Source of the DNA: Myxococcota bacterium
GTDB lineage: Bacteria; Myxococcota_A; UBA9160; JAFDDA01
Direction of reading: 5' to 3'
NCBI GenBank assembly: GCA_965228475.1
Contig: OZ245817.1
Location: 1,728,001-1,792,000, forward strand
Length of the DNA stretch: 64,000 nucleotides
Shown: positions 1-64,000 of the stretch, piece after piece
Numbering within the stretch: the first letter of the stretch is position 1
How the letters are laid out: each line of letters begins with the position of its first letter
The notes under the pieces: generated by a model
Seen by the model: the letters and a program-made list of their open reading frames with translations, nothing else
The model's database searches: none
What the model was told of the DNA's origin: nothing
Position numbers and translations under genes: made by a program

Positions 1-710
1 CCGCGAACGGGACAAACCCCTTCGATCCGACCTACGTCCAGGTGACCTACAGCGAGGGCAGCAACCTGATCGACATCACCTCCGACATCGGGGGCGGGGA
101 GCTCGGCGGTCTGCTGAACGTGCGAGACCAGATCCTCTCGGGCGCGATCCGGAGTCTCGACACCCTGGCCTACAACCTGATCGAGACGGTCAACACCCAG
201 CACCAGGCCGGCTTCGACCTCACCGGCGCGGCCGGCGGGGACTTCTTCACGGACACCCTGGCGGCCGGCGTGGCCGACGCCGCCAGCACGATCAGCCTCG
301 ATGCGGCGCTCACCGGCGACACGATCGCCGCCGCTGCCAACGCCGCGGGCGACCCGGGCGACCGCGGCAACGCCCAGGCCATGGCGGATCTGCGCAACGC
401 CTCGGCGGCGCTCTACCTGCCCGGGGACCCGGCGCCGCCCGGGGCGGCCACGGGCCCGGTCCGCAGCGTGCTCGAGCACACCGCAGCCACGATCGCCGAC
501 GTCGGTCAGCAGGCCCAGGGGCTCGCCGCCGCGCGCGACCAGCAGGGCCGGGTGCTCGAGACCCTCGAGAACCGGCGGGACGCGATCTCCGGCGTGTCCG
601 TCGACGAAGAGGTCGTGAACCTGGTGCGGCTCGAGGCCGCCTTCCAGGCCAACGCGCGGGTCATCGCCACCGTTCAGCAGATGCTGGACGAGCTGGTGTC
701 GCTACTCTAG
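1..710 (+). CDS. flgK: Flagellar hook-associated protein 1, C-terminal part (5' truncated by window edge)
   Basis: GGELGGLL motif; C-terminal ISGVSVDEEVVNLVRLEAAFQANARVIATVQQMLDEL; frame open to window start; directly upstream of flgL. Confidence 0.95.
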   Translation, partial: ANGTNPFDPTYVQVTYSEGSNLIDITSDIGGGELGGLLNVRDQILSGAIRSLDTLAYNLIETVNTQHQAGFDLTGAAGGDFFTDTLAAGVADAASTISLDAALTGDTIAAAANAAGDPGDRGNAQAMADLRNASAALYLPGDPAPPGAATGPVRSVLEHTAATIADVGQQAQGLAAARDQQGRVLETLENRRDAISGVSVDEEVVNLVRLEAAFQANARVIATVQQMLDELVSLL

Positions 711-725
711 GAGCAGGGGCAGGGG

Positions 726-1682
726 ATGGGCTTTCGCATCACGAACTCGATTCTCTATCGCACGACGCTCGCCAACGTCAGCCGGCAGCGTGAGCGCCTC
801 GCCGTCCGCCAGGAGCAGGCGGCCAGTGGCCTCCGCGTGAACCGCCCTTCGGACGACCCCGCGGCGGTCCGAACCGCCTCCGTCCTCAAGGCGGCGCTCT
901 CCGCCAACGAACAGTTCGGCCGCAACGTCACGCAATCGCGCTCGCGGGTGCAGGGCATGGAGTCGGCGCTCGCCAACGTGAACGAGCTGCTCGTCACCCT
1001 GCGGGACCGGGTCCTGCAGGGCGCGAACGACCCGACCGGCGACGCCGCGGCGAACCTCGCCCAGGACGTCGAGCAGATCCACGGGTCGCTGCTCGCGGAG
1101 GGCAACACCACCGTGGGCGGCTCGCACGTCTTCTCGGGCTACGCGAGCCAGACGCCCCCGTTCGCGGTCGCCGGCCCCTTCGTCGATGGCAGCCCGTCGC
1201 CCGTGACCTCCTTCGCCGGGGACCGCAACGAACTCGTCGTGCAGATCGACGAGGGCGTCAGCACCCGGGTCACCCTGAACGGCCAGCGGGTCTTCATGGG
1301 CGATGCCGACGGCGACGGCAACGTGGACGCCGGCCGGGCCGACGTCTTCGACGTGGCCGCGGACGTGCGGGACGCACTCCTCCTCCCCGACGATCAGCGC
1401 GGCGATGCCCTGCGTGCGACGCTCGCGCGCATCGACACCGCGATCGAGCAGGTCGGGGCCGAGCGCAGCCGGGTCGGCGCCATCGACACGAAGCTCGTCC
1501 GCCAGCAGGAACTCCTGGCCGACCGCGAGCTTCGCCTGACCGAAGGGCTCTCGGACGCCCAGGACGCCGACGCCGTCGAGGTGTTCTCGGACCTGGTCAG
1601 CCAGGAGGCGGCCCTGCAGGCGTCGCTCGGCGCGACCGCGCGGGTGATCCAACCGACGCTCATGAACTTCCTGGGGGGCTGA
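726..1682 (+). CDS. flgL: Flagellar hook-associated protein 3
   Basis: RITNS start, ASGLRVNRPSDDP, HVFSGY, C-terminal LQASLGATARVIQPTLMNFL; between flgK and csrA. Confidence 0.95.
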   Translation: MGFRITNSILYRTTLANVSRQRERLAVRQEQAASGLRVNRPSDDPAAVRTASVLKAALSANEQFGRNVTQSRSRVQGMESALANVNELLVTLRDRVLQGANDPTGDAAANLAQDVEQIHGSLLAEGNTTVGGSHVFSGYASQTPPFAVAGPFVDGSPSPVTSFAGDRNELVVQIDEGVSTRVTLNGQRVFMGDADGDGNVDAGRADVFDVAADVRDALLLPDDQRGDALRATLARIDTAIEQVGAERSRVGAIDTKLVRQQELLADRELRLTEGLSDAQDADAVEVFSDLVSQEAALQASLGATARVIQPTLMNFLGG

Positions 1683-1942
1683 TGCTCGTCTTATCCCGAA
1701 AGCCCGGTGAGAGTCTGCGCGTCGGGAGCGACGTGAAGATCACCGTCGTCTCGACGGCCTCCGGCCAGGTGCGCATCGGCATCGAGGCGCCCGCCGACGT
1801 CGAGATCCTGCGCGAAGAAGTCTACGAACGCATCGTGGAAGCGAACCTCGAAGCCGCCAAGAGCTCCGGGGCCGTCCCGCGTACCGTCCTCCCCCCGAAC
1901 CTGCAGAAGAACGACCGCCGCGGCGGGGGAGAACGCACATGA
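1682..1942 (+). CDS. csrA: Carbon storage regulator, RNA-binding translational repressor with C-terminal extension
   Basis: MLVLSRKPGESLRVG...VRIGIEAPADVEILREEVY signature; extended C-terminal helix as in FliW-regulated CsrA; TGATG overlap with flgL. Confidence 0.97.
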   Translation: MLVLSRKPGESLRVGSDVKITVVSTASGQVRIGIEAPADVEILREEVYERIVEANLEAAKSSGAVPRTVLPPNLQKNDRRGGGERT

Positions 1943-2406
1943 GCTCGGAACGCACCACGATCGAAACCACCCGGTTCGGCACGCTGGAGGTGGACGCCTC
2001 GGAAGCCTTCCGCTTCGGCGGAGTGCCCGGCTTTCCGGACGCCGAGCGTTTCGTGTTGATGCAGCACGACACGGGCTCCACGTTCGCCTGGCTGATCTCC
2101 CTCGAGCTCCCGGACCTCGCCTTCGTCGTGGCCGACCCGTGGCAGTTCTTCCCGGACTACCGGCCGCCGCTCGAGCCGCGTCATCTGATGACGATCGGCG
2201 TCGAGCAGGCCGAGGACTTCGAGCTCCTGTGCCTCGTGAGCTTCCAGAACGGGGAAGCGACGGTGAACCTCGCGGCCCCGATCCTGATCAACGCCAAGGA
2301 GCGGCGAGGGGCCCAGGTCATCCTCGAGACCGACGACCTGAACGTCCGCGAGGTCGTTCCCGCCCCGGTGCCGGAAGAAGAGGCCGCGGACGGCCAGGCC
2401 GGCTAG
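1939..2406 (+). CDS. fliW: Flagellar assembly factor, CsrA antagonist
   Basis: TTRFG, GVPGF, FAWLIS, LAFVVADPWQFFPDY, TVNLAAPILIN, GAQVIL motifs; ATGA overlap with csrA. Confidence 0.95.
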   Translation: MSSERTTIETTRFGTLEVDASEAFRFGGVPGFPDAERFVLMQHDTGSTFAWLISLELPDLAFVVADPWQFFPDYRPPLEPRHLMTIGVEQAEDFELLCLVSFQNGEATVNLAAPILINAKERRGAQVILETDDLNVREVVPAPVPEEEAADGQAG

Positions 2407-2426
2407 GCCGCCCGGGTCAGCGCCGG

Positions 2427-3302
2427 CTAGCGCGTCCGTTCGATCGGCGGGAGCCGGTCGAGCAGGTTGCCGAGGGCCTCTTCGGGGCCCGGGGCTTCGT
2501 AGCCCGCGGCCGGATCCGCCAGCAAGACGAGATCGACGCGCCGGTTCGCGGCGCGCCCCTCCGGAGAATCGTTCGGCAGGAGCGGGCGGTACTCCGCGTA
2601 GCCAGCGGCGGAGAGCCGGCTCGGGCGCAGGCGGTGGTGCTCGAGCAGGTACCGCAGCACGCCCGTCGCTCGGGCCGTCGACAGCTCCCAGTTGCTCTCG
2701 AAAACCCTCGCGCTTTCGAACGACCCCGCTGCGTCGCCAGCCTTCGTGCTCCGGATCGGGGCGTCGTCGGTGTGACCCTCGATGCGGATCGGCGCGGCGA
2801 CGCTTTCGAGGACGGTGCCGAGCCGATCGAGAACGGGCCCCGCTTCCCCGCGCAGCGTCGCCGAGCCCGGGCTGAACAGGTGGCCCGCCGACAGCGAGAT
2901 CGTGAAGCCCTCGGGAGAGCCCTGCATGCGGACCACCTCCTCGAGTTCGTCGGGGGAGAGCAGTGCGCCGAGGCTGCCCGTGAGTTCGTCCCGGACGGCG
3001 GCGAACTGCGGGGCGATGGCGTCGGCCTCCGAGGCCTGGGGCGCACGGTCGCCGTCGGATTCGGCCGCGAGGCCTCCGGTGCCGCCGGGAAGCAGCAGGT
3101 CGAAGAGGATCGGCTGGGCGCCGGCGGCCCCATCGGCGAAGGCTTCCTTCACGCCGGTCGAGACGCGCTCGAACTTCACGGCGTCGATCGTCGAGCTGGC
3201 GTAGAGCACGACGAAGAAGGCAAACAGGAGCGTGATGAAGTCCGCGTAGGACACCATCCAGCGGTCGCGATCCGGCTCCTCGTCGAGTTCGAGGCGGCGC
3301 AT
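2427..3302 (-). CDS. motB: Flagellar stator protein B with OmpA-like peptidoglycan-binding domain
   Basis: RWMVSYADFITLLFAFFVVLY (conserved Asp), IEGHTD, SNWELSTARA, NRRVD. Confidence 0.95.
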   Translation of the reverse strand: MRRLELDEEPDRDRWMVSYADFITLLFAFFVVLYASSTIDAVKFERVSTGVKEAFADGAAGAQPILFDLLLPGGTGGLAAESDGDRAPQASEADAIAPQFAAVRDELTGSLGALLSPDELEEVVRMQGSPEGFTISLSAGHLFSPGSATLRGEAGPVLDRLGTVLESVAAPIRIEGHTDDAPIRSTKAGDAAGSFESARVFESNWELSTARATGVLRYLLEHHRLRPSRLSAAGYAEYRPLLPNDSPEGRAANRRVDLVLLADPAAGYEAPGPEEALGNLLDRLPPIERTR

Positions 3303-3327
3303 CAGCGGGCTCCCGGGAGTGCGGGCT

Positions 3328-4098
3328 TCACGCCGCTTCCAGCTCTTCCCCGGCCGGTCGGCTGAAGAAGGCCTGCATGCGGTCGTCGAGAACGCTCGGC
3401 GAGACGCCGGATTGGATGCCCAGGGCGGCCTCGATCACCATCTCGTGCACGCTGCGTTCCTTCACCGTGAGCCGCTTCAGCCGTTTGGCGATGGGAAGGA
3501 AGACCAGGTTCGCCGCCCCGACGCCGTAGATCGTGGCGACGAAGGCCACCGCGATGCCGGCTCCGAGCCGCGACGGGTCCGCGAGGTTCTCCATCGTGTG
3601 GATCAAGCCGAGGACGGCGCCGAGGATGCCGAGCGTCGGCGCGAATCCCCCGGCGGTCTCCCAGACCCGGGCCGCCGCGAGTGACTTCTCCGTCCGGATC
3701 TGGACGTCGGTCTCGAGGACGTCGCGCAGGGCTTCGCCCGTGGTGCCGTCGACGACGCGCTGGATCGCGTAGCGCAGGAAGGGGTCCGGATCTCTCCGGC
3801 AACCTTCCTCGAGGGCCACGATGCCCTCGCGCCGGGCGAGGGAGGACATCTCGAACAGGCGGCCGGCGACCTCCCGCGGGTGGGTGTCCTCGGCGGTGAA
3901 GACGCGCCGGAGCATGCGGATCGCGCGCAGGATCTCGGCGGTGGGGGACGAGAGCAGCGTGGCGCCCGCGGTTCCGCCGAGCACGATGACGGCGGCGGTC
4001 GGCTGGAGCAGGGAGCTCAGCGCACCGCCTTCGAGCCATTGGCCGCCGAAGAGCGCGAGCAGTCCGATCAGCAAACCCGCAAGGGCCGTCCACTCCAA
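3328..4098 (-). CDS. motA: Flagellar stator protein A (MotA/MotC type)
   Basis: QPTAAVIVLGGT, ARREGIVALE, APTLGILGAVLGLI, AFVATIYGV; TTG start after GGAGG. Confidence 0.95.
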   Translation of the reverse strand: MEWTALAGLLIGLLALFGGQWLEGGALSSLLQPTAAVIVLGGTAGATLLSSPTAEILRAIRMLRRVFTAEDTHPREVAGRLFEMSSLARREGIVALEEGCRRDPDPFLRYAIQRVVDGTTGEALRDVLETDVQIRTEKSLAAARVWETAGGFAPTLGILGAVLGLIHTMENLADPSRLGAGIAVAFVATIYGVGAANLVFLPIAKRLKRLTVKERSVHEMVIEAALGIQSGVSPSVLDDRMQAFFSRPAGEELEAA

Positions 4099-4120
4099 AC
4101 GTGCTTTCCTCCCGTTCCTT

Positions 4121-4148
4121 CAATCGGCGAACGGGGCTCGTCGCTAGA
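4121..4148 (-). promoter_or_regulatory. Candidate sigma28 (FliA)-type promoter for motAB
   Basis: Minus strand reads TCTAG-N15-GCCGATTG, ending about 22 bp before the motA start. Confidence 0.55.
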
Positions 4149-5355
4149 TGGAGTCGAAACCCCAAAGGAAGAACGGCGGGGCGGTGAGGGCCCCGAGGCG
4201 GGCCGCCCATTCGTCGGGGAGGGACCGCCGCCCCTGCTGCGAGAGGCCCGGCCCGAGAACGGTGCGGACGAACTCGGCGGGGCCGAGGGAAACCCGGTCG
4301 TTTCCTCGGCGGATCCACGGAGCTTCGGGGGGGCCGCCTGCCTGGAGGCCGCTTTCCGGGTGCGCGGCGGCGAGCAGCGCGGCTGGGTCGAGCAGGCGGA
4401 CGAGGCCGAGGACACCTTCGAAGTGGCGGGCCCCGGCCCGGCGGAGGCTCGGGGCGGGTTCCGGCGCCTCGGGTCCGCAGAGCAGGGCGATCTCGTCGGC
4501 GCCGGCGCCGAGCGCCTCGAGGCAGGCGACGACGCCTCCCGGATCACCGGCCCATTCGTGGACGACACCCGGGAAGTCGTCGCCGCGTCCGAGGGCGGCG
4601 TAGGCGACGGGGCCGTTCGCGTCGCGGGCGACGCACACGCGGCAGTCGGGGGCGGCCGCGAGGCGGCGGAGAGCACCCGGTTCGCGCAGCGCGAAGCCCG
4701 GGTGTGCGTGGATCAGGGGCTCGAGGGCGTCCCACTCTTCGAGCCGGGGCGGACCGGTGGTGACGGATGCAGGCGGGCGCAGCGCGACCGTCGGGAGCAT
4801 GCTCGTCGGGATCCGGAGCATGGCCTCGTGGCCGGCGGCATGGAAACCCATGCGCTCGTAGAACGCGTGGCGGTCGCTCCACAGCACCGCCACGGCGGCT
4901 CCGGCCCGTGCGAGATCCCGAACGCAGGCTTCGACGCAGCGGGTCGCGAGCCCGCGGCGCCGGTGGGCGGGGTCGGTGTAGACGAGCCCGATCATGCCGG
5001 CCTCGAGCACGCGGCCGCGAGCGCACAGCGTGATCGGCCGGCCGACCGCGTGGGCCGCGGGCGCTCCGTCGACCCAGGCGATCTGGTGGAAGGGCGAAGC
5101 GCCGGGGTCGAGCAGCGTCGGGACCTCGGCGGCGAGCCGGCCCGGGCGTCCCGGGCGAAGGCCGCGCTCGAGCCACCCGAGGGCCGCCGCGCGCTCGGAG
5201 GCCTTCGGGGGGCGGACCTGGGCGCCATCGTCGGGCCCGTCCACCGTTTCGGGGGCCGGGACGTTGGTGTGCAGGAGATCGGCACTCATCGCGCGGGTGA
5301 TGTGCAAGTTCGATGCCCCGTTTCCGGCTGCCTGCGGGCCCTCCGCACCGTTCAT
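4144..5355 (-). CDS. GNAT family N-acetyltransferase (Eis-like length); alternative start at 5289
   Basis: IGLVYTDPAHRRRGLA acetyl-CoA motif A and AFYERMGF. Confidence 0.8.
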   Translation of the reverse strand: MNGAEGPQAAGNGASNLHITRAMSADLLHTNVPAPETVDGPDDGAQVRPPKASERAAALGWLERGLRPGRPGRLAAEVPTLLDPGASPFHQIAWVDGAPAAHAVGRPITLCARGRVLEAGMIGLVYTDPAHRRRGLATRCVEACVRDLARAGAAVAVLWSDRHAFYERMGFHAAGHEAMLRIPTSMLPTVALRPPASVTTGPPRLEEWDALEPLIHAHPGFALREPGALRRLAAAPDCRVCVARDANGPVAYAALGRGDDFPGVVHEWAGDPGGVVACLEALGAGADEIALLCGPEAPEPAPSLRRAGARHFEGVLGLVRLLDPAALLAAAHPESGLQAGGPPEAPWIRRGNDRVSLGPAEFVRTVLGPGLSQQGRRSLPDEWAARLGALTAPPFFLWGFDSI

Positions 5356-5386
5356 GCTGAACCCCTGCTTTCAGCATGAACGGTGC
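5345..5386. repeat. Perfect 17-bp inverted repeat with 8-nt spacer
   Basis: GCACCGTTCATGCTGAA-cccctgct-TTCAGCATGAACGGTGC. Confidence 0.9.
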
Positions 5387-5541
5387 AGCGCCGAAGCGGG
5401 CGCTCCCCGGGCGTGCGCGGCTCTCGCGCATCGCACCGGCAATTTTCGAGCACCCCGGGAGCAGATCTGGCGCCTACCGGTTCGATCCGTCGTCGCGACG
5501 GGAACCGGCCGATTCTGGGCTGCCTTTCGAGCGTTTCGACG

Positions 5542-5557
5542 TGGCACGGGCCCTGCA
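5542..5557 (+). promoter_or_regulatory. Candidate sigma54 -24/-12 promoter upstream of flagellin
   Basis: TGGCAC-GGGCC-CTGCA vs consensus TGGCAC-N5-TTGCW. Confidence 0.7.
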
Positions 5558-5630
5558 AACGGGACGTACTCCAACAGCAGGCGCGTGGTGCCCGGGATGC
5601 AGTCGTGCCGTGGAGCTTCCGCAGAATGGC

Positions 5631-5658
5631 TCATCCCGGGCCACGAGTCTGCCGATGC
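5631..5658 (+). promoter_or_regulatory. Candidate sigma28-type promoter upstream of flagellin
   Basis: TCATC-N15-GCCGATGC, same spacing as the motA and 43.9 kb motifs. Confidence 0.45.
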
Positions 5659-5759
5659 GCAACTAAGGTTGGAAGGACCCATGTTGCGCGAAGAACAAAG
5701 ACGGGAACGTCTCGCCCGCCAAGGATCGGTGGGTGCACCCATGATCATGGAGGATACAA

Positions 5760-6584
5760 GTGGGTCTTCGTGTCAATACCAACGTGGCGTCCCTGAACGC
5801 CCAACGGAATCTTGCCAACACCACCCAGCGTCTGGGGCGGTCGCTCGAGCGATTGTCTTCGGGCCTGCGGATCAACCGGGCGGCCGACGATGCGGCCGGC
5901 CTCGCGATCTCCGAGTCCTTTCGGGCGGAGATCCGGAGCCTCGAGCAGGCGCAGCGGAACGCGTTCGATGCGATCTCGCTGGTGCAGATCGCGGAAGGGG
6001 CGCTCGACGAGACGGGCAGCAACCTCATCCGGATCCGCGAGCTTGCCGTGCAGGCGGCCAACGGGACCCTGGGCAGCGCCGAGCGTGGTTCGCTGAATCA
6101 GGAAGTCCAGGATCTCCTGGCCGAGATCGATCGGGTCGCCGCGGTGACCAACTTCAACGGCATCCAGCCCCTGGCCGGCGCTTCCGCCGCCGTGACCTTC
6201 CAGGTGGGTGTCAATGGAACGTCGAATGACACGATCACCGTCAGCGGAACGAATGCGACGGCCGCGTCGATCGGCGTCTCGGGTGTGTCGGTGGCGACTG
6301 CATCCGGGGCCCAGGCTGCCCTGGGTGCGCTCGACAGCGCCATCGCCGCCGTGGCTTCTCTGCGGGCCACGTTCGGTACGACGCAGAATCGCCTCGAGTC
6401 GACGATCCGGTCGATCGCGGTGGCAATCGAGAACACCTCGGCTGCCGAATCGCGAATCCGGGACGTCGACGTGGCGAACGAGACCGCGAACCTCACGAGG
6501 AATCAGGTTCTCCAGCAGGCCGGCGTGTCCGTCCTGGCTCAGGCGAACGTGTCCACCTCGATCGCTCTGTCACTGCTCGGTTAG
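5760..6584 (+). CDS. fliC: Flagellin (minimal, 274 aa)
   Basis: RVNTNVASLNAQRNL, LSSGLRINRAADDAAGLAISE, QNRLE, AESRIRDVD, VLAQAN; GTG start after GGAGG. Confidence 0.98.
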   Translation: MGLRVNTNVASLNAQRNLANTTQRLGRSLERLSSGLRINRAADDAAGLAISESFRAEIRSLEQAQRNAFDAISLVQIAEGALDETGSNLIRIRELAVQAANGTLGSAERGSLNQEVQDLLAEIDRVAAVTNFNGIQPLAGASAAVTFQVGVNGTSNDTITVSGTNATAASIGVSGVSVATASGAQAALGALDSAIAAVASLRATFGTTQNRLESTIRSIAVAIENTSAAESRIRDVDVANETANLTRNQVLQQAGVSVLAQANVSTSIALSLLG

Positions 6585-6593
6585 TCGCAGTGA

Positions 6594-6664
6594 TGCGCCC
6601 GATGGCCGGGGGGGCCGTCGGGCGCACCGGGTACGCCCGGGGCGGAGCTTCGCTCCGCTCCGGG
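6594..6664 (+). terminator. Tandem GC-rich hairpins after fliC (terminator or mRNA stabiliser; no U-tract)
   Basis: TGCGCCCGATGGCC/GGCCGTCGGGCGCA (6594-6626) and CCCGGGGCGGAGC/GCTCCGCTCCGGG (6636-6664). Confidence 0.55.
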
Positions 6665-6754
6665 TCACCCGCCGGGCCGGGCCGGTCGCTCGTTCGTCGC
6701 ACGGGGTGCGTGAGGCACACGCCCGCTTTGCGGACGTGTGCGAAGGAGTGAGAG

Positions 6755-8236
6755 ATGTCGGTCGGTAGCACCGGAACGACCCTGGGCGGACGCCTGACCT
6801 TCGGCGGCCTGGCCAGCGGCCTCGATACGAACGCGCTGGTCCAGACCCTGTTGGCGGTCGAAGCGCGTCCCCTGGTACGCCTCGAGAGCCAGAAGTCCGA
6901 GCTCGAGAACGACCGGAAGAAGTATCAGGAGCTGAACACCAAACTCCTCGAGCTGCGCAACCAGGCGCGCGCGCTCGACAACCGCACCCCGAGCCTGGGC
7001 CTCGCATCCTTCGAGGAAGAGCTGCTCGAGTACTCGGCGGCCTCGGCCGACGAGGCGGCCGTCACGGTCTCGGCGACCGGCGAGGCGGTGCCCGGCAGCT
7101 ACGACATCAAGGTCGGGCAGCTCGCTTCCGTGGGCCGCGAGTTCTCCACGGGCTTCGCCTCCCAGGACACGGACCTCGGCTTCGCCGACGGCAACACCCT
7201 GAGCATCGAGTTCGGCGGGGACGCGCCGATCGAGGTCGACGTCGACAGCGGGACGACGCTCCTCCAGATCCGCGACGCGATCAACACCGACTCCGAGAAC
7301 AACGGGAACGTCCAGGCGTCGGTGCTCTACGACGGTACGGACTATCACCTGATCATCGCCGGGACCGAGACCGGCGCGGCGAACGACATCACCACCACCG
7401 CCTCGGCCGGGCTCGGAGCCTTCATCGAGTCCGAAACGGTGGCCCAGGACGCATTCATCGAGGTGCTCGGCTTCACGGTCCAGCGCGAGAGCAACGAGCT
7501 CACCGACGTGCTGGACGGCGTCACGCTGAACCTGCGCGGAACGACCGGCGACGGCTTCGACGACACCGCTCCGGACTTCTCCAGCTTCTCGACGGTCGAG
7601 GTCACGATCGAGACCGACGTCACGGCGATCGGCGACAAGCTCCGCGAGTTCGCGACGGCCTTCAACGAGGTCCGTGACCTGATCAAGACCGAGAGCGCCT
7701 TCGACCTCGAGACCCGGCAGGGGAGGGCCTTCACCGGGGACTCGACGGTGCGGGTGATCGACCAGGAGATCCAGAAGACCCTGGTGGAGAGCTTCGACGT
7801 CGGAGGCTCTTTCGAGGGCCTCGCGGAAATCGGCGTCTCGTTCGATTCGAACGGCCGCCTGTCCGTGGACGATGCGAAGCTCGAGGAAGCGCTGATCGAA
7901 GACGTCTCGAGCGTCAAGCGCCTGCTCGGCGGGGATCCCGACACGCCGGAAGGCACCGATCCGACCGACGACGACGAGGGCGACGGCGTCACCGGCGTCT
8001 CGGGTGTGATGACCGAGCTCGCGAACGTGCTGAAGCCGATCACCCAGAGCGGCGACGGAACCCTCGCCATCCGCGACGACTCCTTCGAGGCACGCATCAA
8101 GACCACCGAAGAGCGGATCGACGCCTTCGAGCTCCTGTTGCAGGGCCGGGAGGAAGCGCTGATCCGCGAGTTCTCCGCGCTCGAGAGCTCGATCGCCGCC
8201 CTCCAGGCCCAGAGCGGCTTCCTGAGCGCCATCTAG
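6755..8236 (+). CDS. fliD: Flagellar filament cap protein
   Basis: GLASGLDTNALVQTL, GSYDIKVGQLA, LAEIGV, C-terminal FSALESSIAALQAQSGFL. Confidence 0.95.
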   Translation: MSVGSTGTTLGGRLTFGGLASGLDTNALVQTLLAVEARPLVRLESQKSELENDRKKYQELNTKLLELRNQARALDNRTPSLGLASFEEELLEYSAASADEAAVTVSATGEAVPGSYDIKVGQLASVGREFSTGFASQDTDLGFADGNTLSIEFGGDAPIEVDVDSGTTLLQIRDAINTDSENNGNVQASVLYDGTDYHLIIAGTETGAANDITTTASAGLGAFIESETVAQDAFIEVLGFTVQRESNELTDVLDGVTLNLRGTTGDGFDDTAPDFSSFSTVEVTIETDVTAIGDKLREFATAFNEVRDLIKTESAFDLETRQGRAFTGDSTVRVIDQEIQKTLVESFDVGGSFEGLAEIGVSFDSNGRLSVDDAKLEEALIEDVSSVKRLLGGDPDTPEGTDPTDDDEGDGVTGVSGVMTELANVLKPITQSGDGTLAIRDDSFEARIKTTEERIDAFELLLQGREEALIREFSALESSIAALQAQSGFLSAI

Positions 8237-8288
8237 GAACCGAGCCCGAACGAACCAGGAACCGGACCGCACGAAAGGACGAGCCAGC

Positions 8289-8666
8289 TTGTTGGACCAG
8301 TACCGTGAGACCGAGATCCGCACCGCCAGCCCCGAGATGCTGGTGGTGAAGATGTACGAGGGTGCGATCCGTTTCGCACGTCAGGCGATCGAGATGAACG
8401 AGGCCGGCCGGCTCGTCGAGCGCGGCAACGCGCTCTCGCGCTGCATGGCGATCGTCGCCGAACTCCGCAACAGCCTGGATCACGAGCAGGGCGCCGAGAT
8501 CGCGACGAACCTCGAGCGGCTCTACAACTTCGTGACCGAGCGCCTGCTCGACGCGAACCTGCAGGGGCGCTCCGAGAGCATCGAGGAGGCGGTCCGTGTC
8601 CTCGACGTGCTGCTCGGGGGCTGGGCCGAGATCGCCAACGGGCCGAAGGCCGAAGGCCCCGCGTGA
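8289..8666 (+). CDS. fliS: Flagellin export chaperone
   Basis: YRETEIRTASPEMLVVKMYEGAI, ELRNSLD, IATNLERLY. Confidence 0.95.
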   Translation: MLDQYRETEIRTASPEMLVVKMYEGAIRFARQAIEMNEAGRLVERGNALSRCMAIVAELRNSLDHEQGAEIATNLERLYNFVTERLLDANLQGRSESIEEAVRVLDVLLGGWAEIANGPKAEGPA

Positions 8667-9022
8667 GTTCCGCCCCTGAAACACCCGAAACGGGGTGCGT
8701 CGACCTCGCGCGCCGGCTGCTCGCAGCCACCCAGGCTCTCGCGGAAGCCCAGGCTTCCGGCGATGCCGCCGCCATGGAGATGGCGCTCCAGGAACGCGAG
8801 GAGGCCTTCGAGGTCCTGCGCAACCGGGTTGGCGAGCGGCCTCCGGAATCGGTCGCCCCTCTGCTGCGTGAGGTCAAAGCCCTCGATGAACGGCTCGTCG
8901 CCGAGGCGTCCGCACGTCAGGAGGCCATCCGCGCGGAGCGCGCCCAGCTCCTCGAGGCGCGCGACGCCGCCCGGCGCGTCCGGCCCGAGGCCGAGCCCCG
9001 GTTCCTCGACGTCCGGGCCTGA
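8663..9022 (+). CDS. Putative FliT-like chaperone
   Basis: Helical 119-aa ORF with GTGA overlap after fliS in the fliD-fliS-fliT position; LQEREEAF and C-terminal FLDVRA. Confidence 0.6.
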   Translation: MSSAPETPETGCVDLARRLLAATQALAEAQASGDAAAMEMALQEREEAFEVLRNRVGERPPESVAPLLREVKALDERLVAEASARQEAIRAERAQLLEARDAARRVRPEAEPRFLDVRA

Positions 9023-9155
9023 GTCCGGCCCCGACGTCACTGCGCCCGCCCGGCTCGCGGCGATTCCATTCTGGAAACAGTCCGTTTCGATCTGAAGGCC
9101 GGGCCTTCGGAGAGCGTCCTCCCTGCCTCCTGCTTGCCGTCCGGCTGCCGGGCCT

Positions 9156-9171
9156 TGGCACCGATCTTGCT
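9156..9171 (+). promoter_or_regulatory. sigma54 -24/-12 promoter for the pseB operon
   Basis: TGGCAC-CGATC-TTGCT, exact consensus. Confidence 0.85.
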
Positions 9172-9217
9172 CATTGACTGCGCATGACACCCGTTCCGGG
9201 TGGGGGGATTGCGCGCG

Positions 9218-10189
9218 ATGAGTCTTGCAGAACAGCAGATCCTGCTGACCGGTGGCACCGGCTCGTTCGGAAAGGCCTTCGCCCGGCGCCTGCTGCGTTC
9301 GGAAGAGGACGTCACGGTCCGGATCTACAGCCGGGACGAGCTGAAGCAGGTCGAGATGGCCCGCGAGTTCGGGGACGACCCGCGCCTCCGGTTCTTCATC
9401 GGCGACGTCCGCGATGCCAAGCGGCTGCGGCGTGCCATGCAGGGCGTCGACGTCGTCGTCCACGCGGCGGCCATGAAGCAGGTTCCGGTCTGCGAGTACA
9501 ACCCGGCCGAGGCCGTGCGCACGAACGTCGAGGGCGCCCAGAACGTGATCGATGCCGCGATCGACGCGGGCGTCCCGCGAACGATCGCCCTCTCGACGGA
9601 CAAGGCCGTGAATCCGGTGAACCTGTACGGCGCGACGAAGCTCTGCGCCGAGAAGCTCTTCGTCCATGGAAACATCTACGACGGAAGCCGGCAGTCGCGC
9701 TTCGCCTGCGTCCGCTACGGCAACGTCATGGGGAGCCGCGGTTCGGTGATCCCGCTCTTCCGGAAGCAGGCGGCCAGCGGGACGCTGACCCTGACCGACC
9801 GCCGCATGACGCGCTTCTGGCTTTCCCTCGAGCAGGCGGTGAGCCTCGTCCTGCTCTGCCTCGACGAGATGGAGGGCGGCGAGATCTTCATCCCGAAGAT
9901 CCCGAGCATGCGGATCACGGACCTCGCCCGTGCCGTGGCTCCGGAGGCGGACTGCAAGGAGATCGGCATCCGGGCCGGTGAGAAGCTCCACGAGATCCTG
10001 CTCACCGAGGAGGAGGCCCGTATGGCCGCGGAGTTCCCGACCCACTACGTGATCGGCCGCACCGGCCCGCCGGAGGGGGGCAAGGCCATTCCCGACGGCA
10101 CCAACTACTCGAGCGACACCAACACCCAGTGGATGACGGTGGAGTCGCTCCGGGACTACATCGCGGAGCTCGACGAGGCCGCGCCTTGA
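9218..10189 (+). CDS. pseB: UDP-N-acetylglucosamine 4,6-dehydratase (inverting)
   Basis: TGGTGSFG, YSRDELKQ, HAAAMKQVP, LSTDKAVNPVNLYGATK, RYGNVMGSRGSV, MTRFW, GEKLHE. Confidence 0.93.
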   Translation: MSLAEQQILLTGGTGSFGKAFARRLLRSEEDVTVRIYSRDELKQVEMAREFGDDPRLRFFIGDVRDAKRLRRAMQGVDVVVHAAAMKQVPVCEYNPAEAVRTNVEGAQNVIDAAIDAGVPRTIALSTDKAVNPVNLYGATKLCAEKLFVHGNIYDGSRQSRFACVRYGNVMGSRGSVIPLFRKQAASGTLTLTDRRMTRFWLSLEQAVSLVLLCLDEMEGGEIFIPKIPSMRITDLARAVAPEADCKEIGIRAGEKLHEILLTEEEARMAAEFPTHYVIGRTGPPEGGKAIPDGTNYSSDTNTQWMTVESLRDYIAELDEAAP

Positions 10190-11376
10190 GTCAAGCGGAT
10201 CCGCTGCCCTACGCCCGCCACGCGATCACCCCCGAAGACATCCAGGCCGTGGCGGACGTCCTGGCCGGCGCCCAGGTGGCCCAGGGCCCCGAGGCCGCTG
10301 GCTTCGAACGTGGCCTCGCCGCGGCGACGGGCGCGAGCCACGCGGTCTCCGTCTCGAGCGGAACGGCGGCGCTCCACGTGGCGCTGCGGGCCCTCGGCGT
10401 CGGCCCCGGGGACGAAGTGATCGTTCCCTCGCTCACGTTCCTCGCCACGGCCAACGCCGTGCTGTTCTGCGGCGCCCGGCCCGTCTTCGCCGACGTCGAC
10501 CCCGAGACCCTGACCCTGGACCCGGCGAGCGTCGCGGCGCGAACGACCTCGCGGACCCGCGGCGCCATTCCCGTCCACTTCGCGGGCCATCCCGCGGATA
10601 CGCGGGGCATCGCCGATGCCCTCGGGCCGGGCCGGTTCCTCGTCGAGGACGCCTGCCACGCGCTCGGCGCCCGCGCGGGCGACCGGCCGGCCGGAAGCCT
10701 CGGCGACGCCGCGTGCTTCTCCTTCCACCCCGCGAAGCACATCACGACGGGGGAGGGCGGGGCGGTCACCTGTGCCGACGACGACCTGGCCCAGCGTCTG
10801 CGTTCCTTGCGCAACCACGGCGTCGAGCGGCGCCCGGAGAACTTCCGAGGGCTCGGGCTACCGGCCGAGCTCTCGGCCGAGGAGCGCGGCCCGTGGATCT
10901 ACGAGATGCACGAGCTGGCCCCGAACTACCGCCTCTCCGAGCCCGCCGCCGCCCTCGGGCGCAGTCAGCTCCGGCGCCTCGAGGAGAACCTCCGAAGCCG
11001 CCGGGAGATCGTCGGCGTCTACGCCGAGGCCTTCGCGGATGAACCCCTGCTCCGGCTGCCGACCGAGCGCGCCGGCTACACCTCGGCGTGGCACCTCTAT
11101 CCGATCCGCCTCGAGATCGGCGCCCTGCGCGGAGGCCGGGCGGCGTTCTTCGACGGCCTGCGGCGCGCGGGGCTCGGCGTGCAGGTCCACTACATCCCCG
11201 TCCACCTTCAGCCCTACTACCGGAAGCAGCTCGGGACCGCCTGGGGCGACCTCCCGGCGACGGAGGACGCCTACCTCCGCATGCTTTCGCTCCCGCTGTT
11301 CCCGAGCGCCTCGGATGCCGAGATCGATCGGGTGATCCGCGCCGTGCGAGGGCTCGCCGTGAGGCTCCGCCGGTGA
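10186..11376 (+). CDS. pseC: PLP-dependent nucleotide-sugar aminotransferase (DegT family)
   Basis: LPYARHAI, SSGTAALH, EDACHALG, FSFHPAKHITTGEGG, VQVHYIPVHLQPYY; TTG start overlapping pseB stop. Confidence 0.88.
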   Translation: MSQADPLPYARHAITPEDIQAVADVLAGAQVAQGPEAAGFERGLAAATGASHAVSVSSGTAALHVALRALGVGPGDEVIVPSLTFLATANAVLFCGARPVFADVDPETLTLDPASVAARTTSRTRGAIPVHFAGHPADTRGIADALGPGRFLVEDACHALGARAGDRPAGSLGDAACFSFHPAKHITTGEGGAVTCADDDLAQRLRSLRNHGVERRPENFRGLGLPAELSAEERGPWIYEMHELAPNYRLSEPAAALGRSQLRRLEENLRSRREIVGVYAEAFADEPLLRLPTERAGYTSAWHLYPIRLEIGALRGGRAAFFDGLRRAGLGVQVHYIPVHLQPYYRKQLGTAWGDLPATEDAYLRMLSLPLFPSASDAEIDRVIRAVRGLAVRLRR

Positions 11377-13739
11377 GCGGCGGCGGCGCGGCGAATCCGC
11401 TGCGCCTCTTCACCGTCTTCCACGGCAACCTCGACTTTTCGGCCCTGCCGGACCGCGATCTCCCGATCGTGATCGAGCGCTGCTACTGGCCGCTGCTGGC
11501 CCTGGCTTCGGACGCCCGGATCCCGTTGGGTTTCGAGATGCCCGCCCGTACCCTCGAGCGGCTCGCCCACGAGGACCCCGAGTGGTTGAAGACCTTTCGT
11601 GAGTTGGCCGAGCGCGGCCTCGTCGAGCCGGTCGGCTCGGGCGACGTCCAGCTGATCGGTCCCCTGGTTCCCGCGGACGTGAATCGTGCGAACCTGCGGC
11701 GCGGCGCGGAGAGCTACGCCCGCCTGCTCGGGGCGCCGCCGACGACGTGGTTCGTCAACGAGCAGACCTTCTCGAGCGGGCTCGCGCCGCTCTACCACGA
11801 GGCGGGCGCCGAACGGCTCGTGATGGAGTGGAACAATCCCGCGAGCCGCCGCCCGGAACTCCGGCCGCTTCGGCACCGCTCGGCGAAGCTCGACGTCGGC
11901 GGCGGCCGCACGCTGCCCCTGCTCTGGAACGACTCGATCGTCTTCCAGAAGCTCCAGCGGACGGTGCACGGGCACACCCCGGTCCGGGACTACCTCGATG
12001 CCGTCGTCCGGGCGCAGTCCTCCGACGATTCGCCCCGAGCCCTGTGTGCCTACGGCGGCGACGTCGAGATCTTCGACTACCGGCCGGGCCACCCCGCTCC
12101 CGAGGGTGCCCGCGAAGGCCGGGAGATGGCCCGGCTCGCGGCGACGCTGCGGACGCTACGGGCGGTCCCCGGCGTGGCCTTCCGGCTCCCGCGCGACGTG
12201 TTCGGCACGGACGAGCTCGGGCCGACGGTCGAACTCAGCAGCGCCAGCGACCCGATCCCGTGCAAGAAGCAGCCTCGCTACAACCCGACGCGCTGGGCCG
12301 TCTCGGGCCGCGACGGCGCCGGCCAGAACACGCGCTGCTTCCTGCTGCATCGCTGGCTCGCGACGGAGCGTGCGCTCGCGGGCGGACCGACGACCGAGGC
12401 CGCCGGGGTCGCCAATGCGGAGGATCCGGAGCGCGATCTCGTCCGCTCCTGGGGCAGCGACTCCCGGACCCGCGCGACCGAAGAGCGCCTGCTCGCCTTC
12501 CACGCGCGCATGGGCATCGCGCTCGCCGGGGTCCGCGCCCGGGTCGATCGCCGGCTGCCGGAGCGCCGAGACGGCGAGGACGTCCTGCTGTGCAACGCCT
12601 CCCACGAGGCGTGGGAAGGCCTGCCCATCGAAGTCCCGCTGCACCTGGCGCCGGGACGCCTTCCTGATCTTCGCGCGGTGCCGGACGTCGCGGAGTTCCT
12701 TCCGCCGGGCCGCCAGCAGCTCGAAGTCCACGGCCGCTACCGCGACGGGAGCGTCCGCCGCGCGATCCTGCTCCTCGAGCCCGAGCTTCCCCCCGGCGCG
12801 CGCCTGCGTCTCCGGCTCGAGCCGGCGCTCCAGGGCGAGGGCGCAGCGGGGGGCGAAGCATCGTCCGTCGAGTCGCCGCCGGACCGGCTCGCGACCGGCG
12901 AGGTTTCTGCGGAGTTCCTCCTGCACCGTGGCGGCGCTCTGGCCGCGCTCGCCTTTCCGCGCCAGGGTCCCGCGGCCCTGCTCGGCAGCGTTCCCCACGG
13001 AAGCTACGACGAGATCGCCTACACGCCGGACTTCTACTCGGGGCACGTCGTTGCCGTCGGGGAAGACGGAAAGAAGAGAACGGACCTGGCCCGGGCCGGC
13101 GCCTTCGCGGTCCACCGTGGCGCGCTGCGGACCACCCTCGGCCTGCGCTTCGCGACGCCCATCGGCGAATGGACGAAGCTCTACCGCGTCTACGAGCGGC
13201 ATCCGCGTCTCGACCTCGTGCACGGCCTGGCGTTCCACGAGGCACGCCTCGCCTCGCTGCGCCTCGGGACGTTGACGGCCCGTCCGGACGGGTTCTCCCG
13301 TGCGGGGCTCGGGTACGAGACGATGAACGGGGGCGACACGGTCGAGCGCTTCGACCTCTCGCCGGGCTGCCGCGTCGATCAGCACGCGCCGGTTCCCGGC
13401 GCGACCACGGCGACCTCCTGCCTCGGCGCGACCGGCGGCTTCGTGACCCTGCGGGACGCCGAGCGCGCGGTGACCGTCGCCGGGGACCGCAGCCAGTCCG
13501 CGGTCGTCCCCCTGCTCGAGTTCAACGACGTCGACGGCGGCTACTTCCTGCGGCTGCATCACACCCTCGCCGAGAGCGACGAGACCCGCGCGACCTTCCT
13601 GCGTGGCTTCCGCCGCGTCGCCTTCGCCGTGGTCGGCCACCCGCCGCAAGGGGGCGAAGGCCGGCGCCACGCCGGGGCGCTCCAGCGGGGTCTCCTCTAT
13701 CGAACGGAGCACGGAATTGGAATCGCACGCGGCGTTTGA
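11373..13739 (+). CDS. Glycoside hydrolase family 57-like protein
   Basis: FHGNL, ERCYWPLL, QLIGPL, FVNEQ (nucleophile region) and YGGDVEIF (acid/base region); GTGA overlap with pseC. Confidence 0.7.
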   Translation: MSGGGAANPLRLFTVFHGNLDFSALPDRDLPIVIERCYWPLLALASDARIPLGFEMPARTLERLAHEDPEWLKTFRELAERGLVEPVGSGDVQLIGPLVPADVNRANLRRGAESYARLLGAPPTTWFVNEQTFSSGLAPLYHEAGAERLVMEWNNPASRRPELRPLRHRSAKLDVGGGRTLPLLWNDSIVFQKLQRTVHGHTPVRDYLDAVVRAQSSDDSPRALCAYGGDVEIFDYRPGHPAPEGAREGREMARLAATLRTLRAVPGVAFRLPRDVFGTDELGPTVELSSASDPIPCKKQPRYNPTRWAVSGRDGAGQNTRCFLLHRWLATERALAGGPTTEAAGVANAEDPERDLVRSWGSDSRTRATEERLLAFHARMGIALAGVRARVDRRLPERRDGEDVLLCNASHEAWEGLPIEVPLHLAPGRLPDLRAVPDVAEFLPPGRQQLEVHGRYRDGSVRRAILLLEPELPPGARLRLRLEPALQGEGAAGGEASSVESPPDRLATGEVSAEFLLHRGGALAALAFPRQGPAALLGSVPHGSYDEIAYTPDFYSGHVVAVGEDGKKRTDLARAGAFAVHRGALRTTLGLRFATPIGEWTKLYRVYERHPRLDLVHGLAFHEARLASLRLGTLTARPDGFSRAGLGYETMNGGDTVERFDLSPGCRVDQHAPVPGATTATSCLGATGGFVTLRDAERAVTVAGDRSQSAVVPLLEFNDVDGGYFLRLHHTLAESDETRATFLRGFRRVAFAVVGHPPQGGEGRRHAGALQRGLLYRTEHGIGIARGV

Positions 13740-15621
13740 ACGCAACCTGGCGCGGATTCGTCGGCGCAACGCGCCTTCGGCCCGGCTCGTCGAGACCAGT
13801 ACCGACCCGACGATCCGCGTGGTCGAAGGGCCGAAGGGCGCCTCGACGATCTCCGTCGGCGGCAAGCTCCTGGGCTCCGCCTACGATCCGAAGGCCGAGG
13901 GCGAGCGCCTGGCCGGGAGCTGGCTGAAGGAGAAGACCGACGTGCTCGTGGCGGTCGGCTTCGGTCTCGGGCACCAGCTCGAAGCGTTCCGCGAGCGGAA
14001 CCCGTGCCCCATCCTGATCTACGAGCCGTCTCCGGCACGCCTGCGCGCCGCCCTCGAGACGCGCTCCTTCCCGCTCCTCGAAGAGGACGACGTGTGGCTC
14101 ACGACGGAGCTCACGCCCCTCGGCGGATTGCTCGCTCGCTACTACGTCCCCGGCCTGTCCATCCGGGTCGCCCCGCACCCGGCGCTGCTCGACCTCGACC
14201 CGGCGGCCGTGCAGGATGCCGTCGCCCAGGTCCGGCAGACGAAGAACGCCCTCGACATCACCGCGGCCACGCGCGTCGAGAAATCGGCGGCGTGGGCGGG
14301 GTTGACGGTCGAGAACCTTCCGGAGTGGCTGCCGTCTCCGAGCGCCTTCGCGCTGAAGAACGCCTTCGAGGGCATGCCCGCCGTGGTATGCGCGGCCGGC
14401 CCCTCCCTCGATGCGCAGCTGCCCCGACTCCGCGAGTACCAGGACCGGGTGTTGATCGTGGCGATCGGCCAGGTCGTCGGGTCGCTGCGCGCGGCGGGGA
14501 TCCGTCCCCACCTCGTCCACATCGTCGAGTCCCAGGACGTCCGCCACCATCTCGTCGACGCCGATGGGCAGGGCAGCGAGGATCTCGACCTCTTCGTCCT
14601 CGCGAACGTCTTCCCGGGGCTCTTCGAGCCGCCCGTCCGAACGCGCTACCACGTGCCGATCCAGGCCGACAGCGTGGCGACCTGGCTGCGCGGCTTCGCC
14701 GGCGACGCCCGCGGGATGCACAGCGGCGGAACGGTGGCACAGACCGCGGTGTTCCTGGCGCGCGTCCTCGGTGCCGACCCGGTGCTCCTGATCGGCCAGG
14801 ATCTCGCCTACACGAATCAACGCGCCTATGCGAAGGGCAGCAGCTACGACGGCGTCGGCTTCCAGGAAGACGGCGAGGGTCACTACCGCCTGACGCGGAT
14901 CGACCGCAAGATGCGCCACTTCCGCAAGGTGAAGGGGCCGGCGCGGACGCAGCCGCGGGAACTGGTCTGGGTGCCGGGCTGGGGCGGCGAGCGCGTCGCG
15001 ACCTCGCCCGCCTACGCCTCCTTCCGGGAGACCTACCGCGACATCGCGGCCTCGGTCGAGCGCGATGGCGGACGCCTGATCAACTGCACGGAGGGGGGTG
15101 CCCTGATCCCCGGCGTCGATCACGAGCCCTTCGCCGCGATGCTCGAGCGCCACGCGGCGCCGGGGCCCGTCGCGATCTCGGAGCGGATCGCCAAGGTGCA
15201 CGCCGAGCATGCTCCCCTCGAACGCGAACCGTTCGAGCAGGGTCTCGCACGCCTCGACCGGGCCCTCGACGCGCTCGAGCGCGATGCCCGGGATGGACTC
15301 GAGGGTGCGGAGAAGGCGCTCCGGGCGCTCTCGCGCCGGACGAGCCAGCAGCGCCAGATCGATCTGCTGCGCGGCATCGGGCGCTGCGAACGGCGCGTCC
15401 AGAAGGGGCTCGCCGGGGTGCCGTGGCTCGACCCGCTGATCCAGGCGGCTCTGCACGAGGCCATTGCGGAGTCCCGCCGCCGCGGCGGTGCGACACCGAC
15501 CGCGGAGCACGCCGCCGAAGAATCGAAGACGCTCTTCGAGACCACGATCGAAGGGATCGAGCGCGCGCGGGAGATGCGCTCGCGGATCGAGGAACGTCTC
15601 GAGACCTGTCTGCCGTCCTAG
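13717..15621 (+). CDS. maf: Motility-associated factor (Maf/DUF115) flagellin nonulosonate glycosyltransferase
   Basis: LGSAYDP, GFGLGH, VVCAAGPSLD, GIRPHLV, GGTVA, LIGQDLAY, LINCTEGGALI, C-terminal helical bundle; TTG start inferred. Confidence 0.85.
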   Translation: MESHAAFERNLARIRRRNAPSARLVETSTDPTIRVVEGPKGASTISVGGKLLGSAYDPKAEGERLAGSWLKEKTDVLVAVGFGLGHQLEAFRERNPCPILIYEPSPARLRAALETRSFPLLEEDDVWLTTELTPLGGLLARYYVPGLSIRVAPHPALLDLDPAAVQDAVAQVRQTKNALDITAATRVEKSAAWAGLTVENLPEWLPSPSAFALKNAFEGMPAVVCAAGPSLDAQLPRLREYQDRVLIVAIGQVVGSLRAAGIRPHLVHIVESQDVRHHLVDADGQGSEDLDLFVLANVFPGLFEPPVRTRYHVPIQADSVATWLRGFAGDARGMHSGGTVAQTAVFLARVLGADPVLLIGQDLAYTNQRAYAKGSSYDGVGFQEDGEGHYRLTRIDRKMRHFRKVKGPARTQPRELVWVPGWGGERVATSPAYASFRETYRDIAASVERDGGRLINCTEGGALIPGVDHEPFAAMLERHAAPGPVAISERIAKVHAEHAPLEREPFEQGLARLDRALDALERDARDGLEGAEKALRALSRRTSQQRQIDLLRGIGRCERRVQKGLAGVPWLDPLIQAALHEAIAESRRRGGATPTAEHAAEESKTLFETTIEGIERAREMRSRIEERLETCLPS

Positions 15622-16328
15622 CCCAGGTCTGCGTTGATCTCTGCGAGTTCCGGGCGGAGCTCGAGCCGCTCGATCAGGTCTTCCGTCGTGAAGTCCGCAC
15701 TCCCGAACTCCGCGTAGACCGCCTGGGCGAACCGGAGGTCGTCCGGGAGGTCGACGCACAGCCGCCAGCCGGGCCGGGGGCCGTGGCCTTCGGGCGCCGG
15801 GGCGACGGCCAGCTTGAACGCGTCCGGGTGGTGCTCTGCGAGCAGCGCCAGGTGTTCCCGCTCCTCCCGCGTGGCGTGGCCGGTGTGGAAGCGGTCGAGG
15901 ACGCGCCGGGAGAAGGGGTCGATCCCGATGTGCAGGGTCGGCCGGTCGAAGGTGGCGTAGTCGCCGTCCTGGTCGACGAGCGCGCGGGCCAGGCGGCCGA
16001 CGGCTTCCGGACAGACGAAAGGGCAGTCTCCGGTCACCCGGATCAGGTGGTCGAGGCGCCAGGCGTCGGCGCAGGCGACGAAGCGCCCGAGGACGTCGTC
16101 GACGTCGTCGGCCCGCAGGCAGGGCACCGAGAGTTCGTGGCAGAGCGCCTCGACGGCGTGGTCGCGCGGATCGGTGCTCGTCGCCACCGCGACCTGATCG
16201 ACGTGGTCCGCCCGCGCGAGCCGTTCGAGGATGCGTTCGAGCATCGGCCGGCCCGCGAGCTCGGCGAGCACCTTGCCGGGCAGACGTCGGCTTCCCATTC
16301 GGACCTGTACGACGACACCGGTTCTCAT
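15618..16328 (-). CDS. Cytidylyltransferase, SpsF/PseF-like CMP-nonulosonate synthetase
   Basis: VQVRMGSRRLPGKVL, DDVLGRF, IRVTGDCPF, REH, RLCVDLPDD. Confidence 0.85.
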   Translation of the reverse strand: MRTGVVVQVRMGSRRLPGKVLAELAGRPMLERILERLARADHVDQVAVATSTDPRDHAVEALCHELSVPCLRADDVDDVLGRFVACADAWRLDHLIRVTGDCPFVCPEAVGRLARALVDQDGDYATFDRPTLHIGIDPFSRRVLDRFHTGHATREEREHLALLAEHHPDAFKLAVAPAPEGHGPRPGWRLCVDLPDDLRFAQAVYAEFGSADFTTEDLIERLELRPELAEINADLG

Positions 16329-17416
16329 CGGGCCTCCCCAGCGCTTCCGGCCACGCCTTCCCGGCACGGGAGACGCGTCCGGCCTCCGGTCTCGTCATCG
16401 GCACGAAGCGTGCGGGACAGGAGGAGATCGAGGATCCGGGCCGCTCCACGGCCGTCTCCGAGCAACGCCTTCGCCCGGGCCGCGCTCGACTCCCGGAAGG
16501 CCGCGTCGAGGAGGCTTCCTTCGAGCAGGGCTCCGACGGCGTCCGGGTCGAGGGATCCGCCGTATCCGCCCGCGACCCCGACGCCGCGCGCCTCGAGGCG
16601 GTGGGCATGGGGGACGTCGGATGCGTGGTGGGTGAAGCTCACGAAGGGGACGCCGAGCCAGGCGAGCTCCTGGGCGGTCGTCCCGAAGCCGATCACGGCC
16701 GCCGCCGCGCGGCGCGCGAGGGCGACGAAGTCGGCGCGGGGCAGGGCGCGGTGCACGGTGAAGCCGGCCTCGCGCGCGCGCTCGGCAACGGCGTCGGGCC
16801 GGGCGAAGGAGGGCCCGACGACGGCGTGCAGCGCCGGCGCCGAGGCTCCGCGCCAGCGGCCGGCCGCCTGCGCGACGGGTTCGAGGAGCCGTTCGGTCAG
16901 GCCGAGGGGGTCGGCTCCGCCGAGCGAGAGCAGGAAGACGTCGCGTTCATGGTTCGCAGCAAGCGGTGCGGCGCGAACCGCCTCCGGAACGATGCACCAG
17001 TCGGCGCCGGCTCGAATGCGAGGATGTTCCGTTGGCGCGGCGTGGAGGACGGGCAGGACGGTCGCATCCGCCACATCGGCGAGATCCGTTCGGTCGAGGA
17101 CCAGCGTTGGCCAGCCCGCCTCGGCCAGGGCGATGACGTCCTCACGGCATGCGTCGCGGGTATCGAAGAGGGCGGCGCGGGGCTTCGCGTCGGTCGCGCC
17201 GATCAGATCGGCGCCGCGGTCCCACGGCCGGCACGGAACGCCCGGCAGCTCGCTCTTCACCCACGCGCGGCCGCTCTCGTCCCCGCGCAGCGCGACGCTG
17301 GCGCGCAGGCCGCGGGCCAGGGCTTCGCGCACGAGCTCCGCGCTCCGCATCACGTGTCCGAGGCCGGTCTCCCGCCCCCCGGACACGACGAAGAGGAGCT
17401 CGGGCCCGCTCGTCAC
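16325..17416 (-). CDS. PseG/SpsG-like nucleotide-sugar hydrolase (GT-B fold)
   Basis: GRETGLGHVMRS, LSLGGADP, VVGPSF, FGTTAQELAWLGVP, DGRGAARI. Confidence 0.8.
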   Translation of the reverse strand: MTSGPELLFVVSGGRETGLGHVMRSAELVREALARGLRASVALRGDESGRAWVKSELPGVPCRPWDRGADLIGATDAKPRAALFDTRDACREDVIALAEAGWPTLVLDRTDLADVADATVLPVLHAAPTEHPRIRAGADWCIVPEAVRAAPLAANHERDVFLLSLGGADPLGLTERLLEPVAQAAGRWRGASAPALHAVVGPSFARPDAVAERAREAGFTVHRALPRADFVALARRAAAAVIGFGTTAQELAWLGVPFVSFTHHASDVPHAHRLEARGVGVAGGYGGSLDPDAVGALLEGSLLDAAFRESSAARAKALLGDGRGAARILDLLLSRTLRADDETGGRTRLPCREGVAGSAGEAR

Positions 17417-18375
17417 AAGCTTGCCCCGAGCGACCGGCGCGTGGCCCGAAGCGGGCGCAGGCCATCCCCCGGGTCGGCTCGCCAGGCCCGCTCCGCTCGC
17501 TCCGAGGGGGCGGCCGACTTCTCACCGCTGCCGTCCGCGGCGCGGCCGCAGCGGACCTGGCGGATCAGCTCTTCCATGGCCTCGGGCAGCCAGCAGTGCC
17601 CCGCGGAGAACTCTTCCCCTTCGCCTTCGAGGTCGAGGTGGAACTCGACCATCTCGGCACCGTGGGCGTGGACCGCGCGGTGGATCACGCCGGGCTCGAG
17701 GCTGTGGTCGCTCCAGCCGACGCGGAAGCGCCCGGCCCCGGGCGCCAGGCGTCGCAGCGTATCGATGGCCGAGAGGTTCGCTTCGTCCGCGGGCATGGGA
17801 TAGGTCGACACGCAGTGGAGGACGGTCAGGTCCTCGGCTCCGGCCGCGGTGGCGACTTCGATGGCGTGGGCGACCTCCGCGTGGTCCGCCATGCCGGTCG
17901 AGAGCACGAGCGGCAGGCCCGTGGCGGCGCAGGCGGCGATCAGTCCGTCCCAGAGAAGCTCGTAGGAGGCGACCTTGTAGAAGTCGACGTGGGGTTCGAG
18001 CTCCTCAACGGCGCGCAGGTCGAAGGGCGTGCAGCCGAAGCCGATGCCGAGCTCGCGCGAGCGCTCCGCCAGCGGGGCCAGGAAGTCGACGGGCAGTTCC
18101 CAGCGCTCGCGCTCGCGATGCTCCGGGCTTCGCGCCAGGACCTCCGGGGCGAAGAGCTCCCCCACCCGGAAGAGCTGGAACTTGACCGCGTCGCAGCCGA
18201 TCGCCGCGGAGCGTTCGACGAAGGCCAGACAGCGCTCGAAGTCGCGGTGGTGGTTGCTCGAGACCTCGGCCACGAAGCTCGGGGTGCGCCGGCTCCAGTC
18301 TGCGGGGTTCTCCGCCCGGAAGCTTCTGCCCGAGGCGGCCTCCGGCGCGTTTCGTGCTGCAACGTTGCGTTTCAT
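17413..18375 (-). CDS. NeuB/PseI-family nonulosonic acid synthase, apparently lacking the C-terminal SAF domain
   Basis: AEVSSNH, DAVKFQ, CTPFD, YKVASYE, LSTGM, LHCVSTYP, GWSDHS, VEFH; ends in RADPGDGLRP. Confidence 0.88.
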   Translation of the reverse strand: MKRNVAARNAPEAASGRSFRAENPADWSRRTPSFVAEVSSNHHRDFERCLAFVERSAAIGCDAVKFQLFRVGELFAPEVLARSPEHRERERWELPVDFLAPLAERSRELGIGFGCTPFDLRAVEELEPHVDFYKVASYELLWDGLIAACAATGLPLVLSTGMADHAEVAHAIEVATAAGAEDLTVLHCVSTYPMPADEANLSAIDTLRRLAPGAGRFRVGWSDHSLEPGVIHRAVHAHGAEMVEFHLDLEGEGEEFSAGHCWLPEAMEELIRQVRCGRAADGSGEKSAAPSERAERAWRADPGDGLRPLRATRRSLGASL

Positions 18376-18449
18376 CTTGAAACCCCACCCGGAAGGTTCT
18401 TCCCGTTCGAGGAGCCATCGCGGCCCCTCGAAGCCCGAAAGCTCGAATG

Positions 18450-18465
18450 TGCAAGAGGCATGCCC
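18450..18465 (-). promoter_or_regulatory. sigma54 promoter for the neuB-pseG-pseF-like operon
   Basis: Minus strand GGGCAT-GCCTC-TTGCA (GG-N10-GC spacing). Confidence 0.65.
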
Positions 18466-18497
18466 CGTTTCCGGCCCCGGGGCCGGATCTCGGGGGT

Positions 18498-18513
18498 TGG
18501 CATGACGCTTGCT
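18498..18513 (+). promoter_or_regulatory. sigma54 promoter for the hypothetical-PilZ-TPR-regulator operon
   Basis: TGGCAT-GACGC-TTGCT. Confidence 0.8.
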
Positions 18514-18586
18514 CATTCCTTCGCCCGGGGGAGCCGCGCGGCCCGGCACCGGGCTCGACGCCGCCGGACCTCCACAGGGGGGAAGC

Positions 18587-19192
18587 ATGATCTGCATTCG
18601 ACACAACGGAGTGGAGCGGAAGACCGCGGGGGACGGCATGGCCAGCCTCGCGGATCTCGTCCGCTGGAGCTGCGGGGAGGCCGGGCTCTGCGAGGAGATC
18701 GTGGTCGACTGCCGGGTGAACGGCATGCCCCTCGACGAAGAGCGCATGGCCGCCCTCGATGCCGTGCCGATCGATCAGCTGGCCGAGGTCGAGCTCGAGA
18801 CCCGGGCACCGCGCACCATCGCGCTGTCGAGCCTGTCGAGCTCGCGCGAGTACACCGACCGCGTGCGCGAGGCGCTCGGGCGGACCGCCGGGCTGCTCCG
18901 CGAGGGCCAGGTCGAAGCGGCCAACCAGCTCTACGCCGACGCGATCGATGCGCTCTCGGTGCTCGTCTACGCGATCAGCACCGCCGGGCAGCAGCTCGGC
19001 GAGGAAGCGTCGCCCCTCCATCACATCGAGGCGGAGGTCCAGCCCTGGCTCGGGGAGCTCGTCGACGCCCAGTCCACCCGCGATTGGGTTCGGGTGGCGG
19101 ACTACCTCGAGTACGAGATGGAGCCGATCCTCGCGGATTGGGCCCGCCGCATCGACGGCGTGCGCAGCGGCTGCGAGGCGGATCATGTCTGA
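18587..19192 (+). CDS. Hypothetical flagellar-locus protein
   Basis: ATG after GGGGGGA; helical C-terminus DWVRVADYLEYEMEPIL; first gene after a sigma54 promoter. Confidence 0.7.
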   Translation: MICIRHNGVERKTAGDGMASLADLVRWSCGEAGLCEEIVVDCRVNGMPLDEERMAALDAVPIDQLAEVELETRAPRTIALSSLSSSREYTDRVREALGRTAGLLREGQVEAANQLYADAIDALSVLVYAISTAGQQLGEEASPLHHIEAEVQPWLGELVDAQSTRDWVRVADYLEYEMEPILADWARRIDGVRSGCEADHV

Positions 19193-19724
19193 GGCGACGC
19201 CCGCGGCTTCGTCGCGCAGCCGATCCCCTTCGAACCGGCGCCGCGCGTTCCGCGTCCGGACGCATCTCCCGATCCGCATCCGGCCGCTCACTGCCGGAGA
19301 ACTCACCCGGGAGGAGCGGGACTTCGGCGCGCGCGAGGCGATGCCCGTTCCGCGCGACCCGGCCGTCGCGGTCTGGCTCCGGCGCATCGAGGCCAAGCTC
19401 GATCGACTCTGCGCGGAGGTGATCCCGGGTTCGGCCGCGGTCGAGCTGCCGCCCGGACCTGCCGAGCGGCGCGAGGTGGACCTGTCCTCCGTGGGCGTGC
19501 GGTTCGCGGGAGACGGAACGCTTCGCGAGGGCGCCGACGTGCTCGTCGAATGCCTGGTACCCGGCGACCTGCCGCGCCCGATCCGCATGCTCGCGCGCGT
19601 CGCGCGGGTCAGCGGCTCGGGTACGGAGGAGCGGGTCGCGCTCGATTTCCGCCGCATCACCGGCCCGGACCAGGACGCTCTCGTCCGCTTCACCCAGGAC
19701 GTCCAGCGGTGCGCATCGTTCTAG
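19185..19724 (+). CDS. PilZ-domain (c-di-GMP-binding) protein
   Basis: RRRAFR (RxxxR) and DLSSVG (DxSxxG) motifs. Confidence 0.8.
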   Translation: MSEATPAASSRSRSPSNRRRAFRVRTHLPIRIRPLTAGELTREERDFGAREAMPVPRDPAVAVWLRRIEAKLDRLCAEVIPGSAAVELPPGPAERREVDLSSVGVRFAGDGTLREGADVLVECLVPGDLPRPIRMLARVARVSGSGTEERVALDFRRITGPDQDALVRFTQDVQRCASF

Positions 19725-21790
19725 GCAGGGCGGCCCGGCTCGCGGTCTTCCTCGTGGCCTTCGTTGCGACGGCGGCGGGGTCCGTGCTGCAGGCTTCGGC
19801 CATGCCGTCGCCCTACCGCGTCGTGCGGATCGGTGCGCTCAAGACGCCGCCGCTCGACGCCTACGGCTTCTGCGTTCCGGGCGACGTCGACCCGGACCTG
19901 CGCCAGGTCGCCGAGACCGCGGCCAGCAGCGGCGCCGAGGCGGCGGCCTCGAGCCTCGAGGCGCTCTCGGAAACGCCGGGCTTCGACCCGGAGGGAATCA
20001 CCCTGGTGCGCGCCGGTCTGGCGGCGCGCCTCGCAACGGACGGGCGCAGCCAGCGCGAGGCCCGCGAAGGCCTGCGCCTGGCGATGGCCGCGGGCGGGCC
20101 GCCCGGCGCGATCGCCTGCGCACGGCTCGAATCCGCCCGCCTCGAGATCCACTCCGCGCGCTATCCGGAAGGCGCGGCCCAGGCCGCCCTGGCCCTCGCC
20201 ATGCGGAGTCAGATCGCGGATCCGGTCCCGATCGGCGACGCCGCCTCGTTCTACCGCGCCGAAGCGCTCTACCTGGCAGGCCACCTCGACCGGGCCGCCG
20301 AGCAGTACCGCCGCCTGGCCGCCACGCCGCGCGTCCGGACGGCCGCCGCCGCACGCCTGCGTCTCGCCGACGTCCGCTTCGACGGCGGGGACACCCTCGG
20401 CGCGCGCGGGGACTACGAGGCGTTGCTCGCGAAGGCCGAGGTCTTCGGTGCGAGCGTCGACGGCTGGGCGCTGCGGGCGGCCGAGACCGCCTTCACCGCC
20501 GAAGACGTCGCGGCCGCCGCGAACTGGCTCCAGCGGTTCCTGTTGGCCGACGTGGATCGGGACGTCCGGGGCCTCGCGGAAATCCGCCTGGCCGACGCCT
20601 ACGCCGCCGGCGGCGACGCCAAGGCGAGCCGTGAGGCGCTCGAGCGCGTGATCGAGGCCCACGGGGAGAACGCGATCGGCCTGCTGGCCGAGGTGCGCGG
20701 CTTCGATCTCGGCGTGACGAACGTGCCGTCCGAGCAGCAGGCCGAGCGGCTCGCCGTCGCGGGTCGGCATCCCACCCTCGGTCTCTCCCTCTACGCGCGC
20801 GCCGCGCTCGGGCGGCTCCTGCGCGATCGCCACGAGATCGACGCCGCCCTCGAGGTGCTGACGGCCCTCAGCTACGAGTCGCCGCCGCTCGAACTGGCGC
20901 CGACGCTCAGCGAGGACATCGATGCCGTGATGGCGCTGGCCGCCTCGACGGTCCGGGGCGAAGACGGCTGCATGGCCTTCGTCGAGCGCGCCGGGGCGCA
21001 CAGCGCATCGCTCTCGCGAAGTGCCGGGAACCCGGAGCCGTTCCAGACGCTCGCCTCGTGCTACGAGCACCTCCGGCTCCCGTCGCTGGCCCTGAAGGTG
21101 CATCGGGAGCTCATCCGCGCCTTCGGCTCGGAGCTCGGTGAGGAGGCCGCACTTCCCGTCGCCCGCGCGGCCTTCGCCACCGGCGACGTGAGCCTCGCGC
21201 GGACCGCGGCCGTCGCCGGCGTACGGCGCGGCGGCGAACGCCGGGATGCCTGGGCACTCCTGCTCGGCGAAGCCGAGCGCGTCGAAGGGCGCCTCGATGC
21301 GGCGGCCGAACAGCTCCTGCCGCTCGTCGAGGCGGGCAAGCCCGAGGCCGACCCGGTGGCCGCGATCCTCGCCTTGGCGCGCACGGCCGTGAAGCGCAAA
21401 GCCGCGGACGACGGACGGACCCCGCTCTCGGCAGCACTCGACCGGCTCGATGCGGCGCAGCGGCTGGCCGGCGGCGAGCGGCTCGGTGAGGCCGCCAAGC
21501 TCACCGCCGAACTCTTCCGCAAGCGCGGCGAGGCTGGACGCGCCGCCGAGCTCTACCAGCTGGCCCTCGACCGCCTCGCCGACGGCGTGCAGCGCGCCGA
21601 ATCCGCCTATTGGCTCGGCGCGCTCACCGAGGACGAAGCGGTGCGGACCGATGCCTGGCGCATCGCGGCGGAGATGAAGGAAGGCGGATCCTGGAGCCGG
21701 CTCGCGCGCAGCGAGGAGGCGCTCCGTCCGCTCCGGCAGAAGGTCGGCGGGGGCGAAGGGCCGCCCGCCAGCGCGGAGGGGGGACGATGA
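19709..21790 (+). CDS. Tetratricopeptide-repeat protein with N-terminal signal/TM segment
   Basis: Hydrophobic N-terminus; repeated TPR-like helices (FYRAEALYLAG, LRLADVRF, IRLADAY, AYWLG); start inferred. Confidence 0.7.
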   Translation: MRIVLGRAARLAVFLVAFVATAAGSVLQASAMPSPYRVVRIGALKTPPLDAYGFCVPGDVDPDLRQVAETAASSGAEAAASSLEALSETPGFDPEGITLVRAGLAARLATDGRSQREAREGLRLAMAAGGPPGAIACARLESARLEIHSARYPEGAAQAALALAMRSQIADPVPIGDAASFYRAEALYLAGHLDRAAEQYRRLAATPRVRTAAAARLRLADVRFDGGDTLGARGDYEALLAKAEVFGASVDGWALRAAETAFTAEDVAAAANWLQRFLLADVDRDVRGLAEIRLADAYAAGGDAKASREALERVIEAHGENAIGLLAEVRGFDLGVTNVPSEQQAERLAVAGRHPTLGLSLYARAALGRLLRDRHEIDAALEVLTALSYESPPLELAPTLSEDIDAVMALAASTVRGEDGCMAFVERAGAHSASLSRSAGNPEPFQTLASCYEHLRLPSLALKVHRELIRAFGSELGEEAALPVARAAFATGDVSLARTAAVAGVRRGGERRDAWALLLGEAERVEGRLDAAAEQLLPLVEAGKPEADPVAAILALARTAVKRKAADDGRTPLSAALDRLDAAQRLAGGERLGEAAKLTAELFRKRGEAGRAAELYQLALDRLADGVQRAESAYWLGALTEDEAVRTDAWRIAAEMKEGGSWSRLARSEEALRPLRQKVGGGEGPPASAEGGR

Positions 21791-22461
21791 CCGCTTCGCG
21801 TGGAAGTCGCCCCGAACACGCCGGCGCCGAGCCGCCGGAGCGCAGCGTCGTGGCGGCCGCCCGCGTGGTCGGTCTGCGCACACCGCTCTCGAGGATCCGC
21901 CTCGTGGCCGATCGGCTCCGCGACCCGGCCGGCGCCGGTCTCGCGCAGCAAGCTTCGAGCCTCGACGACGCCGTCGACGCGGTCGATCGTGGGATCCAGG
22001 AGATCCTGGCCGTCCTGGTGCCGCCTCGGGCCCTGGGGCGCTCGGTCGAGGTCGGCGATTTCCTCGCGACGCTTCGCGGCCGGACGGCGCCCTCGCTCCG
22101 TGCGCGCGGCATCGAGTGGTTGGAAGAAGGCGGCGAAGCGCCGGGCATCGAAGCTCCCGCGAGCCTGATCCACGAAGCCGCCGTGGCCCTCGTCCGCGAT
22201 GCGGCGGCGGCGGGGGACGCGGGATCGCAGTTCCGCCTGCGCGGGGTGACCGCCGGACCCGAATCCTGGGGGCTCGAACTCAGCGTCGAACCGCCGCTCG
22301 CCTGCGCGGAAGAGGAGCCCTTCGACGTCACCGCCGAGTGGGCCCTCCGCCAGGGCGCGACCCTCGAAGTGCACGCCGCCGGCGCCACCGTCTGGCTCGG
22401 GGGGGCCGAACCGAATCCCGCGTTCCGCGGCGGAGGGGAGGGCGCATGCCCCGCCTCCTGA
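21787..22461 (+). CDS. Degenerate histidine-kinase-like protein (FleS/FlrB position)
   Basis: VVGLRTPL resembles the H-box HELRTPL without His; eroded N and G boxes; overlaps both neighbours. Confidence 0.6.
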   Translation: MTASRGSRPEHAGAEPPERSVVAAARVVGLRTPLSRIRLVADRLRDPAGAGLAQQASSLDDAVDAVDRGIQEILAVLVPPRALGRSVEVGDFLATLRGRTAPSLRARGIEWLEEGGEAPGIEAPASLIHEAAVALVRDAAAAGDAGSQFRLRGVTAGPESWGLELSVEPPLACAEEEPFDVTAEWALRQGATLEVHAAGATVWLGGAEPNPAFRGGGEGACPAS

Positions 22462-23723
22462 TCCTCGAACGGGACGAGCGGCTGCGGGCAGAGTTCCGAC
22501 GGGTCGCCGGCGAGTGCGGTTGGGAGGCCGCCGAGCTGCCCGCGCGCGCCGCGGAGGCCCTGGAGCCGAGCGACCTCCCGGCGTTCGACGTCGCCCTCGT
22601 CACCGTCGAGGACCATCGGGATCTCGAGACGATCGACGTCCTGCGGCGGGAAGCGCCGTCCTCCTCGGTCCTGGCGGCCGGCGCTTCGCCGGGGCTCGAC
22701 GTGGCGATCGCGGCGATGAAGCGCGGCGCGCGCGACTTCCTGCGCAAGCCCTTCGGTGCCGGCCGGCTCGCGTCGGCCCTGGCCGCGGCGCTGCCCGAGC
22801 GGCCCCGCGCCGACGCCGAGCCCCTGCTGACGCGAGATCCGGGCATGGAGCGCGTCCTCCGCCAGATCGACGCCGCCGCGGCGACCGAAGCCACGGTGCA
22901 GATCGTCGGGGAAAGCGGGACCGGCAAGGATCTCCTGGCCCGGCGACTCCACCGGCGCAGCGCCCGGCGCGAGGCCCCCTTCGTCGTGGTGAACTGTGCG
23001 GCGCTCCCGAGCACCCTCGCCGAGAGCGAGCTGTTCGGCCACGAAGCCGGCGCCTTCACGGGCGCTCGGGAGGCTCGCCTGGGCCAGTTCACGAGCGCCG
23101 ACGGCGGAACCGTCCTGCTCGACGAAGTGAGCGAGCTCTCCCTGGAACTCCAGCCGAAGCTCCTGCGCGTGCTCCAGGAGAGAGAGGTGCAGCCCGTCGG
23201 CGCGCTCAGTCCGAAGCCCGTCGACGTGCGGGTCGTGGCGACGAGTCAGCGCCCCCTCGCCGCGGAGTCCGCCGCGGGCCGCTTCCGCGAGGATCTCCAC
23301 TACCGCCTCGACGTGATCGTGCTCCAGGTGCCGGCCCTGCGGGAGCGCCCCGAAGACATCCTCTTCCTGGCGGAGCACTTCCTCGAGCGCTTCGCCGAGG
23401 CCAACCGCTGCGCCGCGCCGCGCCTGACGGACGCCGCACGCCGCGCCCTGCGCCGCCACCCCTTCCGCGGGAACGTGCGCGAGCTCGAGAACCGGATGCG
23501 GCGGGCCGTCGTGCTCCATCCCGGCGCCGCGCTCGCGCCCGAGCAGGTCCTCCCCGAAGCGGAGGTCGAGAAGCCGAGCGGCTTCAACCTCCGGGAGGTC
23601 GAACGTCAGGTGATCGCCCGATCCCTCGCCGAGACCGGCGGCAACCGGACGCGCGCTTCGCAGCTCCTCGGCATCAGCGTCCGAACCCTTCGCAACAAGC
23701 TGAAGCTCTACGAGCTCGCCTAG
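22446..23723 (+). CDS. sigma54-dependent flagellar activator (FleR/FlrC-like) with atypical receiver domain
   Basis: GESGTGKD, ELFGHEAGAFTGA, LLDEV, LQPKLLRVLQE, FREDLHYRL, GNVRELEN, Fis-type HTH LGISVRTLRNKL. Confidence 0.93.
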   Translation: MPRLLILERDERLRAEFRRVAGECGWEAAELPARAAEALEPSDLPAFDVALVTVEDHRDLETIDVLRREAPSSSVLAAGASPGLDVAIAAMKRGARDFLRKPFGAGRLASALAAALPERPRADAEPLLTRDPGMERVLRQIDAAAATEATVQIVGESGTGKDLLARRLHRRSARREAPFVVVNCAALPSTLAESELFGHEAGAFTGAREARLGQFTSADGGTVLLDEVSELSLELQPKLLRVLQEREVQPVGALSPKPVDVRVVATSQRPLAAESAAGRFREDLHYRLDVIVLQVPALRERPEDILFLAEHFLERFAEANRCAAPRLTDAARRALRRHPFRGNVRELENRMRRAVVLHPGAALAPEQVLPEAEVEKPSGFNLREVERQVIARSLAETGGNRTRASQLLGISVRTLRNKLKLYELA

Positions 23724-23825
23724 GACGCACGAAGGCGACCCGGCAGATCTTTCCCATGCCCCGTTTCAAGCTGAAGCATCGACCCCCCAGGCGTTCCGGA
23801 ACGGGCGCCAGAGGCCGCAACCGGC

Positions 23826-23841
23826 TGGCACGTCCCTTGCT
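23826..23841 (+). promoter_or_regulatory. sigma54 promoter for the flgB operon
   Basis: TGGCAC-GTCCC-TTGCT, exact consensus, 37 bp before the flgB ATG. Confidence 0.88.
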
Positions 23842-23878
23842 CTTGAGAAGCACGGGCGCTCCCCTGCCCGGAGGAACG

Positions 23879-24262
23879 ATGAAGATCTACACCGACGCCT
23901 TGCGCGAGCTCGAATCCGCTCTCCGGTTCCGGACGGCGCGGCAGGGTGTGCTCGCCGGCAACATCGCCAACGTCGATACGCCTCGCTATCGCGCGCGCGA
24001 CATCTCCTTCGAGACGATCCTCGGCCACCAGCAGCTGCAGATGACGGGGACCGACGGCCGGCATCTCGCCGCCGGCGCGGCCCACGATCCGACGCCGCGC
24101 CTCGTCCTCGGCCCGAAGGGTGATGGCCCGGACGGCAACGGCGTCTCTCTCGACGACGAACTGATTCGCATGTCCCGCAACGCCGGGGCGTACCAGGACC
24201 AGGCGGACATCCTCTCCCGGATGCTCGGCCTCATGCGCTCCGCCATCGCGGGGGAGGGCTAG
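23879..24262 (+). CDS. flgB: Flagellar proximal rod protein
   Basis: RQGVLAGNIANVDTPRYRARDISF, DGNGVSLDDE; GGAGG RBS. Confidence 0.95.
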   Translation: MKIYTDALRELESALRFRTARQGVLAGNIANVDTPRYRARDISFETILGHQQLQMTGTDGRHLAAGAAHDPTPRLVLGPKGDGPDGNGVSLDDELIRMSRNAGAYQDQADILSRMLGLMRSAIAGEG

Positions 24263-24315
24263 TCCCGTGGAGTTCCGTGCCATGAACCTCGAAACCGCAG
24301 GAAGGGCCTAGCGCC

Positions 24316-24741
24316 ATGGACCTCGGAACCATCAGCGACATCGCCATCTCGGGCCTCCGGGCCCAGCGGGCCCGGATCGCCACCGGCGCCTCGAACATCG
24401 CCAACGCGGAGACCACGCGGACCGCCGAGGGGGGTCCCTACCAGCGGCGCGACCCGGTCTTCCAGACCGAGCGCGTGGGCGGCGCCTTCTCGGATCAGCT
24501 CGAACGCTCGCTCCGGGGGGTGGACGTGCCGCGCATCGTCGCCTCCCAGGGCGAGCCGATCGAACGCTTCCTGCCCGGTCACCCCGACGCCAACGAGGAA
24601 GGCATGGTCGCCTTCCCGGCCGTCAACGTGATCGAAGAGATGACGCGCGTGACGAGCGCCCAGCGAAGCTACGAAGCGAACCTCGCCGTGATGCGCAAAG
24701 TGCGCGCCATGGGTGACGCGACGATGCGGATCGGCCGCTAG
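24316..24741 (+). CDS. flgC: Flagellar proximal rod protein
   Basis: SGLRAQR, NIANAETTRT, GGPYQRR, PGHPDA, RSYEAN. Confidence 0.96.
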   Translation: MDLGTISDIAISGLRAQRARIATGASNIANAETTRTAEGGPYQRRDPVFQTERVGGAFSDQLERSLRGVDVPRIVASQGEPIERFLPGHPDANEEGMVAFPAVNVIEEMTRVTSAQRSYEANLAVMRKVRAMGDATMRIGR

Positions 24742-24743
24742 CC

Positions 24744-25049
24744 ATGGCGGACGGAGTCTCGGACGTGCGCATCACGACGCCCCAGATGATCGCGATGCCC
24801 AAGAGCCTCGAGGCCGCGGCCCAGGGTGACGAGGGCGGCTTCGCGAAGGTGCTCGGCGAGATGATCGGGCAGGCGGACAGCCTGCAGAAGAACGCCGAGA
24901 CGGAAGCTCGCGAGCTGGCGGCGGGGCGGGGCGACTCGCTCGCCGCCGTCACCGCAATCAGTCAGGCCGACCTCTCCCTGCGCTTCCTGATGGGGCTGCG
25001 CAATCGGGCCCTGGAAGCCTTCAACGAAATCATCCGGATGCCAATCTAA
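24744..25049 (+). CDS. fliE: Hook-basal body protein
   Basis: FAKVL...ADLSL...RNRALEAFNEIIRMPI. Confidence 0.93.
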   Translation: MADGVSDVRITTPQMIAMPKSLEAAAQGDEGGFAKVLGEMIGQADSLQKNAETEARELAAGRGDSLAAVTAISQADLSLRFLMGLRNRALEAFNEIIRMPI

Positions 25050-26654
25050 ATGCCTGATTCCATGACGCAATTGTTGGCCCAGCTGCAGGGCATGTCGCCT
25101 GGGCGCCGGCTCATGCTGGCGGCCACGACGGTCGGCTCCCTGGCCTTCTTCGCCTGGCTCGCGCTCGGGACCACCCGCGCCGACCACTCGGTGCTCTACT
25201 CCGGCCTGGCCGAGGAAGAGGCCGCGCGTATCGTCGAGGTGCTCCAGAACGAGCGGGTCGAGTACCGCCTCGAAGCCGGCGGGAGCCGCATCACCGTTCC
25301 GGCGACCCAGGTGCCGGAGGCGCGCATGCGCATCGCCGCGAAGGGGCTCCCGAGCGGCGGCGGCTCGGGCTTCGAGCTCTTCGACGAGCAGGGCTTCGGC
25401 GTGACGGACTTCGTGCAGCGCGTGAACTATCGCCGCGCGCTCCAGGGCGAACTCCAGCGCAGCATCACGCAGATCGACGCGGTCTCGCGGGCGCGCGTGC
25501 AGATCGCCATGCCCGACCGCACGACCTTCGTTTCCGACCGCAAGCGGCGCTCGAGCGCCTCGGTGGTGGTGGAGCTCGAACCGGGCGCCCAGCTCGGGCA
25601 GGGCGAAGTGCAGGCGATCGTCCACCTGATGGCTTCGAGCGTCGAACGTCTCGATCCGGCCCACGTGACCGTGGTCGACCACCGCGGCCGCATGCTCGCA
25701 CCGACCGGCGAGGGAACGCCCGGGCCGAACGCGCCGAGCGGCGCCAACGCGCACCAGGCTTCCGTCGAGCGGGATCTCTCGGAGCGCGTGGAGACCCTGC
25801 TCGCCCGGACCGTCGGGCCGGGCCGGGTGATCGCGCGGGTTCGTGCCGAGCTCGACTGGACCCAGTCCGAGACCACGGAAGAGCGCTACGACCCGGAGGG
25901 GCAGGTCGCGCGAAGCGAGCAGCTCACGAAGGAGGAGAACAGCGACGGCGAGACCGGCGGCATCCCCGGTCTGCCCGCCGGCGACTTCAGCACGCCGGGC
26001 AACAGCTCGACGCGCACCGCCGAGACGATCAACTACGAGATCAGCAAGAGCGTGAGCCGGGTCGTGCGCCCCGTCGGGAGCGTGAAGCGCCTCCACGTCG
26101 CCGTCCTGATCGACGGCAAGCCCGTACCCGCCGCTCCCGCCGAAGGCACCGAGGGGGAAGGCGAGGGCGCGCCGGTCTTCACGCCCTGGGAGGCCGCGGA
26201 GCTCGAGCAGTTCGAACAGCTCGCGCGCCAGGCCGTGGGCTTCGACGAAGAACGCGGCGACGTGATCACCCTGACGAGCGCGCCCTTCCGCACCTTCGAT
26301 CTCGAAGAGGACGCGGGCGGCCCGATCTCGCCGGATCTCCTGCCGCTGGTCGGCATGGGGATCCGCTACCTGGGCCTGCTCGTCGCCCTGGTGCTCTTCG
26401 CGAAGCTCGTGATCTCGCCGCTGCTGAACGCCGCGGGGGAAACGAGCGCCGCACCGGTGAACCTGACCGTCGGCGACCTCGAGGCCCAGCTGGTCGGCGC
26501 CGCGGCCGGCGGAACCGCGGCCGGCGCACAGGCCGGGCCCGCCCTCGAAGGTCCGGTCGCCACGCCGAGCCTCGCAGAACAGGTGAGCGACGTGGCGCGG
26601 ACGCGGCGCGACGAGAGCGTCAAGGCCATCCAGAACTGGATCTCCGAGGGATGA
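25050..26654 (+). CDS. fliF: Flagellar MS-ring protein
   Basis: LYSGL, GFELFD, FGVTDF, RALQGEL, NYEISK, RGDVI; two TM segments. Confidence 0.96.
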   Translation: MPDSMTQLLAQLQGMSPGRRLMLAATTVGSLAFFAWLALGTTRADHSVLYSGLAEEEAARIVEVLQNERVEYRLEAGGSRITVPATQVPEARMRIAAKGLPSGGGSGFELFDEQGFGVTDFVQRVNYRRALQGELQRSITQIDAVSRARVQIAMPDRTTFVSDRKRRSSASVVVELEPGAQLGQGEVQAIVHLMASSVERLDPAHVTVVDHRGRMLAPTGEGTPGPNAPSGANAHQASVERDLSERVETLLARTVGPGRVIARVRAELDWTQSETTEERYDPEGQVARSEQLTKEENSDGETGGIPGLPAGDFSTPGNSSTRTAETINYEISKSVSRVVRPVGSVKRLHVAVLIDGKPVPAAPAEGTEGEGEGAPVFTPWEAAELEQFEQLARQAVGFDEERGDVITLTSAPFRTFDLEEDAGGPISPDLLPLVGMGIRYLGLLVALVLFAKLVISPLLNAAGETSAAPVNLTVGDLEAQLVGAAAGGTAAGAQAGPALEGPVATPSLAEQVSDVARTRRDESVKAIQNWISEG

Positions 26655-26692
26655 AACTGATGCGCGGCGCGCGCCGGGAAGAGGAGTAGCGG

Positions 26693-27694
26693 GTGCAGTT
26701 CGAAGCCCTGAGCGGGCCCGAGAAGAGTGCCGTCCTGATGCTGTCGCTCCCAGAGGAGACGGTGGAGGCGTTCCTCGCCCAGCTCTCGGATGCCGAGGTC
26801 GAGCGCGTGATGGCCGCCGTCTCGCGCATGGAGGAGGTCCCGGCGAACGTGCAGGAGACCGTCCTGCGCGAGTTCCACCAGGCCCTCGGTTCGAGCGAGA
26901 ACCGGGTGCTCGGCGGCCGGAGCCGCGCCATGGCGCTGATCCACGCCTCCCTCGAAGAAGGGCGCTCGAAGAAGATCCTCGAGAAGCTCGGCCGCGACGA
27001 GAAGCGGATCGACTGGACGCTGCGGGCCTTCGAGCCGCCCTACATCGCCGAGGTGCTCTCGGGCGAGCACCCGCAGACGATCGCCTTCGTACTCTCCCAG
27101 CTCCCCGCGGACCGCGGCGGAGCGGTGATCGCGGCCCTGCCCGAAGACATGCGGCCCGACGTCGTGATCCGCCTCGCGGAGCTCGAGGCCGTCAGCAACG
27201 AGGTGATCACGCTGATCGAGGAAGGCGTGGCGGAACTCTTCGGGCGTCCGATGGGCGCGCCGACGAAGGTCGGCGGCCACGATGCCGCGGCGCGTCTGCT
27301 GAACCAGGTCCCGAAGAGCGACGGCAGCGCGATCCTCGAGAGCGTGGATGGCCGCGATCCGAACATCGCGAGCGAGCTGCGCAAGCGCATGCTGACCTTC
27401 AACGACCTCGCGACCGTCGACAACCGCGGCTTCCAGAGCCTGCTGCGCGAGGTCTCGACCGAGGACCTGGTGATCGCCCTGAAGACGTCCTCCGAGGAGA
27501 TGAAGGAGAAGGTCTTCTCGAACGTGTCCTCGCGCGCGGCGGAGCAGATCAAGGAGGAGGCCGAGCTCCTCCCGCCCATGAAGCTCTCGGAAGTCGAGCA
27601 GGTCCAGATGCAGATCGTGGACGCGGCTCGGCGGCTCGAGGAAGAGGGCAAGCTGAACATCGATGCGGGAGGCGGTGAGGATGTCCTCGTCTAG
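26693..27694 (+). CDS. fliG: Flagellar motor switch protein
   Basis: LSGPEKSAVLM, EHPQTIA, MLTFNDL, NVSSRAA, LSEVE. Confidence 0.96.
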   Translation: MQFEALSGPEKSAVLMLSLPEETVEAFLAQLSDAEVERVMAAVSRMEEVPANVQETVLREFHQALGSSENRVLGGRSRAMALIHASLEEGRSKKILEKLGRDEKRIDWTLRAFEPPYIAEVLSGEHPQTIAFVLSQLPADRGGAVIAALPEDMRPDVVIRLAELEAVSNEVITLIEEGVAELFGRPMGAPTKVGGHDAAARLLNQVPKSDGSAILESVDGRDPNIASELRKRMLTFNDLATVDNRGFQSLLREVSTEDLVIALKTSSEEMKEKVFSNVSSRAAEQIKEEAELLPPMKLSEVEQVQMQIVDAARRLEEEGKLNIDAGGGEDVLV

Positions 27695-28472
27695 CGCCTT
27701 CGTGCCCACGCCGCTGGTCGCCGAACGGACGTTCCGTCCGCTGGCGGAGGCGGGGTTCGAGGCGGAGCCCGCGCCGAGCGCAGCGGCCGCCGGCCCCGCC
27801 GAGGAATCGTCTCCGACCGATGCGCCGATCGCGAGCCCCGAGGACTCGCCCGAGTACCAGCGAGGCCTCGAGGCGGGTCTCGCCCAGGGCCGTGAGGAAG
27901 GGGCGGAAGCCGCGCGCGCCGAGTTCCCGGCGGCGGAGGTCGAGCTGCTGCGGAGTGCCGGTCAGAGCCTCGAGGAGGCCGCGCGCGGGATGGGCGCTCT
28001 CGAGCGGGGCTACTGGGTCGAGAACCGCAAGATCGTCGTCGAACTCGCCCTGGCCCTGGCGCACCGGCTGCTCGGCCGCGAACTGGCTGCCGACCCGGAT
28101 GCGTTGGCCGGAATCGTCGAGCGGGCCCTCGAGGCGCTCGGGGACCGGCCACCCGTGACCCTGCGCGTGGCACCGGCGGTGGCCGAGGCCCTGGCCGACG
28201 GGCGCACCGCGAACCTCGCCGCGCTGGCCGAGGCGCACGGGTTCGTCGTCGAATCCGATGCACGCCTCGCGCCCGGGGACGCCCGCGTACTGGCCGAACG
28301 AACCGCCGTCGACGCGCGCGTGGCCGAGAGCCTGCGCCGCATCGGCGAAGAGCTTTCCGAAGCCGCGGAACAGGCTGCCATTCCGAGCCCGGGGAGCGAT
28401 CGAGACGCTGCTTCCGCAGGCGAAGACGGCACGGCACCCGAAGGTGGGCCGGACGAAGGGGGCCGCTCGTGA
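27681..28472 (+). CDS. fliH: Flagellar export protein
   Basis: GxxxG repeats YQRGLEAGLAQGREEG; position between fliG and fliI. Confidence 0.85.
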   Translation: MSSSSAFVPTPLVAERTFRPLAEAGFEAEPAPSAAAAGPAEESSPTDAPIASPEDSPEYQRGLEAGLAQGREEGAEAARAEFPAAEVELLRSAGQSLEEAARGMGALERGYWVENRKIVVELALALAHRLLGRELAADPDALAGIVERALEALGDRPPVTLRVAPAVAEALADGRTANLAALAEAHGFVVESDARLAPGDARVLAERTAVDARVAESLRRIGEELSEAAEQAAIPSPGSDRDAASAGEDGTAPEGGPDEGGRS

Positions 28473-29830
28473 GCGCGGACCCCGCCTTCGCCGAAGCCTG
28501 CCGCGGACGGATCGCCGTGGCGGCGCCCGAGATCGCCGAGGGCCGCGTGCGCGGCCTCGTCGGCACCTTGATCGAAGGCGAAGGGCTCGCCGTCCCGGTG
28601 GGCGGGGTTTGCCGGGTGAAACCGGCGGACGGCTCCGCGGCCTTCGTGGCCGAGGTGGTCGGCTTCCGTGACGAACGCGTCCTGCTGATGCCGCTCGGTG
28701 AGCACCACGGCGTCGGGCCGGGTTCGAGGATCGAGGCCGACTCCGCGCGCGCGACGGTTCCGGCCGGCGACGCCTGCCTCGGCCGCGTGCTCGATGCGCT
28801 CGGCCGCCCCCTCGACGGCGGTCCGTCCCTCGAAGGGGCCGAGCCGGTTCCGCTCTATCGCGCGCCCGAGTCCGTGATGGCCCGGGAGCGGATCCACCAG
28901 CCTCTCGATCTCGGCGTCCGGGCGATCGACGCCTTCGCCACCGTGGGCCGCGGCGCCCGGATCGGCGTGTTCGCCGGCTCTGGCGTCGGAAAATCGACGC
29001 TGCTCGGGCAGATCGCCCGTCACACCCGGGCGGACGTCAACGTCATCGCCCTCGTCGGTGAGCGGGGCCGGGAGGTCCGCGACTTCATCGAGCGCGACCT
29101 CGGCTCGGCGCTCGAACGCTCCGTCGTGATCGTGGCGACGGCCGACGAGATGCCGCTCCTGCGGGTGCGCGCCGCGCACGCCGCCACCGCCATCGCCGAA
29201 CGGTTCCGCGACAGCGGCCGCCACGTGATGCTGATGATGGATTCGCTCACGCGCTTCTGCATGGCGCGGCGCGAGATCGGCCTGGCCGTGGGAGAGCCTC
29301 CGACGACCCGCGGCTACACCCCGTCGACCTGGAGCGAACTGCCGCGCCTGCTCGAACGCGCGGGAACGGCGCCGGGCGGCGCGAGCATCACGGGGATCTA
29401 CTCCGTCCTGGTCGAGGGCGACGACCCGAACGAACCCGTCGCCGACGCGGCCCGCGCCGCGCTCGACGGGCACATCAGCCTGACGCGCGAGCTCGCTCAC
29501 CGGGGTCACTTTCCCGCCATCGACGTTCTCTCGAGCGTGTCCCGCGTCATGACCGACGTGGTTCCCGACGCCCAGCAGAGCCTCGCGCGGGCCGGCCGAG
29601 AGGCCCTCGCGACGCTGCGCAAGCACGAAGACCTGATCGCCATCGGCGCCTACACCGAAGGCACCGACCCGGCCGTCGACCGCGCCCGCGCGCTCGAGGC
29701 GCCGCTGCGATCCTTCCTGATCCAGCGGCCCGAGGAGCCGAGCGACGTGGCGAGCGCTTCGGCGGATCTCGCCGCCGTGCTCTCGCCGTCGGCACCCGTG
29801 GCGCCGAAGCCCGCGGAGATGCCGTCGTGA
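28469..29830 (+). CDS. fliI: Flagellar export ATPase
   Basis: FAGSGVGKS, GERGREV, MDSLTRF, GEPPTTRGY, LDGHI. Confidence 0.97.
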   Translation: MSADPAFAEACRGRIAVAAPEIAEGRVRGLVGTLIEGEGLAVPVGGVCRVKPADGSAAFVAEVVGFRDERVLLMPLGEHHGVGPGSRIEADSARATVPAGDACLGRVLDALGRPLDGGPSLEGAEPVPLYRAPESVMARERIHQPLDLGVRAIDAFATVGRGARIGVFAGSGVGKSTLLGQIARHTRADVNVIALVGERGREVRDFIERDLGSALERSVVIVATADEMPLLRVRAAHAATAIAERFRDSGRHVMLMMDSLTRFCMARREIGLAVGEPPTTRGYTPSTWSELPRLLERAGTAPGGASITGIYSVLVEGDDPNEPVADAARAALDGHISLTRELAHRGHFPAIDVLSSVSRVMTDVVPDAQQSLARAGREALATLRKHEDLIAIGAYTEGTDPAVDRARALEAPLRSFLIQRPEEPSDVASASADLAAVLSPSAPVAPKPAEMPS

Positions 29831-30276
29831 AGGGCTTCCAGTTCCGACTCGAACCGGTGCTGCGGGTCCGGCGCCACGCGCTCGAGCAGTGCCGACTCGC
29901 CCTCGCGAAGGCGCGCCGCGCCCTGCGAGAGGCGCTCGCCACGCGCAGCGCCTGCGATGCCGTCCTGCGCGAGGCCCAGGCCATCTGCGCGGACCGGATG
30001 GCGCAGGGTCTGCCGGGCGGGGAGCTGCGCGAGCGACGCAATGCCCTGGCCCACGCGCTCGGAGAGCTCGCCCAGGCGGAGGCGGCGGCCGTGGCCGCCG
30101 AGCAGCAGGTCACGGCAGCGCTGGCGGCGGTGACCCACGCTCGCCGGGAGGTCCGTGCTCTCGAGATCCTTCGCGAAAAGGCACTCACCGAGTACCGGCG
30201 CGAAGCGGCGCGCCGTGAGCAGGCCGAGCTCGACGAGGTGGCATCGCGCGTCCGCGGGCTGGAGGCGGCATGGTGA
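29827..30276 (+). CDS. fliJ: Flagellar export chaperone
   Basis: FQFRLEPVL N-terminus, coiled coil, EQAELDE. Confidence 0.88.
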   Translation: MKGFQFRLEPVLRVRRHALEQCRLALAKARRALREALATRSACDAVLREAQAICADRMAQGLPGGELRERRNALAHALGELAQAEAAAVAAEQQVTAALAAVTHARREVRALEILREKALTEYRREAARREQAELDEVASRVRGLEAAW

Positions 30277-30776
30277 AGACCGGCGTGGCCGGCATGCTCG
30301 CACTGTCGCTCCTCGTCGGAGCCGCCGGCGCGATCTCCGCCGAAGAAGGGGAGGGCCGTCTCGCCGGTCTGCTGGCCTCGCTTCGGGATCGAGAGGTCGA
30401 ACTCGATCGTCGAACCCGAGAACTCGACGAGCGGGAGCGGACCCTCGAGCAGCTCGAGGAGCGCGTGAACGGGCGTCTCGACGAGATCCGCACCATCCAG
30501 CGCGACGTCGAGGCGCGCATCCTCGAGTGGGAAGGGCAGGACGACGCGCGGATCAAGCGCCTCGCCAAGGTCTACGAGTCGATGCCGCCCGATAGCGTCG
30601 CGCCCCTGCTCGAGAACCTCGAGATCGACCTCGCGACCTCGATCGTGAGCCGCATGAAGGCCAAGAAGTCCGGCGCCGTTCTCGCGGTCATGGAGCGGGA
30701 AGAGGCGCTCGTCCTGAGCCGTCGCGTCGCGCGGCCCCTGGCACCGCGGCCCGAAGACGAAGAGGCGTCGCCGTGA
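30270..30776 (+). CDS. MotE/MgtE-N-like flagellar protein
   Basis: Signal peptide, coiled coil, LAKVYESMPPDSVAPLL...MKAKKSGAVLAVM; between fliJ and fliK. Confidence 0.75.
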   Translation: MVKTGVAGMLALSLLVGAAGAISAEEGEGRLAGLLASLRDREVELDRRTRELDERERTLEQLEERVNGRLDEIRTIQRDVEARILEWEGQDDARIKRLAKVYESMPPDSVAPLLENLEIDLATSIVSRMKAKKSGAVLAVMEREEALVLSRRVARPLAPRPEDEEASP

Positions 30777-32347
30777 ACGTCCCCGTCACCGCGATCCTCC
30801 CGGGCGTCGCACCGGGCCTGCCGCCCGCCGCGCAGAGTCTCGCGCAGGGCGTCGCGCCCTCCGCGTTCCTCGATACGCTCACCGGCGCGCTCGCTCGTGT
30901 GCCCGAGACGCGGTCGACCGCTTTGGATCGTCTCGTGGCCCAGCTCGACCGCGAAGCGCCGCGGACCGAGCTCGCGGGCCTCGCCGAAGGCCTCGCGCAC
31001 CCGGCGCTTCCGCAGCTCGTCGCTTCCCTCGTCGGCGCGGAAGGCCGCGCCGCGCGGCTCGCCGAAGCGCTTCCGAGCCCGTCGCCGGTTCCGGGCGGAG
31101 CACCCGCTCCCCAGGCGAACCCGGGTGGCGTCTCGGCCGGTGCCAACGCGGCACCCGCCTTGCCCGTCGACGTGGCGCGCGCCCTCGCCGCCTCCGATGC
31201 GGCGGCGGCTCCCGACGGTCGCCCCGTCGATCCGGCCGGCGCCGCGCCGGCAGACCGTGCCTTGCGAGGCGCTCCCGCGGCCCCGACCCCGGTTCCCGGC
31301 GCTTCGCCCGAGGCTTCCCTGCAGAGCGCTGCCAGCCCGCGAGCCGAGGCCGTGACGGCCGAGGCGCCGCGTGAAGTCGCCGCCGAGGCGCTCCGCAACC
31401 TGGCCAGATCCGCGCGCGGTGAGGGCACCGAAACGCGCCTTGCGAACGAGCGCGTCGAGCCCGCTCCCGCGCAGCCCGCCGGACGCGAGGCCGGCCCGGC
31501 GACGGAGGGTCGGCCGGAGTCGGCCCCCGACGCCGACGGCCGTGCCCGTGACGATTCCGGTTCGCGCTTCCGGGAGGACACCGGCTCCCGCTTCCGCGAC
31601 GACCCCGGCGCGCGCTTCCGAAACGATCCTGCTGCCGCGTTCCGGAACGACCCGGGTGCCGCATTCCGTGACGACCCGGGCGCACGACTCCGCCTGGAAG
31701 GCACCGCACGCATCGGCTCCGAAGGGGCCGCTCGCCTCCCGGACCCGGCGGCGCTGACCCCGCGCGATGCACTCGGCCGTCCGGTTCCCGCGGAGATCGC
31801 CGGAGGGGTGCCCGCTTCTCCCTCCGCTGACGGCGTCCAGAACTCCGCCGCGACGGCGCCCGGCCGGGAGGCCGTGCCCGTCTCCCGAGCGACCGAAGCC
31901 ATGGCCGCCCACGTCCAACGCCTTGCGAACGCCGAGGGCGGAACGGCACGCATCCGCCTGCATCCGCAGAGCCTCGGGGAGCTCCATCTCCAGGTCCGCG
32001 TGCGAGGCCAGGCCGTCCAGGTGACCGTGGTCGCCCATGAGGCGGCGGCGAAGGCGGTCGTCGAGGGCGGGCGCGAGCAGCTCGCCGACGCGCTCTCGAC
32101 GCGCGAGCTCCGCATGGAGAGCTTCGAGGTCCACGGCGCCTCGCGTGACGACACGCGCGACGCCCGGTCCGAGACTGGCCGAGGCCTGCGCGACCCCGCC
32201 CAGGACGAAGGACGTCCGGCCGGCCAGCACGCGCGTGAGGAACGCGACGCGCCGGACGCCGGGCGCATGACGACGCCCGCGACGTTCGCGGGCCTCGCCG
32301 CCCCCTCCGCGCCGCTCGCCGACGGGCGCGGGCACTGGGTGACCTGA
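30773..32347 (+). CDS. fliK: Flagellar hook-length control protein
   Basis: Pro/Ala-rich low-complexity N-terminus; C-terminal ARIRLHPQSLGELHLQV domain; upstream of flgD. Confidence 0.85.
   Translation: MNVPVTAILPGVAPGLPPAAQSLAQGVAPSAFLDTLTGALARVPETRSTALDRLVAQLDREAPRTELAGLAEGLAHPALPQLVASLVGAEGRAARLAEALPSPSPVPGGAPAPQANPGGVSAGANAAPALPVDVARALAASDAAAAPDGRPVDPAGAAPADRALRGAPAAPTPVPGASPEASLQSAASPRAEAVTAEAPREVAAEALRNLARSARGEGTETRLANERVEPAPAQPAGREAGPATEGRPESAPDADGRARDDSGSRFREDTGSRFRDDPGARFRNDPAAAFRNDPGAAFRDDPGARLRLEGTARIGSEGAARLPDPAALTPRDALGRPVPAEIAGGVPASPSADGVQNSAATAPGREAVPVSRATEAMAAHVQRLANAEGGTARIRLHPQSLGELHLQVRVRGQAVQVTVVAHEAAAKAVVEGGREQLADALSTRELRMESFEVHGASRDDTRDARSETGRGLRDPAQDEGRPAGQHAREERDAPDAGRMTTPATFAGLAAPSAPLADGRGHWVT
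31550..31693 (+). repeat. Six in-frame 24-bp tandem repeats in fliK
   Basis: DDSGSRFR EDTGSRFR DDPGARFR NDPAAAFR NDPGAAFR DDPGARLR. Confidence 0.9.
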
Positions 32348-32408
32348 GCGCGCCGGAGACGAACCGACGGATCGGCCGAAGCGGCCGGTCCGACCGCGAG
32401 GAGACGAC

Positions 32409-33134
32409 ATGCTGTCGAGTGAAATCGAAGCCCTGACCGGAGGCGCTGCCCCGGAACCCGAGCCGGAGAGCGCTTCGAGCATCGGCCGGGACGACTTCCT
32501 GCGCATGCTGATCGCGCAGCTCGAGAATCAGGATCCGCTGAACCCGCAGGACCCGAGCGAGTTCACGGCCCAGCTCGCCACCTTCTCGAACCTCGAGCAG
32601 CAGATCGCGATCCGCGACGGCATCGACGAGCTGGTCGAGCTGCAGACGCCCGAACAGGGCCCGAACGCCACCGACTCGCTGCTCCAGTCCCTGACCGCCA
32701 CCAGCATGGTGGGCCGCGAGGTGCTGGCCGCCTCCTCGACCTTCGAGCTGAAGGAAGAGGGCGACCGCCACGATCTGACCTTCGACCTCGCGGCGATCGC
32801 GCCGGACGTGCGGATCGAGATCCGGAACACGAATGGCGTGTTGGTCGACGTGATCGAGGACGGGGAGATCGTCCCCGACAACCAGGCCCTGGCCCAGGGA
32901 CAGCAGACCTACGAGTGGGACGGCCGGACGCTTGCCGGGAACGAAGCTGGGCCCGGGGTCTACCAGTACGAAGTGATCGCGACCAACGGCGAGGAGCGCA
33001 TCCCGGTTCAGCCCCTCCTGAACGGCCGCGTCACCGGCGCGGGCATGGGCAGCGAGCCCCTGCTCTTCGTCGGTGAGGTCGCGATTCCGCTCTCCAGCGT
33101 GATCGAAGTCCGCGAGGCGGGGGCAGACTCCTGA
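32409..33134 (+). CDS. flgD: Flagellar hook capping protein
   Basis: DFLRMLIAQLENQDPLNP, FTAQLATFSNLEQ, WDG, GVY. Confidence 0.96.
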   Translation: MLSSEIEALTGGAAPEPEPESASSIGRDDFLRMLIAQLENQDPLNPQDPSEFTAQLATFSNLEQQIAIRDGIDELVELQTPEQGPNATDSLLQSLTATSMVGREVLAASSTFELKEEGDRHDLTFDLAAIAPDVRIEIRNTNGVLVDVIEDGEIVPDNQALAQGQQTYEWDGRTLAGNEAGPGVYQYEVIATNGEERIPVQPLLNGRVTGAGMGSEPLLFVGEVAIPLSSVIEVREAGADS

Positions 33135-33334
33135 TGCTGCGTCTTCTTCGCGCTGCGCTCCAACGTCTCCGCCGGGCCGAACCGAAGCTCGACTTCGCCC
33201 AGACCCTCCGCCTCGCGCAAGAGCGCATCGAACCCGTTCCCGTGCGTGCCCTCACCCTCGAGCGCGCACTCGTTTCCAACCTCTCCACGACCGATTCCAA
33301 CCATTCCAGAGTCCCCCACGCAGGAGCCAAGTAG
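33134..33334 (+). CDS. Possible 66-aa protein between flgD and flgE
   Basis: TGATG overlap with flgD; stop 1 nt before the flgE ATG; no family recognised. Confidence 0.35.
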   Translation: MLRLLRAALQRLRRAEPKLDFAQTLRLAQERIEPVPVRALTLERALVSNLSTTDSNHSRVPHAGAK

Positions 33335-33335
33335 C

Positions 33336-34640
33336 ATGGGTATCAGCAGTGCACTGTTTGCCGGCATTTCCGGCCTGAACAGCCAGTCCAACGCCATCAG
33401 CGTCGTCGGTGACAACATCGCCAATACGTCGACGCCGGGCTTCAAGGCACGGCGGGCCGACTTCGCCGACGTCCTCGGCCAGTCGATCTCGACCGGTGGC
33501 AACAGCAGCCAGATCGGCGCCGGCAGCCGGACGATCCGGGTGGCTCCGATCTTCACCCAGGGCACGCTCGAATCGAGCGCGCGGACGTCGGACCTCGCGG
33601 TCGAGGGCCGGGGCTTCTTCGTGGTGGACGGCCCGAGCGGCCGGTTCTACACGCGTGCGGGCCTCTTCCAGTTCAACGACGTCGGCCAGCTCGTGGACCC
33701 GAACGGCAACCGCGTGCAGGGCTTCGGGATCGACCCGCTGACCCAGGGCAGCAACGGCCAGCTCGGGGACGTGGTGCTCGACAACAGCGTGTCGGCTCCG
33801 AGTGCGACCAGCCAGATCGAACTCTCCGTGAACCTCGACTCGGGCGCGGCGACCACCGGCGCGTTCGACCCGGCGGACCCGAACGGGACGAGCGATCACC
33901 GGACGGTCGTGACGGTCTACGACTCGCTCGGCAACCCGCACCAGGCGACCGTCTTCTTCTCGAAGACCGGCGCCAACACGTGGCAGTACTCCGTCGCCCT
34001 GCCGACGGCCTCGACCCTGACGCCGCCGGCGAACGTGAACGATCAGTTCGTCGTGATGGCCGGCGGGGGCCAGGGCACGCTGAACTTCGATTCGGCGGGA
34101 GCGTTGACGTCGACGGTTCCGAGCCCGCTCGGCGCGGTGACGTTCGACTTCACGGGCGGGGCCGCCGCGGCCGCCGTTTCGCTGAACCTGGGCCCGGTGG
34201 GTGCCGCGGGGACCGGCGATGCGACCACCCAGTTCGCCAACGCGTCCAGCACCAACTCGTTCTCCCAGGACGGTTTCGGCGCGGGCCTTCCCCAGGCGGT
34301 GACGTTCGATCCCTCGGGCTTCCTGAACGTGCAGTACTCGAACGGTCAGTCGCTGAACGTGGCCCAGGTGGCGCTCGCGAACTTCGCGAACGTCGAGGGC
34401 CTCCAGGCGGTGGGCAACAGCAACTTCGCCGAGTCGACTTCTTCGGGGCAGGTACTGATCGGCGAGCCGCAGACGGGCGTCTTCGGAAGCGTCCGGGGCT
34501 CCTCGATCGAGTCCTCGAACGTGGACCTGGCGGAGCAGTTCGTGCGGATGATCGTCGCCCAACGCGCCTTCCAGGCGAACACGCGGACGATCTCGACCAC
34601 GAACGACCTCATGGGAGCCCTGGTCTCCCTCGGCCAGTAA
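33336..34640 (+). CDS. flgE: Flagellar hook protein
   Basis: GDNIANTSTPGFK, DLAVEGRGFF, YTRAG, VYDSLG, IESSNVDL, QRAFQAN; AGGAG RBS. Confidence 0.96.
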   Translation: MGISSALFAGISGLNSQSNAISVVGDNIANTSTPGFKARRADFADVLGQSISTGGNSSQIGAGSRTIRVAPIFTQGTLESSARTSDLAVEGRGFFVVDGPSGRFYTRAGLFQFNDVGQLVDPNGNRVQGFGIDPLTQGSNGQLGDVVLDNSVSAPSATSQIELSVNLDSGAATTGAFDPADPNGTSDHRTVVTVYDSLGNPHQATVFFSKTGANTWQYSVALPTASTLTPPANVNDQFVVMAGGGQGTLNFDSAGALTSTVPSPLGAVTFDFTGGAAAAAVSLNLGPVGAAGTGDATTQFANASSTNSFSQDGFGAGLPQAVTFDPSGFLNVQYSNGQSLNVAQVALANFANVEGLQAVGNSNFAESTSSGQVLIGEPQTGVFGSVRGSSIESSNVDLAEQFVRMIVAQRAFQANTRTISTTNDLMGALVSLGQ

Positions 34641-34649
34641 CGATTCAGA

Positions 34650-34705
34650 TGCGGGGCTTCGCCCGCGGGCTTCCGTCGCGTCCGGAAGCCGGGGCGGGCC
34701 CCGCA
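34650..34705 (+). terminator. Long hairpin after flgE
   Basis: TGCGGGGC...GGCTTCCG pairs with CGGAAGCC...GCCCCGCA; no U-tract. Confidence 0.55.
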
Positions 34706-34797
34706 CCTGAACGGCCGCTCCGCCGCACCGTGGCCTCGCAGGCCGCGGTCCGGCGGGGTTCGTGACGAAGAATCGCCAGGTCGTGAAGGAGCAAGCC

Positions 34798-35904
34798 ATG
34801 ACCGACGAGCGTCGCCCGGCGGCAGTCTGCATCGCCGCCGGCGCGCAGCAGCTTCCGGTGATCCGCGCGGCGGGGTCTCTCGGGCTGGCCGTCGTGGGCG
34901 TCGATCGGGATCCCGAGGCCGTGGGCTTCGAGGCCTGCGAGGAGCGCGTGCTCGCGTCCACCCACGACCCCTCCGCGGTGTTGCGCCGGCTCGAACCGCT
35001 CGCCGAACGCTACGACTTCCGGAGCGTTCTCGTGCGGTCGGCCGGGCCGCCCGTCGTGACCGCCGCCGTGGTTTCCGAGACGCTCGGCATCCCCGGCGTC
35101 TCGCCCGAGGCCGCGCACCAGATCGTCGACAAGGAACGGCTGCTCGCGGCCTGTGCGGAGGCGGGCATTCCGGCGCCGTCCGTTCGTTCGGCGGCGAAGC
35201 TCGAGGATCTCGAATCTCCCGGCGCGCCGATCCCGCCGCTGCCCTGCATCGTGAAGCCGGCCCTCGGCATGGTGGGCAAGCAGGCGATCCGGATGGTGCG
35301 TGCGGAGAGCGAGCTCGCCGAGGCCTTCGCCGCGTCCCGCGCGGTATCGGCCACGGGCCGGGTCAACGTCGAGGAGTGGGTGCCCGGCTTCGACTGCGGA
35401 CTGGTCTCGGTGGTGCGCGGCGGGGTCCTCCATCCGATCACGCTGATCGACGAGTGGAACGAGATCGACGGGGACGGCGCCGTGCTGCCCCGGGGCGTCT
35501 CGTCCCCCTCGCGGTTCAGCGGCCAGCCCGAAGAGGGCCGGGTGCTCGCGCTGGCGCGCCGGCTCGTCTCCCACTTCGCCCTCGATACGACCGCTTTCAT
35601 GATGGCGTGCCGGGTGCTTCCGGGCGGCGAGCCCGTGCTCACGGAGATCCATCTCGACCTCGGCGGGGATCGCATCCTCGACGATCTGCTCCCGGCCTCC
35701 TCTTCCTGCGACGTGCTGGGGCACGTGGTGGGATTGCTCTGCGAGGCGCCGGGTGAACCGCCGAGCGAGAAGCCGCTCGGCGCCTTCCGCCCTGCGGCGA
35801 TCCGCTTCGGCGCGGACGCCCCCGAGACCCCCGGAGGCCGCACGGCGCGCGTGCTGATCGCCGACGACGCGCCCTCGCTCGAACTGGCGATGGGGCGGCT
35901 GTGA
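34798..35904 (+). CDS. ATP-grasp domain protein (paralog 1)
   Basis: AAGAQQ N-domain, DKE, PCIVKP, VEEWVPG, LTEIH; AAGGAG RBS. Confidence 0.8.
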   Translation: MTDERRPAAVCIAAGAQQLPVIRAAGSLGLAVVGVDRDPEAVGFEACEERVLASTHDPSAVLRRLEPLAERYDFRSVLVRSAGPPVVTAAVVSETLGIPGVSPEAAHQIVDKERLLAACAEAGIPAPSVRSAAKLEDLESPGAPIPPLPCIVKPALGMVGKQAIRMVRAESELAEAFAASRAVSATGRVNVEEWVPGFDCGLVSVVRGGVLHPITLIDEWNEIDGDGAVLPRGVSSPSRFSGQPEEGRVLALARRLVSHFALDTTAFMMACRVLPGGEPVLTEIHLDLGGDRILDDLLPASSSCDVLGHVVGLLCEAPGEPPSEKPLGAFRPAAIRFGADAPETPGGRTARVLIADDAPSLELAMGRL

Positions 35905-36851
35905 GCGGCAGGGAGCGTCAGGTCCTCGTCCTCGGCTGCAACGCCAACCAGGTGCCCTACATCGAGGCGGCCCGTGCGCTCGGCTTCCGGGTGATCGGGA
36001 CGGACCGCAACGCCGATGCGCCCGGAACGGCCCTCGTGGATGCGTTCCACCCGGTGGCCTACGACGACGTCCCGGGCCTGCTCGACGCGGCCCGCAAGGA
36101 AGCGCTCGGCCCGGACGACCGCGTCTTCACGGCGGCGGCCCATCTGGCCTACGAAGGTGCGGTGGAGGTCGCCCGCGCGGCGGGGATTGCCTTCCCGAGC
36201 CGGGACGCCATCCACACCGCCCTCGACAAGACCCGCTTCTACCCGGCCCTCGAGCGCGTGGGGCTGCGAATCCCGAAGACCGTACGGCTGCGGCCGGAGG
36301 ACGAGCCCGAACTCGATGCCGGGCGCGCCTACTGGCTGAAGTCCGACTACGGGAAGTCGCCTCGCTACTGCTGGCGCGTCACGGAAGGGCGGCTGCCGCC
36401 GCGTCCGGAAGCCTTCGACGCGTTCTACCGGGCGGGTTTCTTGCTCCAGGAGGAGATCGTCGGCACTCACCTGCGCGTGAACCTCTGGCCCGGAGACCTC
36501 GCGGTCTTCGAGCGGGACGGCGAGGAATGGCACGCACGGGAGGGGCTTCCGCAGCGCGTCGCCGCCGGACTGCGCGCCTTCGTCGGCAGTCTCGGCTTCG
36601 GGGGCTGGCTCACCAAGTTCGATCTGATCGAGCGGGAAGGGGTGCACTACGTGCTCGACCTCGGTCTCGACCCCCCGCTCCGGCTGCGCCGCGCCTGTGA
36701 AGCGCGAGGCAAGGACTTCGCGCGTGCCTACACCGCGCTCTATCTCTGCGGGGATCCCGCAGGGCTGCCGTGCTGGGAGGCGCTCCGCCGCGGAGCGTCC
36801 GTGCACGTCTCCACGGCCGCCGAAGTGGCAGGGAGTCGCGCGTGCGGGTGA
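35901..36851 (+). CDS. ATP-grasp domain protein (paralog 2, divergent)
   Basis: LGCNANQVPYI...GTDRNADAPG, LDK, WLKSD, LLQEEI, KFD. Confidence 0.7.
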   Translation: MSGRERQVLVLGCNANQVPYIEAARALGFRVIGTDRNADAPGTALVDAFHPVAYDDVPGLLDAARKEALGPDDRVFTAAAHLAYEGAVEVARAAGIAFPSRDAIHTALDKTRFYPALERVGLRIPKTVRLRPEDEPELDAGRAYWLKSDYGKSPRYCWRVTEGRLPPRPEAFDAFYRAGFLLQEEIVGTHLRVNLWPGDLAVFERDGEEWHAREGLPQRVAAGLRAFVGSLGFGGWLTKFDLIEREGVHYVLDLGLDPPLRLRRACEARGKDFARAYTALYLCGDPAGLPCWEALRRGASVHVSTAAEVAGSRACG

Positions 36852-37972
36852 TCGTGGCCAGTGCCCTCGGCGAAGCGCGGCTCGCGGCGTGTCTCGATGC
36901 CCTGCACACGTCCGCCCCCGACTGGCAGCCCGAGGTGCACGTCGTCGAGGAGAGGGGAACGCGGGAGGCGACCTGGAACGCGGGGCTCGACGCGGTGGGC
37001 CGGGACCAGGACGTGCTCTTCCTCGGCGACGACATCACGCTCACGCCCGGCTTTCGGGACGCGCTCGAGCGCGGCGCCGCTCGGGCCGAGATCGTCGGGC
37101 TCTGCACCGTCGACCCGCCGGCCGACGACGGACCGGCCGCGTCGCGAAGGGTCGGAGATCGGGGCTATCGGCTGGCCCGCACCGACGGGCGCGTCACCGT
37201 CGAAGCGCTCGACCGGGGCGAGACGGTCGAAGGGCTCGAACCCTTCGGCGTTCGCGCGTGCGATGCGGTGTGCGGCTGCCTCTTCCTCGTGAAGGCGCCG
37301 ATCCTGCGCGCCGTCGAACGGTTCCGGCCCGAAGGGATGAACCGCTGGGGGGAGCTGATCTTCGCGCTCGAGGCGCGGGCGGCCGGCGCCCGCGTCGCCG
37401 TCGTCGAACACTACGTGGAGCACGCGGCCACGAGCAGCAAGGCGAAGACGGATCCGCTCCTCGCGAGCACGAGCTGGTCCACGGAGCGGCAGCTCTGGTC
37501 CCGCGTGGTCGACCGCTTCGTGCGGGACGAGTGGGTGTCCGACGCCGGAGCGACCCGCATCGACCCGGGCCTCCGCCGCTGGCTCGATCGGCCGGGACGG
37601 CTCGTCTTCTACGGAGCCGGGACCGTGGCGGCGCATCTCCTCGAACACGCCGGCCTCGGGCCCGAACGCGTGCTCCTGTGCAGCGGCCTTCCCGAGGAGG
37701 CCGGCGTTCCGTTCCAGGGCCACGAGATCGTGCCCGTCGGCGCCGTGCGCTTCACGCCGACGGACCGGGTTCTCGTGACCCCGCTCCATCGCGGGGAGAA
37801 GATCGCCCGCGAGGAGATCCTGCCGCGCCTTCCCAGGAACTTCCGCGGCCAGGTGGGCGCCGTCGGGTCCCGGACCGAGCCCGGCGGTGGACGGTCGCTC
37901 TGCCTCGAAGAGCTCGACACCGAGCCCCACTGGGGCGCTCCGCAGGATCCGGAGCCGCTCGAGGTCCGCTGA
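36842..37972 (+). CDS. Glycosyltransferase family 2-like protein with C-terminal small Rossmann-like domain
   Basis: LAACLDAL, TWNAGL, VLFLGDD, AVCGCLFLV; C-terminal LVFYGAG. Confidence 0.7.
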   Translation: MRVIVASALGEARLAACLDALHTSAPDWQPEVHVVEERGTREATWNAGLDAVGRDQDVLFLGDDITLTPGFRDALERGAARAEIVGLCTVDPPADDGPAASRRVGDRGYRLARTDGRVTVEALDRGETVEGLEPFGVRACDAVCGCLFLVKAPILRAVERFRPEGMNRWGELIFALEARAAGARVAVVEHYVEHAATSSKAKTDPLLASTSWSTERQLWSRVVDRFVRDEWVSDAGATRIDPGLRRWLDRPGRLVFYGAGTVAAHLLEHAGLGPERVLLCSGLPEEAGVPFQGHEIVPVGAVRFTPTDRVLVTPLHRGEKIAREEILPRLPRNFRGQVGAVGSRTEPGGGRSLCLEELDTEPHWGAPQDPEPLEVR

Positions 37973-38023
37973 AACCTCCGCCGGGGTCGTGGCGTCCCAC
38001 TTCGTGTGGGTCATTCTCTCGAG

Positions 38024-38488
38024 ATGCTCGTGATGCCGCGCCGATGGCTCGTTTCCGCCGCCCTATTCCTCGGCCTCGTTCTCGGCTTGGGTCTGGCTGC
38101 GCCCGGCGCCGGGGCCGTCGAGTCGTTCAAGAACGCGTGCCGCCTCGACACCCAGCTCTTCTGCAGCGAGGTCGATCCCGAGAGCCCGCGCGTCGAGTTC
38201 GAGCGCTGCCTGCGCGCCAACATGGAGACGCTGACCGAGTCCTGCCGCGCCGTCCTCGACCCGAGCACCGTCCCCAAGCCGGTCCGCCGCTACCCGCCGA
38301 ATCCCTTCGACGTCTGCCGGGACGACTTCCGGCGCCTCTGCCCGCGCGTGCAGGACCGGATGGAGGCCGCGCGCTGCGTGAGCCGGCAGATGAATTCGCT
38401 CTCGGCCGACTGCCGGGAAGCGATCGAGTCCGCCACCCGCCGGCCGGGCTCGGGGTCGAAGGCCCCCGGAACCGCCCCCGCCCCCTGA
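38024..38488 (+). CDS. Secreted protein with two cysteine-rich repeats
   Basis: Signal peptide; ACRLDTQLFC...CL...LTESC and VCRDDFRRLC...CV...LSADC. Confidence 0.75.
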   Translation: MLVMPRRWLVSAALFLGLVLGLGLAAPGAGAVESFKNACRLDTQLFCSEVDPESPRVEFERCLRANMETLTESCRAVLDPSTVPKPVRRYPPNPFDVCRDDFRRLCPRVQDRMEAARCVSRQMNSLSADCREAIESATRRPGSGSKAPGTAPAP

Positions 38489-38561
38489 GCCGCCCTCGGC
38501 AGCCAGATCGAGGTTGCTTTTCCGCCCCGCCCGGGCTCAGACTGCGCGCGGGAGGATCATC

Positions 38562-38783
38562 ATGCGACGAACGTTCGGAGCTCTCGTGTTGGGACTTTCG
38601 CTGGTGGGCGCTGCGCCCGTGGCGCTGGCGGACGATGCGGCGAGCGACGCGGTCGCGGCCCTCGAGGACGCCGTCGAGGATGCGCAGGACGATGGCTCGA
38701 ACCGCAACCTGATCCTTGCGGCGATCCTCGCCGTGGTGGTGATCGGCGGCGGCATCGCCATGAGCCGGCGCGGCCAGGGCTAG
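38562..38783 (+). CDS. Small exported protein with C-terminal membrane anchor
   Basis: GGAGG RBS; signal peptide ending VALA; acidic core; TM helix followed by RR. Confidence 0.7.
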   Translation: MRRTFGALVLGLSLVGAAPVALADDAASDAVAALEDAVEDAQDDGSNRNLILAAILAVVVIGGGIAMSRRGQG

Positions 38784-38816
38784 CGCCCGCCCCCTCGCTT
38801 CCGGTCGTCCGACGCC

Positions 38817-40124
38817 CTAGGCCAGGGCGGCGTTCGGCCGTTCCGCTGGGCCCGTCGGCCCGGCGGTCAGGGGCTCGACTTCGACACGGACCTGCTCGAT
38901 GGCGGCGATCGCCTGGGCGATGGCCTGCTCGCGGCTCTCCCCGCACGCGATGACCGAGCCGCCCCGGGAGGGGTGGCTGTCGATCGGGCCGACCACGTCG
39001 CCGGGTGCGAGCCGGATCTGGCTCCAGGCCACGCCGGGGCTCTGGCCGGCTGCGGCCGCCCCCTGCACCGAGACGACGCGCCCCGGCTTCGGGAACAGGT
39101 AGCGCTGGGCCACGCCGCGCTCGAAGCGCGGCCGCAGGGATTCCGGGCTCGGCCGCTCGCCGAGCGCCACGCGGATCGCCTGGCCGACGAAGTCCACGCC
39201 GGTCGAGAGCGGAATCTCGTGCGAACAGAAGCGCCCGCCCGAGAGCCGCGCCGCGACCTCGATCACGTGGGGGACGCCGTCGCAAACGACGATGTCACCC
39301 TTCACGACCCCGTTCTCGATCCCGAGGGCGTCGGCGGCCTGCTGGACGAGTTCGCGGATCGCTTCGCGGACGGGTTCGCCATGGCGCGTCGGAAGGGCGC
39401 CGCCGTTTTCGATCATGTGGGGCGCGTAGCATTCGAGCAGTTCGTAGTTGCGGTCCGACATGCCGACGGTGTGAGCGACTCCGTCGACCACGATGCTTTC
39501 GGTGGAGACCTGCGGGCCCTCGAGGAAGCGCTCGACCATCACGCGCCGGGTCGGCGAGTGGCTGCGCGCGAAGGCGTAGGCCCAGTCGAGGTCGACCTCG
39601 GGGGTGAGGCGCAGGACGCCGCGGGCGCCGCGGCTGTCCACCGGCTTCACGACGAGCGGGAGGCCACGTTCGGCCGCGAGACCGGCGAGGGTCGCCGCGC
39701 TCTCGACCGGCGCGAAGGCCGGGATCGCGACGCCCCGTTCGGCGAAGCGCTCCTTCATCGCGAGTTTGTCGCTGGCGAGCTCCGCGGCTTCGAGCGAGAT
39801 CCCCGGCGCCCCGATGGCCCGGGCGACGTGGGCAACGGTCCGCGGGACGTCGGAGGCGATGCACATCACGCCGTCGACGCGCCGCACGCGGCGGTGGTAG
39901 TCGAGGACCGCGGCGGTCGTGACCTCGACGTCGTAGGTGCTCGCGAGCAGCCGGTCGTCGGCGGCGGCGAAGCCCGGCGCCTGCGGGTCGGCGTCGGTGG
40001 CCACGACGTGCAGGCCCAGGTCCTTCGCACGGGCGATGCCGTCGGCTGCCTCGGCCCCCGCGCCGACGACGCAGAGCGTCTGCGGCGGTGTGACGGGATT
40101 CATCGCCATCGGCACATCAGGCAT
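38817..40124 (-). CDS. ATP-grasp domain protein (paralog 3, amino-acid-ligase-like); alternative start 40103
   Basis: VGAGAE, SDKLAMK, VVKPVDSRGARGV, VERFLEG, KGD, IEVAARLSGG. Confidence 0.88.
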   Translation of the reverse strand: MPDVPMAMNPVTPPQTLCVVGAGAEAADGIARAKDLGLHVVATDADPQAPGFAAADDRLLASTYDVEVTTAAVLDYHRRVRRVDGVMCIASDVPRTVAHVARAIGAPGISLEAAELASDKLAMKERFAERGVAIPAFAPVESAATLAGLAAERGLPLVVKPVDSRGARGVLRLTPEVDLDWAYAFARSHSPTRRVMVERFLEGPQVSTESIVVDGVAHTVGMSDRNYELLECYAPHMIENGGALPTRHGEPVREAIRELVQQAADALGIENGVVKGDIVVCDGVPHVIEVAARLSGGRFCSHEIPLSTGVDFVGQAIRVALGERPSPESLRPRFERGVAQRYLFPKPGRVVSVQGAAAAGQSPGVAWSQIRLAPGDVVGPIDSHPSRGGSVIACGESREQAIAQAIAAIEQVRVEVEPLTAGPTGPAERPNAALA

Positions 40125-41061
40125 GGGGTTCGACGAGCACCTTCACGCTGCGGTGTTCGGCCTTGCGTCCGGCGACCTCGTAGGCCCGGGAGATTTCCTC
40201 GAGCGGGAAGCGGTGCGTGAGCAGGGAGTCGAGGTCGAGCGCTCGGCTCTCGACGAGCCGGATCGCTTCGGCGAACTCGGCCCGGGTGTAGCGCTGGCTC
40301 CCGAGGACGGAGAGCTCGCGCTCGACGATCCACTTGAGCGTCAGCGGCCGGCTGTCCTTGATGTTCCCGACGAGGACGACCCGTCCGCAGGTCTCCGTGT
40401 GGTCCGCGGCCCACTGGAGACCGGAACCGTCGCCGGCCGCGGCGACGAGCGTCACCTCGGGCCGGAAGGCTTCGGCGTCCTCCGCGCCGAGGCTCGCCCC
40501 GAGTTCGCGCTGGAAGTCGTGCCGCGCCAGCAGCCCGACCCGCTCGGCGCCGGCCTGGCGCGCGAGCTGGATGAGGAGCAGGCCGATCGTGCTGGCCCCG
40601 AGCACGGCCACGCGTTTCCCGGCCAGCGGCCCGGCCACGGAAAGCACGTGCAGGCTCGAGGCGATCGGCTCGACGCAGGCGGCGTGGGCCGGATCGGCGG
40701 CGATCGGGTGGACGTTCCTCTCCGGCGCGTGGACGCGTTCCGCGAAGCCGCCGGGCGCGTGGTGGCTGATCATCCGAGGGCTCGCGCAGAGGTTCTCGCG
40801 CCCGTCTCGACAGAACGAACACGTCCCGCACTCGACGAGCGGATTCACGACGACGAGCCGCCCGTCGGAGCGCCCGGCGATCTCGTGGCCGGGCCAGTAC
40901 TCGGGAATCGGCGGGTTGCGGTCGTAGATCCCGAGATCCGAGCCGCAGACGCCGCAGGCCGCGACGTCGATGGCCTGCCAGCCCGGTTCGTTCACGAACT
41001 CCGGCGGCTCGACCTGGCGAAGCTCGAAGGTCGAGGGTGCGACGAGGACGGCGGCGCGCAT
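40117..41061 (-). CDS. Zinc-dependent medium-chain (sugar-alcohol-type) dehydrogenase
   Basis: CGVCGSD, GHE, CGTCSFC...C structural Zn site, GASTIG. Confidence 0.88.
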   Translation of the reverse strand: MRAAVLVAPSTFELRQVEPPEFVNEPGWQAIDVAACGVCGSDLGIYDRNPPIPEYWPGHEIAGRSDGRLVVVNPLVECGTCSFCRDGRENLCASPRMISHHAPGGFAERVHAPERNVHPIAADPAHAACVEPIASSLHVLSVAGPLAGKRVAVLGASTIGLLLIQLARQAGAERVGLLARHDFQRELGASLGAEDAEAFRPEVTLVAAAGDGSGLQWAADHTETCGRVVLVGNIKDSRPLTLKWIVERELSVLGSQRYTRAEFAEAIRLVESRALDLDSLLTHRFPLEEISRAYEVAGRKAEHRSVKVLVEPHA

Positions 41062-41063
41062 GC

Positions 41064-41801
41064 TCACGCCCCCGCCGCGGCCGAGGGCGCCGTCCGCGGG
41101 GCCTCGGAGGGGGACCGGCCGAGGCGCTCGTAGCTCGCGCGGGAAGTGGCATCGAGCGTCTTCCAGGCGGCATGGAAGTCGCGCTCGCCCTGGAGCGTGA
41201 GCGGGTTCGCGTGCACGTTCGTCCAGGTGGCCGGCGGCACGGTCACGACGTCGGCGCCCCCGCCGATCGCGGCCTCCAGGTGATGCGGGTTGCGAAGGCT
41301 CGCCACGAGCAGGCGCGTCGGGCTCCCGAGCGCATCGAGCATGCGCCGGCACTGGCCGACGGCCGTGGCGTGCTGCTCCCCGAAGTCCTCGACCCGGCCG
41401 AGGATCAGGCTCAGGTAGGCCACGCCGAGGCGCGCGAAGGGGATGCCCTGGGCCGGGTCGAAGGCCAGGGTGATGTTGCACGGGATGCCGTCCCCGGTGA
41501 GGGCCTCGGCGGCGCGGTAGCCCTCGAGGGTGGCCGGCACCTTCACCACGATGTTCGGGGCGAGGCGCGCGAGCGCGCGGCCCTGCGGGATCATCTCCGC
41601 CGCCTCGGTGCTCGTGACCTGCGCCGAGACGGGGCCCGCCACGGCGTCCGCGACGCGCACGAGCTGGTCGAGCGGGTCGCCGCCCTCCTTGGCCAGGAGC
41701 GCCGGGTTCGTCGTCACGCCCTCCACCAGGCCGAAGGCCTGCCAGCGGCGGATCTCGTCGAGGCTCGCGGTGTCCAGGAAGAATTCGAGGTCGTGGCTCA
41801 T
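41064..41801 (-). CDS. Transaldolase/fructose-6-phosphate aldolase family protein (atypical)
   Basis: FFLDTA, GVTTNP, VVKVP Schiff-base Lys, NITL, VASLRN, TVPP. Confidence 0.9.
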   Translation of the reverse strand: MSHDLEFFLDTASLDEIRRWQAFGLVEGVTTNPALLAKEGGDPLDQLVRVADAVAGPVSAQVTSTEAAEMIPQGRALARLAPNIVVKVPATLEGYRAAEALTGDGIPCNITLAFDPAQGIPFARLGVAYLSLILGRVEDFGEQHATAVGQCRRMLDALGSPTRLLVASLRNPHHLEAAIGGGADVVTVPPATWTNVHANPLTLQGERDFHAAWKTLDATSRASYERLGRSPSEAPRTAPSAAAGA

Positions 41802-41836
41802 GGTGTGTGGCTCCTGGTCCGCTGCGCCCGGGCCCG

Positions 41837-42937
41837 TCAGTCGGGCGGCCGTGCGTAGCAGACGGTGTCGTAGAGGTTCTGGGAGTGGTGGCCCAGATGG
41901 AGGCGGTAGCCGGGAACGGTTTCCTTCAGGAGGATCGGAAGCTCCCAGAGGTCGCTCGGCCGGTGGTAGATGCAGATCGCGAGCTTCGGCGTCCGCTCGG
42001 TCAGCAGCGCCTTCGCGCCGGCGAGGGCTTCGCGCTCGGCGCCTTCGACGTCGAGTTTGATCCAGTCGACGCGGCCGGCGGTCTGCTCCCAGGCGAACTC
42101 ATCGAGGGCGACGACCCGGATCGCTTCGGTGCCGGGGGCCGATTCGCCGTCGGCGTTCGCTTCGGCCGTCGTGACGCGAAACTGTGACGGAGCCCCGTCG
42201 GTGGCGAGCCGGATCTCTCCGGTGCGGTTCCAGCAGCCGACGGGCTCGACCGAGACGCGCGCGCCGTGCGGGTGCTGGGCGACCGCTTCGCGCAGGCGTT
42301 CGAGGTTTTCCGAGGCGGGCTCGAAGGCGTGGACCCGGCCTTCGCTCCCGACGGCTTCCGCGTAGTCGAGCGAGGTCTCGCCGTCGAAGGCGCCGCCGTC
42401 GAAGATCCGCTCGCCCGGAAGCACGGGAACCTCCGGATGGCGGTAGGGCGGGGTCGGCGGCGGCAGGTCGCCCGGGTCGAGGGAGCGCCGGTGCGCGAGC
42501 ACCGCGTCGAAGATCGCTCGGGACTCCGGCTGGATCAGGCTTCGCGCGAAATGGATCTCGTCGCGGGCGTCGTCGTACACGGTTTCGTCGAAATGCCCCG
42601 ACCAGCGCGGGTCGCAAACGACGCTGCCGTCGAGAACGGGGCCCTCGTAGCCGTCCCCGCGGAGCTGCGCGGTCATCTCCCTCGCGTACATGCTCGCGGT
42701 CACGATGGTCTCGAAGCCCACGGCCGCGGCCTCTTCCGGGCCGAGGATGCGCGCTCCGCGGAAGCGGCCTTCGCGGTAGCTGTCGACGAAGGCCTCGGGC
42801 TTCAGGCCCAGGGCCGCCAGGGCCTCCGCGACGGCTTCACCGCCGGCGCCCGTTCCGAAGACCGCGAAGCGCCCGGGCGCCTCGAGGAAGCGCGTGAGCG
42901 CCGCGTTTCGAACGTCTCGCAAACTCTGCCTCACCAT
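41837..42937 (-). CDS. FkbM family SAM-dependent methyltransferase with N-terminal Rossmann-like domain
   Basis: FDGGAFDG, VHAFEP, IKLDVEGAE, PKLAICIYH. Confidence 0.88.
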   Translation of the reverse strand: MVRQSLRDVRNAALTRFLEAPGRFAVFGTGAGGEAVAEALAALGLKPEAFVDSYREGRFRGARILGPEEAAAVGFETIVTASMYAREMTAQLRGDGYEGPVLDGSVVCDPRWSGHFDETVYDDARDEIHFARSLIQPESRAIFDAVLAHRRSLDPGDLPPPTPPYRHPEVPVLPGERIFDGGAFDGETSLDYAEAVGSEGRVHAFEPASENLERLREAVAQHPHGARVSVEPVGCWNRTGEIRLATDGAPSQFRVTTAEANADGESAPGTEAIRVVALDEFAWEQTAGRVDWIKLDVEGAEREALAGAKALLTERTPKLAICIYHRPSDLWELPILLKETVPGYRLHLGHHSQNLYDTVCYARPPD

Positions 42938-43836
42938 GTGCCGTAGTCCGCCAGGCCGAGGCTCGCGACGAGCGCCCCGGTCCGTTCCCGATAGATCCGC
43001 TCGTGCTCGGCACCGAAGAAGTGCTGCCAGTCGCCGACGCGGGCGCGCCGCACGTGGTTCGGTGCGTCGGCGCGGGTGCGTTCCGGCTCGGTGTGGCGCA
43101 GGACGTCCGCCGCGAGGACGCGGTCCTCGACGCCCGCGAACTGCAGGAGCCGCGCAATCTGGCCGGCCCGATCCCCGACGAGCTCCTCGAAGCGCACGAG
43201 CTCGTAGCGGGAGGCCAGCGCGCGATAGGCCTCGACGTGACGGGCCCAGCGGTCGACGGAATTCGCGAAGTAGTCGAGCCGTCCGTAGAGCGCCTCGGGC
43301 GTGTCGATCCGGTACTCCGGGTGGCGCGCGAGCATCCGAGGGGAGGTGGCGTAGTGGATCCAGGAGTTGACGACGTCGCGCCCGTCGCGGATCAGGTAGA
43401 TCCAGCGCCGGCCCGGTCCGAGCAGGCGGGCGTGATCCTCCCGGGGCTCCTGGTGGGTCCAGAGCAGGGCGGCGTCGCGTTCGAAGCGCGCGAGATCCCG
43501 CAGCGCGAAGCGCGCCTTCAGGTGGCTGTTGCGGACGTAGACCTGCGCGTCGTGGACTTCCGCTTCGTCGAGGTCGCGCTGTTCCGGGAAGGAGAGCGGG
43601 ACGCCGTCGAGGGCGAAGAGGGAGTTCCAGCAGCCGGTCCGCGCCGCATGGGACTGGAAGGTTCCGGCGCGCTCCATGGCGGTGCGGAGCGTGCGGTAGA
43701 GGAGGTAGTTGCCCGACTTCTCGACGCCGCACTGGCCGACGAGCGGCTGAGCGCCCTTGCCGGAGGCGGGCCGCTTCGGCCGTTGCGTCGTTTTCGGCGG
43801 CAGCGGGCCGCGCGGATGGATCGCCTGGCTGGCCAT
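42931..43836 (-). CDS. PAPS-dependent sulfotransferase domain protein
   Basis: EKSGNYLL (5'-PSB-like), IYLIRDGRDVVNS (3'-PB), VRFEEL, VGDW. Confidence 0.8.
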   Translation of the reverse strand: MASQAIHPRGPLPPKTTQRPKRPASGKGAQPLVGQCGVEKSGNYLLYRTLRTAMERAGTFQSHAARTGCWNSLFALDGVPLSFPEQRDLDEAEVHDAQVYVRNSHLKARFALRDLARFERDAALLWTHQEPREDHARLLGPGRRWIYLIRDGRDVVNSWIHYATSPRMLARHPEYRIDTPEALYGRLDYFANSVDRWARHVEAYRALASRYELVRFEELVGDRAGQIARLLQFAGVEDRVLAADVLRHTEPERTRADAPNHVRRARVGDWQHFFGAEHERIYRERTGALVASLGLADYGTW

Positions 43837-43884
43837 GCAGTCCCCACGAGCGCGCTCGCGCCGCTCGTCGAACGGAGTCGATCG

Positions 43885-43921
43885 GCCACCGGATTCCCGG
43901 CGCCTTGCCACCGGATTCCCG
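43885..43921. repeat. 15-bp direct repeat with 22-bp period
   Basis: GCCACCGGATTCCCG at 43885-43899 and 43907-43921. Confidence 0.85.
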
Positions 43922-43935
43922 TGTGGCTTCGGGCT

Positions 43936-43963
43936 GGATCGGCGCGCCTTGCGCCCGGCTTGA
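43936..43963 (-). promoter_or_regulatory. Candidate sigma28-type promoter for the sulfotransferase operon
   Basis: Minus strand TCAAG-N15-GCCGATCC. Confidence 0.55.
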
Positions 43964-43993
43964 CCTTTGTTGCGGGGGAGTTGCCGCTTCGGG

Positions 43994-45298
43994 CTAGGCC
44001 GGCGGGAAGGGCCGGTCGCGTCCGAGCGGGGCCTTTTGGCCCCGAAGTGTGGCGAGCACGTAGGGCCCCTGCGGAAGCACGGCCACCCGCGCGCTGGGCT
44101 GCTCGGTGAGCACCCGGGCAATGCCCTCCGCCGGGCTCGCGACCGGCTCGACGAACAGCCCGCGCTGGGCTTCGGCCGGGAGGCCGTCGCTGTAGAGCAG
44201 CACCCGGGCCCGCCGCCGCGCCTGGCACAGGTGCTGGACCATCCACTGGTCGATGGCGAAGAACTCGGGATTCTCGAGCTCGAGTTCGAAGGCGTCGGGG
44301 CCCGCCGATTCCCGCAGACACTTCTCGAAGGAGGCGCTGCCGACGCCACCGTCGAGGGCGGCGCACAGGAGGATGGTGCCGCCCGGGCGGACGATCCCCT
44401 GGGCGGTCGCGATCCCCTTGATCGCCTGATAGAAGGTCGCGTCGAGGGGGGCGCCGCCGCCGGAGGTCACGACGAGGTCCGCGGGCTCCGGAAGCGACAC
44501 GAGGGACTCGTCTTCGACGAAGCGCATCGCGTCTTCGTGGGAGGCTTCGACGTCGCCGCAGAAGATGCCGGCCACCCGGCGCTCGCGGTCGAGGGCCACG
44601 TTCACGGCGAAGTGGACGCCGACGGCGCGCACGACCTCGAGCAGGGCTTCGTGGAGCGGGTTGCCCTCGACGATGCCCGGCCCGATGTGCCCCTCGAGGA
44701 GCTTCGGGCCGTGGGCGAAGCGGATCGTCTCCGTCGCCGCGAGGCCCGGGCAGACGGCCTTGCGCCCGCCCGAGTAGCCGGCCATCAGGTGTGGTTCGAC
44801 GAGCCCCGTCACGATCCGCAGGTCGCTCTCGCAGAAGACGCGGTCGATGCGGATGGGCAGGCCGGCGCGCGTGGTGCCGAGATCCACGTGCGCGTCGGCA
44901 TCCCGCGCGTCGTGCTGGACGATGCGGAGGGTGCGCGCGAGCTCCGTTCCGAGCATCCCGTCGAGCTCCTCGGGCGTGCTCGGCCGGTGGAGTCCCGTCG
45001 CGACGACGATGCGAACCGCCTCGGGCGGAAGGCCGCCCCGCCGCAGGGCGTCGAGCAGGGGCGGCAGGAGCAGCGCGTTCGGGACCGGGCGCGTCGCGTC
45101 GCTGACGACGATGGCCGCGTCGCGGCGGCCGCGGGCGAGCGCTTCGAGCGGCGCGCACGCCGTGGGCCGGGCGAGGGCCTCGCGCAGCGCGGCTTCCGGG
45201 TCGGGGAGGGGCGGCACCGCGACCTTCTCGAGCACCCGGCTCCCGTCCGGCACCTCGACGGGCAGCGTGCCGCGTCCATGGGCGAGTTCGACCTGCAC
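43994..45298 (-). CDS. larA: LarA-family nickel-pincer 2-hydroxy-acid racemase/epimerase
   Basis: SDATRP, ATGLHR, EPHLMAGYSGGRK, FAH, FYQAIKG; substrate not established. Confidence 0.85.
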   Translation of the reverse strand: MQVELAHGRGTLPVEVPDGSRVLEKVAVPPLPDPEAALREALARPTACAPLEALARGRRDAAIVVSDATRPVPNALLLPPLLDALRRGGLPPEAVRIVVATGLHRPSTPEELDGMLGTELARTLRIVQHDARDADAHVDLGTTRAGLPIRIDRVFCESDLRIVTGLVEPHLMAGYSGGRKAVCPGLAATETIRFAHGPKLLEGHIGPGIVEGNPLHEALLEVVRAVGVHFAVNVALDRERRVAGIFCGDVEASHEDAMRFVEDESLVSLPEPADLVVTSGGGAPLDATFYQAIKGIATAQGIVRPGGTILLCAALDGGVGSASFEKCLRESAGPDAFELELENPEFFAIDQWMVQHLCQARRRARVLLYSDGLPAEAQRGLFVEPVASPAEGIARVLTEQPSARVAVLPQGPYVLATLRGQKAPLGRDRPFPPA

Positions 45299-45350
45299 GG
45301 CTCAAGCCTACGCCAGTTCGGCCGTTTGGTAAGGTTCGCGAGGGGGGAAC

Positions 45351-46208
45351 GTGGAACGCTTGGGGACTCGCAGGCTCGGGGCGCGCGGCCTGGCCGCCGG
45401 CGCAGGGGCGGCTCTCGTCCTTGGCCTCGCCGCTCTCGCGGCGTTCGGCCCGGGCGAAGTCCGCGCCGACGACCCGGAGCCGGACCGTTTCGACACCGTC
45501 GTTCTCGACGCCGGCCACGGCGGCAAGGACGAGGGCGCGAAGGGGCAGGGCGGCCTGCTCGAGAAGGAGGTCGTCTTCGACGTCGCCCTGCGCGTGCGCG
45601 ACCGGCTCACCGCCCTCGGCTACCGCGTCGTTCTCACCCGGGAGACGGACGAGCGCGTCTCCCTGGCGGACCGCGTCGAGCGCGCGAACCAGGCGCGCGG
45701 CGACCTGTTCGTCTCGATCCACGCGAACGCCGCGCCCCAGGACTACGTGCGCGGCGTCGAGACTTTCTTCCTCTCCCTCGAGGCGAGCGACGACGCCGCC
45801 CGCGCCCTGGCCGAGGCCGAGAACGAGGCGTTCGAGAGCGTCCCGCAGCTCGACCCCTCGGGCGGCGACGCCCTGCTCGGGATCCTCGGCGATCTCATGG
45901 CCAACGAGCACATGGTCGAGTCGAACGAGTTCGCCCGCATGGCCCAACAGGCGCTCTCGATGCGGGATTCCGTCCGCTCGCGCGGCGTGAAGCAGGCCCC
46001 GTTCTACGTCCTGATGGGCGTGCGCATGCCCGCCTGCCTCGTCGAGATCGGCTTCCTCTCGAACGAACGCGACGAGCGGGAGCTCTCCGAGGCCCAGCGG
46101 CGGGAGGAGATCGCGGATGCGCTGGCGATCTCGATCGTCCGCTTCGGAGAGCGGTATGATGCGCGGCGCGGCCTCGTTCGGCCGCCGGTCGCCGCCCGCG
46201 GCGACTGA
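45351..46208 (+). CDS. amiC: N-acetylmuramoyl-L-alanine amidase (Amidase_3)
   Basis: Signal peptide; [28 protein letters not shown]. Confidence 0.9.
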
Positions 46209-46244
46209 AGAACCCGACCGGTCGGCGACCGAAGAACCCGACCG
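46207..46244. repeat. 14-bp direct repeat with 24-bp period between amiC and rph
   Basis: GAAGAACCCGACCG at 46207-46220 and 46231-46244. Confidence 0.8.
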
Positions 46245-46270
46245 CCCGAACCGACACAGGAGAACGCGCG

Positions 46271-46999
46271 TTGCGCCACGACGGCCGCCAGCCGGACGAA
46301 CTCCGGCAGCTCACCTTGACCCCCGACTTCACCGAAAACCCGCTCGGCTCCGTCCTGTGTGCGATGGGCAAGACGAAGGTGCTCTGCACCGTCAGCCACG
46401 AGAGCAGCGTGCCGCGCTTCCTGCAGGGGACCGGGCAGGGCTGGGTCACCGCCGAGTACTCGCTCCTGCCGGGCTCGACCGATACGCGCAGCCAGCGCGA
46501 GGCGGCGCGGGGCAAGCAGTCCGGGCGCACGCTCGAGATCCAGCGCCTGATCGGCCGCAGCCTGCGCGCCGTCGTCGACCTGCGGCGCCTCGGCGACCGC
46601 ACGCTCTACGTGGACTGCGACGTGCTCCAGGCCGACGGCGGCACGCGGACGGCCTCCATCACCGGTGCCTACGTGGCCCTCGCCCTGGCCGTGCACCGGC
46701 TGCAGCTCGAGAAGTCCCCGCTGCTCGACTCGGTCGGCGCGATCTCCGTCGGTGTCGTGAAGGGCCAGCTGGTCCTCGACCTCGACTATCCCGAGGACTC
46801 CCGCGCCGACGTCGACATGAACGTCGTGATGACGGGCGCCGGCCGCTTCGTCGAGGTCCAGGGGACCGCCGAGCGGGGAACCTTCGACCAGAGCGAACTC
46901 TCCGCCCTGACCGCGCTCGCCGCCGACGGCATCGCGAAGATCACCGCGGCGCAGAACGAAGTGCTGGCCGGCCTGGGCGCGACGCCCCCGGGCGCGTGA
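46271..46999 (+). CDS. rph: Ribonuclease PH
   Basis: [53 protein letters not shown]. Confidence 0.97.
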
Positions 47000-47640
47000 C
47001 GGCCGCCGCCCCCGCCGTGTCTCGCATCGTGCTGGCGACGCAGAACGCCGGGAAGCTCCGCGAGGTGGCGGCCCTCTTCGAGGACCAGCCGTTCGAACTC
47101 GTCGCGCTCTCGACGTTCCCGGGCGTGGCCCTGCCCGAGGAGGGGGAGGACTACGCCGAGAACGCAGCCGTGAAGGCGCGCACGGCCGCCGAAGCCACGG
47201 GCCTGCCGGCCCTCGGCGACGACTCGGGCATCGAGGTGGCGGCCCTCGACGGGCGCCCGGGCCCGCTCTCGGCGCGCTACGGCGGCGAAGGCCTCGACGC
47301 CGCCGGTCGGAACGCACGCCTGCTCGCGGAGCTCGCCGGCGTGCCCGCGGGCGAGCGCGCCGCCCGGTTCTATTGCGTGGTCGCCCTCGCGCGGCCGGAC
47401 GGGCGGGTCGAGATCGTCACCGGCGAGTGCCGGGGCGAGATCCTCGAGGCGCCCTCGGGATCGGCCGGCTTCGGCTACGACCCGATCTTCCGCCCGGAGG
47501 GGTACGACGTCTCGATGGCCGAGGTGGGCGAGGCCGAGAAGAACCGGATCTCCCATCGCGGCCGGGCCTTCGCGGCGTTGCGCCCCCGGCTCGCGGAACT
47601 CTCGCGCGAGCTCCGAGGCTCCGCGCGGGCCGACGGCTAG
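46996..47640 (+). CDS. rdgB: Non-canonical purine NTP pyrophosphatase
   Basis: [42 protein letters not shown] overlap with rph. Confidence 0.95.
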
Positions 47641-47714
47641 AGCCGGTCTTGAAGAATGAGCGGGCACGGCCCTGCTCGGCGGGCCTGACACGCAGGACAT
47701 TACCGAGACGGGCT

Positions 47715-48356
47715 CTAGCTCGAGAGCAGCACCGCGAGGCGGCGTCGCGCCCGGAACGCCCGGCTCTTCGCCGCCGCCGGGTGGATGCCTCGCTCCGCGC
47801 CGTACTCGCCATAGCTTCGCTCCGGGAGCACGCACCGCTCGATCACGTCGCGGTCCTCGGGCCCGAGGGCGGCGATGCGGTCGTGCAGGAGGCGGGCCGC
47901 TTCCTCGCGGGAAAAGTCTTCCACGGGCCCGGGCCGGGGGTCGACGACCTCCTCGATCTCCCGTTCACCCGGGCTCGTGATGCGGTTCGCCCGCCGGCGT
48001 TCCGCGCGCAGCCACATGAGGGCCTCGTTCGCGACGATGCGGTGGAGCCAGGTCGAGACGCGCGCCTGACCGCGGAACTGATCGCGGTGGCGAAGCGCCT
48101 TTTCGAAGGCATTCTGCACGACGTCCTCCGCGGCCTCGGCATTCCGGGTGAAGCGGAGGGCCACCGCGGTGAGGCGGGACCGCAGACGCTCGAAGAGACG
48201 GCCCAGCGCATCTTCCGAAATCGGAAGCGTGCGCGTGGCGTCCAAGCTGCGGGCGGCGGCCGGGTCCGCGGGCCCGTGCTTCGCTGCGGCCGTCCGCAGG
48301 GTGTCGAGGGGCCGGGTGAACCGGGGAGCCTGATGTTCGGATCGGTCGTCGTACAC
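47715..48356 (-). CDS. ECF-type sigma factor (no adjacent anti-sigma)
   Basis: AEDVVQNAF, STWLHRIVAN, AAKSRAFRARRRL; GTG start after AAGGAG inferred. Confidence 0.85.
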   Translation of the reverse strand: MYDDRSEHQAPRFTRPLDTLRTAAAKHGPADPAAARSLDATRTLPISEDALGRLFERLRSRLTAVALRFTRNAEAAEDVVQNAFEKALRHRDQFRGQARVSTWLHRIVANEALMWLRAERRRANRITSPGEREIEEVVDPRPGPVEDFSREEAARLLHDRIAALGPEDRDVIERCVLPERSYGEYGAERGIHPAAAKSRAFRARRRLAVLLSS

Positions 48357-48392
48357 TTCCGCATCTCCTTCGTCCCGTTTGCGCGCATGGGA

Positions 48393-48418
48393 TACGATTG
48401 GCGGGAGACGCCGGTTAC
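48393..48418 (-). promoter_or_regulatory. ECF-type promoter for the minus-strand ECF gene
   Basis: Minus strand GTAACC-N16-CGTA. Confidence 0.75.
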
Positions 48419-48489
48419 CGGCGCGCAGGAGGGCATTCGGCCGCGCCCGGTCGGGCGGGGGGCGCGCCGATGCAGGGGGCCATTGCCGA

Positions 48490-48515
48490 GTAACCGATGA
48501 GTCCGATCCATCGTA
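48490..48515 (+). promoter_or_regulatory. ECF-type promoter, probably autoregulatory, for the ECF/NrsF-like operon
   Basis: GTAACC-N16-CGTA, close to the GTAACC-N16-CGAA consensus of SigF/NrsF-type ECFs. Confidence 0.75.
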
Positions 48516-48525
48516 GAAGTCATGG

Positions 48526-49155
48526 GTGCCCTTCGTCCGGCACCTGCCTGCGGGTCCGTCCTTGAGCCCTCCGCCCTCCAAGTCACCGGAGCGCGAGGCC
48601 CGGGAGAACCGCTGGCGCGAATGGATGGCGGCGGCCCAGGACGGCGACGCGAAGGCCTACGAGCAGCTCCTGCAGGAGCTCCTCCCGGAGGTCCGCAGCC
48701 TGGTGCGACGCCGGATGTCGGGAAGCTCGGAGGAAGCCGCCGTGGAAGACGTGGTCCAGAACACGCTGCTCGCGATCCATCGCTCGCGCCACACGTACCG
48801 GCCCGAGCGGCCCTTCGGCCCGTGGCTGCGGGCCGTCGCGCGCAATGCCTTCCTCGATCACGCGCGGGTTCGCAGCCGCCGCGCGGAACGGGAGATCCCC
48901 CTCGACACGACGCCCGAACCGGCGGACGAGACGCCGCCGTCTCTCGAGAACGAGCGCCTTTCGCCGGAGCTCGAGCGCGCCCTGGCGAGCCTGCCGCCGA
49001 GTCAACGCGAGGCCGTCGAGTTGATCCAGTTACAGGGCCTGTCGGTCGCGGAAGCCGCGGTCCGCGCCGGGGTCTCGACCTCGGCGGTGAAGGTGAGAGC
49101 GCATCGCGGGTACCGCGCGTTGCGCGCCTGGCTCGAAGGGAGCAGCCATGGGTGA
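48526..49155 (+). CDS. ECF sigma factor (SigF/ECF16-like)
   Basis: EDVVQNTLLAIHRSRHTY, PFGPWL, AVKVRAHRG; overlaps the NrsF-like gene. Confidence 0.9.
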   Translation: MPFVRHLPAGPSLSPPPSKSPEREARENRWREWMAAAQDGDAKAYEQLLQELLPEVRSLVRRRMSGSSEEAAVEDVVQNTLLAIHRSRHTYRPERPFGPWLRAVARNAFLDHARVRSRRAEREIPLDTTPEPADETPPSLENERLSPELERALASLPPSQREAVELIQLQGLSVAEAAVRAGVSTSAVKVRAHRGYRALRAWLEGSSHG

Positions 49156-49810
49156 GGAAACCCGGGACTTCGCCCGCGAACTCGCGCGCGATCTGACGCC
49201 CGTCGAGCGCATCGGACGCCTCCGCATGGGGTTGTTGCGCGTGTTCGCCGGCTGGGCGCTCGCCGCCTGCGCCGTGCTCTTGATGAAGGGCATCAGCGCG
49301 AATCTCTCCGACCCGACCCTGATGTTCGGAGGCCTCGGTGCGCTCTTGTTGGGCCTGGCGCTGGTCGGGCTCGGTGGCCTCGTCGCCGCCTTGGCCTCCT
49401 CGGTGCCGGGCCGGGAAGGGACGGCGCGCATGGGCGCCGTGACCGCCGCCTGCGGCGCGCTCGTGGCCCTGGGCCTCGGAGCCACCCTGCTGGTCGGCAG
49501 CCCCGCGACGAGCGCAGCGCCGACGCTCTACTCGGACGTGGCCTGCTTCCTGATGGCCGTCACCGTGGCGCTGCTGCCCGCGATGGGCGCCTTGCTCTAC
49601 GTCGCCCGCGCCGTGCCGCGCCGCCCGGGCGCGGTGCTGTTCGCCGTCGGGCTCGGGGCGGTCGGCCTCGGCGCCTTCACGGCCGAGGTGGTCTGCATGG
49701 ACATGGCGCTGCGCCATCTGATCGTAAGCCATGCCCTCGCGCCGGCTCTCGGCGCGCTGCTCCTGCTCGGGCCGCTCTGGCTGGGGCTTCGACGGATCCG
49801 CGTCGGCTGA
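49148..49810 (+). CDS. NrsF/DUF1109-like membrane anti-sigma factor
   Basis: LARDLTPV N-terminus, about six TM helices, two Cys in the C-terminal half (ACF, VCMD) followed by His. Confidence 0.75.
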   Translation: MGEETRDFARELARDLTPVERIGRLRMGLLRVFAGWALAACAVLLMKGISANLSDPTLMFGGLGALLLGLALVGLGGLVAALASSVPGREGTARMGAVTAACGALVALGLGATLLVGSPATSAAPTLYSDVACFLMAVTVALLPAMGALLYVARAVPRRPGAVLFAVGLGAVGLGAFTAEVVCMDMALRHLIVSHALAPALGALLLLGPLWLGLRRIRVG

Positions 49811-49874
49811 GGGACCCCTTCCGTTCGCGCGGGCCGAGCGGCTCGCGCGGCGTGCTCCGCTAGCCTGCAACCCC

Positions 49875-50405
49875 ATGACGACCCGACTCGTTCTCGTCCG
49901 CCACGGCCAGTCCGTCTGGAACGCCTCGCGCCGCTGGCAGGGCCATGCCGATGCGCCGCTCTCGGAGCTGGGCCGCGACCAGGCCAAGGAGACCGCGCGC
50001 CGCCTCGCCGGCGAGACCTTCGAGGCGCTCTATGCGAGCGACCTGCGGCGCGCCACCGAGACCGCCCGCATCGTCGGTGCGCCCCACGGACGCGTGCCCG
50101 TGGTCGACCGCCGCCTGCGCGAGCTCGACATCGGCGAATGGGAGGGGCTCTCGCGCGAGCAGATCGCCGCGCGCTGGCCCGAGGAGCTCGAGCGCTTCGA
50201 CGCCGACGAGCCCGGGGCTCGAGCGCCGGGCGGCGAGACGCGGAGCGAACTCCAGGCGCGGGTCTTCGCCGCCCTCGACGACTTGACCGGACGCCACGGC
50301 GGGGGTCCGCTCCTGGTGGTCGCCCACGGCGGCGTGCTGGCGGCGATCCTCGGGTGGTTCGGGCACGAGAACGGCGAAGCCGTGCCCTGTGACTGGCCGC
50401 TCTAG
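49875..50405 (+). CDS. Histidine phosphatase (phosphoglycerate mutase family)
   Basis: LVRHGQS, SDLRRA, LRELDIGEWEG, VAHGG. Confidence 0.92.
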   Translation: MTTRLVLVRHGQSVWNASRRWQGHADAPLSELGRDQAKETARRLAGETFEALYASDLRRATETARIVGAPHGRVPVVDRRLRELDIGEWEGLSREQIAARWPEELERFDADEPGARAPGGETRSELQARVFAALDDLTGRHGGGPLLVVAHGGVLAAILGWFGHENGEAVPCDWPL

Positions 50406-52072
50406 GAGGTCGAGCCTTCGGGCTCCGGGTCGCCCCAGAGCAGGCGCAGGCCTTCGAGCAGGATCCACACGTCGGCCGCCAGGATCACACTGCCGATTCC
50501 GAAGAGCAGCCAGCGGCCGTCGCTGAAGTAGCCGAACACCTCGCCCGTCATGGCGGCGAGGGTCGCGAAGGCCACCGCGATCATCGGCAGCACGGTGTAG
50601 ATCACGGGCTTGCCCTGCCGCTTCAGCCAGATCGAGACCACCAGCAGCGTGACGCCCGCCACGAGCTGGTTGGTCGTGCCGAACAGGGGCCACAGGATGA
50701 GTCCGCCCTTGCCGCCGGCCTGGGTGACGGCCAGCAGGAGCGCGGCGCCGATGCCGAGCGCCCCGGCCGCGAAGCGGTTCGTCAGGGTGCGGACGCCGTA
50801 GGAGGCGGCGAGCTCCGAGATCACCAGGCGCTGGATGCGCGCGCCGGTGTCGAGGGAGGTCGCGGCGAAGGCGATCACCATGACGGCGATGAAGGTCTTC
50901 GCCATCTCGAGGGGCAGGCCGAGGGAGGCGACGAAGCGCCCGCCGCCCGTGACGAAGGCATCGAGCTTCGGGCCGAGCCCGGAGGCGGCCGACCAGCTCG
51001 CGTAGTGCGTGGTCCATTCCGCCGAGCTCGCGAACCCGGCGGTCGAGGCGAGCACCGCGAGCAGCCCGAGGGTCCCTTCGCCGAGCATGCCGCCGTAGCC
51101 GATGGGGCGAGCGTCGGTCATGCAGGCCACCTGCTTCGAGGTCGTGCCCGAGGAGACGAGGCCGTGGAAGCCCGAGATCGCGCCGCAGGCGATCGTGATG
51201 AAGAGGAAGGGGATCATCGGCGGCGCCCCTTCCGGGTGCATCCGGATCATCGGGGCCTGGATCTCCGGCTGGAGGACGAGGAGCCCCACGAAGAGCAGGA
51301 CGAGCGCGGTGATCAGCTGGTGCGCGTTCAGGTAGTCGCGCGGCTGGAGGAGCAGCCAGACGGGGAGGACCGACGCGACGAAGGAGTAGAGCAGAAGCGT
51401 CCAGACCCAGGCTTCGACCGAGAGCCCGGCGATGGCCGGGAAGGCCTCGGCGAAGGCGTTGCCGTAGAAGACGGCGGCCATGAGCGCGGCGTAGGCCACC
51501 AGGGAAGGGAGGAAGATCGGCAGCCCGCGGCGCTTGACCAGCCAGCCGAGCAGGAGGGCGACGACGATCTGCACGTTGATCGGAAAGATCGCGCCCGGGT
51601 TGGCCTGGAAGAGGGTGCCGATGATGAAGGCGAACACGGCGAGCACGATCCAGATCAGGATCGAGATGATGAGCAGGAAGAGCGAGCGCACCCGGGGCGA
51701 GATCACGCCGCCGGCGATCTCGCCGATCGACCGGCCCTTGTTGCGCAGGCTGATCACGAGGGCCGAGAAGTCGTGCACCGCGCCCATGGCGACCGTGCCG
51801 ACCGTCACCCACACGAGGGCCGGCAGCCAGCCCCAGATGACCGCGAGCGCCGGCCCGACGATCGGCGCCGCCCCGGCGATCGAGGTGTAGTGGTGGCCCC
51901 AGAGGACGGACTTTCGTGTCGGCACGAAGTCGATGCCGTCCTCGAACTCGCGCGAGGGGACCCGCTCGGCCTCGGAGAGCGAGAAGACGTGGCGCGCGAG
52001 GAAGCGCGAGTAGAAGCGGTAGCCGACGGCGAAGACCGTCAGCACGAGTACGGCAAGGACGGCGGCGTTCAC
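50402..52072 (-). CDS. cstA: Carbon starvation protein A family transporter
   Basis: GHHYTSIAGAAPIVGP, GAVHDF, LLLQPRDY, IACGAISGFH, LWPLFGTTNQL. Confidence 0.93.
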   Translation of the reverse strand: MNAAVLAVLVLTVFAVGYRFYSRFLARHVFSLSEAERVPSREFEDGIDFVPTRKSVLWGHHYTSIAGAAPIVGPALAVIWGWLPALVWVTVGTVAMGAVHDFSALVISLRNKGRSIGEIAGGVISPRVRSLFLLIISILIWIVLAVFAFIIGTLFQANPGAIFPINVQIVVALLLGWLVKRRGLPIFLPSLVAYAALMAAVFYGNAFAEAFPAIAGLSVEAWVWTLLLYSFVASVLPVWLLLQPRDYLNAHQLITALVLLFVGLLVLQPEIQAPMIRMHPEGAPPMIPFLFITIACGAISGFHGLVSSGTTSKQVACMTDARPIGYGGMLGEGTLGLLAVLASTAGFASSAEWTTHYASWSAASGLGPKLDAFVTGGGRFVASLGLPLEMAKTFIAVMVIAFAATSLDTGARIQRLVISELAASYGVRTLTNRFAAGALGIGAALLLAVTQAGGKGGLILWPLFGTTNQLVAGVTLLVVSIWLKRQGKPVIYTVLPMIAVAFATLAAMTGEVFGYFSDGRWLLFGIGSVILAADVWILLEGLRLLWGDPEPEGSTS

Positions 52073-52106
52073 GCGAGCGGTCCCGAGGCGAAGGGGAGGG
52101 CCGTGC

Positions 52107-53810
52107 TCATGCCAGCGAGCTCGGATCGAAGGAGACGTCGCCGGTGCCGCGCAGGAGGTTCTTCAGGATCTTGCCGGCCGGGTTGCGGGGCAGCGGATCG
52201 TCGATGAAGTCGACGATCTCCGGCACCTTGAAAGAGGCGAGGTGTCGCGCGACCTGCTTCTGGACCTCGCCCGGCGCGAGCGTGGAGCCCGGCACGCGCC
52301 GCACGATCGCCCTGACCCGCTCGCCGAACTCGGGATCCGGAACGCCCACGATGGCCGCTTCGTCGATCTCCGGGTGGTCGGCCAGGCAGTTCTCGATCTC
52401 GGTGCAGTACACGTTCTCGCCGCCGCGGATGATCATGTCCTTGGCCCGGTCGACCACGAAGAAGAAGCCGTCGGCGTCGCGGTAGGCGAGGTCGCCGGTG
52501 TGGAGCCAGCCTTCGCGCACGGCCTCGGCGCTCGCCTCGGGCCGGTTCCAGTAGCCGGGCGTCACGAGCGGGCCGAAGATGCAGAGCTCGCCGAGCTGGC
52601 CGTCGGCCACGGGCTCGCCGTCCTCGCCGATCACCTTCATGTCGAGGAGCGGCATCGGGCGGCCGATCGAGGTCTTCTTCTCGAGCAGGTCCTTGCCGCC
52701 GTTCAGGGTCGCGACGCCGTGGGTCTCGGTCAGGCCGTAGGCGTTCGCGAAGCTCGGCTCGACCGGGAGCACCTCGCGGGCCTTGTCGATCGTCTCCGGG
52801 GGAGTCGGCGCGCCGCCGAAGGAGATCCGGGTCAGGCTCGAGAGGTCGTAGTCGCCGACCTTCGGGTGGTGCACGACCCGGTGGAGCATGGTCGGGATCG
52901 CGCCCCAGGCGGAGATCCGTTCCCGCTCGATCAGGGACATCACCTGCTCCGCGTCGAACTTCCCCTCGGTGAAGACCATCTTGGCGCCGGCGGTGATCGC
53001 CGTGCAAAGGCCGGAGTGGAGGCCGCCCACGTGGAAGAGGGGGGAGGTCAGGAGGCTCGCCGTCTGGCTGCCGTCGGCAGGGATCGGCGAGGCACCGCCG
53101 AGCGAGGCCGCCACGATCCCGGAGAACACGAGGCCCGTGACCTGGGCGATCGTCCCGCGGTGGGTCGTGATGCAGCCCTTCGGCCGGCCCGTCGTGCCCG
53201 AGGTGTAGAGAAGGATGAAGGGGTCGTCTTCCTCGATCGGGCCGTCCGGCGGGGTCTCCGTCGGTTCGAGCAGCTCGGCGATCGGGATCGTGCCGGGCGG
53301 CGGGGAGTCGCCGATGAAGAAGATCTTCTCGAGGGTCGGGAGCTTTCCGACCAGCGGCTCGACGCGCGGGTAGAGCCGTTCGTCGACGACCAGGAAGCGG
53401 CTCCCGGAATCGCTGATTCCGTACTCGATCTCCTCGGAGGTCCACCAGCCGTTCAGCCCGACGCCGATCGCGCCCATCGCCGTGGCGCCGAAAAGCGAGA
53501 GGATCCAATCGGGCGAGTTGTAGGCGAGCACCGCCAGGCGGTCGCCGCGCTCGAGCCCGTGGCCGGCCAGGGCCTTGGCGGCGCCGAAGCAGCGCCGCGT
53601 CGTCTCGGCGTAGGAGATGCGCCGGGCTCCCTGGACGAAGCAATCGACGTCGCCGCGCAGGCCCGCGTTGGCGATCTTCTCGCGCATGGAACGCTCGCGG
53701 TTCTTGAAGACCCGCATCGCGTGCCCGCGCACGGTCTCGGTGACGATCTCGAAGGGCGCGCCCGCCCCGGTGAGGCCCGCTACTACCTGGTCGTAAGTCG
53801 GCTCGGCCAT
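52107..53810 (-). CDS. Class I adenylate-forming enzyme (long-chain acyl-CoA synthetase-like)
   Basis: YTSGTTGRPKG, PLFHVGG, YGLTE, TGD, IRGGENVY, NPAGKILK. Confidence 0.93.
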   Translation of the reverse strand: MAEPTYDQVVAGLTGAGAPFEIVTETVRGHAMRVFKNRERSMREKIANAGLRGDVDCFVQGARRISYAETTRRCFGAAKALAGHGLERGDRLAVLAYNSPDWILSLFGATAMGAIGVGLNGWWTSEEIEYGISDSGSRFLVVDERLYPRVEPLVGKLPTLEKIFFIGDSPPPGTIPIAELLEPTETPPDGPIEEDDPFILLYTSGTTGRPKGCITTHRGTIAQVTGLVFSGIVAASLGGASPIPADGSQTASLLTSPLFHVGGLHSGLCTAITAGAKMVFTEGKFDAEQVMSLIERERISAWGAIPTMLHRVVHHPKVGDYDLSSLTRISFGGAPTPPETIDKAREVLPVEPSFANAYGLTETHGVATLNGGKDLLEKKTSIGRPMPLLDMKVIGEDGEPVADGQLGELCIFGPLVTPGYWNRPEASAEAVREGWLHTGDLAYRDADGFFFVVDRAKDMIIRGGENVYCTEIENCLADHPEIDEAAIVGVPDPEFGERVRAIVRRVPGSTLAPGEVQKQVARHLASFKVPEIVDFIDDPLPRNPAGKILKNLLRGTGDVSFDPSSLA

Positions 53811-53860
53811 GCGGGCCGCAGCATAACGGAAATCGGGAGCGGCCAGAGAGGCTCGGGGCG

Positions 53861-55189
53861 CTAGAGCGGCCGGGCTTCCGCTCCTTCTTCGCGGTTCAGG
53901 CCGTCGGCCATCCACAGGGCATCGAAGAGCGGGAGCCGCCCTTCGGGCTCGAGCTCCTCGAAGCGGCCGTTGATCTGGAGCGCGAGCCCGCCCCAGAGGA
54001 AGCGGAACGCGTAGGCGAGCGAATCGGTCGAGAGGGCGATCTGGCAGGCGTCGCGCCGGGCGTCGAGCGGGAGGAGCCCGCGCTGGAGGTCGAAGCGCAC
54101 GGCCCGGTCGAGGTCGTTCAGCCAGATCCGGGCCGGCTCCGTGTGGAGGAGGCCGAGCTGGATCAGGCTGACGAGCTTTCCGGCGGGGCCCGGCCGGACG
54201 GCCTGCTGGTAGCGCGCGTTCATCCGCGCCATGCGCAGGCGCAGGCGGAAGTCGCTGATCTCTCCGTTCACGCGGTGGCGGAAGCGGTCGGCCGCCTCCT
54301 GGAGCTCCTGGATCGGGACCGTCTCGCTCCGGAAGCGCTCGCGGTGGGCAAGGGAGTCGTAGTCGGCCTGGTACTGCGCGAGCGAGGCCGCGTTGTCCCA
54401 GGGCTCCTCGACGTTCCAGGCGTCGCCGGGGTAGAGCACGACGGGGGTTCCGCCGCCCGCTTCCACCGCGGCCGCCACGTCTCCGACGCGGTTGCTCACG
54501 TCGTTCATGTAGTCGTTCTCTTCGTGGCAGAACCAGACGAAGCTCGCGAAGGGGACGAGCGCGCGCGGCTCGAACACTCGGGATTGCAGGACGGTGCGTT
54601 CGAGCATGTTCCGGGCGCCGGCCTTCCGCCGCTCGAACTCGCCCGGGTTGCCGTTCCAGCCCGCGATCGAGAACTGGGTGAGGAGGACGTCGACCGGGCC
54701 GAGCCGCCCGCGGAGGCCCTCCATCTCCTCCCGCGAGTTGACGAGGCAGTCGTTCAGGTTGAGGGCGCGCTGTCCGCCGGCTTCGACCCAGAGCCACGAG
54801 TCGTCCGAGTGATCCCAGCGGGCGCAGCGGATCACGAAGCCCGGGGCCAGCTCGACCGGGGTGTCCGCCGGGAGCTCGCGCGTGCGGAAGCCCTGCTTCT
54901 CGCAGTAGCGGACGACCTTCTTGTCCTCGCTCTCGTGGAAGAGGATCTCGATCTCCCCGCGCCGCTCCTTCGGGACCATGCCCAGGCAGCGCGGGCTGAA
55001 GTGGTCGGGGTGCTCGTGGGAGTACCAGATGTGGGTCACGCGCTCGAAATCCGCTGCGCCGAAGCGGGTTTCCGACAACAAGGCCCAGGAGTCGTTGAAG
55101 GAGGTGCCGTGCAGCCAGGGGTCGCAGAGGAGCCGCACGCCGCCGTGGGAGAAGATCAGCGAGGCATGGTTCACGAACTCGATCTGCAT
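53861..55189 (-). CDS. Metallo-beta-lactamase-fold protein (UlaG/CMP-Neu5Ac hydroxylase C-domain-like)
   Basis: NHAS, CDPWL, SHEHPDH, LNLNDC, PFAS; no Rieske motif. Confidence 0.75.
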   Translation of the reverse strand: MQIEFVNHASLIFSHGGVRLLCDPWLHGTSFNDSWALLSETRFGAADFERVTHIWYSHEHPDHFSPRCLGMVPKERRGEIEILFHESEDKKVVRYCEKQGFRTRELPADTPVELAPGFVIRCARWDHSDDSWLWVEAGGQRALNLNDCLVNSREEMEGLRGRLGPVDVLLTQFSIAGWNGNPGEFERRKAGARNMLERTVLQSRVFEPRALVPFASFVWFCHEENDYMNDVSNRVGDVAAAVEAGGGTPVVLYPGDAWNVEEPWDNAASLAQYQADYDSLAHRERFRSETVPIQELQEAADRFRHRVNGEISDFRLRLRMARMNARYQQAVRPGPAGKLVSLIQLGLLHTEPARIWLNDLDRAVRFDLQRGLLPLDARRDACQIALSTDSLAYAFRFLWGGLALQINGRFEELEPEGRLPLFDALWMADGLNREEGAEARPL

Positions 55190-55289
55190 GGGGCCCCTGG
55201 CGCGGTTGCGCCCGTAGGTTCGTGGACCGGCGCCGGTTCTGCCAGGGAAGTGCCGCACCGATCGCACCCGGAAAGTGCGCCGCGGCGGG

Positions 55290-56885
55290 CTAGGGCAACG
55301 CCGGCGGGACCGAGAGCGGCCCGCCCGGGCCGAGCGCGAAGCCGGCCCCGATCCACACCACCAGCATCACCAGCCAGGCGGCGGTGAAGGCGATGGCGTA
55401 GGGCAGCATCAGGGCGACGAGCGTGCCGATCCCCGAGGCCGGCGCGTGACGCCGCATGAAGACGAGCAGGATCACCATGTACGGATTCAGCGGGGTGATC
55501 ACGTTCGAGACGGAGTCGCCGACCCGGTACGCCACCTGGGTGAGCTCCGGGCTCACGCCGACGGCCATGAACATGGGTACGAAGACCGGCGCGAAGAACG
55601 CGTACTTCGCCGACATGGAGCCGATGAAGAGGTTCCCGAGCGCCACGAGTCCGACGAAGGCGACCATCAGGGCCGAACTCGGGAGCGCGGCCTGCACCAG
55701 GATCTCCCCGCCCCGGATGGCGAGCATCTCGCCGAGCCCCGTATAGGCGAACCACGCGATGAACTGCGCGGCGAAGAAGGCGAGCACGATGTAGGAGCCC
55801 ATGCCCGACATGGTCTCGGCCATCATGCGGGAGACGTCGCGGTCGCTCCGGATCTCCCCGGTGCTCGCGCCGTAGACGATGCCGGGCACGAGGAACCCGA
55901 GGAAGAGCAGGGGCACGATCACCGGGATCCAGCGGGGCGGGCTGCCTTCGGCGGCATGGAGCGGGGCGCCGGGGATCCAGGTGGCCGCGGCGAAGACGGC
56001 GAGGGTCGCGGCCAGGCCCGCGACCGCCCGGCGCAGGGCGCGGCGCTGCTCGTCCGTCAGGCGCTGGGCTTCGAGCGCTGCGTCGTCGACCGGTGCGGGG
56101 CCGCCCGCCTCCGCGGAGCGGCCCTGCCAGCGGGGCTCCACCCAGAGGGCCGTCACCGCCCAGCCGACCCCCGTCAGCAGGAAGGTCGAGGCGATCATGA
56201 ACCACCAGTTCGCGCTGGCCGCGACCTGGTAGGTGGGGTCGCGCAGGCGCGCGGCGGCGGTGGAGAACTCGGCGAGCATCGGGTCGAGGCCGGTGATGAA
56301 GAGGTTCGCGCTGAAGCCCGCCGAGACCCCGGCGAAGACGATCCCGAGACCGACCAGCGGCGAACGCCCGACCGCGCCGTAGAGGGCCGCCGCCAGCGGC
56401 GGGAGCACGACGTACCCCGCATCGATCCCCATGGACGACATGACGCCGAGGAACATCAGCGTGGGAGCGAGCAGCCATTCCGGCACCGAGAGCATGGCCG
56501 AGCGGAGGAGGGCGCCGATGAAGCCGCTGCGCTCCGCGACGCCGATCCCGAGCAGGCCCACCAGCACCACGCCGAGGGGCGGGAACTGGACGAAGTTCTT
56601 CACGAGGTTCTGGAGCGCCCAGTAGACCCCGTCGGCCGAGAGCAGGCTCCTGGCGCCCACCGCCACGCGCACGAGTTCGCCGTCCTGGGTGACGGTCTTC
56701 TCGACCTGCCAGCCGGCGCTGGCGGCGATGGCGGAGAGGGCGGCGACGCCGAGGGCGCCCAGCAGGAACAGGGTCGCCGGGTCGGGGAGGGCGTTGCCGA
56801 GGCGTTCGATCGCGCCCAGGAAGCCGCGGGGCCGGGCGTCGTCCCCGGCCGGTCCGGGCGGGTCGCTGGCCGGGTCAACCGCCAC
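55290..56885 (-). CDS. abgT: AbgT family transporter
   Basis: IERLGNALPDP, FPPLG, GVAERSG, FAGVSAGFSAN, YRVGDS, ITPLNPY. Confidence 0.93.
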   Translation of the reverse strand: MAVDPASDPPGPAGDDARPRGFLGAIERLGNALPDPATLFLLGALGVAALSAIAASAGWQVEKTVTQDGELVRVAVGARSLLSADGVYWALQNLVKNFVQFPPLGVVLVGLLGIGVAERSGFIGALLRSAMLSVPEWLLAPTLMFLGVMSSMGIDAGYVVLPPLAAALYGAVGRSPLVGLGIVFAGVSAGFSANLFITGLDPMLAEFSTAAARLRDPTYQVAASANWWFMIASTFLLTGVGWAVTALWVEPRWQGRSAEAGGPAPVDDAALEAQRLTDEQRRALRRAVAGLAATLAVFAAATWIPGAPLHAAEGSPPRWIPVIVPLLFLGFLVPGIVYGASTGEIRSDRDVSRMMAETMSGMGSYIVLAFFAAQFIAWFAYTGLGEMLAIRGGEILVQAALPSSALMVAFVGLVALGNLFIGSMSAKYAFFAPVFVPMFMAVGVSPELTQVAYRVGDSVSNVITPLNPYMVILLVFMRRHAPASGIGTLVALMLPYAIAFTAAWLVMLVVWIGAGFALGPGGPLSVPPALP

Positions 56886-57360
56886 GCTTCTTCCCCCATC
56901 GCTCCCGCAGGCGGTCTTCCCGGGCGAGGAGCCACGGGGAGATCGCGACGCCGAGCAGGCCTCCGAAGGTATCGAGCACCACGTCGAGCCACTCGCCGCT
57001 TCGCACGGTGAGGAAGGATTGCCGGAGTTCGTCGGCCGCCGCCACCACGATGACGAGTCCGAGGGCGGGGAGGGCGGCGTCCCAGAAGGAGATCCCCGGG
57101 CGCATCCGGTCCATGGCCCGGAAGGTGAGGATGGCCGTCACGCCGTACTCGAACACGTGCGCGCACTTGCGGATGTAGAACATGAGCCCGCGGATCTCCC
57201 AGGGCTTCCACTCCGGGAGGAGCCACTCGAGGAACGGGCCGAGGAAGCGGGAGGTCTGCTCGGAGCTGAATCCGGCGCCGCCGAGGGCGAAGATGAGCAG
57301 GAGCCAGAGCCCGACCGGAACCCACGGGAGCAAACGATGTCGGTCGAGGCGCTTCGGCAC
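56875..57360 (-). CDS. VanZ-like membrane protein
   Basis: RKCAHVFEYG, DELRQSF...R...DVVLD; start inferred. Confidence 0.8.
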   Translation of the reverse strand: MPKRLDRHRLLPWVPVGLWLLLIFALGGAGFSSEQTSRFLGPFLEWLLPEWKPWEIRGLMFYIRKCAHVFEYGVTAILTFRAMDRMRPGISFWDAALPALGLVIVVAAADELRQSFLTVRSGEWLDVVLDTFGGLLGVAISPWLLAREDRLRERWGKKRGG

Positions 57361-57420
57361 GGCGGGCGAACGTAGCAAGCCGCCGCCCCTGGACGGGTCG
57401 AGCGGGATAGGATCTCGAGC

Positions 57421-58419
57421 ATGGGAACCCGCCGGATCGGTCTCGTCTACGACGTCTTCGGGAGCTATCCCGCGCGCCCGGGCGCTCCGGCCGACGCGGA
57501 GGCCGAGTACGAGCCCGAGGCCACGGTCGCCGCTCTGGCGGGCGCCATCGAGCGGCTCGGCCACGTGCCCGTGCGCCTGGGCAACGCCCACGCCCTGCTC
57601 GCCGCAGGGGGCCGCACGGAGCTCCCGGCGCTCGATGCGGCCCTCGCCATCAGCGAAGGCTTCGGGACGCGCAACCGGGAAGCCTGGGCCCCGGTGCTCC
57701 TCGACATGCTCGAAGTTCCGGCGCTCGGCTCCGACGCGCTCTCGCTGTCGCTCTCGCTCGACAAGGCGTGGACCAAGGACGTCGTGGGCGCCGCCGGGGT
57801 CCCGGTCACGGCGCAGTGCTCGCTCGCGAGTTCCCGCGAGATCGAAAAGGCGAGCCTTCCCGGACCCTTTCCGCTCTTCGTGAAACCTCGCTGGGAAGGC
57901 ACGGCCAAGGGCATCGACGCCGGGGCCCGGGTCGAGGACGAGGCGGCGCTGGCCCGGCGCGTCGACGAGGTCGCCGCCCGCTACGGGCAGCCGGCGCTGG
58001 TCGAACCGTTCCTGCCCGGGGCCGAGTACACCGTCACCGTCGTCGGGCACGACCCGCCGCGCGCCCTCCCGGTGCTCCAGCGCGCCCTCGAGCGCGCGAG
58101 CGGGATCGGCCTGCACGCCGTCGAGGGCGAAGGCGACGCCCTCGACCACCACGCCCCCGGCGACCTCGACGCCGCGCTCGAAGAGGAACTCGCGGCCCTG
58201 GCGCTCCGCGCCTTCGAGGCGCTCGCCTGCCGCGACTTCGCCCGCGCGGACTTCAAGCTCGATGCCGCGGGCCGGCCCTTCTTCCTCGAGATCAATCCGC
58301 TCCCGACCTTCGCGCCGGACGGCTCCTTCGGGATCCTGGCGGAGCTCGAGGGCCGCCCGCTCGAAGCGCTCCTGGCCGACGTGCTCGGCGAGGGGCTGCG
58401 ACGCCTCGGCCTCGCATAG
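57421..58419 (+). CDS. D-Ala-D-Ala-ligase-like ATP-grasp enzyme (non-canonical N-domain)
   Basis: LDKAWTK, LFVKPRWEGTAKGI, VEPFLPGAE, RDFARADF, FLEINPLP. Confidence 0.85.
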   Translation: MGTRRIGLVYDVFGSYPARPGAPADAEAEYEPEATVAALAGAIERLGHVPVRLGNAHALLAAGGRTELPALDAALAISEGFGTRNREAWAPVLLDMLEVPALGSDALSLSLSLDKAWTKDVVGAAGVPVTAQCSLASSREIEKASLPGPFPLFVKPRWEGTAKGIDAGARVEDEAALARRVDEVAARYGQPALVEPFLPGAEYTVTVVGHDPPRALPVLQRALERASGIGLHAVEGEGDALDHHAPGDLDAALEEELAALALRAFEALACRDFARADFKLDAAGRPFFLEINPLPTFAPDGSFGILAELEGRPLEALLADVLGEGLRRLGLA

Positions 58420-58486
58420 CCCGCCGGGCTCCGGGCCCGGGGGTGCCGCGGGAGCCGGACCCGCCCAGCCGTTATCTTCGGGCCCC

Positions 58487-59590
58487 ATGCCCGCCGAGCG
58501 AGCCGACGCGAACCGCCCCGAGTGGCGCGACTGGACCTGGCAGATGCGCCACCGCGTGCGCAGCGCGGAGGATCTCGCGCGCTTCGTCGCACCCGATCCG
58601 GACGAGGTCCGGGCGGTCGCGGCCCTGGCGGATCGCTTCCGCTTCGTGATCACGCCCTACTACGCGAGCCTCATGGACCCCGAGGACCCCGCGTGTCCGA
58701 TCCGCCGCCAGGTCGTCCCGCGTACGGCCGAGCTCGACGACCCGGCCGGCCTGGCGGACCCTCTCGACGAAGTCGCGCACTCGCCGGTGAAGAACGTGAT
58801 CCGCGTCTACCCGGACCGCATCGCCTTCTGCGTGAACAACGAGTGCGCGCTCTACTGCCGCTACTGCCTGCGCAAACGCATGGTCGGCGACGAAGACTGG
58901 ACGATGCGCCGGGCCGAGCTCTCCGAGGCCCTTGCGTGGATCCGCGAAACCCCGGCCATCCGCGACGTCCTGCTGACCGGCGGCGACCCCCTGGTCTTCT
59001 CCGACGATCGCCTCGGCTGGCTGCTCGGCGAGCTGCGGGCGATCCCGCACGTCGAGATCATCCGGCTCGGGACGCGGCTCCCCGTGACCCTCCCGTTCCG
59101 CGTGACCGACGATCTCTGCCGGCTGCTCGCGGAGCACCACCCGGTCTGGCTGAACACCCACTTCAATCATCCCCGCGAGCTCACGCCGGAGGCCGCGGAG
59201 GCCTGCGACAAGCTCACCCGCGCCGGCGTCCCGGTCGGCAACCAGAGCGTCCTCCTGCGCGGCATCAACGACGACACGGCGACCATGAAGGCGCTCTGCG
59301 AAGGCCTCGTCCGCATGCGCGTGCGGCCCTACTACTGCTATCAGGCGCAGCTCCTCGAGGGGACGGGCCACTTCCGCGTGCCGATCGAGGAGGGCATGGC
59401 GCTCTTCCGCGAGATGCGGGGCCGGACGAGCGGCTTCGCGATTCCGCTCTACGTGCTCGACACGCCCTACGGAAAGGTCCCGCTGACCCACCCCCACGTG
59501 CGCGGCCGCGAGGGCGACGACGTCGTGGTCGAGACCTACGAGGGCAAGCTCTGGCGGGAACCGAACCCGTTGGACGAGACGGCCGGTTGA
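58487..59590 (+). CDS. KamA-family radical SAM/PLP 2,3-aminomutase
   Basis: WRDWTWQ, ITPYY, CALYCRYC, LTGGDPL, HFNHPRE, NQSVLLRGIND, DTPYGK. Confidence 0.92.
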   Translation: MPAERADANRPEWRDWTWQMRHRVRSAEDLARFVAPDPDEVRAVAALADRFRFVITPYYASLMDPEDPACPIRRQVVPRTAELDDPAGLADPLDEVAHSPVKNVIRVYPDRIAFCVNNECALYCRYCLRKRMVGDEDWTMRRAELSEALAWIRETPAIRDVLLTGGDPLVFSDDRLGWLLGELRAIPHVEIIRLGTRLPVTLPFRVTDDLCRLLAEHHPVWLNTHFNHPRELTPEAAEACDKLTRAGVPVGNQSVLLRGINDDTATMKALCEGLVRMRVRPYYCYQAQLLEGTGHFRVPIEEGMALFREMRGRTSGFAIPLYVLDTPYGKVPLTHPHVRGREGDDVVVETYEGKLWREPNPLDETAG

Positions 59591-61131
59591 CCGAAGGGGC
59601 CAAGCGGGTCGGCGCCGCGGCACTTCTGCTCTCCGCGAGCGTCCTGCTCTCGCGGGTGCTCGGCTACGTGCGCGAGGCGGTCCTCGCGGCGGCGGTGGGG
59701 ATCGGTCCCGCCACCGATGCCTACAAGGCGGCCTTCCAGATCCCGGACGTCCTGAACTACTTCCTGGCCGGCGGCGCGCTCTCGATCCCCTTCATCCCCC
59801 TCTACTCGCGCTACCTGGAACGCGCCGACGAAGAGGGCGCCGCCCGGGCGCTCGGGACCGTCTTCGGGACCACGATGGCCCTGGTGAGCGTCGCGACGGC
59901 CTTCCTCTTCTGGCAGGCGGACGCCTTCGTCGCGCTCTTCTTCCACGACTTCTCGCCCGAGCTCCAGGCCCAGACGGTCCGCCTCACGCGCATCATCCTG
60001 CCGGGGCAGATCTTCTTCTTCGCCGGTGGGATCCTCCGCGCGGCGCTGATGGCGCGCGGGAACTTCGCCGCCCACGCGCTCGCGCCCGTCCTCTACAACG
60101 TGTGCATCATCCTCGGCGGGCTGCTGCTCGCGCCGCGCATGGGCGTCGAGGGCTTCTCCTGGGGCTGCCTCGCCGGGGCGATCGTCGGGCCGTTCCTCGT
60201 TCCGGTGGTGGACGCCCGGCGCCGGCGCCTGCGTCTCGCCCCGCGCGTGCAGCCGCTCTCGGCGGACTTCAAACAGTACGCGCGGCTCCTCGCTCCGCTC
60301 TGTCTCGGCGCGACGCTGCTCACGGTCGACGAATGGTTCGACCGCTACTTCGGCCATCAGATCGGCGTCGGCGCGATCGCCGTGATCACCTTCGCCCGGA
60401 CGCTCATGCTCGTGCCGATCGCGGCGGTGGGGCAGGCCGTGGCGACGGCCGCGCTCCCGGCCTTCTCGCGTCTCCACGCCGCGGGAAAGCCTCGCGAGCT
60501 GAACAGCCTCCTGCAGCGCACGCTCGAGATCTCCCTCGGCCTGGCGATCTGGCTGGCAGCGGGACTCTGGGCGCTCGCAGACCCGGCCGTCCGCTTGCTC
60601 TACGAGCGCGGGGCCTTCACCAGCGCGGACAGCGCTGCCGTCGCCCCCGTGCTCGCGCTGCTCTGCTTCGGCGTTGCCGGCTGGGTCGTGCAGCAGATCA
60701 GCGTGCGCGCCTTCTACGCCCGCGAGCAGATGTGGGCGCCGATGCTGCTCGGCACGGCCATCGCCGCGCTGGCCGTGCCGCTCTACTGGTGGCTCGGGGC
60801 CGAGCGCGGGGTCGAAGGGCTCGCCATGGCCGGCGCGATCGCCGTCAGCGTGAACGCGGTGGCGACCCTGGTGCTCGGCCGCGTGCGCCACGGGGCGCCC
60901 GACCTCGGCGAACTCCTGCAGACGGCGCTTCGCGTGGGCGCGGTCGCGGGCATCGGAGCCGTGGTGGCGGTGCGCTTCGTCGAAGGCCGCCCGGGCTTCC
61001 TCGGGGCCCTGCTCGACGCCGCGGCGGGCGGCGCCGTCTTCCTCGCCCTGACCCTGCCCGGCATCGCCTGGGTCGCACCGAAGCTCCGGCACGCCCTGGT
61101 CGCGCGCCTGCGCCGCTCGCCCGCGCCGTGA
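59587..61131 (+). CDS. murJ: Lipid II flippase (MurJ/MviN)
   Basis: [42 protein letters not shown] overlap with the KamA-like gene. Confidence 0.9.
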
Positions 61132-64000
61132 GCTGGTCCTTCTGGATCGACCGCGGGGGCACCTTCACGGACTGCATCGGCCTCGCCCCGGACGGCGGGC
61201 TCCACGTCGCGAAGGTGCTCTCCTCGGACACGGCGCCGGTGGAGGGGATCCGTCAGATCCTCGGGCTCGGGTCCGAGGAACCGATCCCGCCCTGCACGGC
61301 GAAGATCGGGACGACCCTCGCCACCAACGCGCTCCTCGAGCGCCGCGGCGCGCGCACCCTGCTCGTGACCTCGCGCGGTCTCGGGGACGTGCTTCGCATC
61401 GGGACCCAGGAGCGGCCGGAGCTCTTCGAGCTGGCGATCGAGAAGCCGGCGCCGCTCGAGGAGGCGGTCCTCGAGGTCGAGGCCCGCATCGGCGCCGAAG
61501 GCGAGCGGGTCGCGGCGCTCGATCGGGAGGAACTCGAACGGGGCCTCGCCGCCGCGCGGGAGCAAGGGGTCGCCTCCGTCGCCGTGGCGCTTCCGCACAG
61601 CTACCGCGACCCGGAGGACGAGCGCCGCGTCGTCGAGGCCGCGCGGGCCGCGGGTTTCTCCCATGCGGTCGCCTCGGCCGATCTCGTGCGCGAGCTCGGC
61701 TTCCTCGCGCGCGGGGAGACGGCGGTGGCCGACGCCTACCTGACGCCGCTCCTTGCGGATCACGTGCGCGAGCTCTCGGAATCGCTGCCCGGCTCGCGGC
61801 TCTCCTTCATGCAGTCGAGCGGAGGCCTCTCCGAGCCCGCGCGCTTCCGGGGCCCGACGGCCCTTCTCTCGGGGCCGGCCGGCGGCGTGGTCGGCGCGGC
61901 GCGGGTCGCGCGGGAGGCCGGCTTCGCCGGCGCCGTGGGCTTCGACATGGGAGGCACCTCGACGGACGTCTCCCTGGTGACCGAAGGCGAGATCGAGCGC
62001 GCCTTCGAATCGGAGGTCGCCGGGGTGCGCGTGCGCGCACCGATGATGCGCATCCACACGGTGGCCGCCGGCGGCGGGTCGCTCTGTCGCTTCGACGGGT
62101 TCCGCCTGACCGTGGGCCCCGAGAGCGCCGGCGCGAGCCCCGGGCCGCTCTGCTACGGGCGCGCGGATGCCTCGGGCGCGCCGCTGGCAGAGGAGCTCGC
62201 GCTCACCGACGTGAATCTCGCCCTCGGCCGCCTCCAGCCGGACCGCTTCCCGTTCCCGATCGCGCGCGAGCCCGTGGACGCGGCGCTCGCCGAACTCGAG
62301 GGCTCGCTCGCCGCCTCCGGGCAGCGGCTCGTCGCCGAGGAGATCGCCGCGGGCTTCGTCGAGGTGGCGAACGCCGCGATGGTCCAGGCCATCGCGGAGG
62401 TCTCGGTCGCACGCGGCGTCGACCCGCGCGGGCTGGCGCTGGTCGGTTTCGGCGGCGCCGCGGGGCAGCACGCCTGCGCCATCGCCCGCGCGCTCGGCAT
62501 GGAGACGGTGCTGCTCCACCCCTTCGCCGGGCTGCTCTCGGCCTACGGGATCGGGAGCGCCGAGCACGTCTGGGACGGGCAGGGCGACGCCGGGCGCGTG
62601 CCCCTGGAAGCCGACGGACTCCCGGCCGCCGTCGTGGATCTCCACCGCGAGCTCGAAGCCGAGGGCCGGGCGGCCCTGCTCGCCGAGGGCGCAGCGGAGG
62701 AAGGCCTCGTCGCCGAGCCCCTGCTCGACCTCCGCTACGCCGGAACCGAGACCGCGCTGACCGTGCGCGCGCCCGCCGCGGGCGGTTGGCCCGCGGCCTT
62801 CGCGGCGACCCACCGGACGCGCTTCGGCTACGTCCGCGAAGGACGCCCGGTCGAGATCGTGACGGCCCGGGTGCGCGTGAGCGCGCCGGGGGAGGGCGGG
62901 GAGGTGGCGCCGAGGGCGCCCGACGCCGGAGCTGCGCCCGCGGCGCCCGTCCGCCACGCCTCGGTCTGGTTCCCGGGGGAGGGGCGACTCGAGACGCCGG
63001 TCTTCGAGCGCGACTCGCTCCCGGCCGGAAGCACGGTCTCGGGACCGGCGCTCCTGCTCGAAGGGACCGGGACCGTCGTCGTCGATCCGGGCTTCGAGGG
63101 CGAGATCGACGCACGCGGCACCCTCGTGCTGTGCGACCGGGACCGGGGCCAGACCCGGGCCGCGAAGCCCCGCCACGACCTCGAACGCGCGGACCCGGTC
63201 CGGCTCGAGGTCTTCGGCAACCGCTTCATGTCGATCGCCGAGCAGATGGGCGCCGTCCTCCGCAACACGGCCTTCTCGACCAACATCAAGGAGCGCCTCG
63301 ACTTTTCCTGCGCGGTGTTCGACGGGGAGGGCGGGCTCGTCGCCAACGCGCCCCACATCCCCGTCCACCTCGGTGCCATGGGCGAGACCGTACGGGCCGT
63401 GCGCGCCCGCTTCCCGGACCTGGCCGCGGGGGACGTCGTGGTGAGCAACGACCCCTACGAGGGCGGCTCGCACCTGCCCGACGTGACGGTCGTCTCCCCG
63501 GTCTTCGTCGGCGGAGCGGCCACGCCGGACTTCTTCGTCGCCGCCCGCGGCCACCACGCCGACATCGGCGGGAAGACCCCGGGATCGATGCCGCCGGACT
63601 CGACGACGCTCGAAGAAGAAGGCGTCGTGCTGCACGCCTTCCGCCTGGTCGCGGGCGGGGTCTACGACGAGGCGGGCGCCCGCGAGCGCCTCGCCGCAGG
63701 GCCGTTCCCGGCGAGGAATCCCGAGGACAACCTCGCGGACTTCGAGGCCATGGCCGCGGCGAACCGCGCCGGAGCGGGGCTCCTCGAAGCGATGGTCGAG
63801 CGCGAGGGTCTCGAAGCCGTGCGCACGACGATGCGTCAGCTCCAGGAGGCCGCCGCCGGCAAGGTGGCCCGGGAGATCGGCGGCCTCCCGGACGGCGAGC
63901 ACACCTTCCGCGACGCCCTCGACGACGGCACCGAGATCGCGGTGCGCCTCACCGTGGCAGGCGAGCGCATGACGATCGACTTCGACGGGACGGCCCCGGC
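61128..64000 (+). CDS. Fused hydantoinase A/B, ATP-dependent 5-oxoprolinase family (3' truncated; absent from the ORF track)
   Basis: GTG at 61128 gives [45 protein letters not shown], then in frame [28 protein letters not shown]. Confidence 0.92.

Follow-up and report, generated by a model that had tools for sequence, protein, structure and literature searches.

In an uncultured myxobacterium the flagellar hook operon is flanked by two gene groups, island 1 and island 2, and sequence comparison strongly supports that they are the two halves of one gene set, which forms a single cluster in relatives. On a slight balance of probability, this set would make a pseudaminic-acid-like nonulosonic acid with a polyhydroxy-acyl chain, which Maf would transfer to flagellin.

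The genes of the 64,000-nucleotide stretch analysed (the window) were identified by Pfam and NCBIfam profile searches, the bit scores being compared with the family cut-offs (see the table). All the genes named in an earlier, sequence-only reading were present, AG2 and the GT2-like gene without a Pfam match. The islands are separated by approx. 16 kb filled with flagellar genes, and island 2 starts, as that reading had placed it, directly 3' of flgE (33246-34640), AG1 beginning at 34762. The junction sequences showed that both islands are translationally coupled operons: pseB/pseC, pseC/GH57L, NeuB/PseG, AG1/AG2, AG2/GTL, ST/FkbM and ADH/AG3 overlap (the TTG start of pseC with the pseB stop, the stop of Zn-ADH with the AG3 start), with a gap of 2 nt between the transaldolase and ADH genes. 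The flagellin gene is followed by fliD (6755-8236) and fliS (8289-8666). A sigma-54-type motif precedes flgB as well as pseB; with at most one mismatch to the consensus, 6 were found in the window vs 1.96 expected, a number reached by 1 of 100 shuffles. The statistics of the sigma-28-like motif are weak (2 in the window vs 0.75 expected, reached by 18 of 100 shuffles).

Features of the window, with positions counted from its first nucleotide
Feature	Position	Strand	Evidence
Flagellin, likely acceptor protein	5760..6584	+	Flagellin_N match, window 5772-6182
Sigma-54-type motif TGGCAC-N5-TTGC, 30 nt 5' of pseB	9156..9170	+	exact match
pseB, UDP-GlcNAc 4,6-dehydratase (inverting)	9200..10189	+	TIGR03589 470 bits, cut-off 407.75
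pseC-like aminotransferase	10186..11376, start 10186 or 10129	+	DegT family 369.9 bits; PseC model 385.9, cut-off 423.5
GH57/GH38-like protein (GH57L)	11373..13739	+	PF03065 31 bits, cut-off 21.2
Maf flagellin glycosyltransferase, start uncertain	13717..15621	+	MptE-like 105.8 bits; Maf_flag10_N 20.7 bits
CMP-sugar cytidylyltransferase, KdsB-like	15618..16367	-	CTP_transf_3 76.2 bits; KdsB 67.6, PseF 20.1
Divergent PseG-like UDP-sugar hydrolase	16325..17416	-	TIGR03590 45.5 bits, cut-off 153.55; EryCIII-like_C 18.6
Short NeuB-like nonulosonic acid synthase	17413..18375, start uncertain, ORF open to 18747	-	NeuB 181.7 bits
AG1, ATP-grasp paralog	34762..35904	+	ATPgrasp_N 21.5 bits; weak NCBIfam ATP-grasp matches
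AG2, probable short ATP-grasp paralog	35901..36851	+	AG1 likeness and language-model features
GT2-like protein (GTL), lead only	36848..37972	+	language-model features alone
Small Cys-rich protein, signal-like N-terminus	38006..38488	+	translation; weak Cys_rich_FGFR match
AG3, L-amino-acid-ligase-type ATP-grasp ligase	38817..40124	-	LAL_C2 68.3 bits; ATP-grasp_3 44.2 bits
Zn-dependent medium-chain dehydrogenase (Zn-ADH)	40117..41061	-	ADH_N 58.8 bits; ADH_zinc_N 45.9 bits
Atypical short transaldolase/FSA-family enzyme	41064..41801	-	TAL_FSA 140.9 bits
FkbM-family methyltransferase	41837..42937	-	Methyltransf_21 64.3 bits; TIGR01444 87.7, cut-off 37.7
Sulfotransferase (ST)	42931..43836	-	Sulfotransfer_1 38 bits, cut-off 22
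Sigma-28-like motif TCAAG-N16-CCGAT, 101 nt 5' of the sulfotransferase start	43938..43963	-	motif scan
LarA-like 2-hydroxyacid racemase	43994..45298	-	Lar_N 199.4 bits; NF033504 362.5 bits, cut-off 460

The NeuB-like protein of island 1 consists of the NeuB domain alone, without a SAF domain; it scored 149.8 bits vs 340.25 for the PseI model, and its gene is the single NeuB-family gene of the whole genome. The cytidylyltransferase is nearer to the KdsB subfamily than to PseF. The lack of pseH in island 1, remarked before, extends to the whole genome, where a possible genuine copy was looked for by profile search and no PseH was found at the cut-off (best score 30.2 bits vs 93.1). PseH likewise reached the cut-off in 0 of 121 genomes from the same order and in 0 of 32 genomes of other phyla that bear the cassette described below. 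In Foldseek the AF2 model of GH57L (pLDDT 89, pTM 0.92) matched GH38 mannosidases best (E 1.5e-23), together with a GH57 glucanotransferase; its Glu and Asp line up with the corresponding residues of 1k1w, and the catalytic Glu and Asp appear to be retained.

Three ATP-grasp paralogs had been claimed for island 2, and the profiles confirmed AG1 and AG3. The closest PDB match of AG3 is 3vot, an L-amino acid ligase, and by sequence it is classed as an L-amino-acid-ligase-type carboxylate-amine ligase; AG1 is 32% identical to it. AG2, for which the Pfam search was without a match, is a probable paralog: over the first 125 aa it shares 28% identity with AG1 (E 6e-7) and its Atlas (language-model) features score 0.96 to ATP-grasp_3/PylC clusters. 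The gene formerly read as GT2 is present, while its identity is a language-model lead (0.93-0.95 to clusters with Glycos_transf_2 or C2185-like_N) with no match in Pfam or NCBIfam. AG1, AG2 and GTL travel together in L080, L132 and G406. The aldolase is indeed atypical, as had been stated: the PDB entries that match it best, 3r8r and 1vpx, are short transaldolases, but it has VSAQV and SLILGR in place of the canonical VSAEV and SPFxGR, and the changes Glu to Gln and Pro-Phe to Leu-Ile recur in G338, G178 and G406. The sulfotransferase shows KSG and RDGRD motifs, and an APS kinase is encoded in the same genome. The cluster membership of the Cys-rich protein is doubtful; a homologue (45%) is kept in G403, a genome without the AG3 operon. 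The LarA-like gene, overlooked previously, adjoins the sulfotransferase gene directly upstream on the same strand; it is absent from the corresponding site in G406 and from all of the best 80 AG3 loci, and is probably a neighbour, not likely a conserved cassette member.

The AG3 family is large and spread over many phyla, with 581 or more related loci among species genomes; the cassette counts given here refer to the best 80 of these. A fixed cassette was observed, consisting of a C-C-bond enzyme, a ketoreductase, AG3 and then a GH57/38-like protein, with short NeuB, cytidylyltransferase, pseB/pseC and flagellins as neighbours. The partners were SDR (74 loci), GH57L (69), NeuB-like (51), cytidylyltransferase (50), pseB (39), pseC (38) and flagellin (24), and at least one of NeuB-like, pseB, pseC and cytidylyltransferase lies within 10 kb in 65 loci. 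GH57L, previously treated as a side feature of island 1, is coupled after pseC as described but is a core partner of AG3. One type of C-C enzyme was found in 69 of the 80 loci (split transketolase in 56, acetolactate-synthase-like ThDP enzyme in 11, transaldolase in 2) and two types together in none, and the well-supported branches of the AG3 tree cannot be explained with fewer than 8 swaps between them. A C-C-bond enzyme and a reductase adjoining the ATP-grasp ligase form the conserved core. Of the genes whose co-occurrence had been proposed for checking, short NeuB and GH57L are frequent at these loci, while transaldolase (2/80) and Zn-dehydrogenase (0/80) are rare; sulfotransferase (2/80) and FkbM (3/80) are also rare, and the rarity of these two and of the dehydrogenase counts against the acyl chain. 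Judged by gene content, the cassette of the window is a rare variant with an atypical transaldolase, a Zn-dehydrogenase in the place taken by SDR in the cassettes of relatives, plus FkbM and sulfotransferase; the majority of relatives pair an SDR with the split transketolase or the acetolactate-synthase-like enzyme.

That the islands form one system, as the sequence-only reading proposed, is borne out by relatives. A functional link between them is strongly supported, their homologues being physically fused in relatives and across phyla; in the same order the island 2 core (AG3, transaldolase-like gene, sulfotransferases) is fused with NeuB-like, PseG-like, Maf, pseB and pseC genes. The order is NeuBL-PseGL-SDR-AG3-TAL-MT-ST-MT-ST ... 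CMPt-Maf-GH57L-pseC-pseB-fliS-fliD-flagellin in G338 and the same in G178, while it is NeuBL-PseGL-CMPt-ThDP-SDR-AG3(-GH57L) in G128 and G303. The cluster is unsplit in L071, with a transketolase, as it is in G338; the split arrangement is lineage-specific. It is very improbable that island 2 works for something else, such as a capsule, a lipopolysaccharide or a secondary metabolite, and lies beside flagellar genes by chance of place, as the intervening flagellar genes, the lack of the AG3 operon at the corresponding site in the same-genus G403 and the adjoining LarA without a flagellar link might suggest, against which stand the five genomes and loci just named, the pse-type neighbours within 10 kb and the single NeuB-family gene.

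In the proposed pathway PseB and PseC would give UDP-4-amino-4,6-dideoxy-AltNAc. The atypical transaldolase-like enzyme would likely condense an acid that carries an aldehyde with a ketol unit of three carbons. The ketone so formed would likely be reduced by the Zn-dehydrogenase, the nearest NCBIfam models of which, all below cut-off, are polyol and keto-sugar-acid dehydrogenases; this likeness to enzymes of keto-polyols and keto-sugar acids would argue for the acyl chain. AG3 likely converts this polyhydroxy acid into its acyl phosphate and forms an amide with the free 4-amino group, which later becomes N7; it would thereby stand in for PseH, which acetylates that position. FkbM could O-methylate and the sulfotransferase O-sulfate the chain, the PseG-like, NeuB-like and cytidylyltransferase enzymes would complete and CMP-activate the sugar, and Maf would move it onto flagellin. 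We infer the making of the acid by aldolase and dehydrogenase, the replacement of PseH by AG3 and the sites of methyl and sulfate. The aldehyde-acid acceptor is hypothetical, since transaldolase-family enzymes are, to our knowledge, known for dihydroxyacetone-type donors and not for the production of carboxylic acids. The conserved GH57-like enzyme fits no step, which also speaks against the acyl chain.

There is perhaps a modest chance that the C-C enzyme and the reductase modify the sugar skeleton and not a free acid, branching or extending a keto or aldehyde intermediate by two or three carbons, while AG3 adds another small acid or forms an ester. YerE and YerF provide a parallel, with branch addition and then reduction in yersiniose synthesis, and the pairs of ThDP enzyme and SDR adjoin sugar genes in the 11 ThDP loci; moreover, by Pfam, the window cluster contains no carrier protein, CoA ligase or aldehyde dehydrogenase for acid-making. 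However, transketolase and transaldolase take aldehyde acceptors, not 4-keto sugars. In Shewanella oneidensis (PMC3765264), deletion of any of sfmA-D shifted the flagellin to the unmodified size, so that the loss of the ThDP enzyme or SDR equals the loss of NeuB, while deletion of sfmE (ATP-grasp) shifted it "to a slightly lesser extent"; this incomplete effect favours a modified skeleton and departs from the simple prediction that B-D make the acid and E attaches it, replacing PseH. Against it, the core oxonium ion C11H19N2O6+ has the formula of an unbranched mono-N-acetyl Pse (PMC3765264), and the extra group of the Treponema denticola flagellin is reported as an N-acyl chain (PMC13439194).

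It is somewhat less likely still that the product of the cassette is a second unit, either a higher sugar or a polyol-acid, which is esterified with or glycosidically bound to one of the hydroxyls of the nonulosonic acid, with AG3 as the ester-forming enzyme or GH57L as a transglycosylase and N7 left free. The alignment of the GH57L Glu and Asp with those of a GH57 transferase and the frequency of GH57L at AG3 loci are in favour of this, but ester formation by ATP-grasp enzymes is known mainly from peptide macrocyclisation. The 236-Da part of the S. oneidensis glycan readily comes off in the ion source, and its 274-Da part appears to be basic (PMC3765264), so the link could be other than an amide; a gamma-hydroxy amide would, on chemical reasoning, be labile too, via lactone formation, and the T. 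denticola glycan is described as N-acylated (PMC13439194).

The acyl-chain pathway would be widespread yet biochemically unstudied, the window holding a variant with a rare aldolase-plus-dehydrogenase module and predicted methyl and sulfate tailoring. The earlier statement that no pathway with this gene set is characterised stands for biochemistry but not for genetics, since the S. oneidensis sfmABCDE cluster has been studied genetically, its chemistry being unsolved (PMC3765264). Its genes (sfmA-D, NeuB, ThDP enzyme, SDR and MT; sfmE, ATP-grasp) are a likely counterpart of the AG3 cassette. With this cluster and no clear PseH, S. oneidensis makes a mono-N-acetyl 274-Da nonulosonic acid, and its flagellin also bears an N-free, methylated 236-264 Da moiety (PMC3765264). 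The T. denticola flagellin carries a nonulosonic acid with a 2-methoxy-4,5,6-trihydroxy-hexanoyl group (PMC13439194), and both glycans fit the polyhydroxy-acyl chain predicted here.

Scans of the GC3-supported ORFs against Pfam and NCBIfam, from which the gene map was built, found all of the genes named in the sequence-only reading at the places given there, the second ATP-grasp gene (AG2) and the GT2-like gene (GTL) on a weaker basis. The window has a G+C content of 72% and covers positions 1,728,001-1,792,000 of a single 5.0-Mb contig. The flagellin gene is followed by fliD, fliS and island 1; then come a PilZ gene, a gene for a 746-aa TPR protein, a sigma-54 activator, flgB/C, fliE-F-G-H-I-J, fliK, flgD and flgE, and after these island 2, a LarA-like gene, an amidase and RNase PH. 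Start and stop codons overlap at the pseB/pseC, pseC/GH57L (GH57/GH38-like gene), NeuB/PseG, AG1/AG2, AG2/GTL, ST/FkbM (sulfotransferase and methyltransferase) and ADH/AG3 (Zn-dehydrogenase and third ATP-grasp gene) junctions, thus both islands are tightly coupled operons.

Positions of the features discussed, in window coordinates
Feature	Position	Strand	Remark
sigma-54-type motif, one mismatch	5542-5556	+	before flagellin
flagellin gene	5760-6584		
119-aa ORF	8663-9022	+	overlaps fliS stop; no Pfam match
sigma-54-type motif, exact	9156-9170	+	30 nt before pseB
island 1	9200-18375		
GH57L gene	11373-13739	+	
sigma-54-type motif, one mismatch	18498-18512	+	before PilZ gene
PilZ gene	18759-19724	+	between the NeuB-like gene and the activator
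746-aa TPR protein gene	19550-21790	+	between the NeuB-like gene and the activator
sigma-54 activator gene	22116-23723		
sigma-54-type motif, exact	23826-23840	+	before flgB
island 2	34762-43836		after flgE
AG3	38817-40124	-	
sigma-28-like TCAAG-N16-CCGAT	43938-43963	-	in 157-bp LarA-ST gap, 101 nt before ST start
LarA-like gene	43994-45298	-	directly upstream of ST-FkbM-TAL-ADH-AG3 operon

The sigma-54-type matches listed in the table follow TGGCAC-N5-TTGC, which we take to be the promoter consensus of this type; the motif matched the window 6 times against 1.96 expected, and 6 was reached in 1 of 100 shuffles. The canonical enterobacterial sigma-28 consensus gave no match in the scan, while a looser Myxococcota-type motif gave the one well-placed match before ST. 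Another copy, a looser one, is found 44 nt ahead of the ST start, and the statistics of both are weak. The PilZ/TPR/activator trio is kept in two of the compared genomes (G108, G338) and in one locus of the AG3 search (L071). The 119-aa ORF sits between fliS and the sugar genes, a position reminiscent of small flagellin-binding helpers such as GlfM, as these are presented in the preprint 10.1101/2023.12.03.569772. A second Maf-like gene is present elsewhere in the genome, at 4.92 Mb (L149, G000:C1:4906000-4925999; MptE-like, 67.3 bits). Its neighbourhood consists of housekeeping, toxin-antitoxin and IS genes (SurA-like, HicB, PIN, IS1595 transposase) with no sugar genes nearby, and it was rejected as a pathway gene.

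In island 1 the PseB protein scored above the cut-off of its equivalog (TIGR03589, 470 bits against 407.75). The pseC-like protein reached 385.9 bits with the PseC model TIGR03588, below the cut-off of 423.5, yet this was its top-scoring model. The scores for PseG (45.5 against 153.55), PseI (149.8 against 340.25) and PseF (20.1 against 205.7 bits) were also below the cut-offs, and the cytidylyltransferase (CMPt) matched KdsB with 67.6 bits. Judged by these scores, the island-1 enzymes other than PseB are divergent. The NeuB-like gene is the sole member of its family in the whole genome.

The absence of a canonical pseH, first noted for island 1, extends to the whole genome, where no protein reached the cut-off of the PseH model TIGR03585 (best 30.2 bits against 93.1). 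PseH was above cut-off in none of the 121 genomes of the window's order, and since none of these has it above cut-off, the proposed anti-correlation between the gene set and pseH is uninformative at this level. Outside the order, PseH stayed below cut-off in all 32 cassette-bearing genomes from other phyla (best 50.3 bits); the model passed its cut-off in 1 of 14 genomes of a control set. According to the Pfam annotation, no acetyltransferase is present among the cluster genes of the Rhizomicrobium electricum locus.

That the two islands belong to one system had been proposed from the window, and the relatives bear this out. In a search of 401 Myxococcota genomes with AG3, all close orthologues, at 39-54% identity, were from the window's order, and the DNA surrounding them was compared with the window by tblastn. 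In G338 the NeuB-like (NeuBL) and PseG-like (PseGL) genes open the series NeuBL-PseGL-SDR-AG3-TAL-MT-ST-MT-ST (TAL, transaldolase-like; MT, methyltransferase), and the other strand carries CMPt-Maf-GH57L-pseC-pseB-fliS-fliD-flagellin; the left half is the same in G178. G128 and G303 have NeuBL-PseGL-CMPt, an acetolactate-synthase-like (ThDP) enzyme, SDR and AG3, followed in G128 by GH57L. Thus the AG3/TAL/ST core of island 2 is fused in relatives with NeuBL, PseGL, Maf, pseB and pseC. In G108 the genes are split as in the window, and a split transketolase (TK) and an SDR precede AG3. In G406, of the window's family, AG3 is flanked by ADH-TAL-FkbM-ST and by AG1-AG2-GTL, like in the window. The island-2 site of G403, of the window's genus, holds only an FkbM-like gene and the small Cys-rich gene known from the window, therefore island 2 is variable even in close kin. 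In another genus of the order (g14, L045-L055) AG3 orthologues of 39-44% identity stand after an SDR and a divergent transketolase/E1-like pair, about 29% identical to the G108 transketolase, with extra ATP-grasp genes and methyltransferases alongside.

AG3 matched LAL_C2 with 68.3 bits (cut-off 29.4) and ATP-grasp_3 with 44.2 bits (cut-off 23.2), and its best PDB match was 3vot (E 4.9e-18), which clearly points to an ATP-grasp enzyme of the L-amino-acid-ligase type. It shares these two domains with L-amino acid ligases (BL00235, PDB 3vot; BacD), but the identity is low and AG3 stands in a sugar pathway, where it would use a sugar amine as nucleophile and an acid other than an amino acid. The glycan of S. 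oneidensis has two sugar nitrogens only. AG1 is a weak ATP-grasp match. The assignment of AG2 comes from N-terminal likeness to AG1 (E 6e-7) and language-model features, and that of the GT2-like gene from language-model features. KSG and RDGRD motifs can be read in the translated sulfotransferase gene, and the genome has an APS kinase gene; the dehydrogenase is by Pfam a Zn-type medium-chain enzyme. The LarA-like gene, assigned to the family of NPN-dependent 2-hydroxyacid racemases by likeness, is the only one of the genome, and the cofactor gene LarC is encoded elsewhere. It scored 362.5 bits against the LarA equivalog cut-off of 460 and resembles both lactate and malate racemases, below their cut-offs. 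It was rejected as a conserved pathway member, being absent between ST and AmiC in G406 and from all 80 cassette loci analysed. It may have a lineage-specific role on a 2-hydroxy acid.

The AG3 alignment, scanned against one genome per species, gave more than 602 pattern matches, of which 581 were confirmed; AG3-related loci are thus present in species genomes at least 581 times, and AG3-related protein clusters number at least 2562 (E ≤1e-40, among 8000 scored). Their public names are just 'biotin carboxylase' or 'ATP-grasp domain-containing protein'. The best 80 of the at least 581 loci (46-63% identity) were analysed. By record title they come from Acidobacteriota, Alphaproteobacteria (many Rhizomicrobium, including R. 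electricum DSM 21034), Desulfobacterota, Desulfuromonas, Solirubrobacterales, Gemmatimonadota, Nitrospinota, Neomarinimicrobiota and others. The proteins of the window and its relatives were compared with these loci by tblastn (E ≤1e-10); many loci end at a contig edge. SDR was found in 74, GH57L in 69, NeuBL in 51, the cytidylyltransferase in 50, pseB in 39, pseC in 38, flagellin in 24 and Maf in 4 of the 80. The usual order is methyltransferases, a carbon-carbon-bond (C-C) enzyme, SDR, AG3, GH57L, pseB, pseC and flagellins, and we call the C-C enzyme, reductase, AG3 and GH57L the AG3 cassette. The Zn-dehydrogenase was found in none of the 80.

Of these loci, 56 have a split transketolase as C-C enzyme, 11 a ThDP enzyme and 2 a transaldolase, so that 69 of the 80 have exactly one type and none has two. 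Seven of the 11 loci without such an enzyme end within about 1.5 kb upstream of AG3; four (L069, L070, L083, L137) do not. On a FastTree phylogeny of 78 AG3 sequences (67 labelled; 8 sequences with stops or of short length had been left out) there are at least 13 changes of type, against a mean of 14.3 for shuffled labels, and the well-supported branches alone require 8 or more for transketolase and for ThDP. The C-C enzyme thus emerges as a module that is freely exchanged. The window keeps one C-C enzyme in the operon, the transaldolase-like gene, 2 nt upstream of ADH, and a reductase directly upstream of AG3, ADH with its stop overlapping the AG3 start where 74 of the 80 loci have the SDR. 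In the window's family the Zn-ADH has thus taken the place of the SDR. GH57L is AG3's direct neighbour in most of the 69 loci that have it, but in the window it lies about 25 kb away, in island 1. The AG1-AG2-GTL trio also occurs inside two cassette clusters (L080, L132).

In R. electricum DSM 21034 (L134, 3273-5048 of the minus strand) one 591-aa protein joins the cytidylyltransferase with a PseG-like domain (PseG 92.2 bits), and the cluster is flanked by TPR proteins, with no Maf seen; the cassette is apparently also used with non-Maf transferases. L071, recorded as an uncultured Spirochaetales MAG, shows the gene succession of the window's Myxococcota order at 38-73% protein identity: sigma-54 activator-TPR-PilZ, NeuBL-PseGL-CMPt-TK-SDR-AG3 and Maf-GH57L-pseB-fliS-fliD-flagellin. 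A mistaken taxonomic label or a transfer of the region may account for this.

The aldolase of island 2 had been called atypical, rightly so. It matched TAL_FSA with 140.9 bits and TIGR00875 with 178.9 bits (cut-off 245.95), and it is closer to the short transaldolases 3r8r and 1vpx (about 160 bits) than to fructose-6-phosphate aldolases (FSA, about 72 bits), the short (subfamily 5) transaldolases and FSA being its common fold family. Its VVKVP Lys, FLDTA Asp and NITL Thr line up with 3r8r and 1vpx; the first two are presumably the Schiff-base Lys and the catalytic Asp. However, it reads VSAQV and SLILGR in place of VSAEV and SPFxGR of the 3r8r/1vpx-type transaldolases. Both substitutions are shared by the orthologues of G338, G178 and G406, and are absent from the transaldolases of the more distant cassette loci L077 and L098. 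We take the replaced Glu to be the transaldolase general base, and the Phe (Tyr in FSA) to decide between transfer and aldolase activity. Since Gln, as in FSA, is paired here with Ile, the enzyme fits neither class.

GH57L matched PF03065 with 31 bits (cut-off 21.2), over part of the domain only. The AlphaFold model, built with 26 homologues, had a pLDDT of 89 and a pTM of 0.92, and its whole architecture matches GH38 alpha-mannosidases and the GH57 4-alpha-glucanotransferase (Foldseek E 1e-23 to 1e-18, TM about 0.6). Glu130 and Asp230 are invariant in 26 sequences, and in the profile alignment the Glu of VNEQAY and the Asp of GNDAEIF coincide with the Glu (WLTERV) and the Asp (HDDGEKF) of 1k1w, presumably the GH57 nucleophile and acid/base. 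Because of the structure match and these aligned residues, the modelled protein looks like an active glycosidase or transglycosylase. It differs from the GH57 and GH38 enzymes in its low identity (about 10-12%), in its first motif, FHLNL, and in being cytoplasmic and part of a nonulosonic acid cluster.

The sequence-only reading knew of no characterised pathway with this gene set. In part this has to be withdrawn, since a studied counterpart exists in Shewanella oneidensis, the sfmABCDE cluster (Bubendorfer et al. 2013, PMC3765264); the chemistry is still unproven. As that paper describes them, the five genes encode a 290-aa NeuB, an IlvB-like ThDP enzyme, an SDR, a SAM methyltransferase and a 412-aa ATP-grasp protein, they adjoin a Maf gene, and the organism has PseB and PseC with no clear PseH/G/I/F; in strain MR-1 the cluster goes with maf-1/maf-2 and pseB/pseC (PMC3765264; 10.1101/2023.12.03.569772). 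The product is described as a mono-N-acetyl nonulosonic acid with a large methylated extra moiety, of which a 236-Da part is easily lost in the ion source; deletion of sfmA-D gave unmodified flagellin, and of sfmE a slightly smaller shift (PMC3765264). From the ions of that paper we calculated C9H16O7, free of nitrogen, for the 236-Da moiety. The preprint equates pseI with So3261, calls the SO_3269 cytidylyltransferase unusually large and states that a 'substantially modified' Pse may be the product of functionally unassigned proteins (10.1101/2023.12.03.569772). By analogy, the large SO_3269 would fit a CMPt-PseG fusion like that of R. electricum. Full-text searches showed nonulosonic and ATP-grasp together only in PMC3765264, which was also alone among the relevant matches for sfmABCDE/sfmE; full-text searches found no literature tying transketolase to flagellin glycosylation.

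According to the model we consider most likely, PseB and PseC would give a 4-amino sugar, and the C-C enzyme would extend an aldehyde-bearing acid by a ketol unit, whose ketone would then be reduced by the reductase. The C-C enzymes would be interchangeable, with a ketoreductase always next, because all three classes would give an alpha-hydroxy-ketone. AG3 would ligate the acid onto the amine otherwise acetylated by PseH, methyl- and sulfotransferases would tailor the chain, and the PseG-like, NeuB-like and cytidylyltransferase enzymes and Maf would finish and transfer the sugar. By our reasoning the Treponema chain could arise from a two-carbon ketol and a four-carbon 2-hydroxy-aldehyde-acid, followed by reduction and 2-O-methylation. 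This scheme fits the Treponema C6 chain; by the same logic a transaldolase would lead to a seven-carbon chain in the window genome. The model predicts a 274-Da mono-N-acetyl core with the chain amide-bound at N7; if a four-carbon aldehyde-acid is the acceptor, as we infer, the chain would add about 162 Da with transketolase, about 146 Da with the ThDP enzyme and about 192 Da with transaldolase, and every methyl a further 14 Da and a sulfate 80 Da. Of the original interpretation, the link of the islands and the general logic stand, while the chemistry is unproven and the pathway has a studied counterpart. In its full extent the model is put forward tentatively, as possible and still doubtful: at least 10 phyla would share a swap-in cassette replacing PseH, in which three unrelated C-C enzymes vary the length and end group of the hydroxy-acyl chain, an LAL-type ATP-grasp enzyme puts the chain on the flagellin nonulosonic acid, and the GH57/38-like enzyme is a new obligatory step; the window version would make a seven-carbon-acyl pseudaminic acid with sulfate and methyl groups, the first such sugar on a bacterial flagellin.

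Several points count against the acyl-chain model: the Shewanella mutant pattern, in which the shift of sfmE is slightly smaller than that of sfmA-D, the easy loss of the 236-Da part, whose formula could not be derived by our arithmetic from the simple 'C2 unit + C4 aldehyde-acid' scheme, and a GH57-like enzyme left without an explained role. Because of the same points two alternatives stay live. The cassette might modify the sugar skeleton itself, which we consider unlikely, or make an O-linked second unit, which seems quite improbable; the methylated polyhydroxy-acyl group on the T. denticola flagellin sugar is a product-level precedent for the acyl chain.

The broader result is a cassette that spans phyla and whose C-C enzyme can be swapped. 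Flagellin glycans influence how filaments assemble, how phages attach and how the immune system recognises the cell, and to our knowledge no biosynthesis is known for the bulky additions that the flagellin sugars of Shewanella and Treponema carry. The window and its relatives likely define the gene cassette behind such groups. Since the C-C enzyme is interchangeable, the side-chain mass is predictable for each variant and testable by glycopeptide MS; cultured carriers for such tests are R. electricum DSM 21034, Desulfuromonas sp. CSMB_57 and S. oneidensis.

Compared with the canonical PseB-C-H-G-I-F pathway of Campylobacter and Helicobacter (NCBIfam equivalogs), the window agrees at the first step, with PseB above cut-off, and also has an aminotransferase, a UDP-sugar-hydrolase-like protein, a PEP-condensing synthase, a cytidylyltransferase and Maf. 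It differs in lacking PseH, in the PseC/G/I/F models staying under their cut-offs and in a cytidylyltransferase that is KdsB-like rather than PseF-like. The T. denticola glycan structure reportedly goes back to Kurniyati in 2017. The flagellin is described as carrying a 2-methoxy-4,5,6-trihydroxy-hexanoyl nonulosonic acid (PMC13439194), and sulfate is not reported for this glycan; spirochaete-labelled MAGs carry the transketolase-SDR-AG3-GH57L cassette (L081). The sfm system has a short NeuB, a C-C enzyme, a reductase, a methyltransferase and an ATP-grasp protein of about 410 aa in one flagellar cluster beside Maf. G128 and G303 have the sfm gene types in nearly the same order, including ThDP and SDR; no Shewanella locus was among the best 80 of the at least 581 AG3 loci. 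The window agrees with the description of sfm, the comparison being with the descriptions in the paper rather than with sequences, in its short NeuB, ATP-grasp, methyltransferase, Maf and pseB/pseC and in the lack of PseH. It has a transaldolase-like enzyme and a Zn-ADH where sfm has the ThDP enzyme and the SDR, and an FkbM rather than a class-I SAM methyltransferase. Its sulfotransferase, its GT2-like gene and two of its ATP-grasp genes come in addition to the sfm set. Thus the locus is an sfm-type flagellin glycosylation system in a transaldolase-like and Zn-ADH version, with a sulfotransferase and extra ATP-grasps, split by the hook operon.
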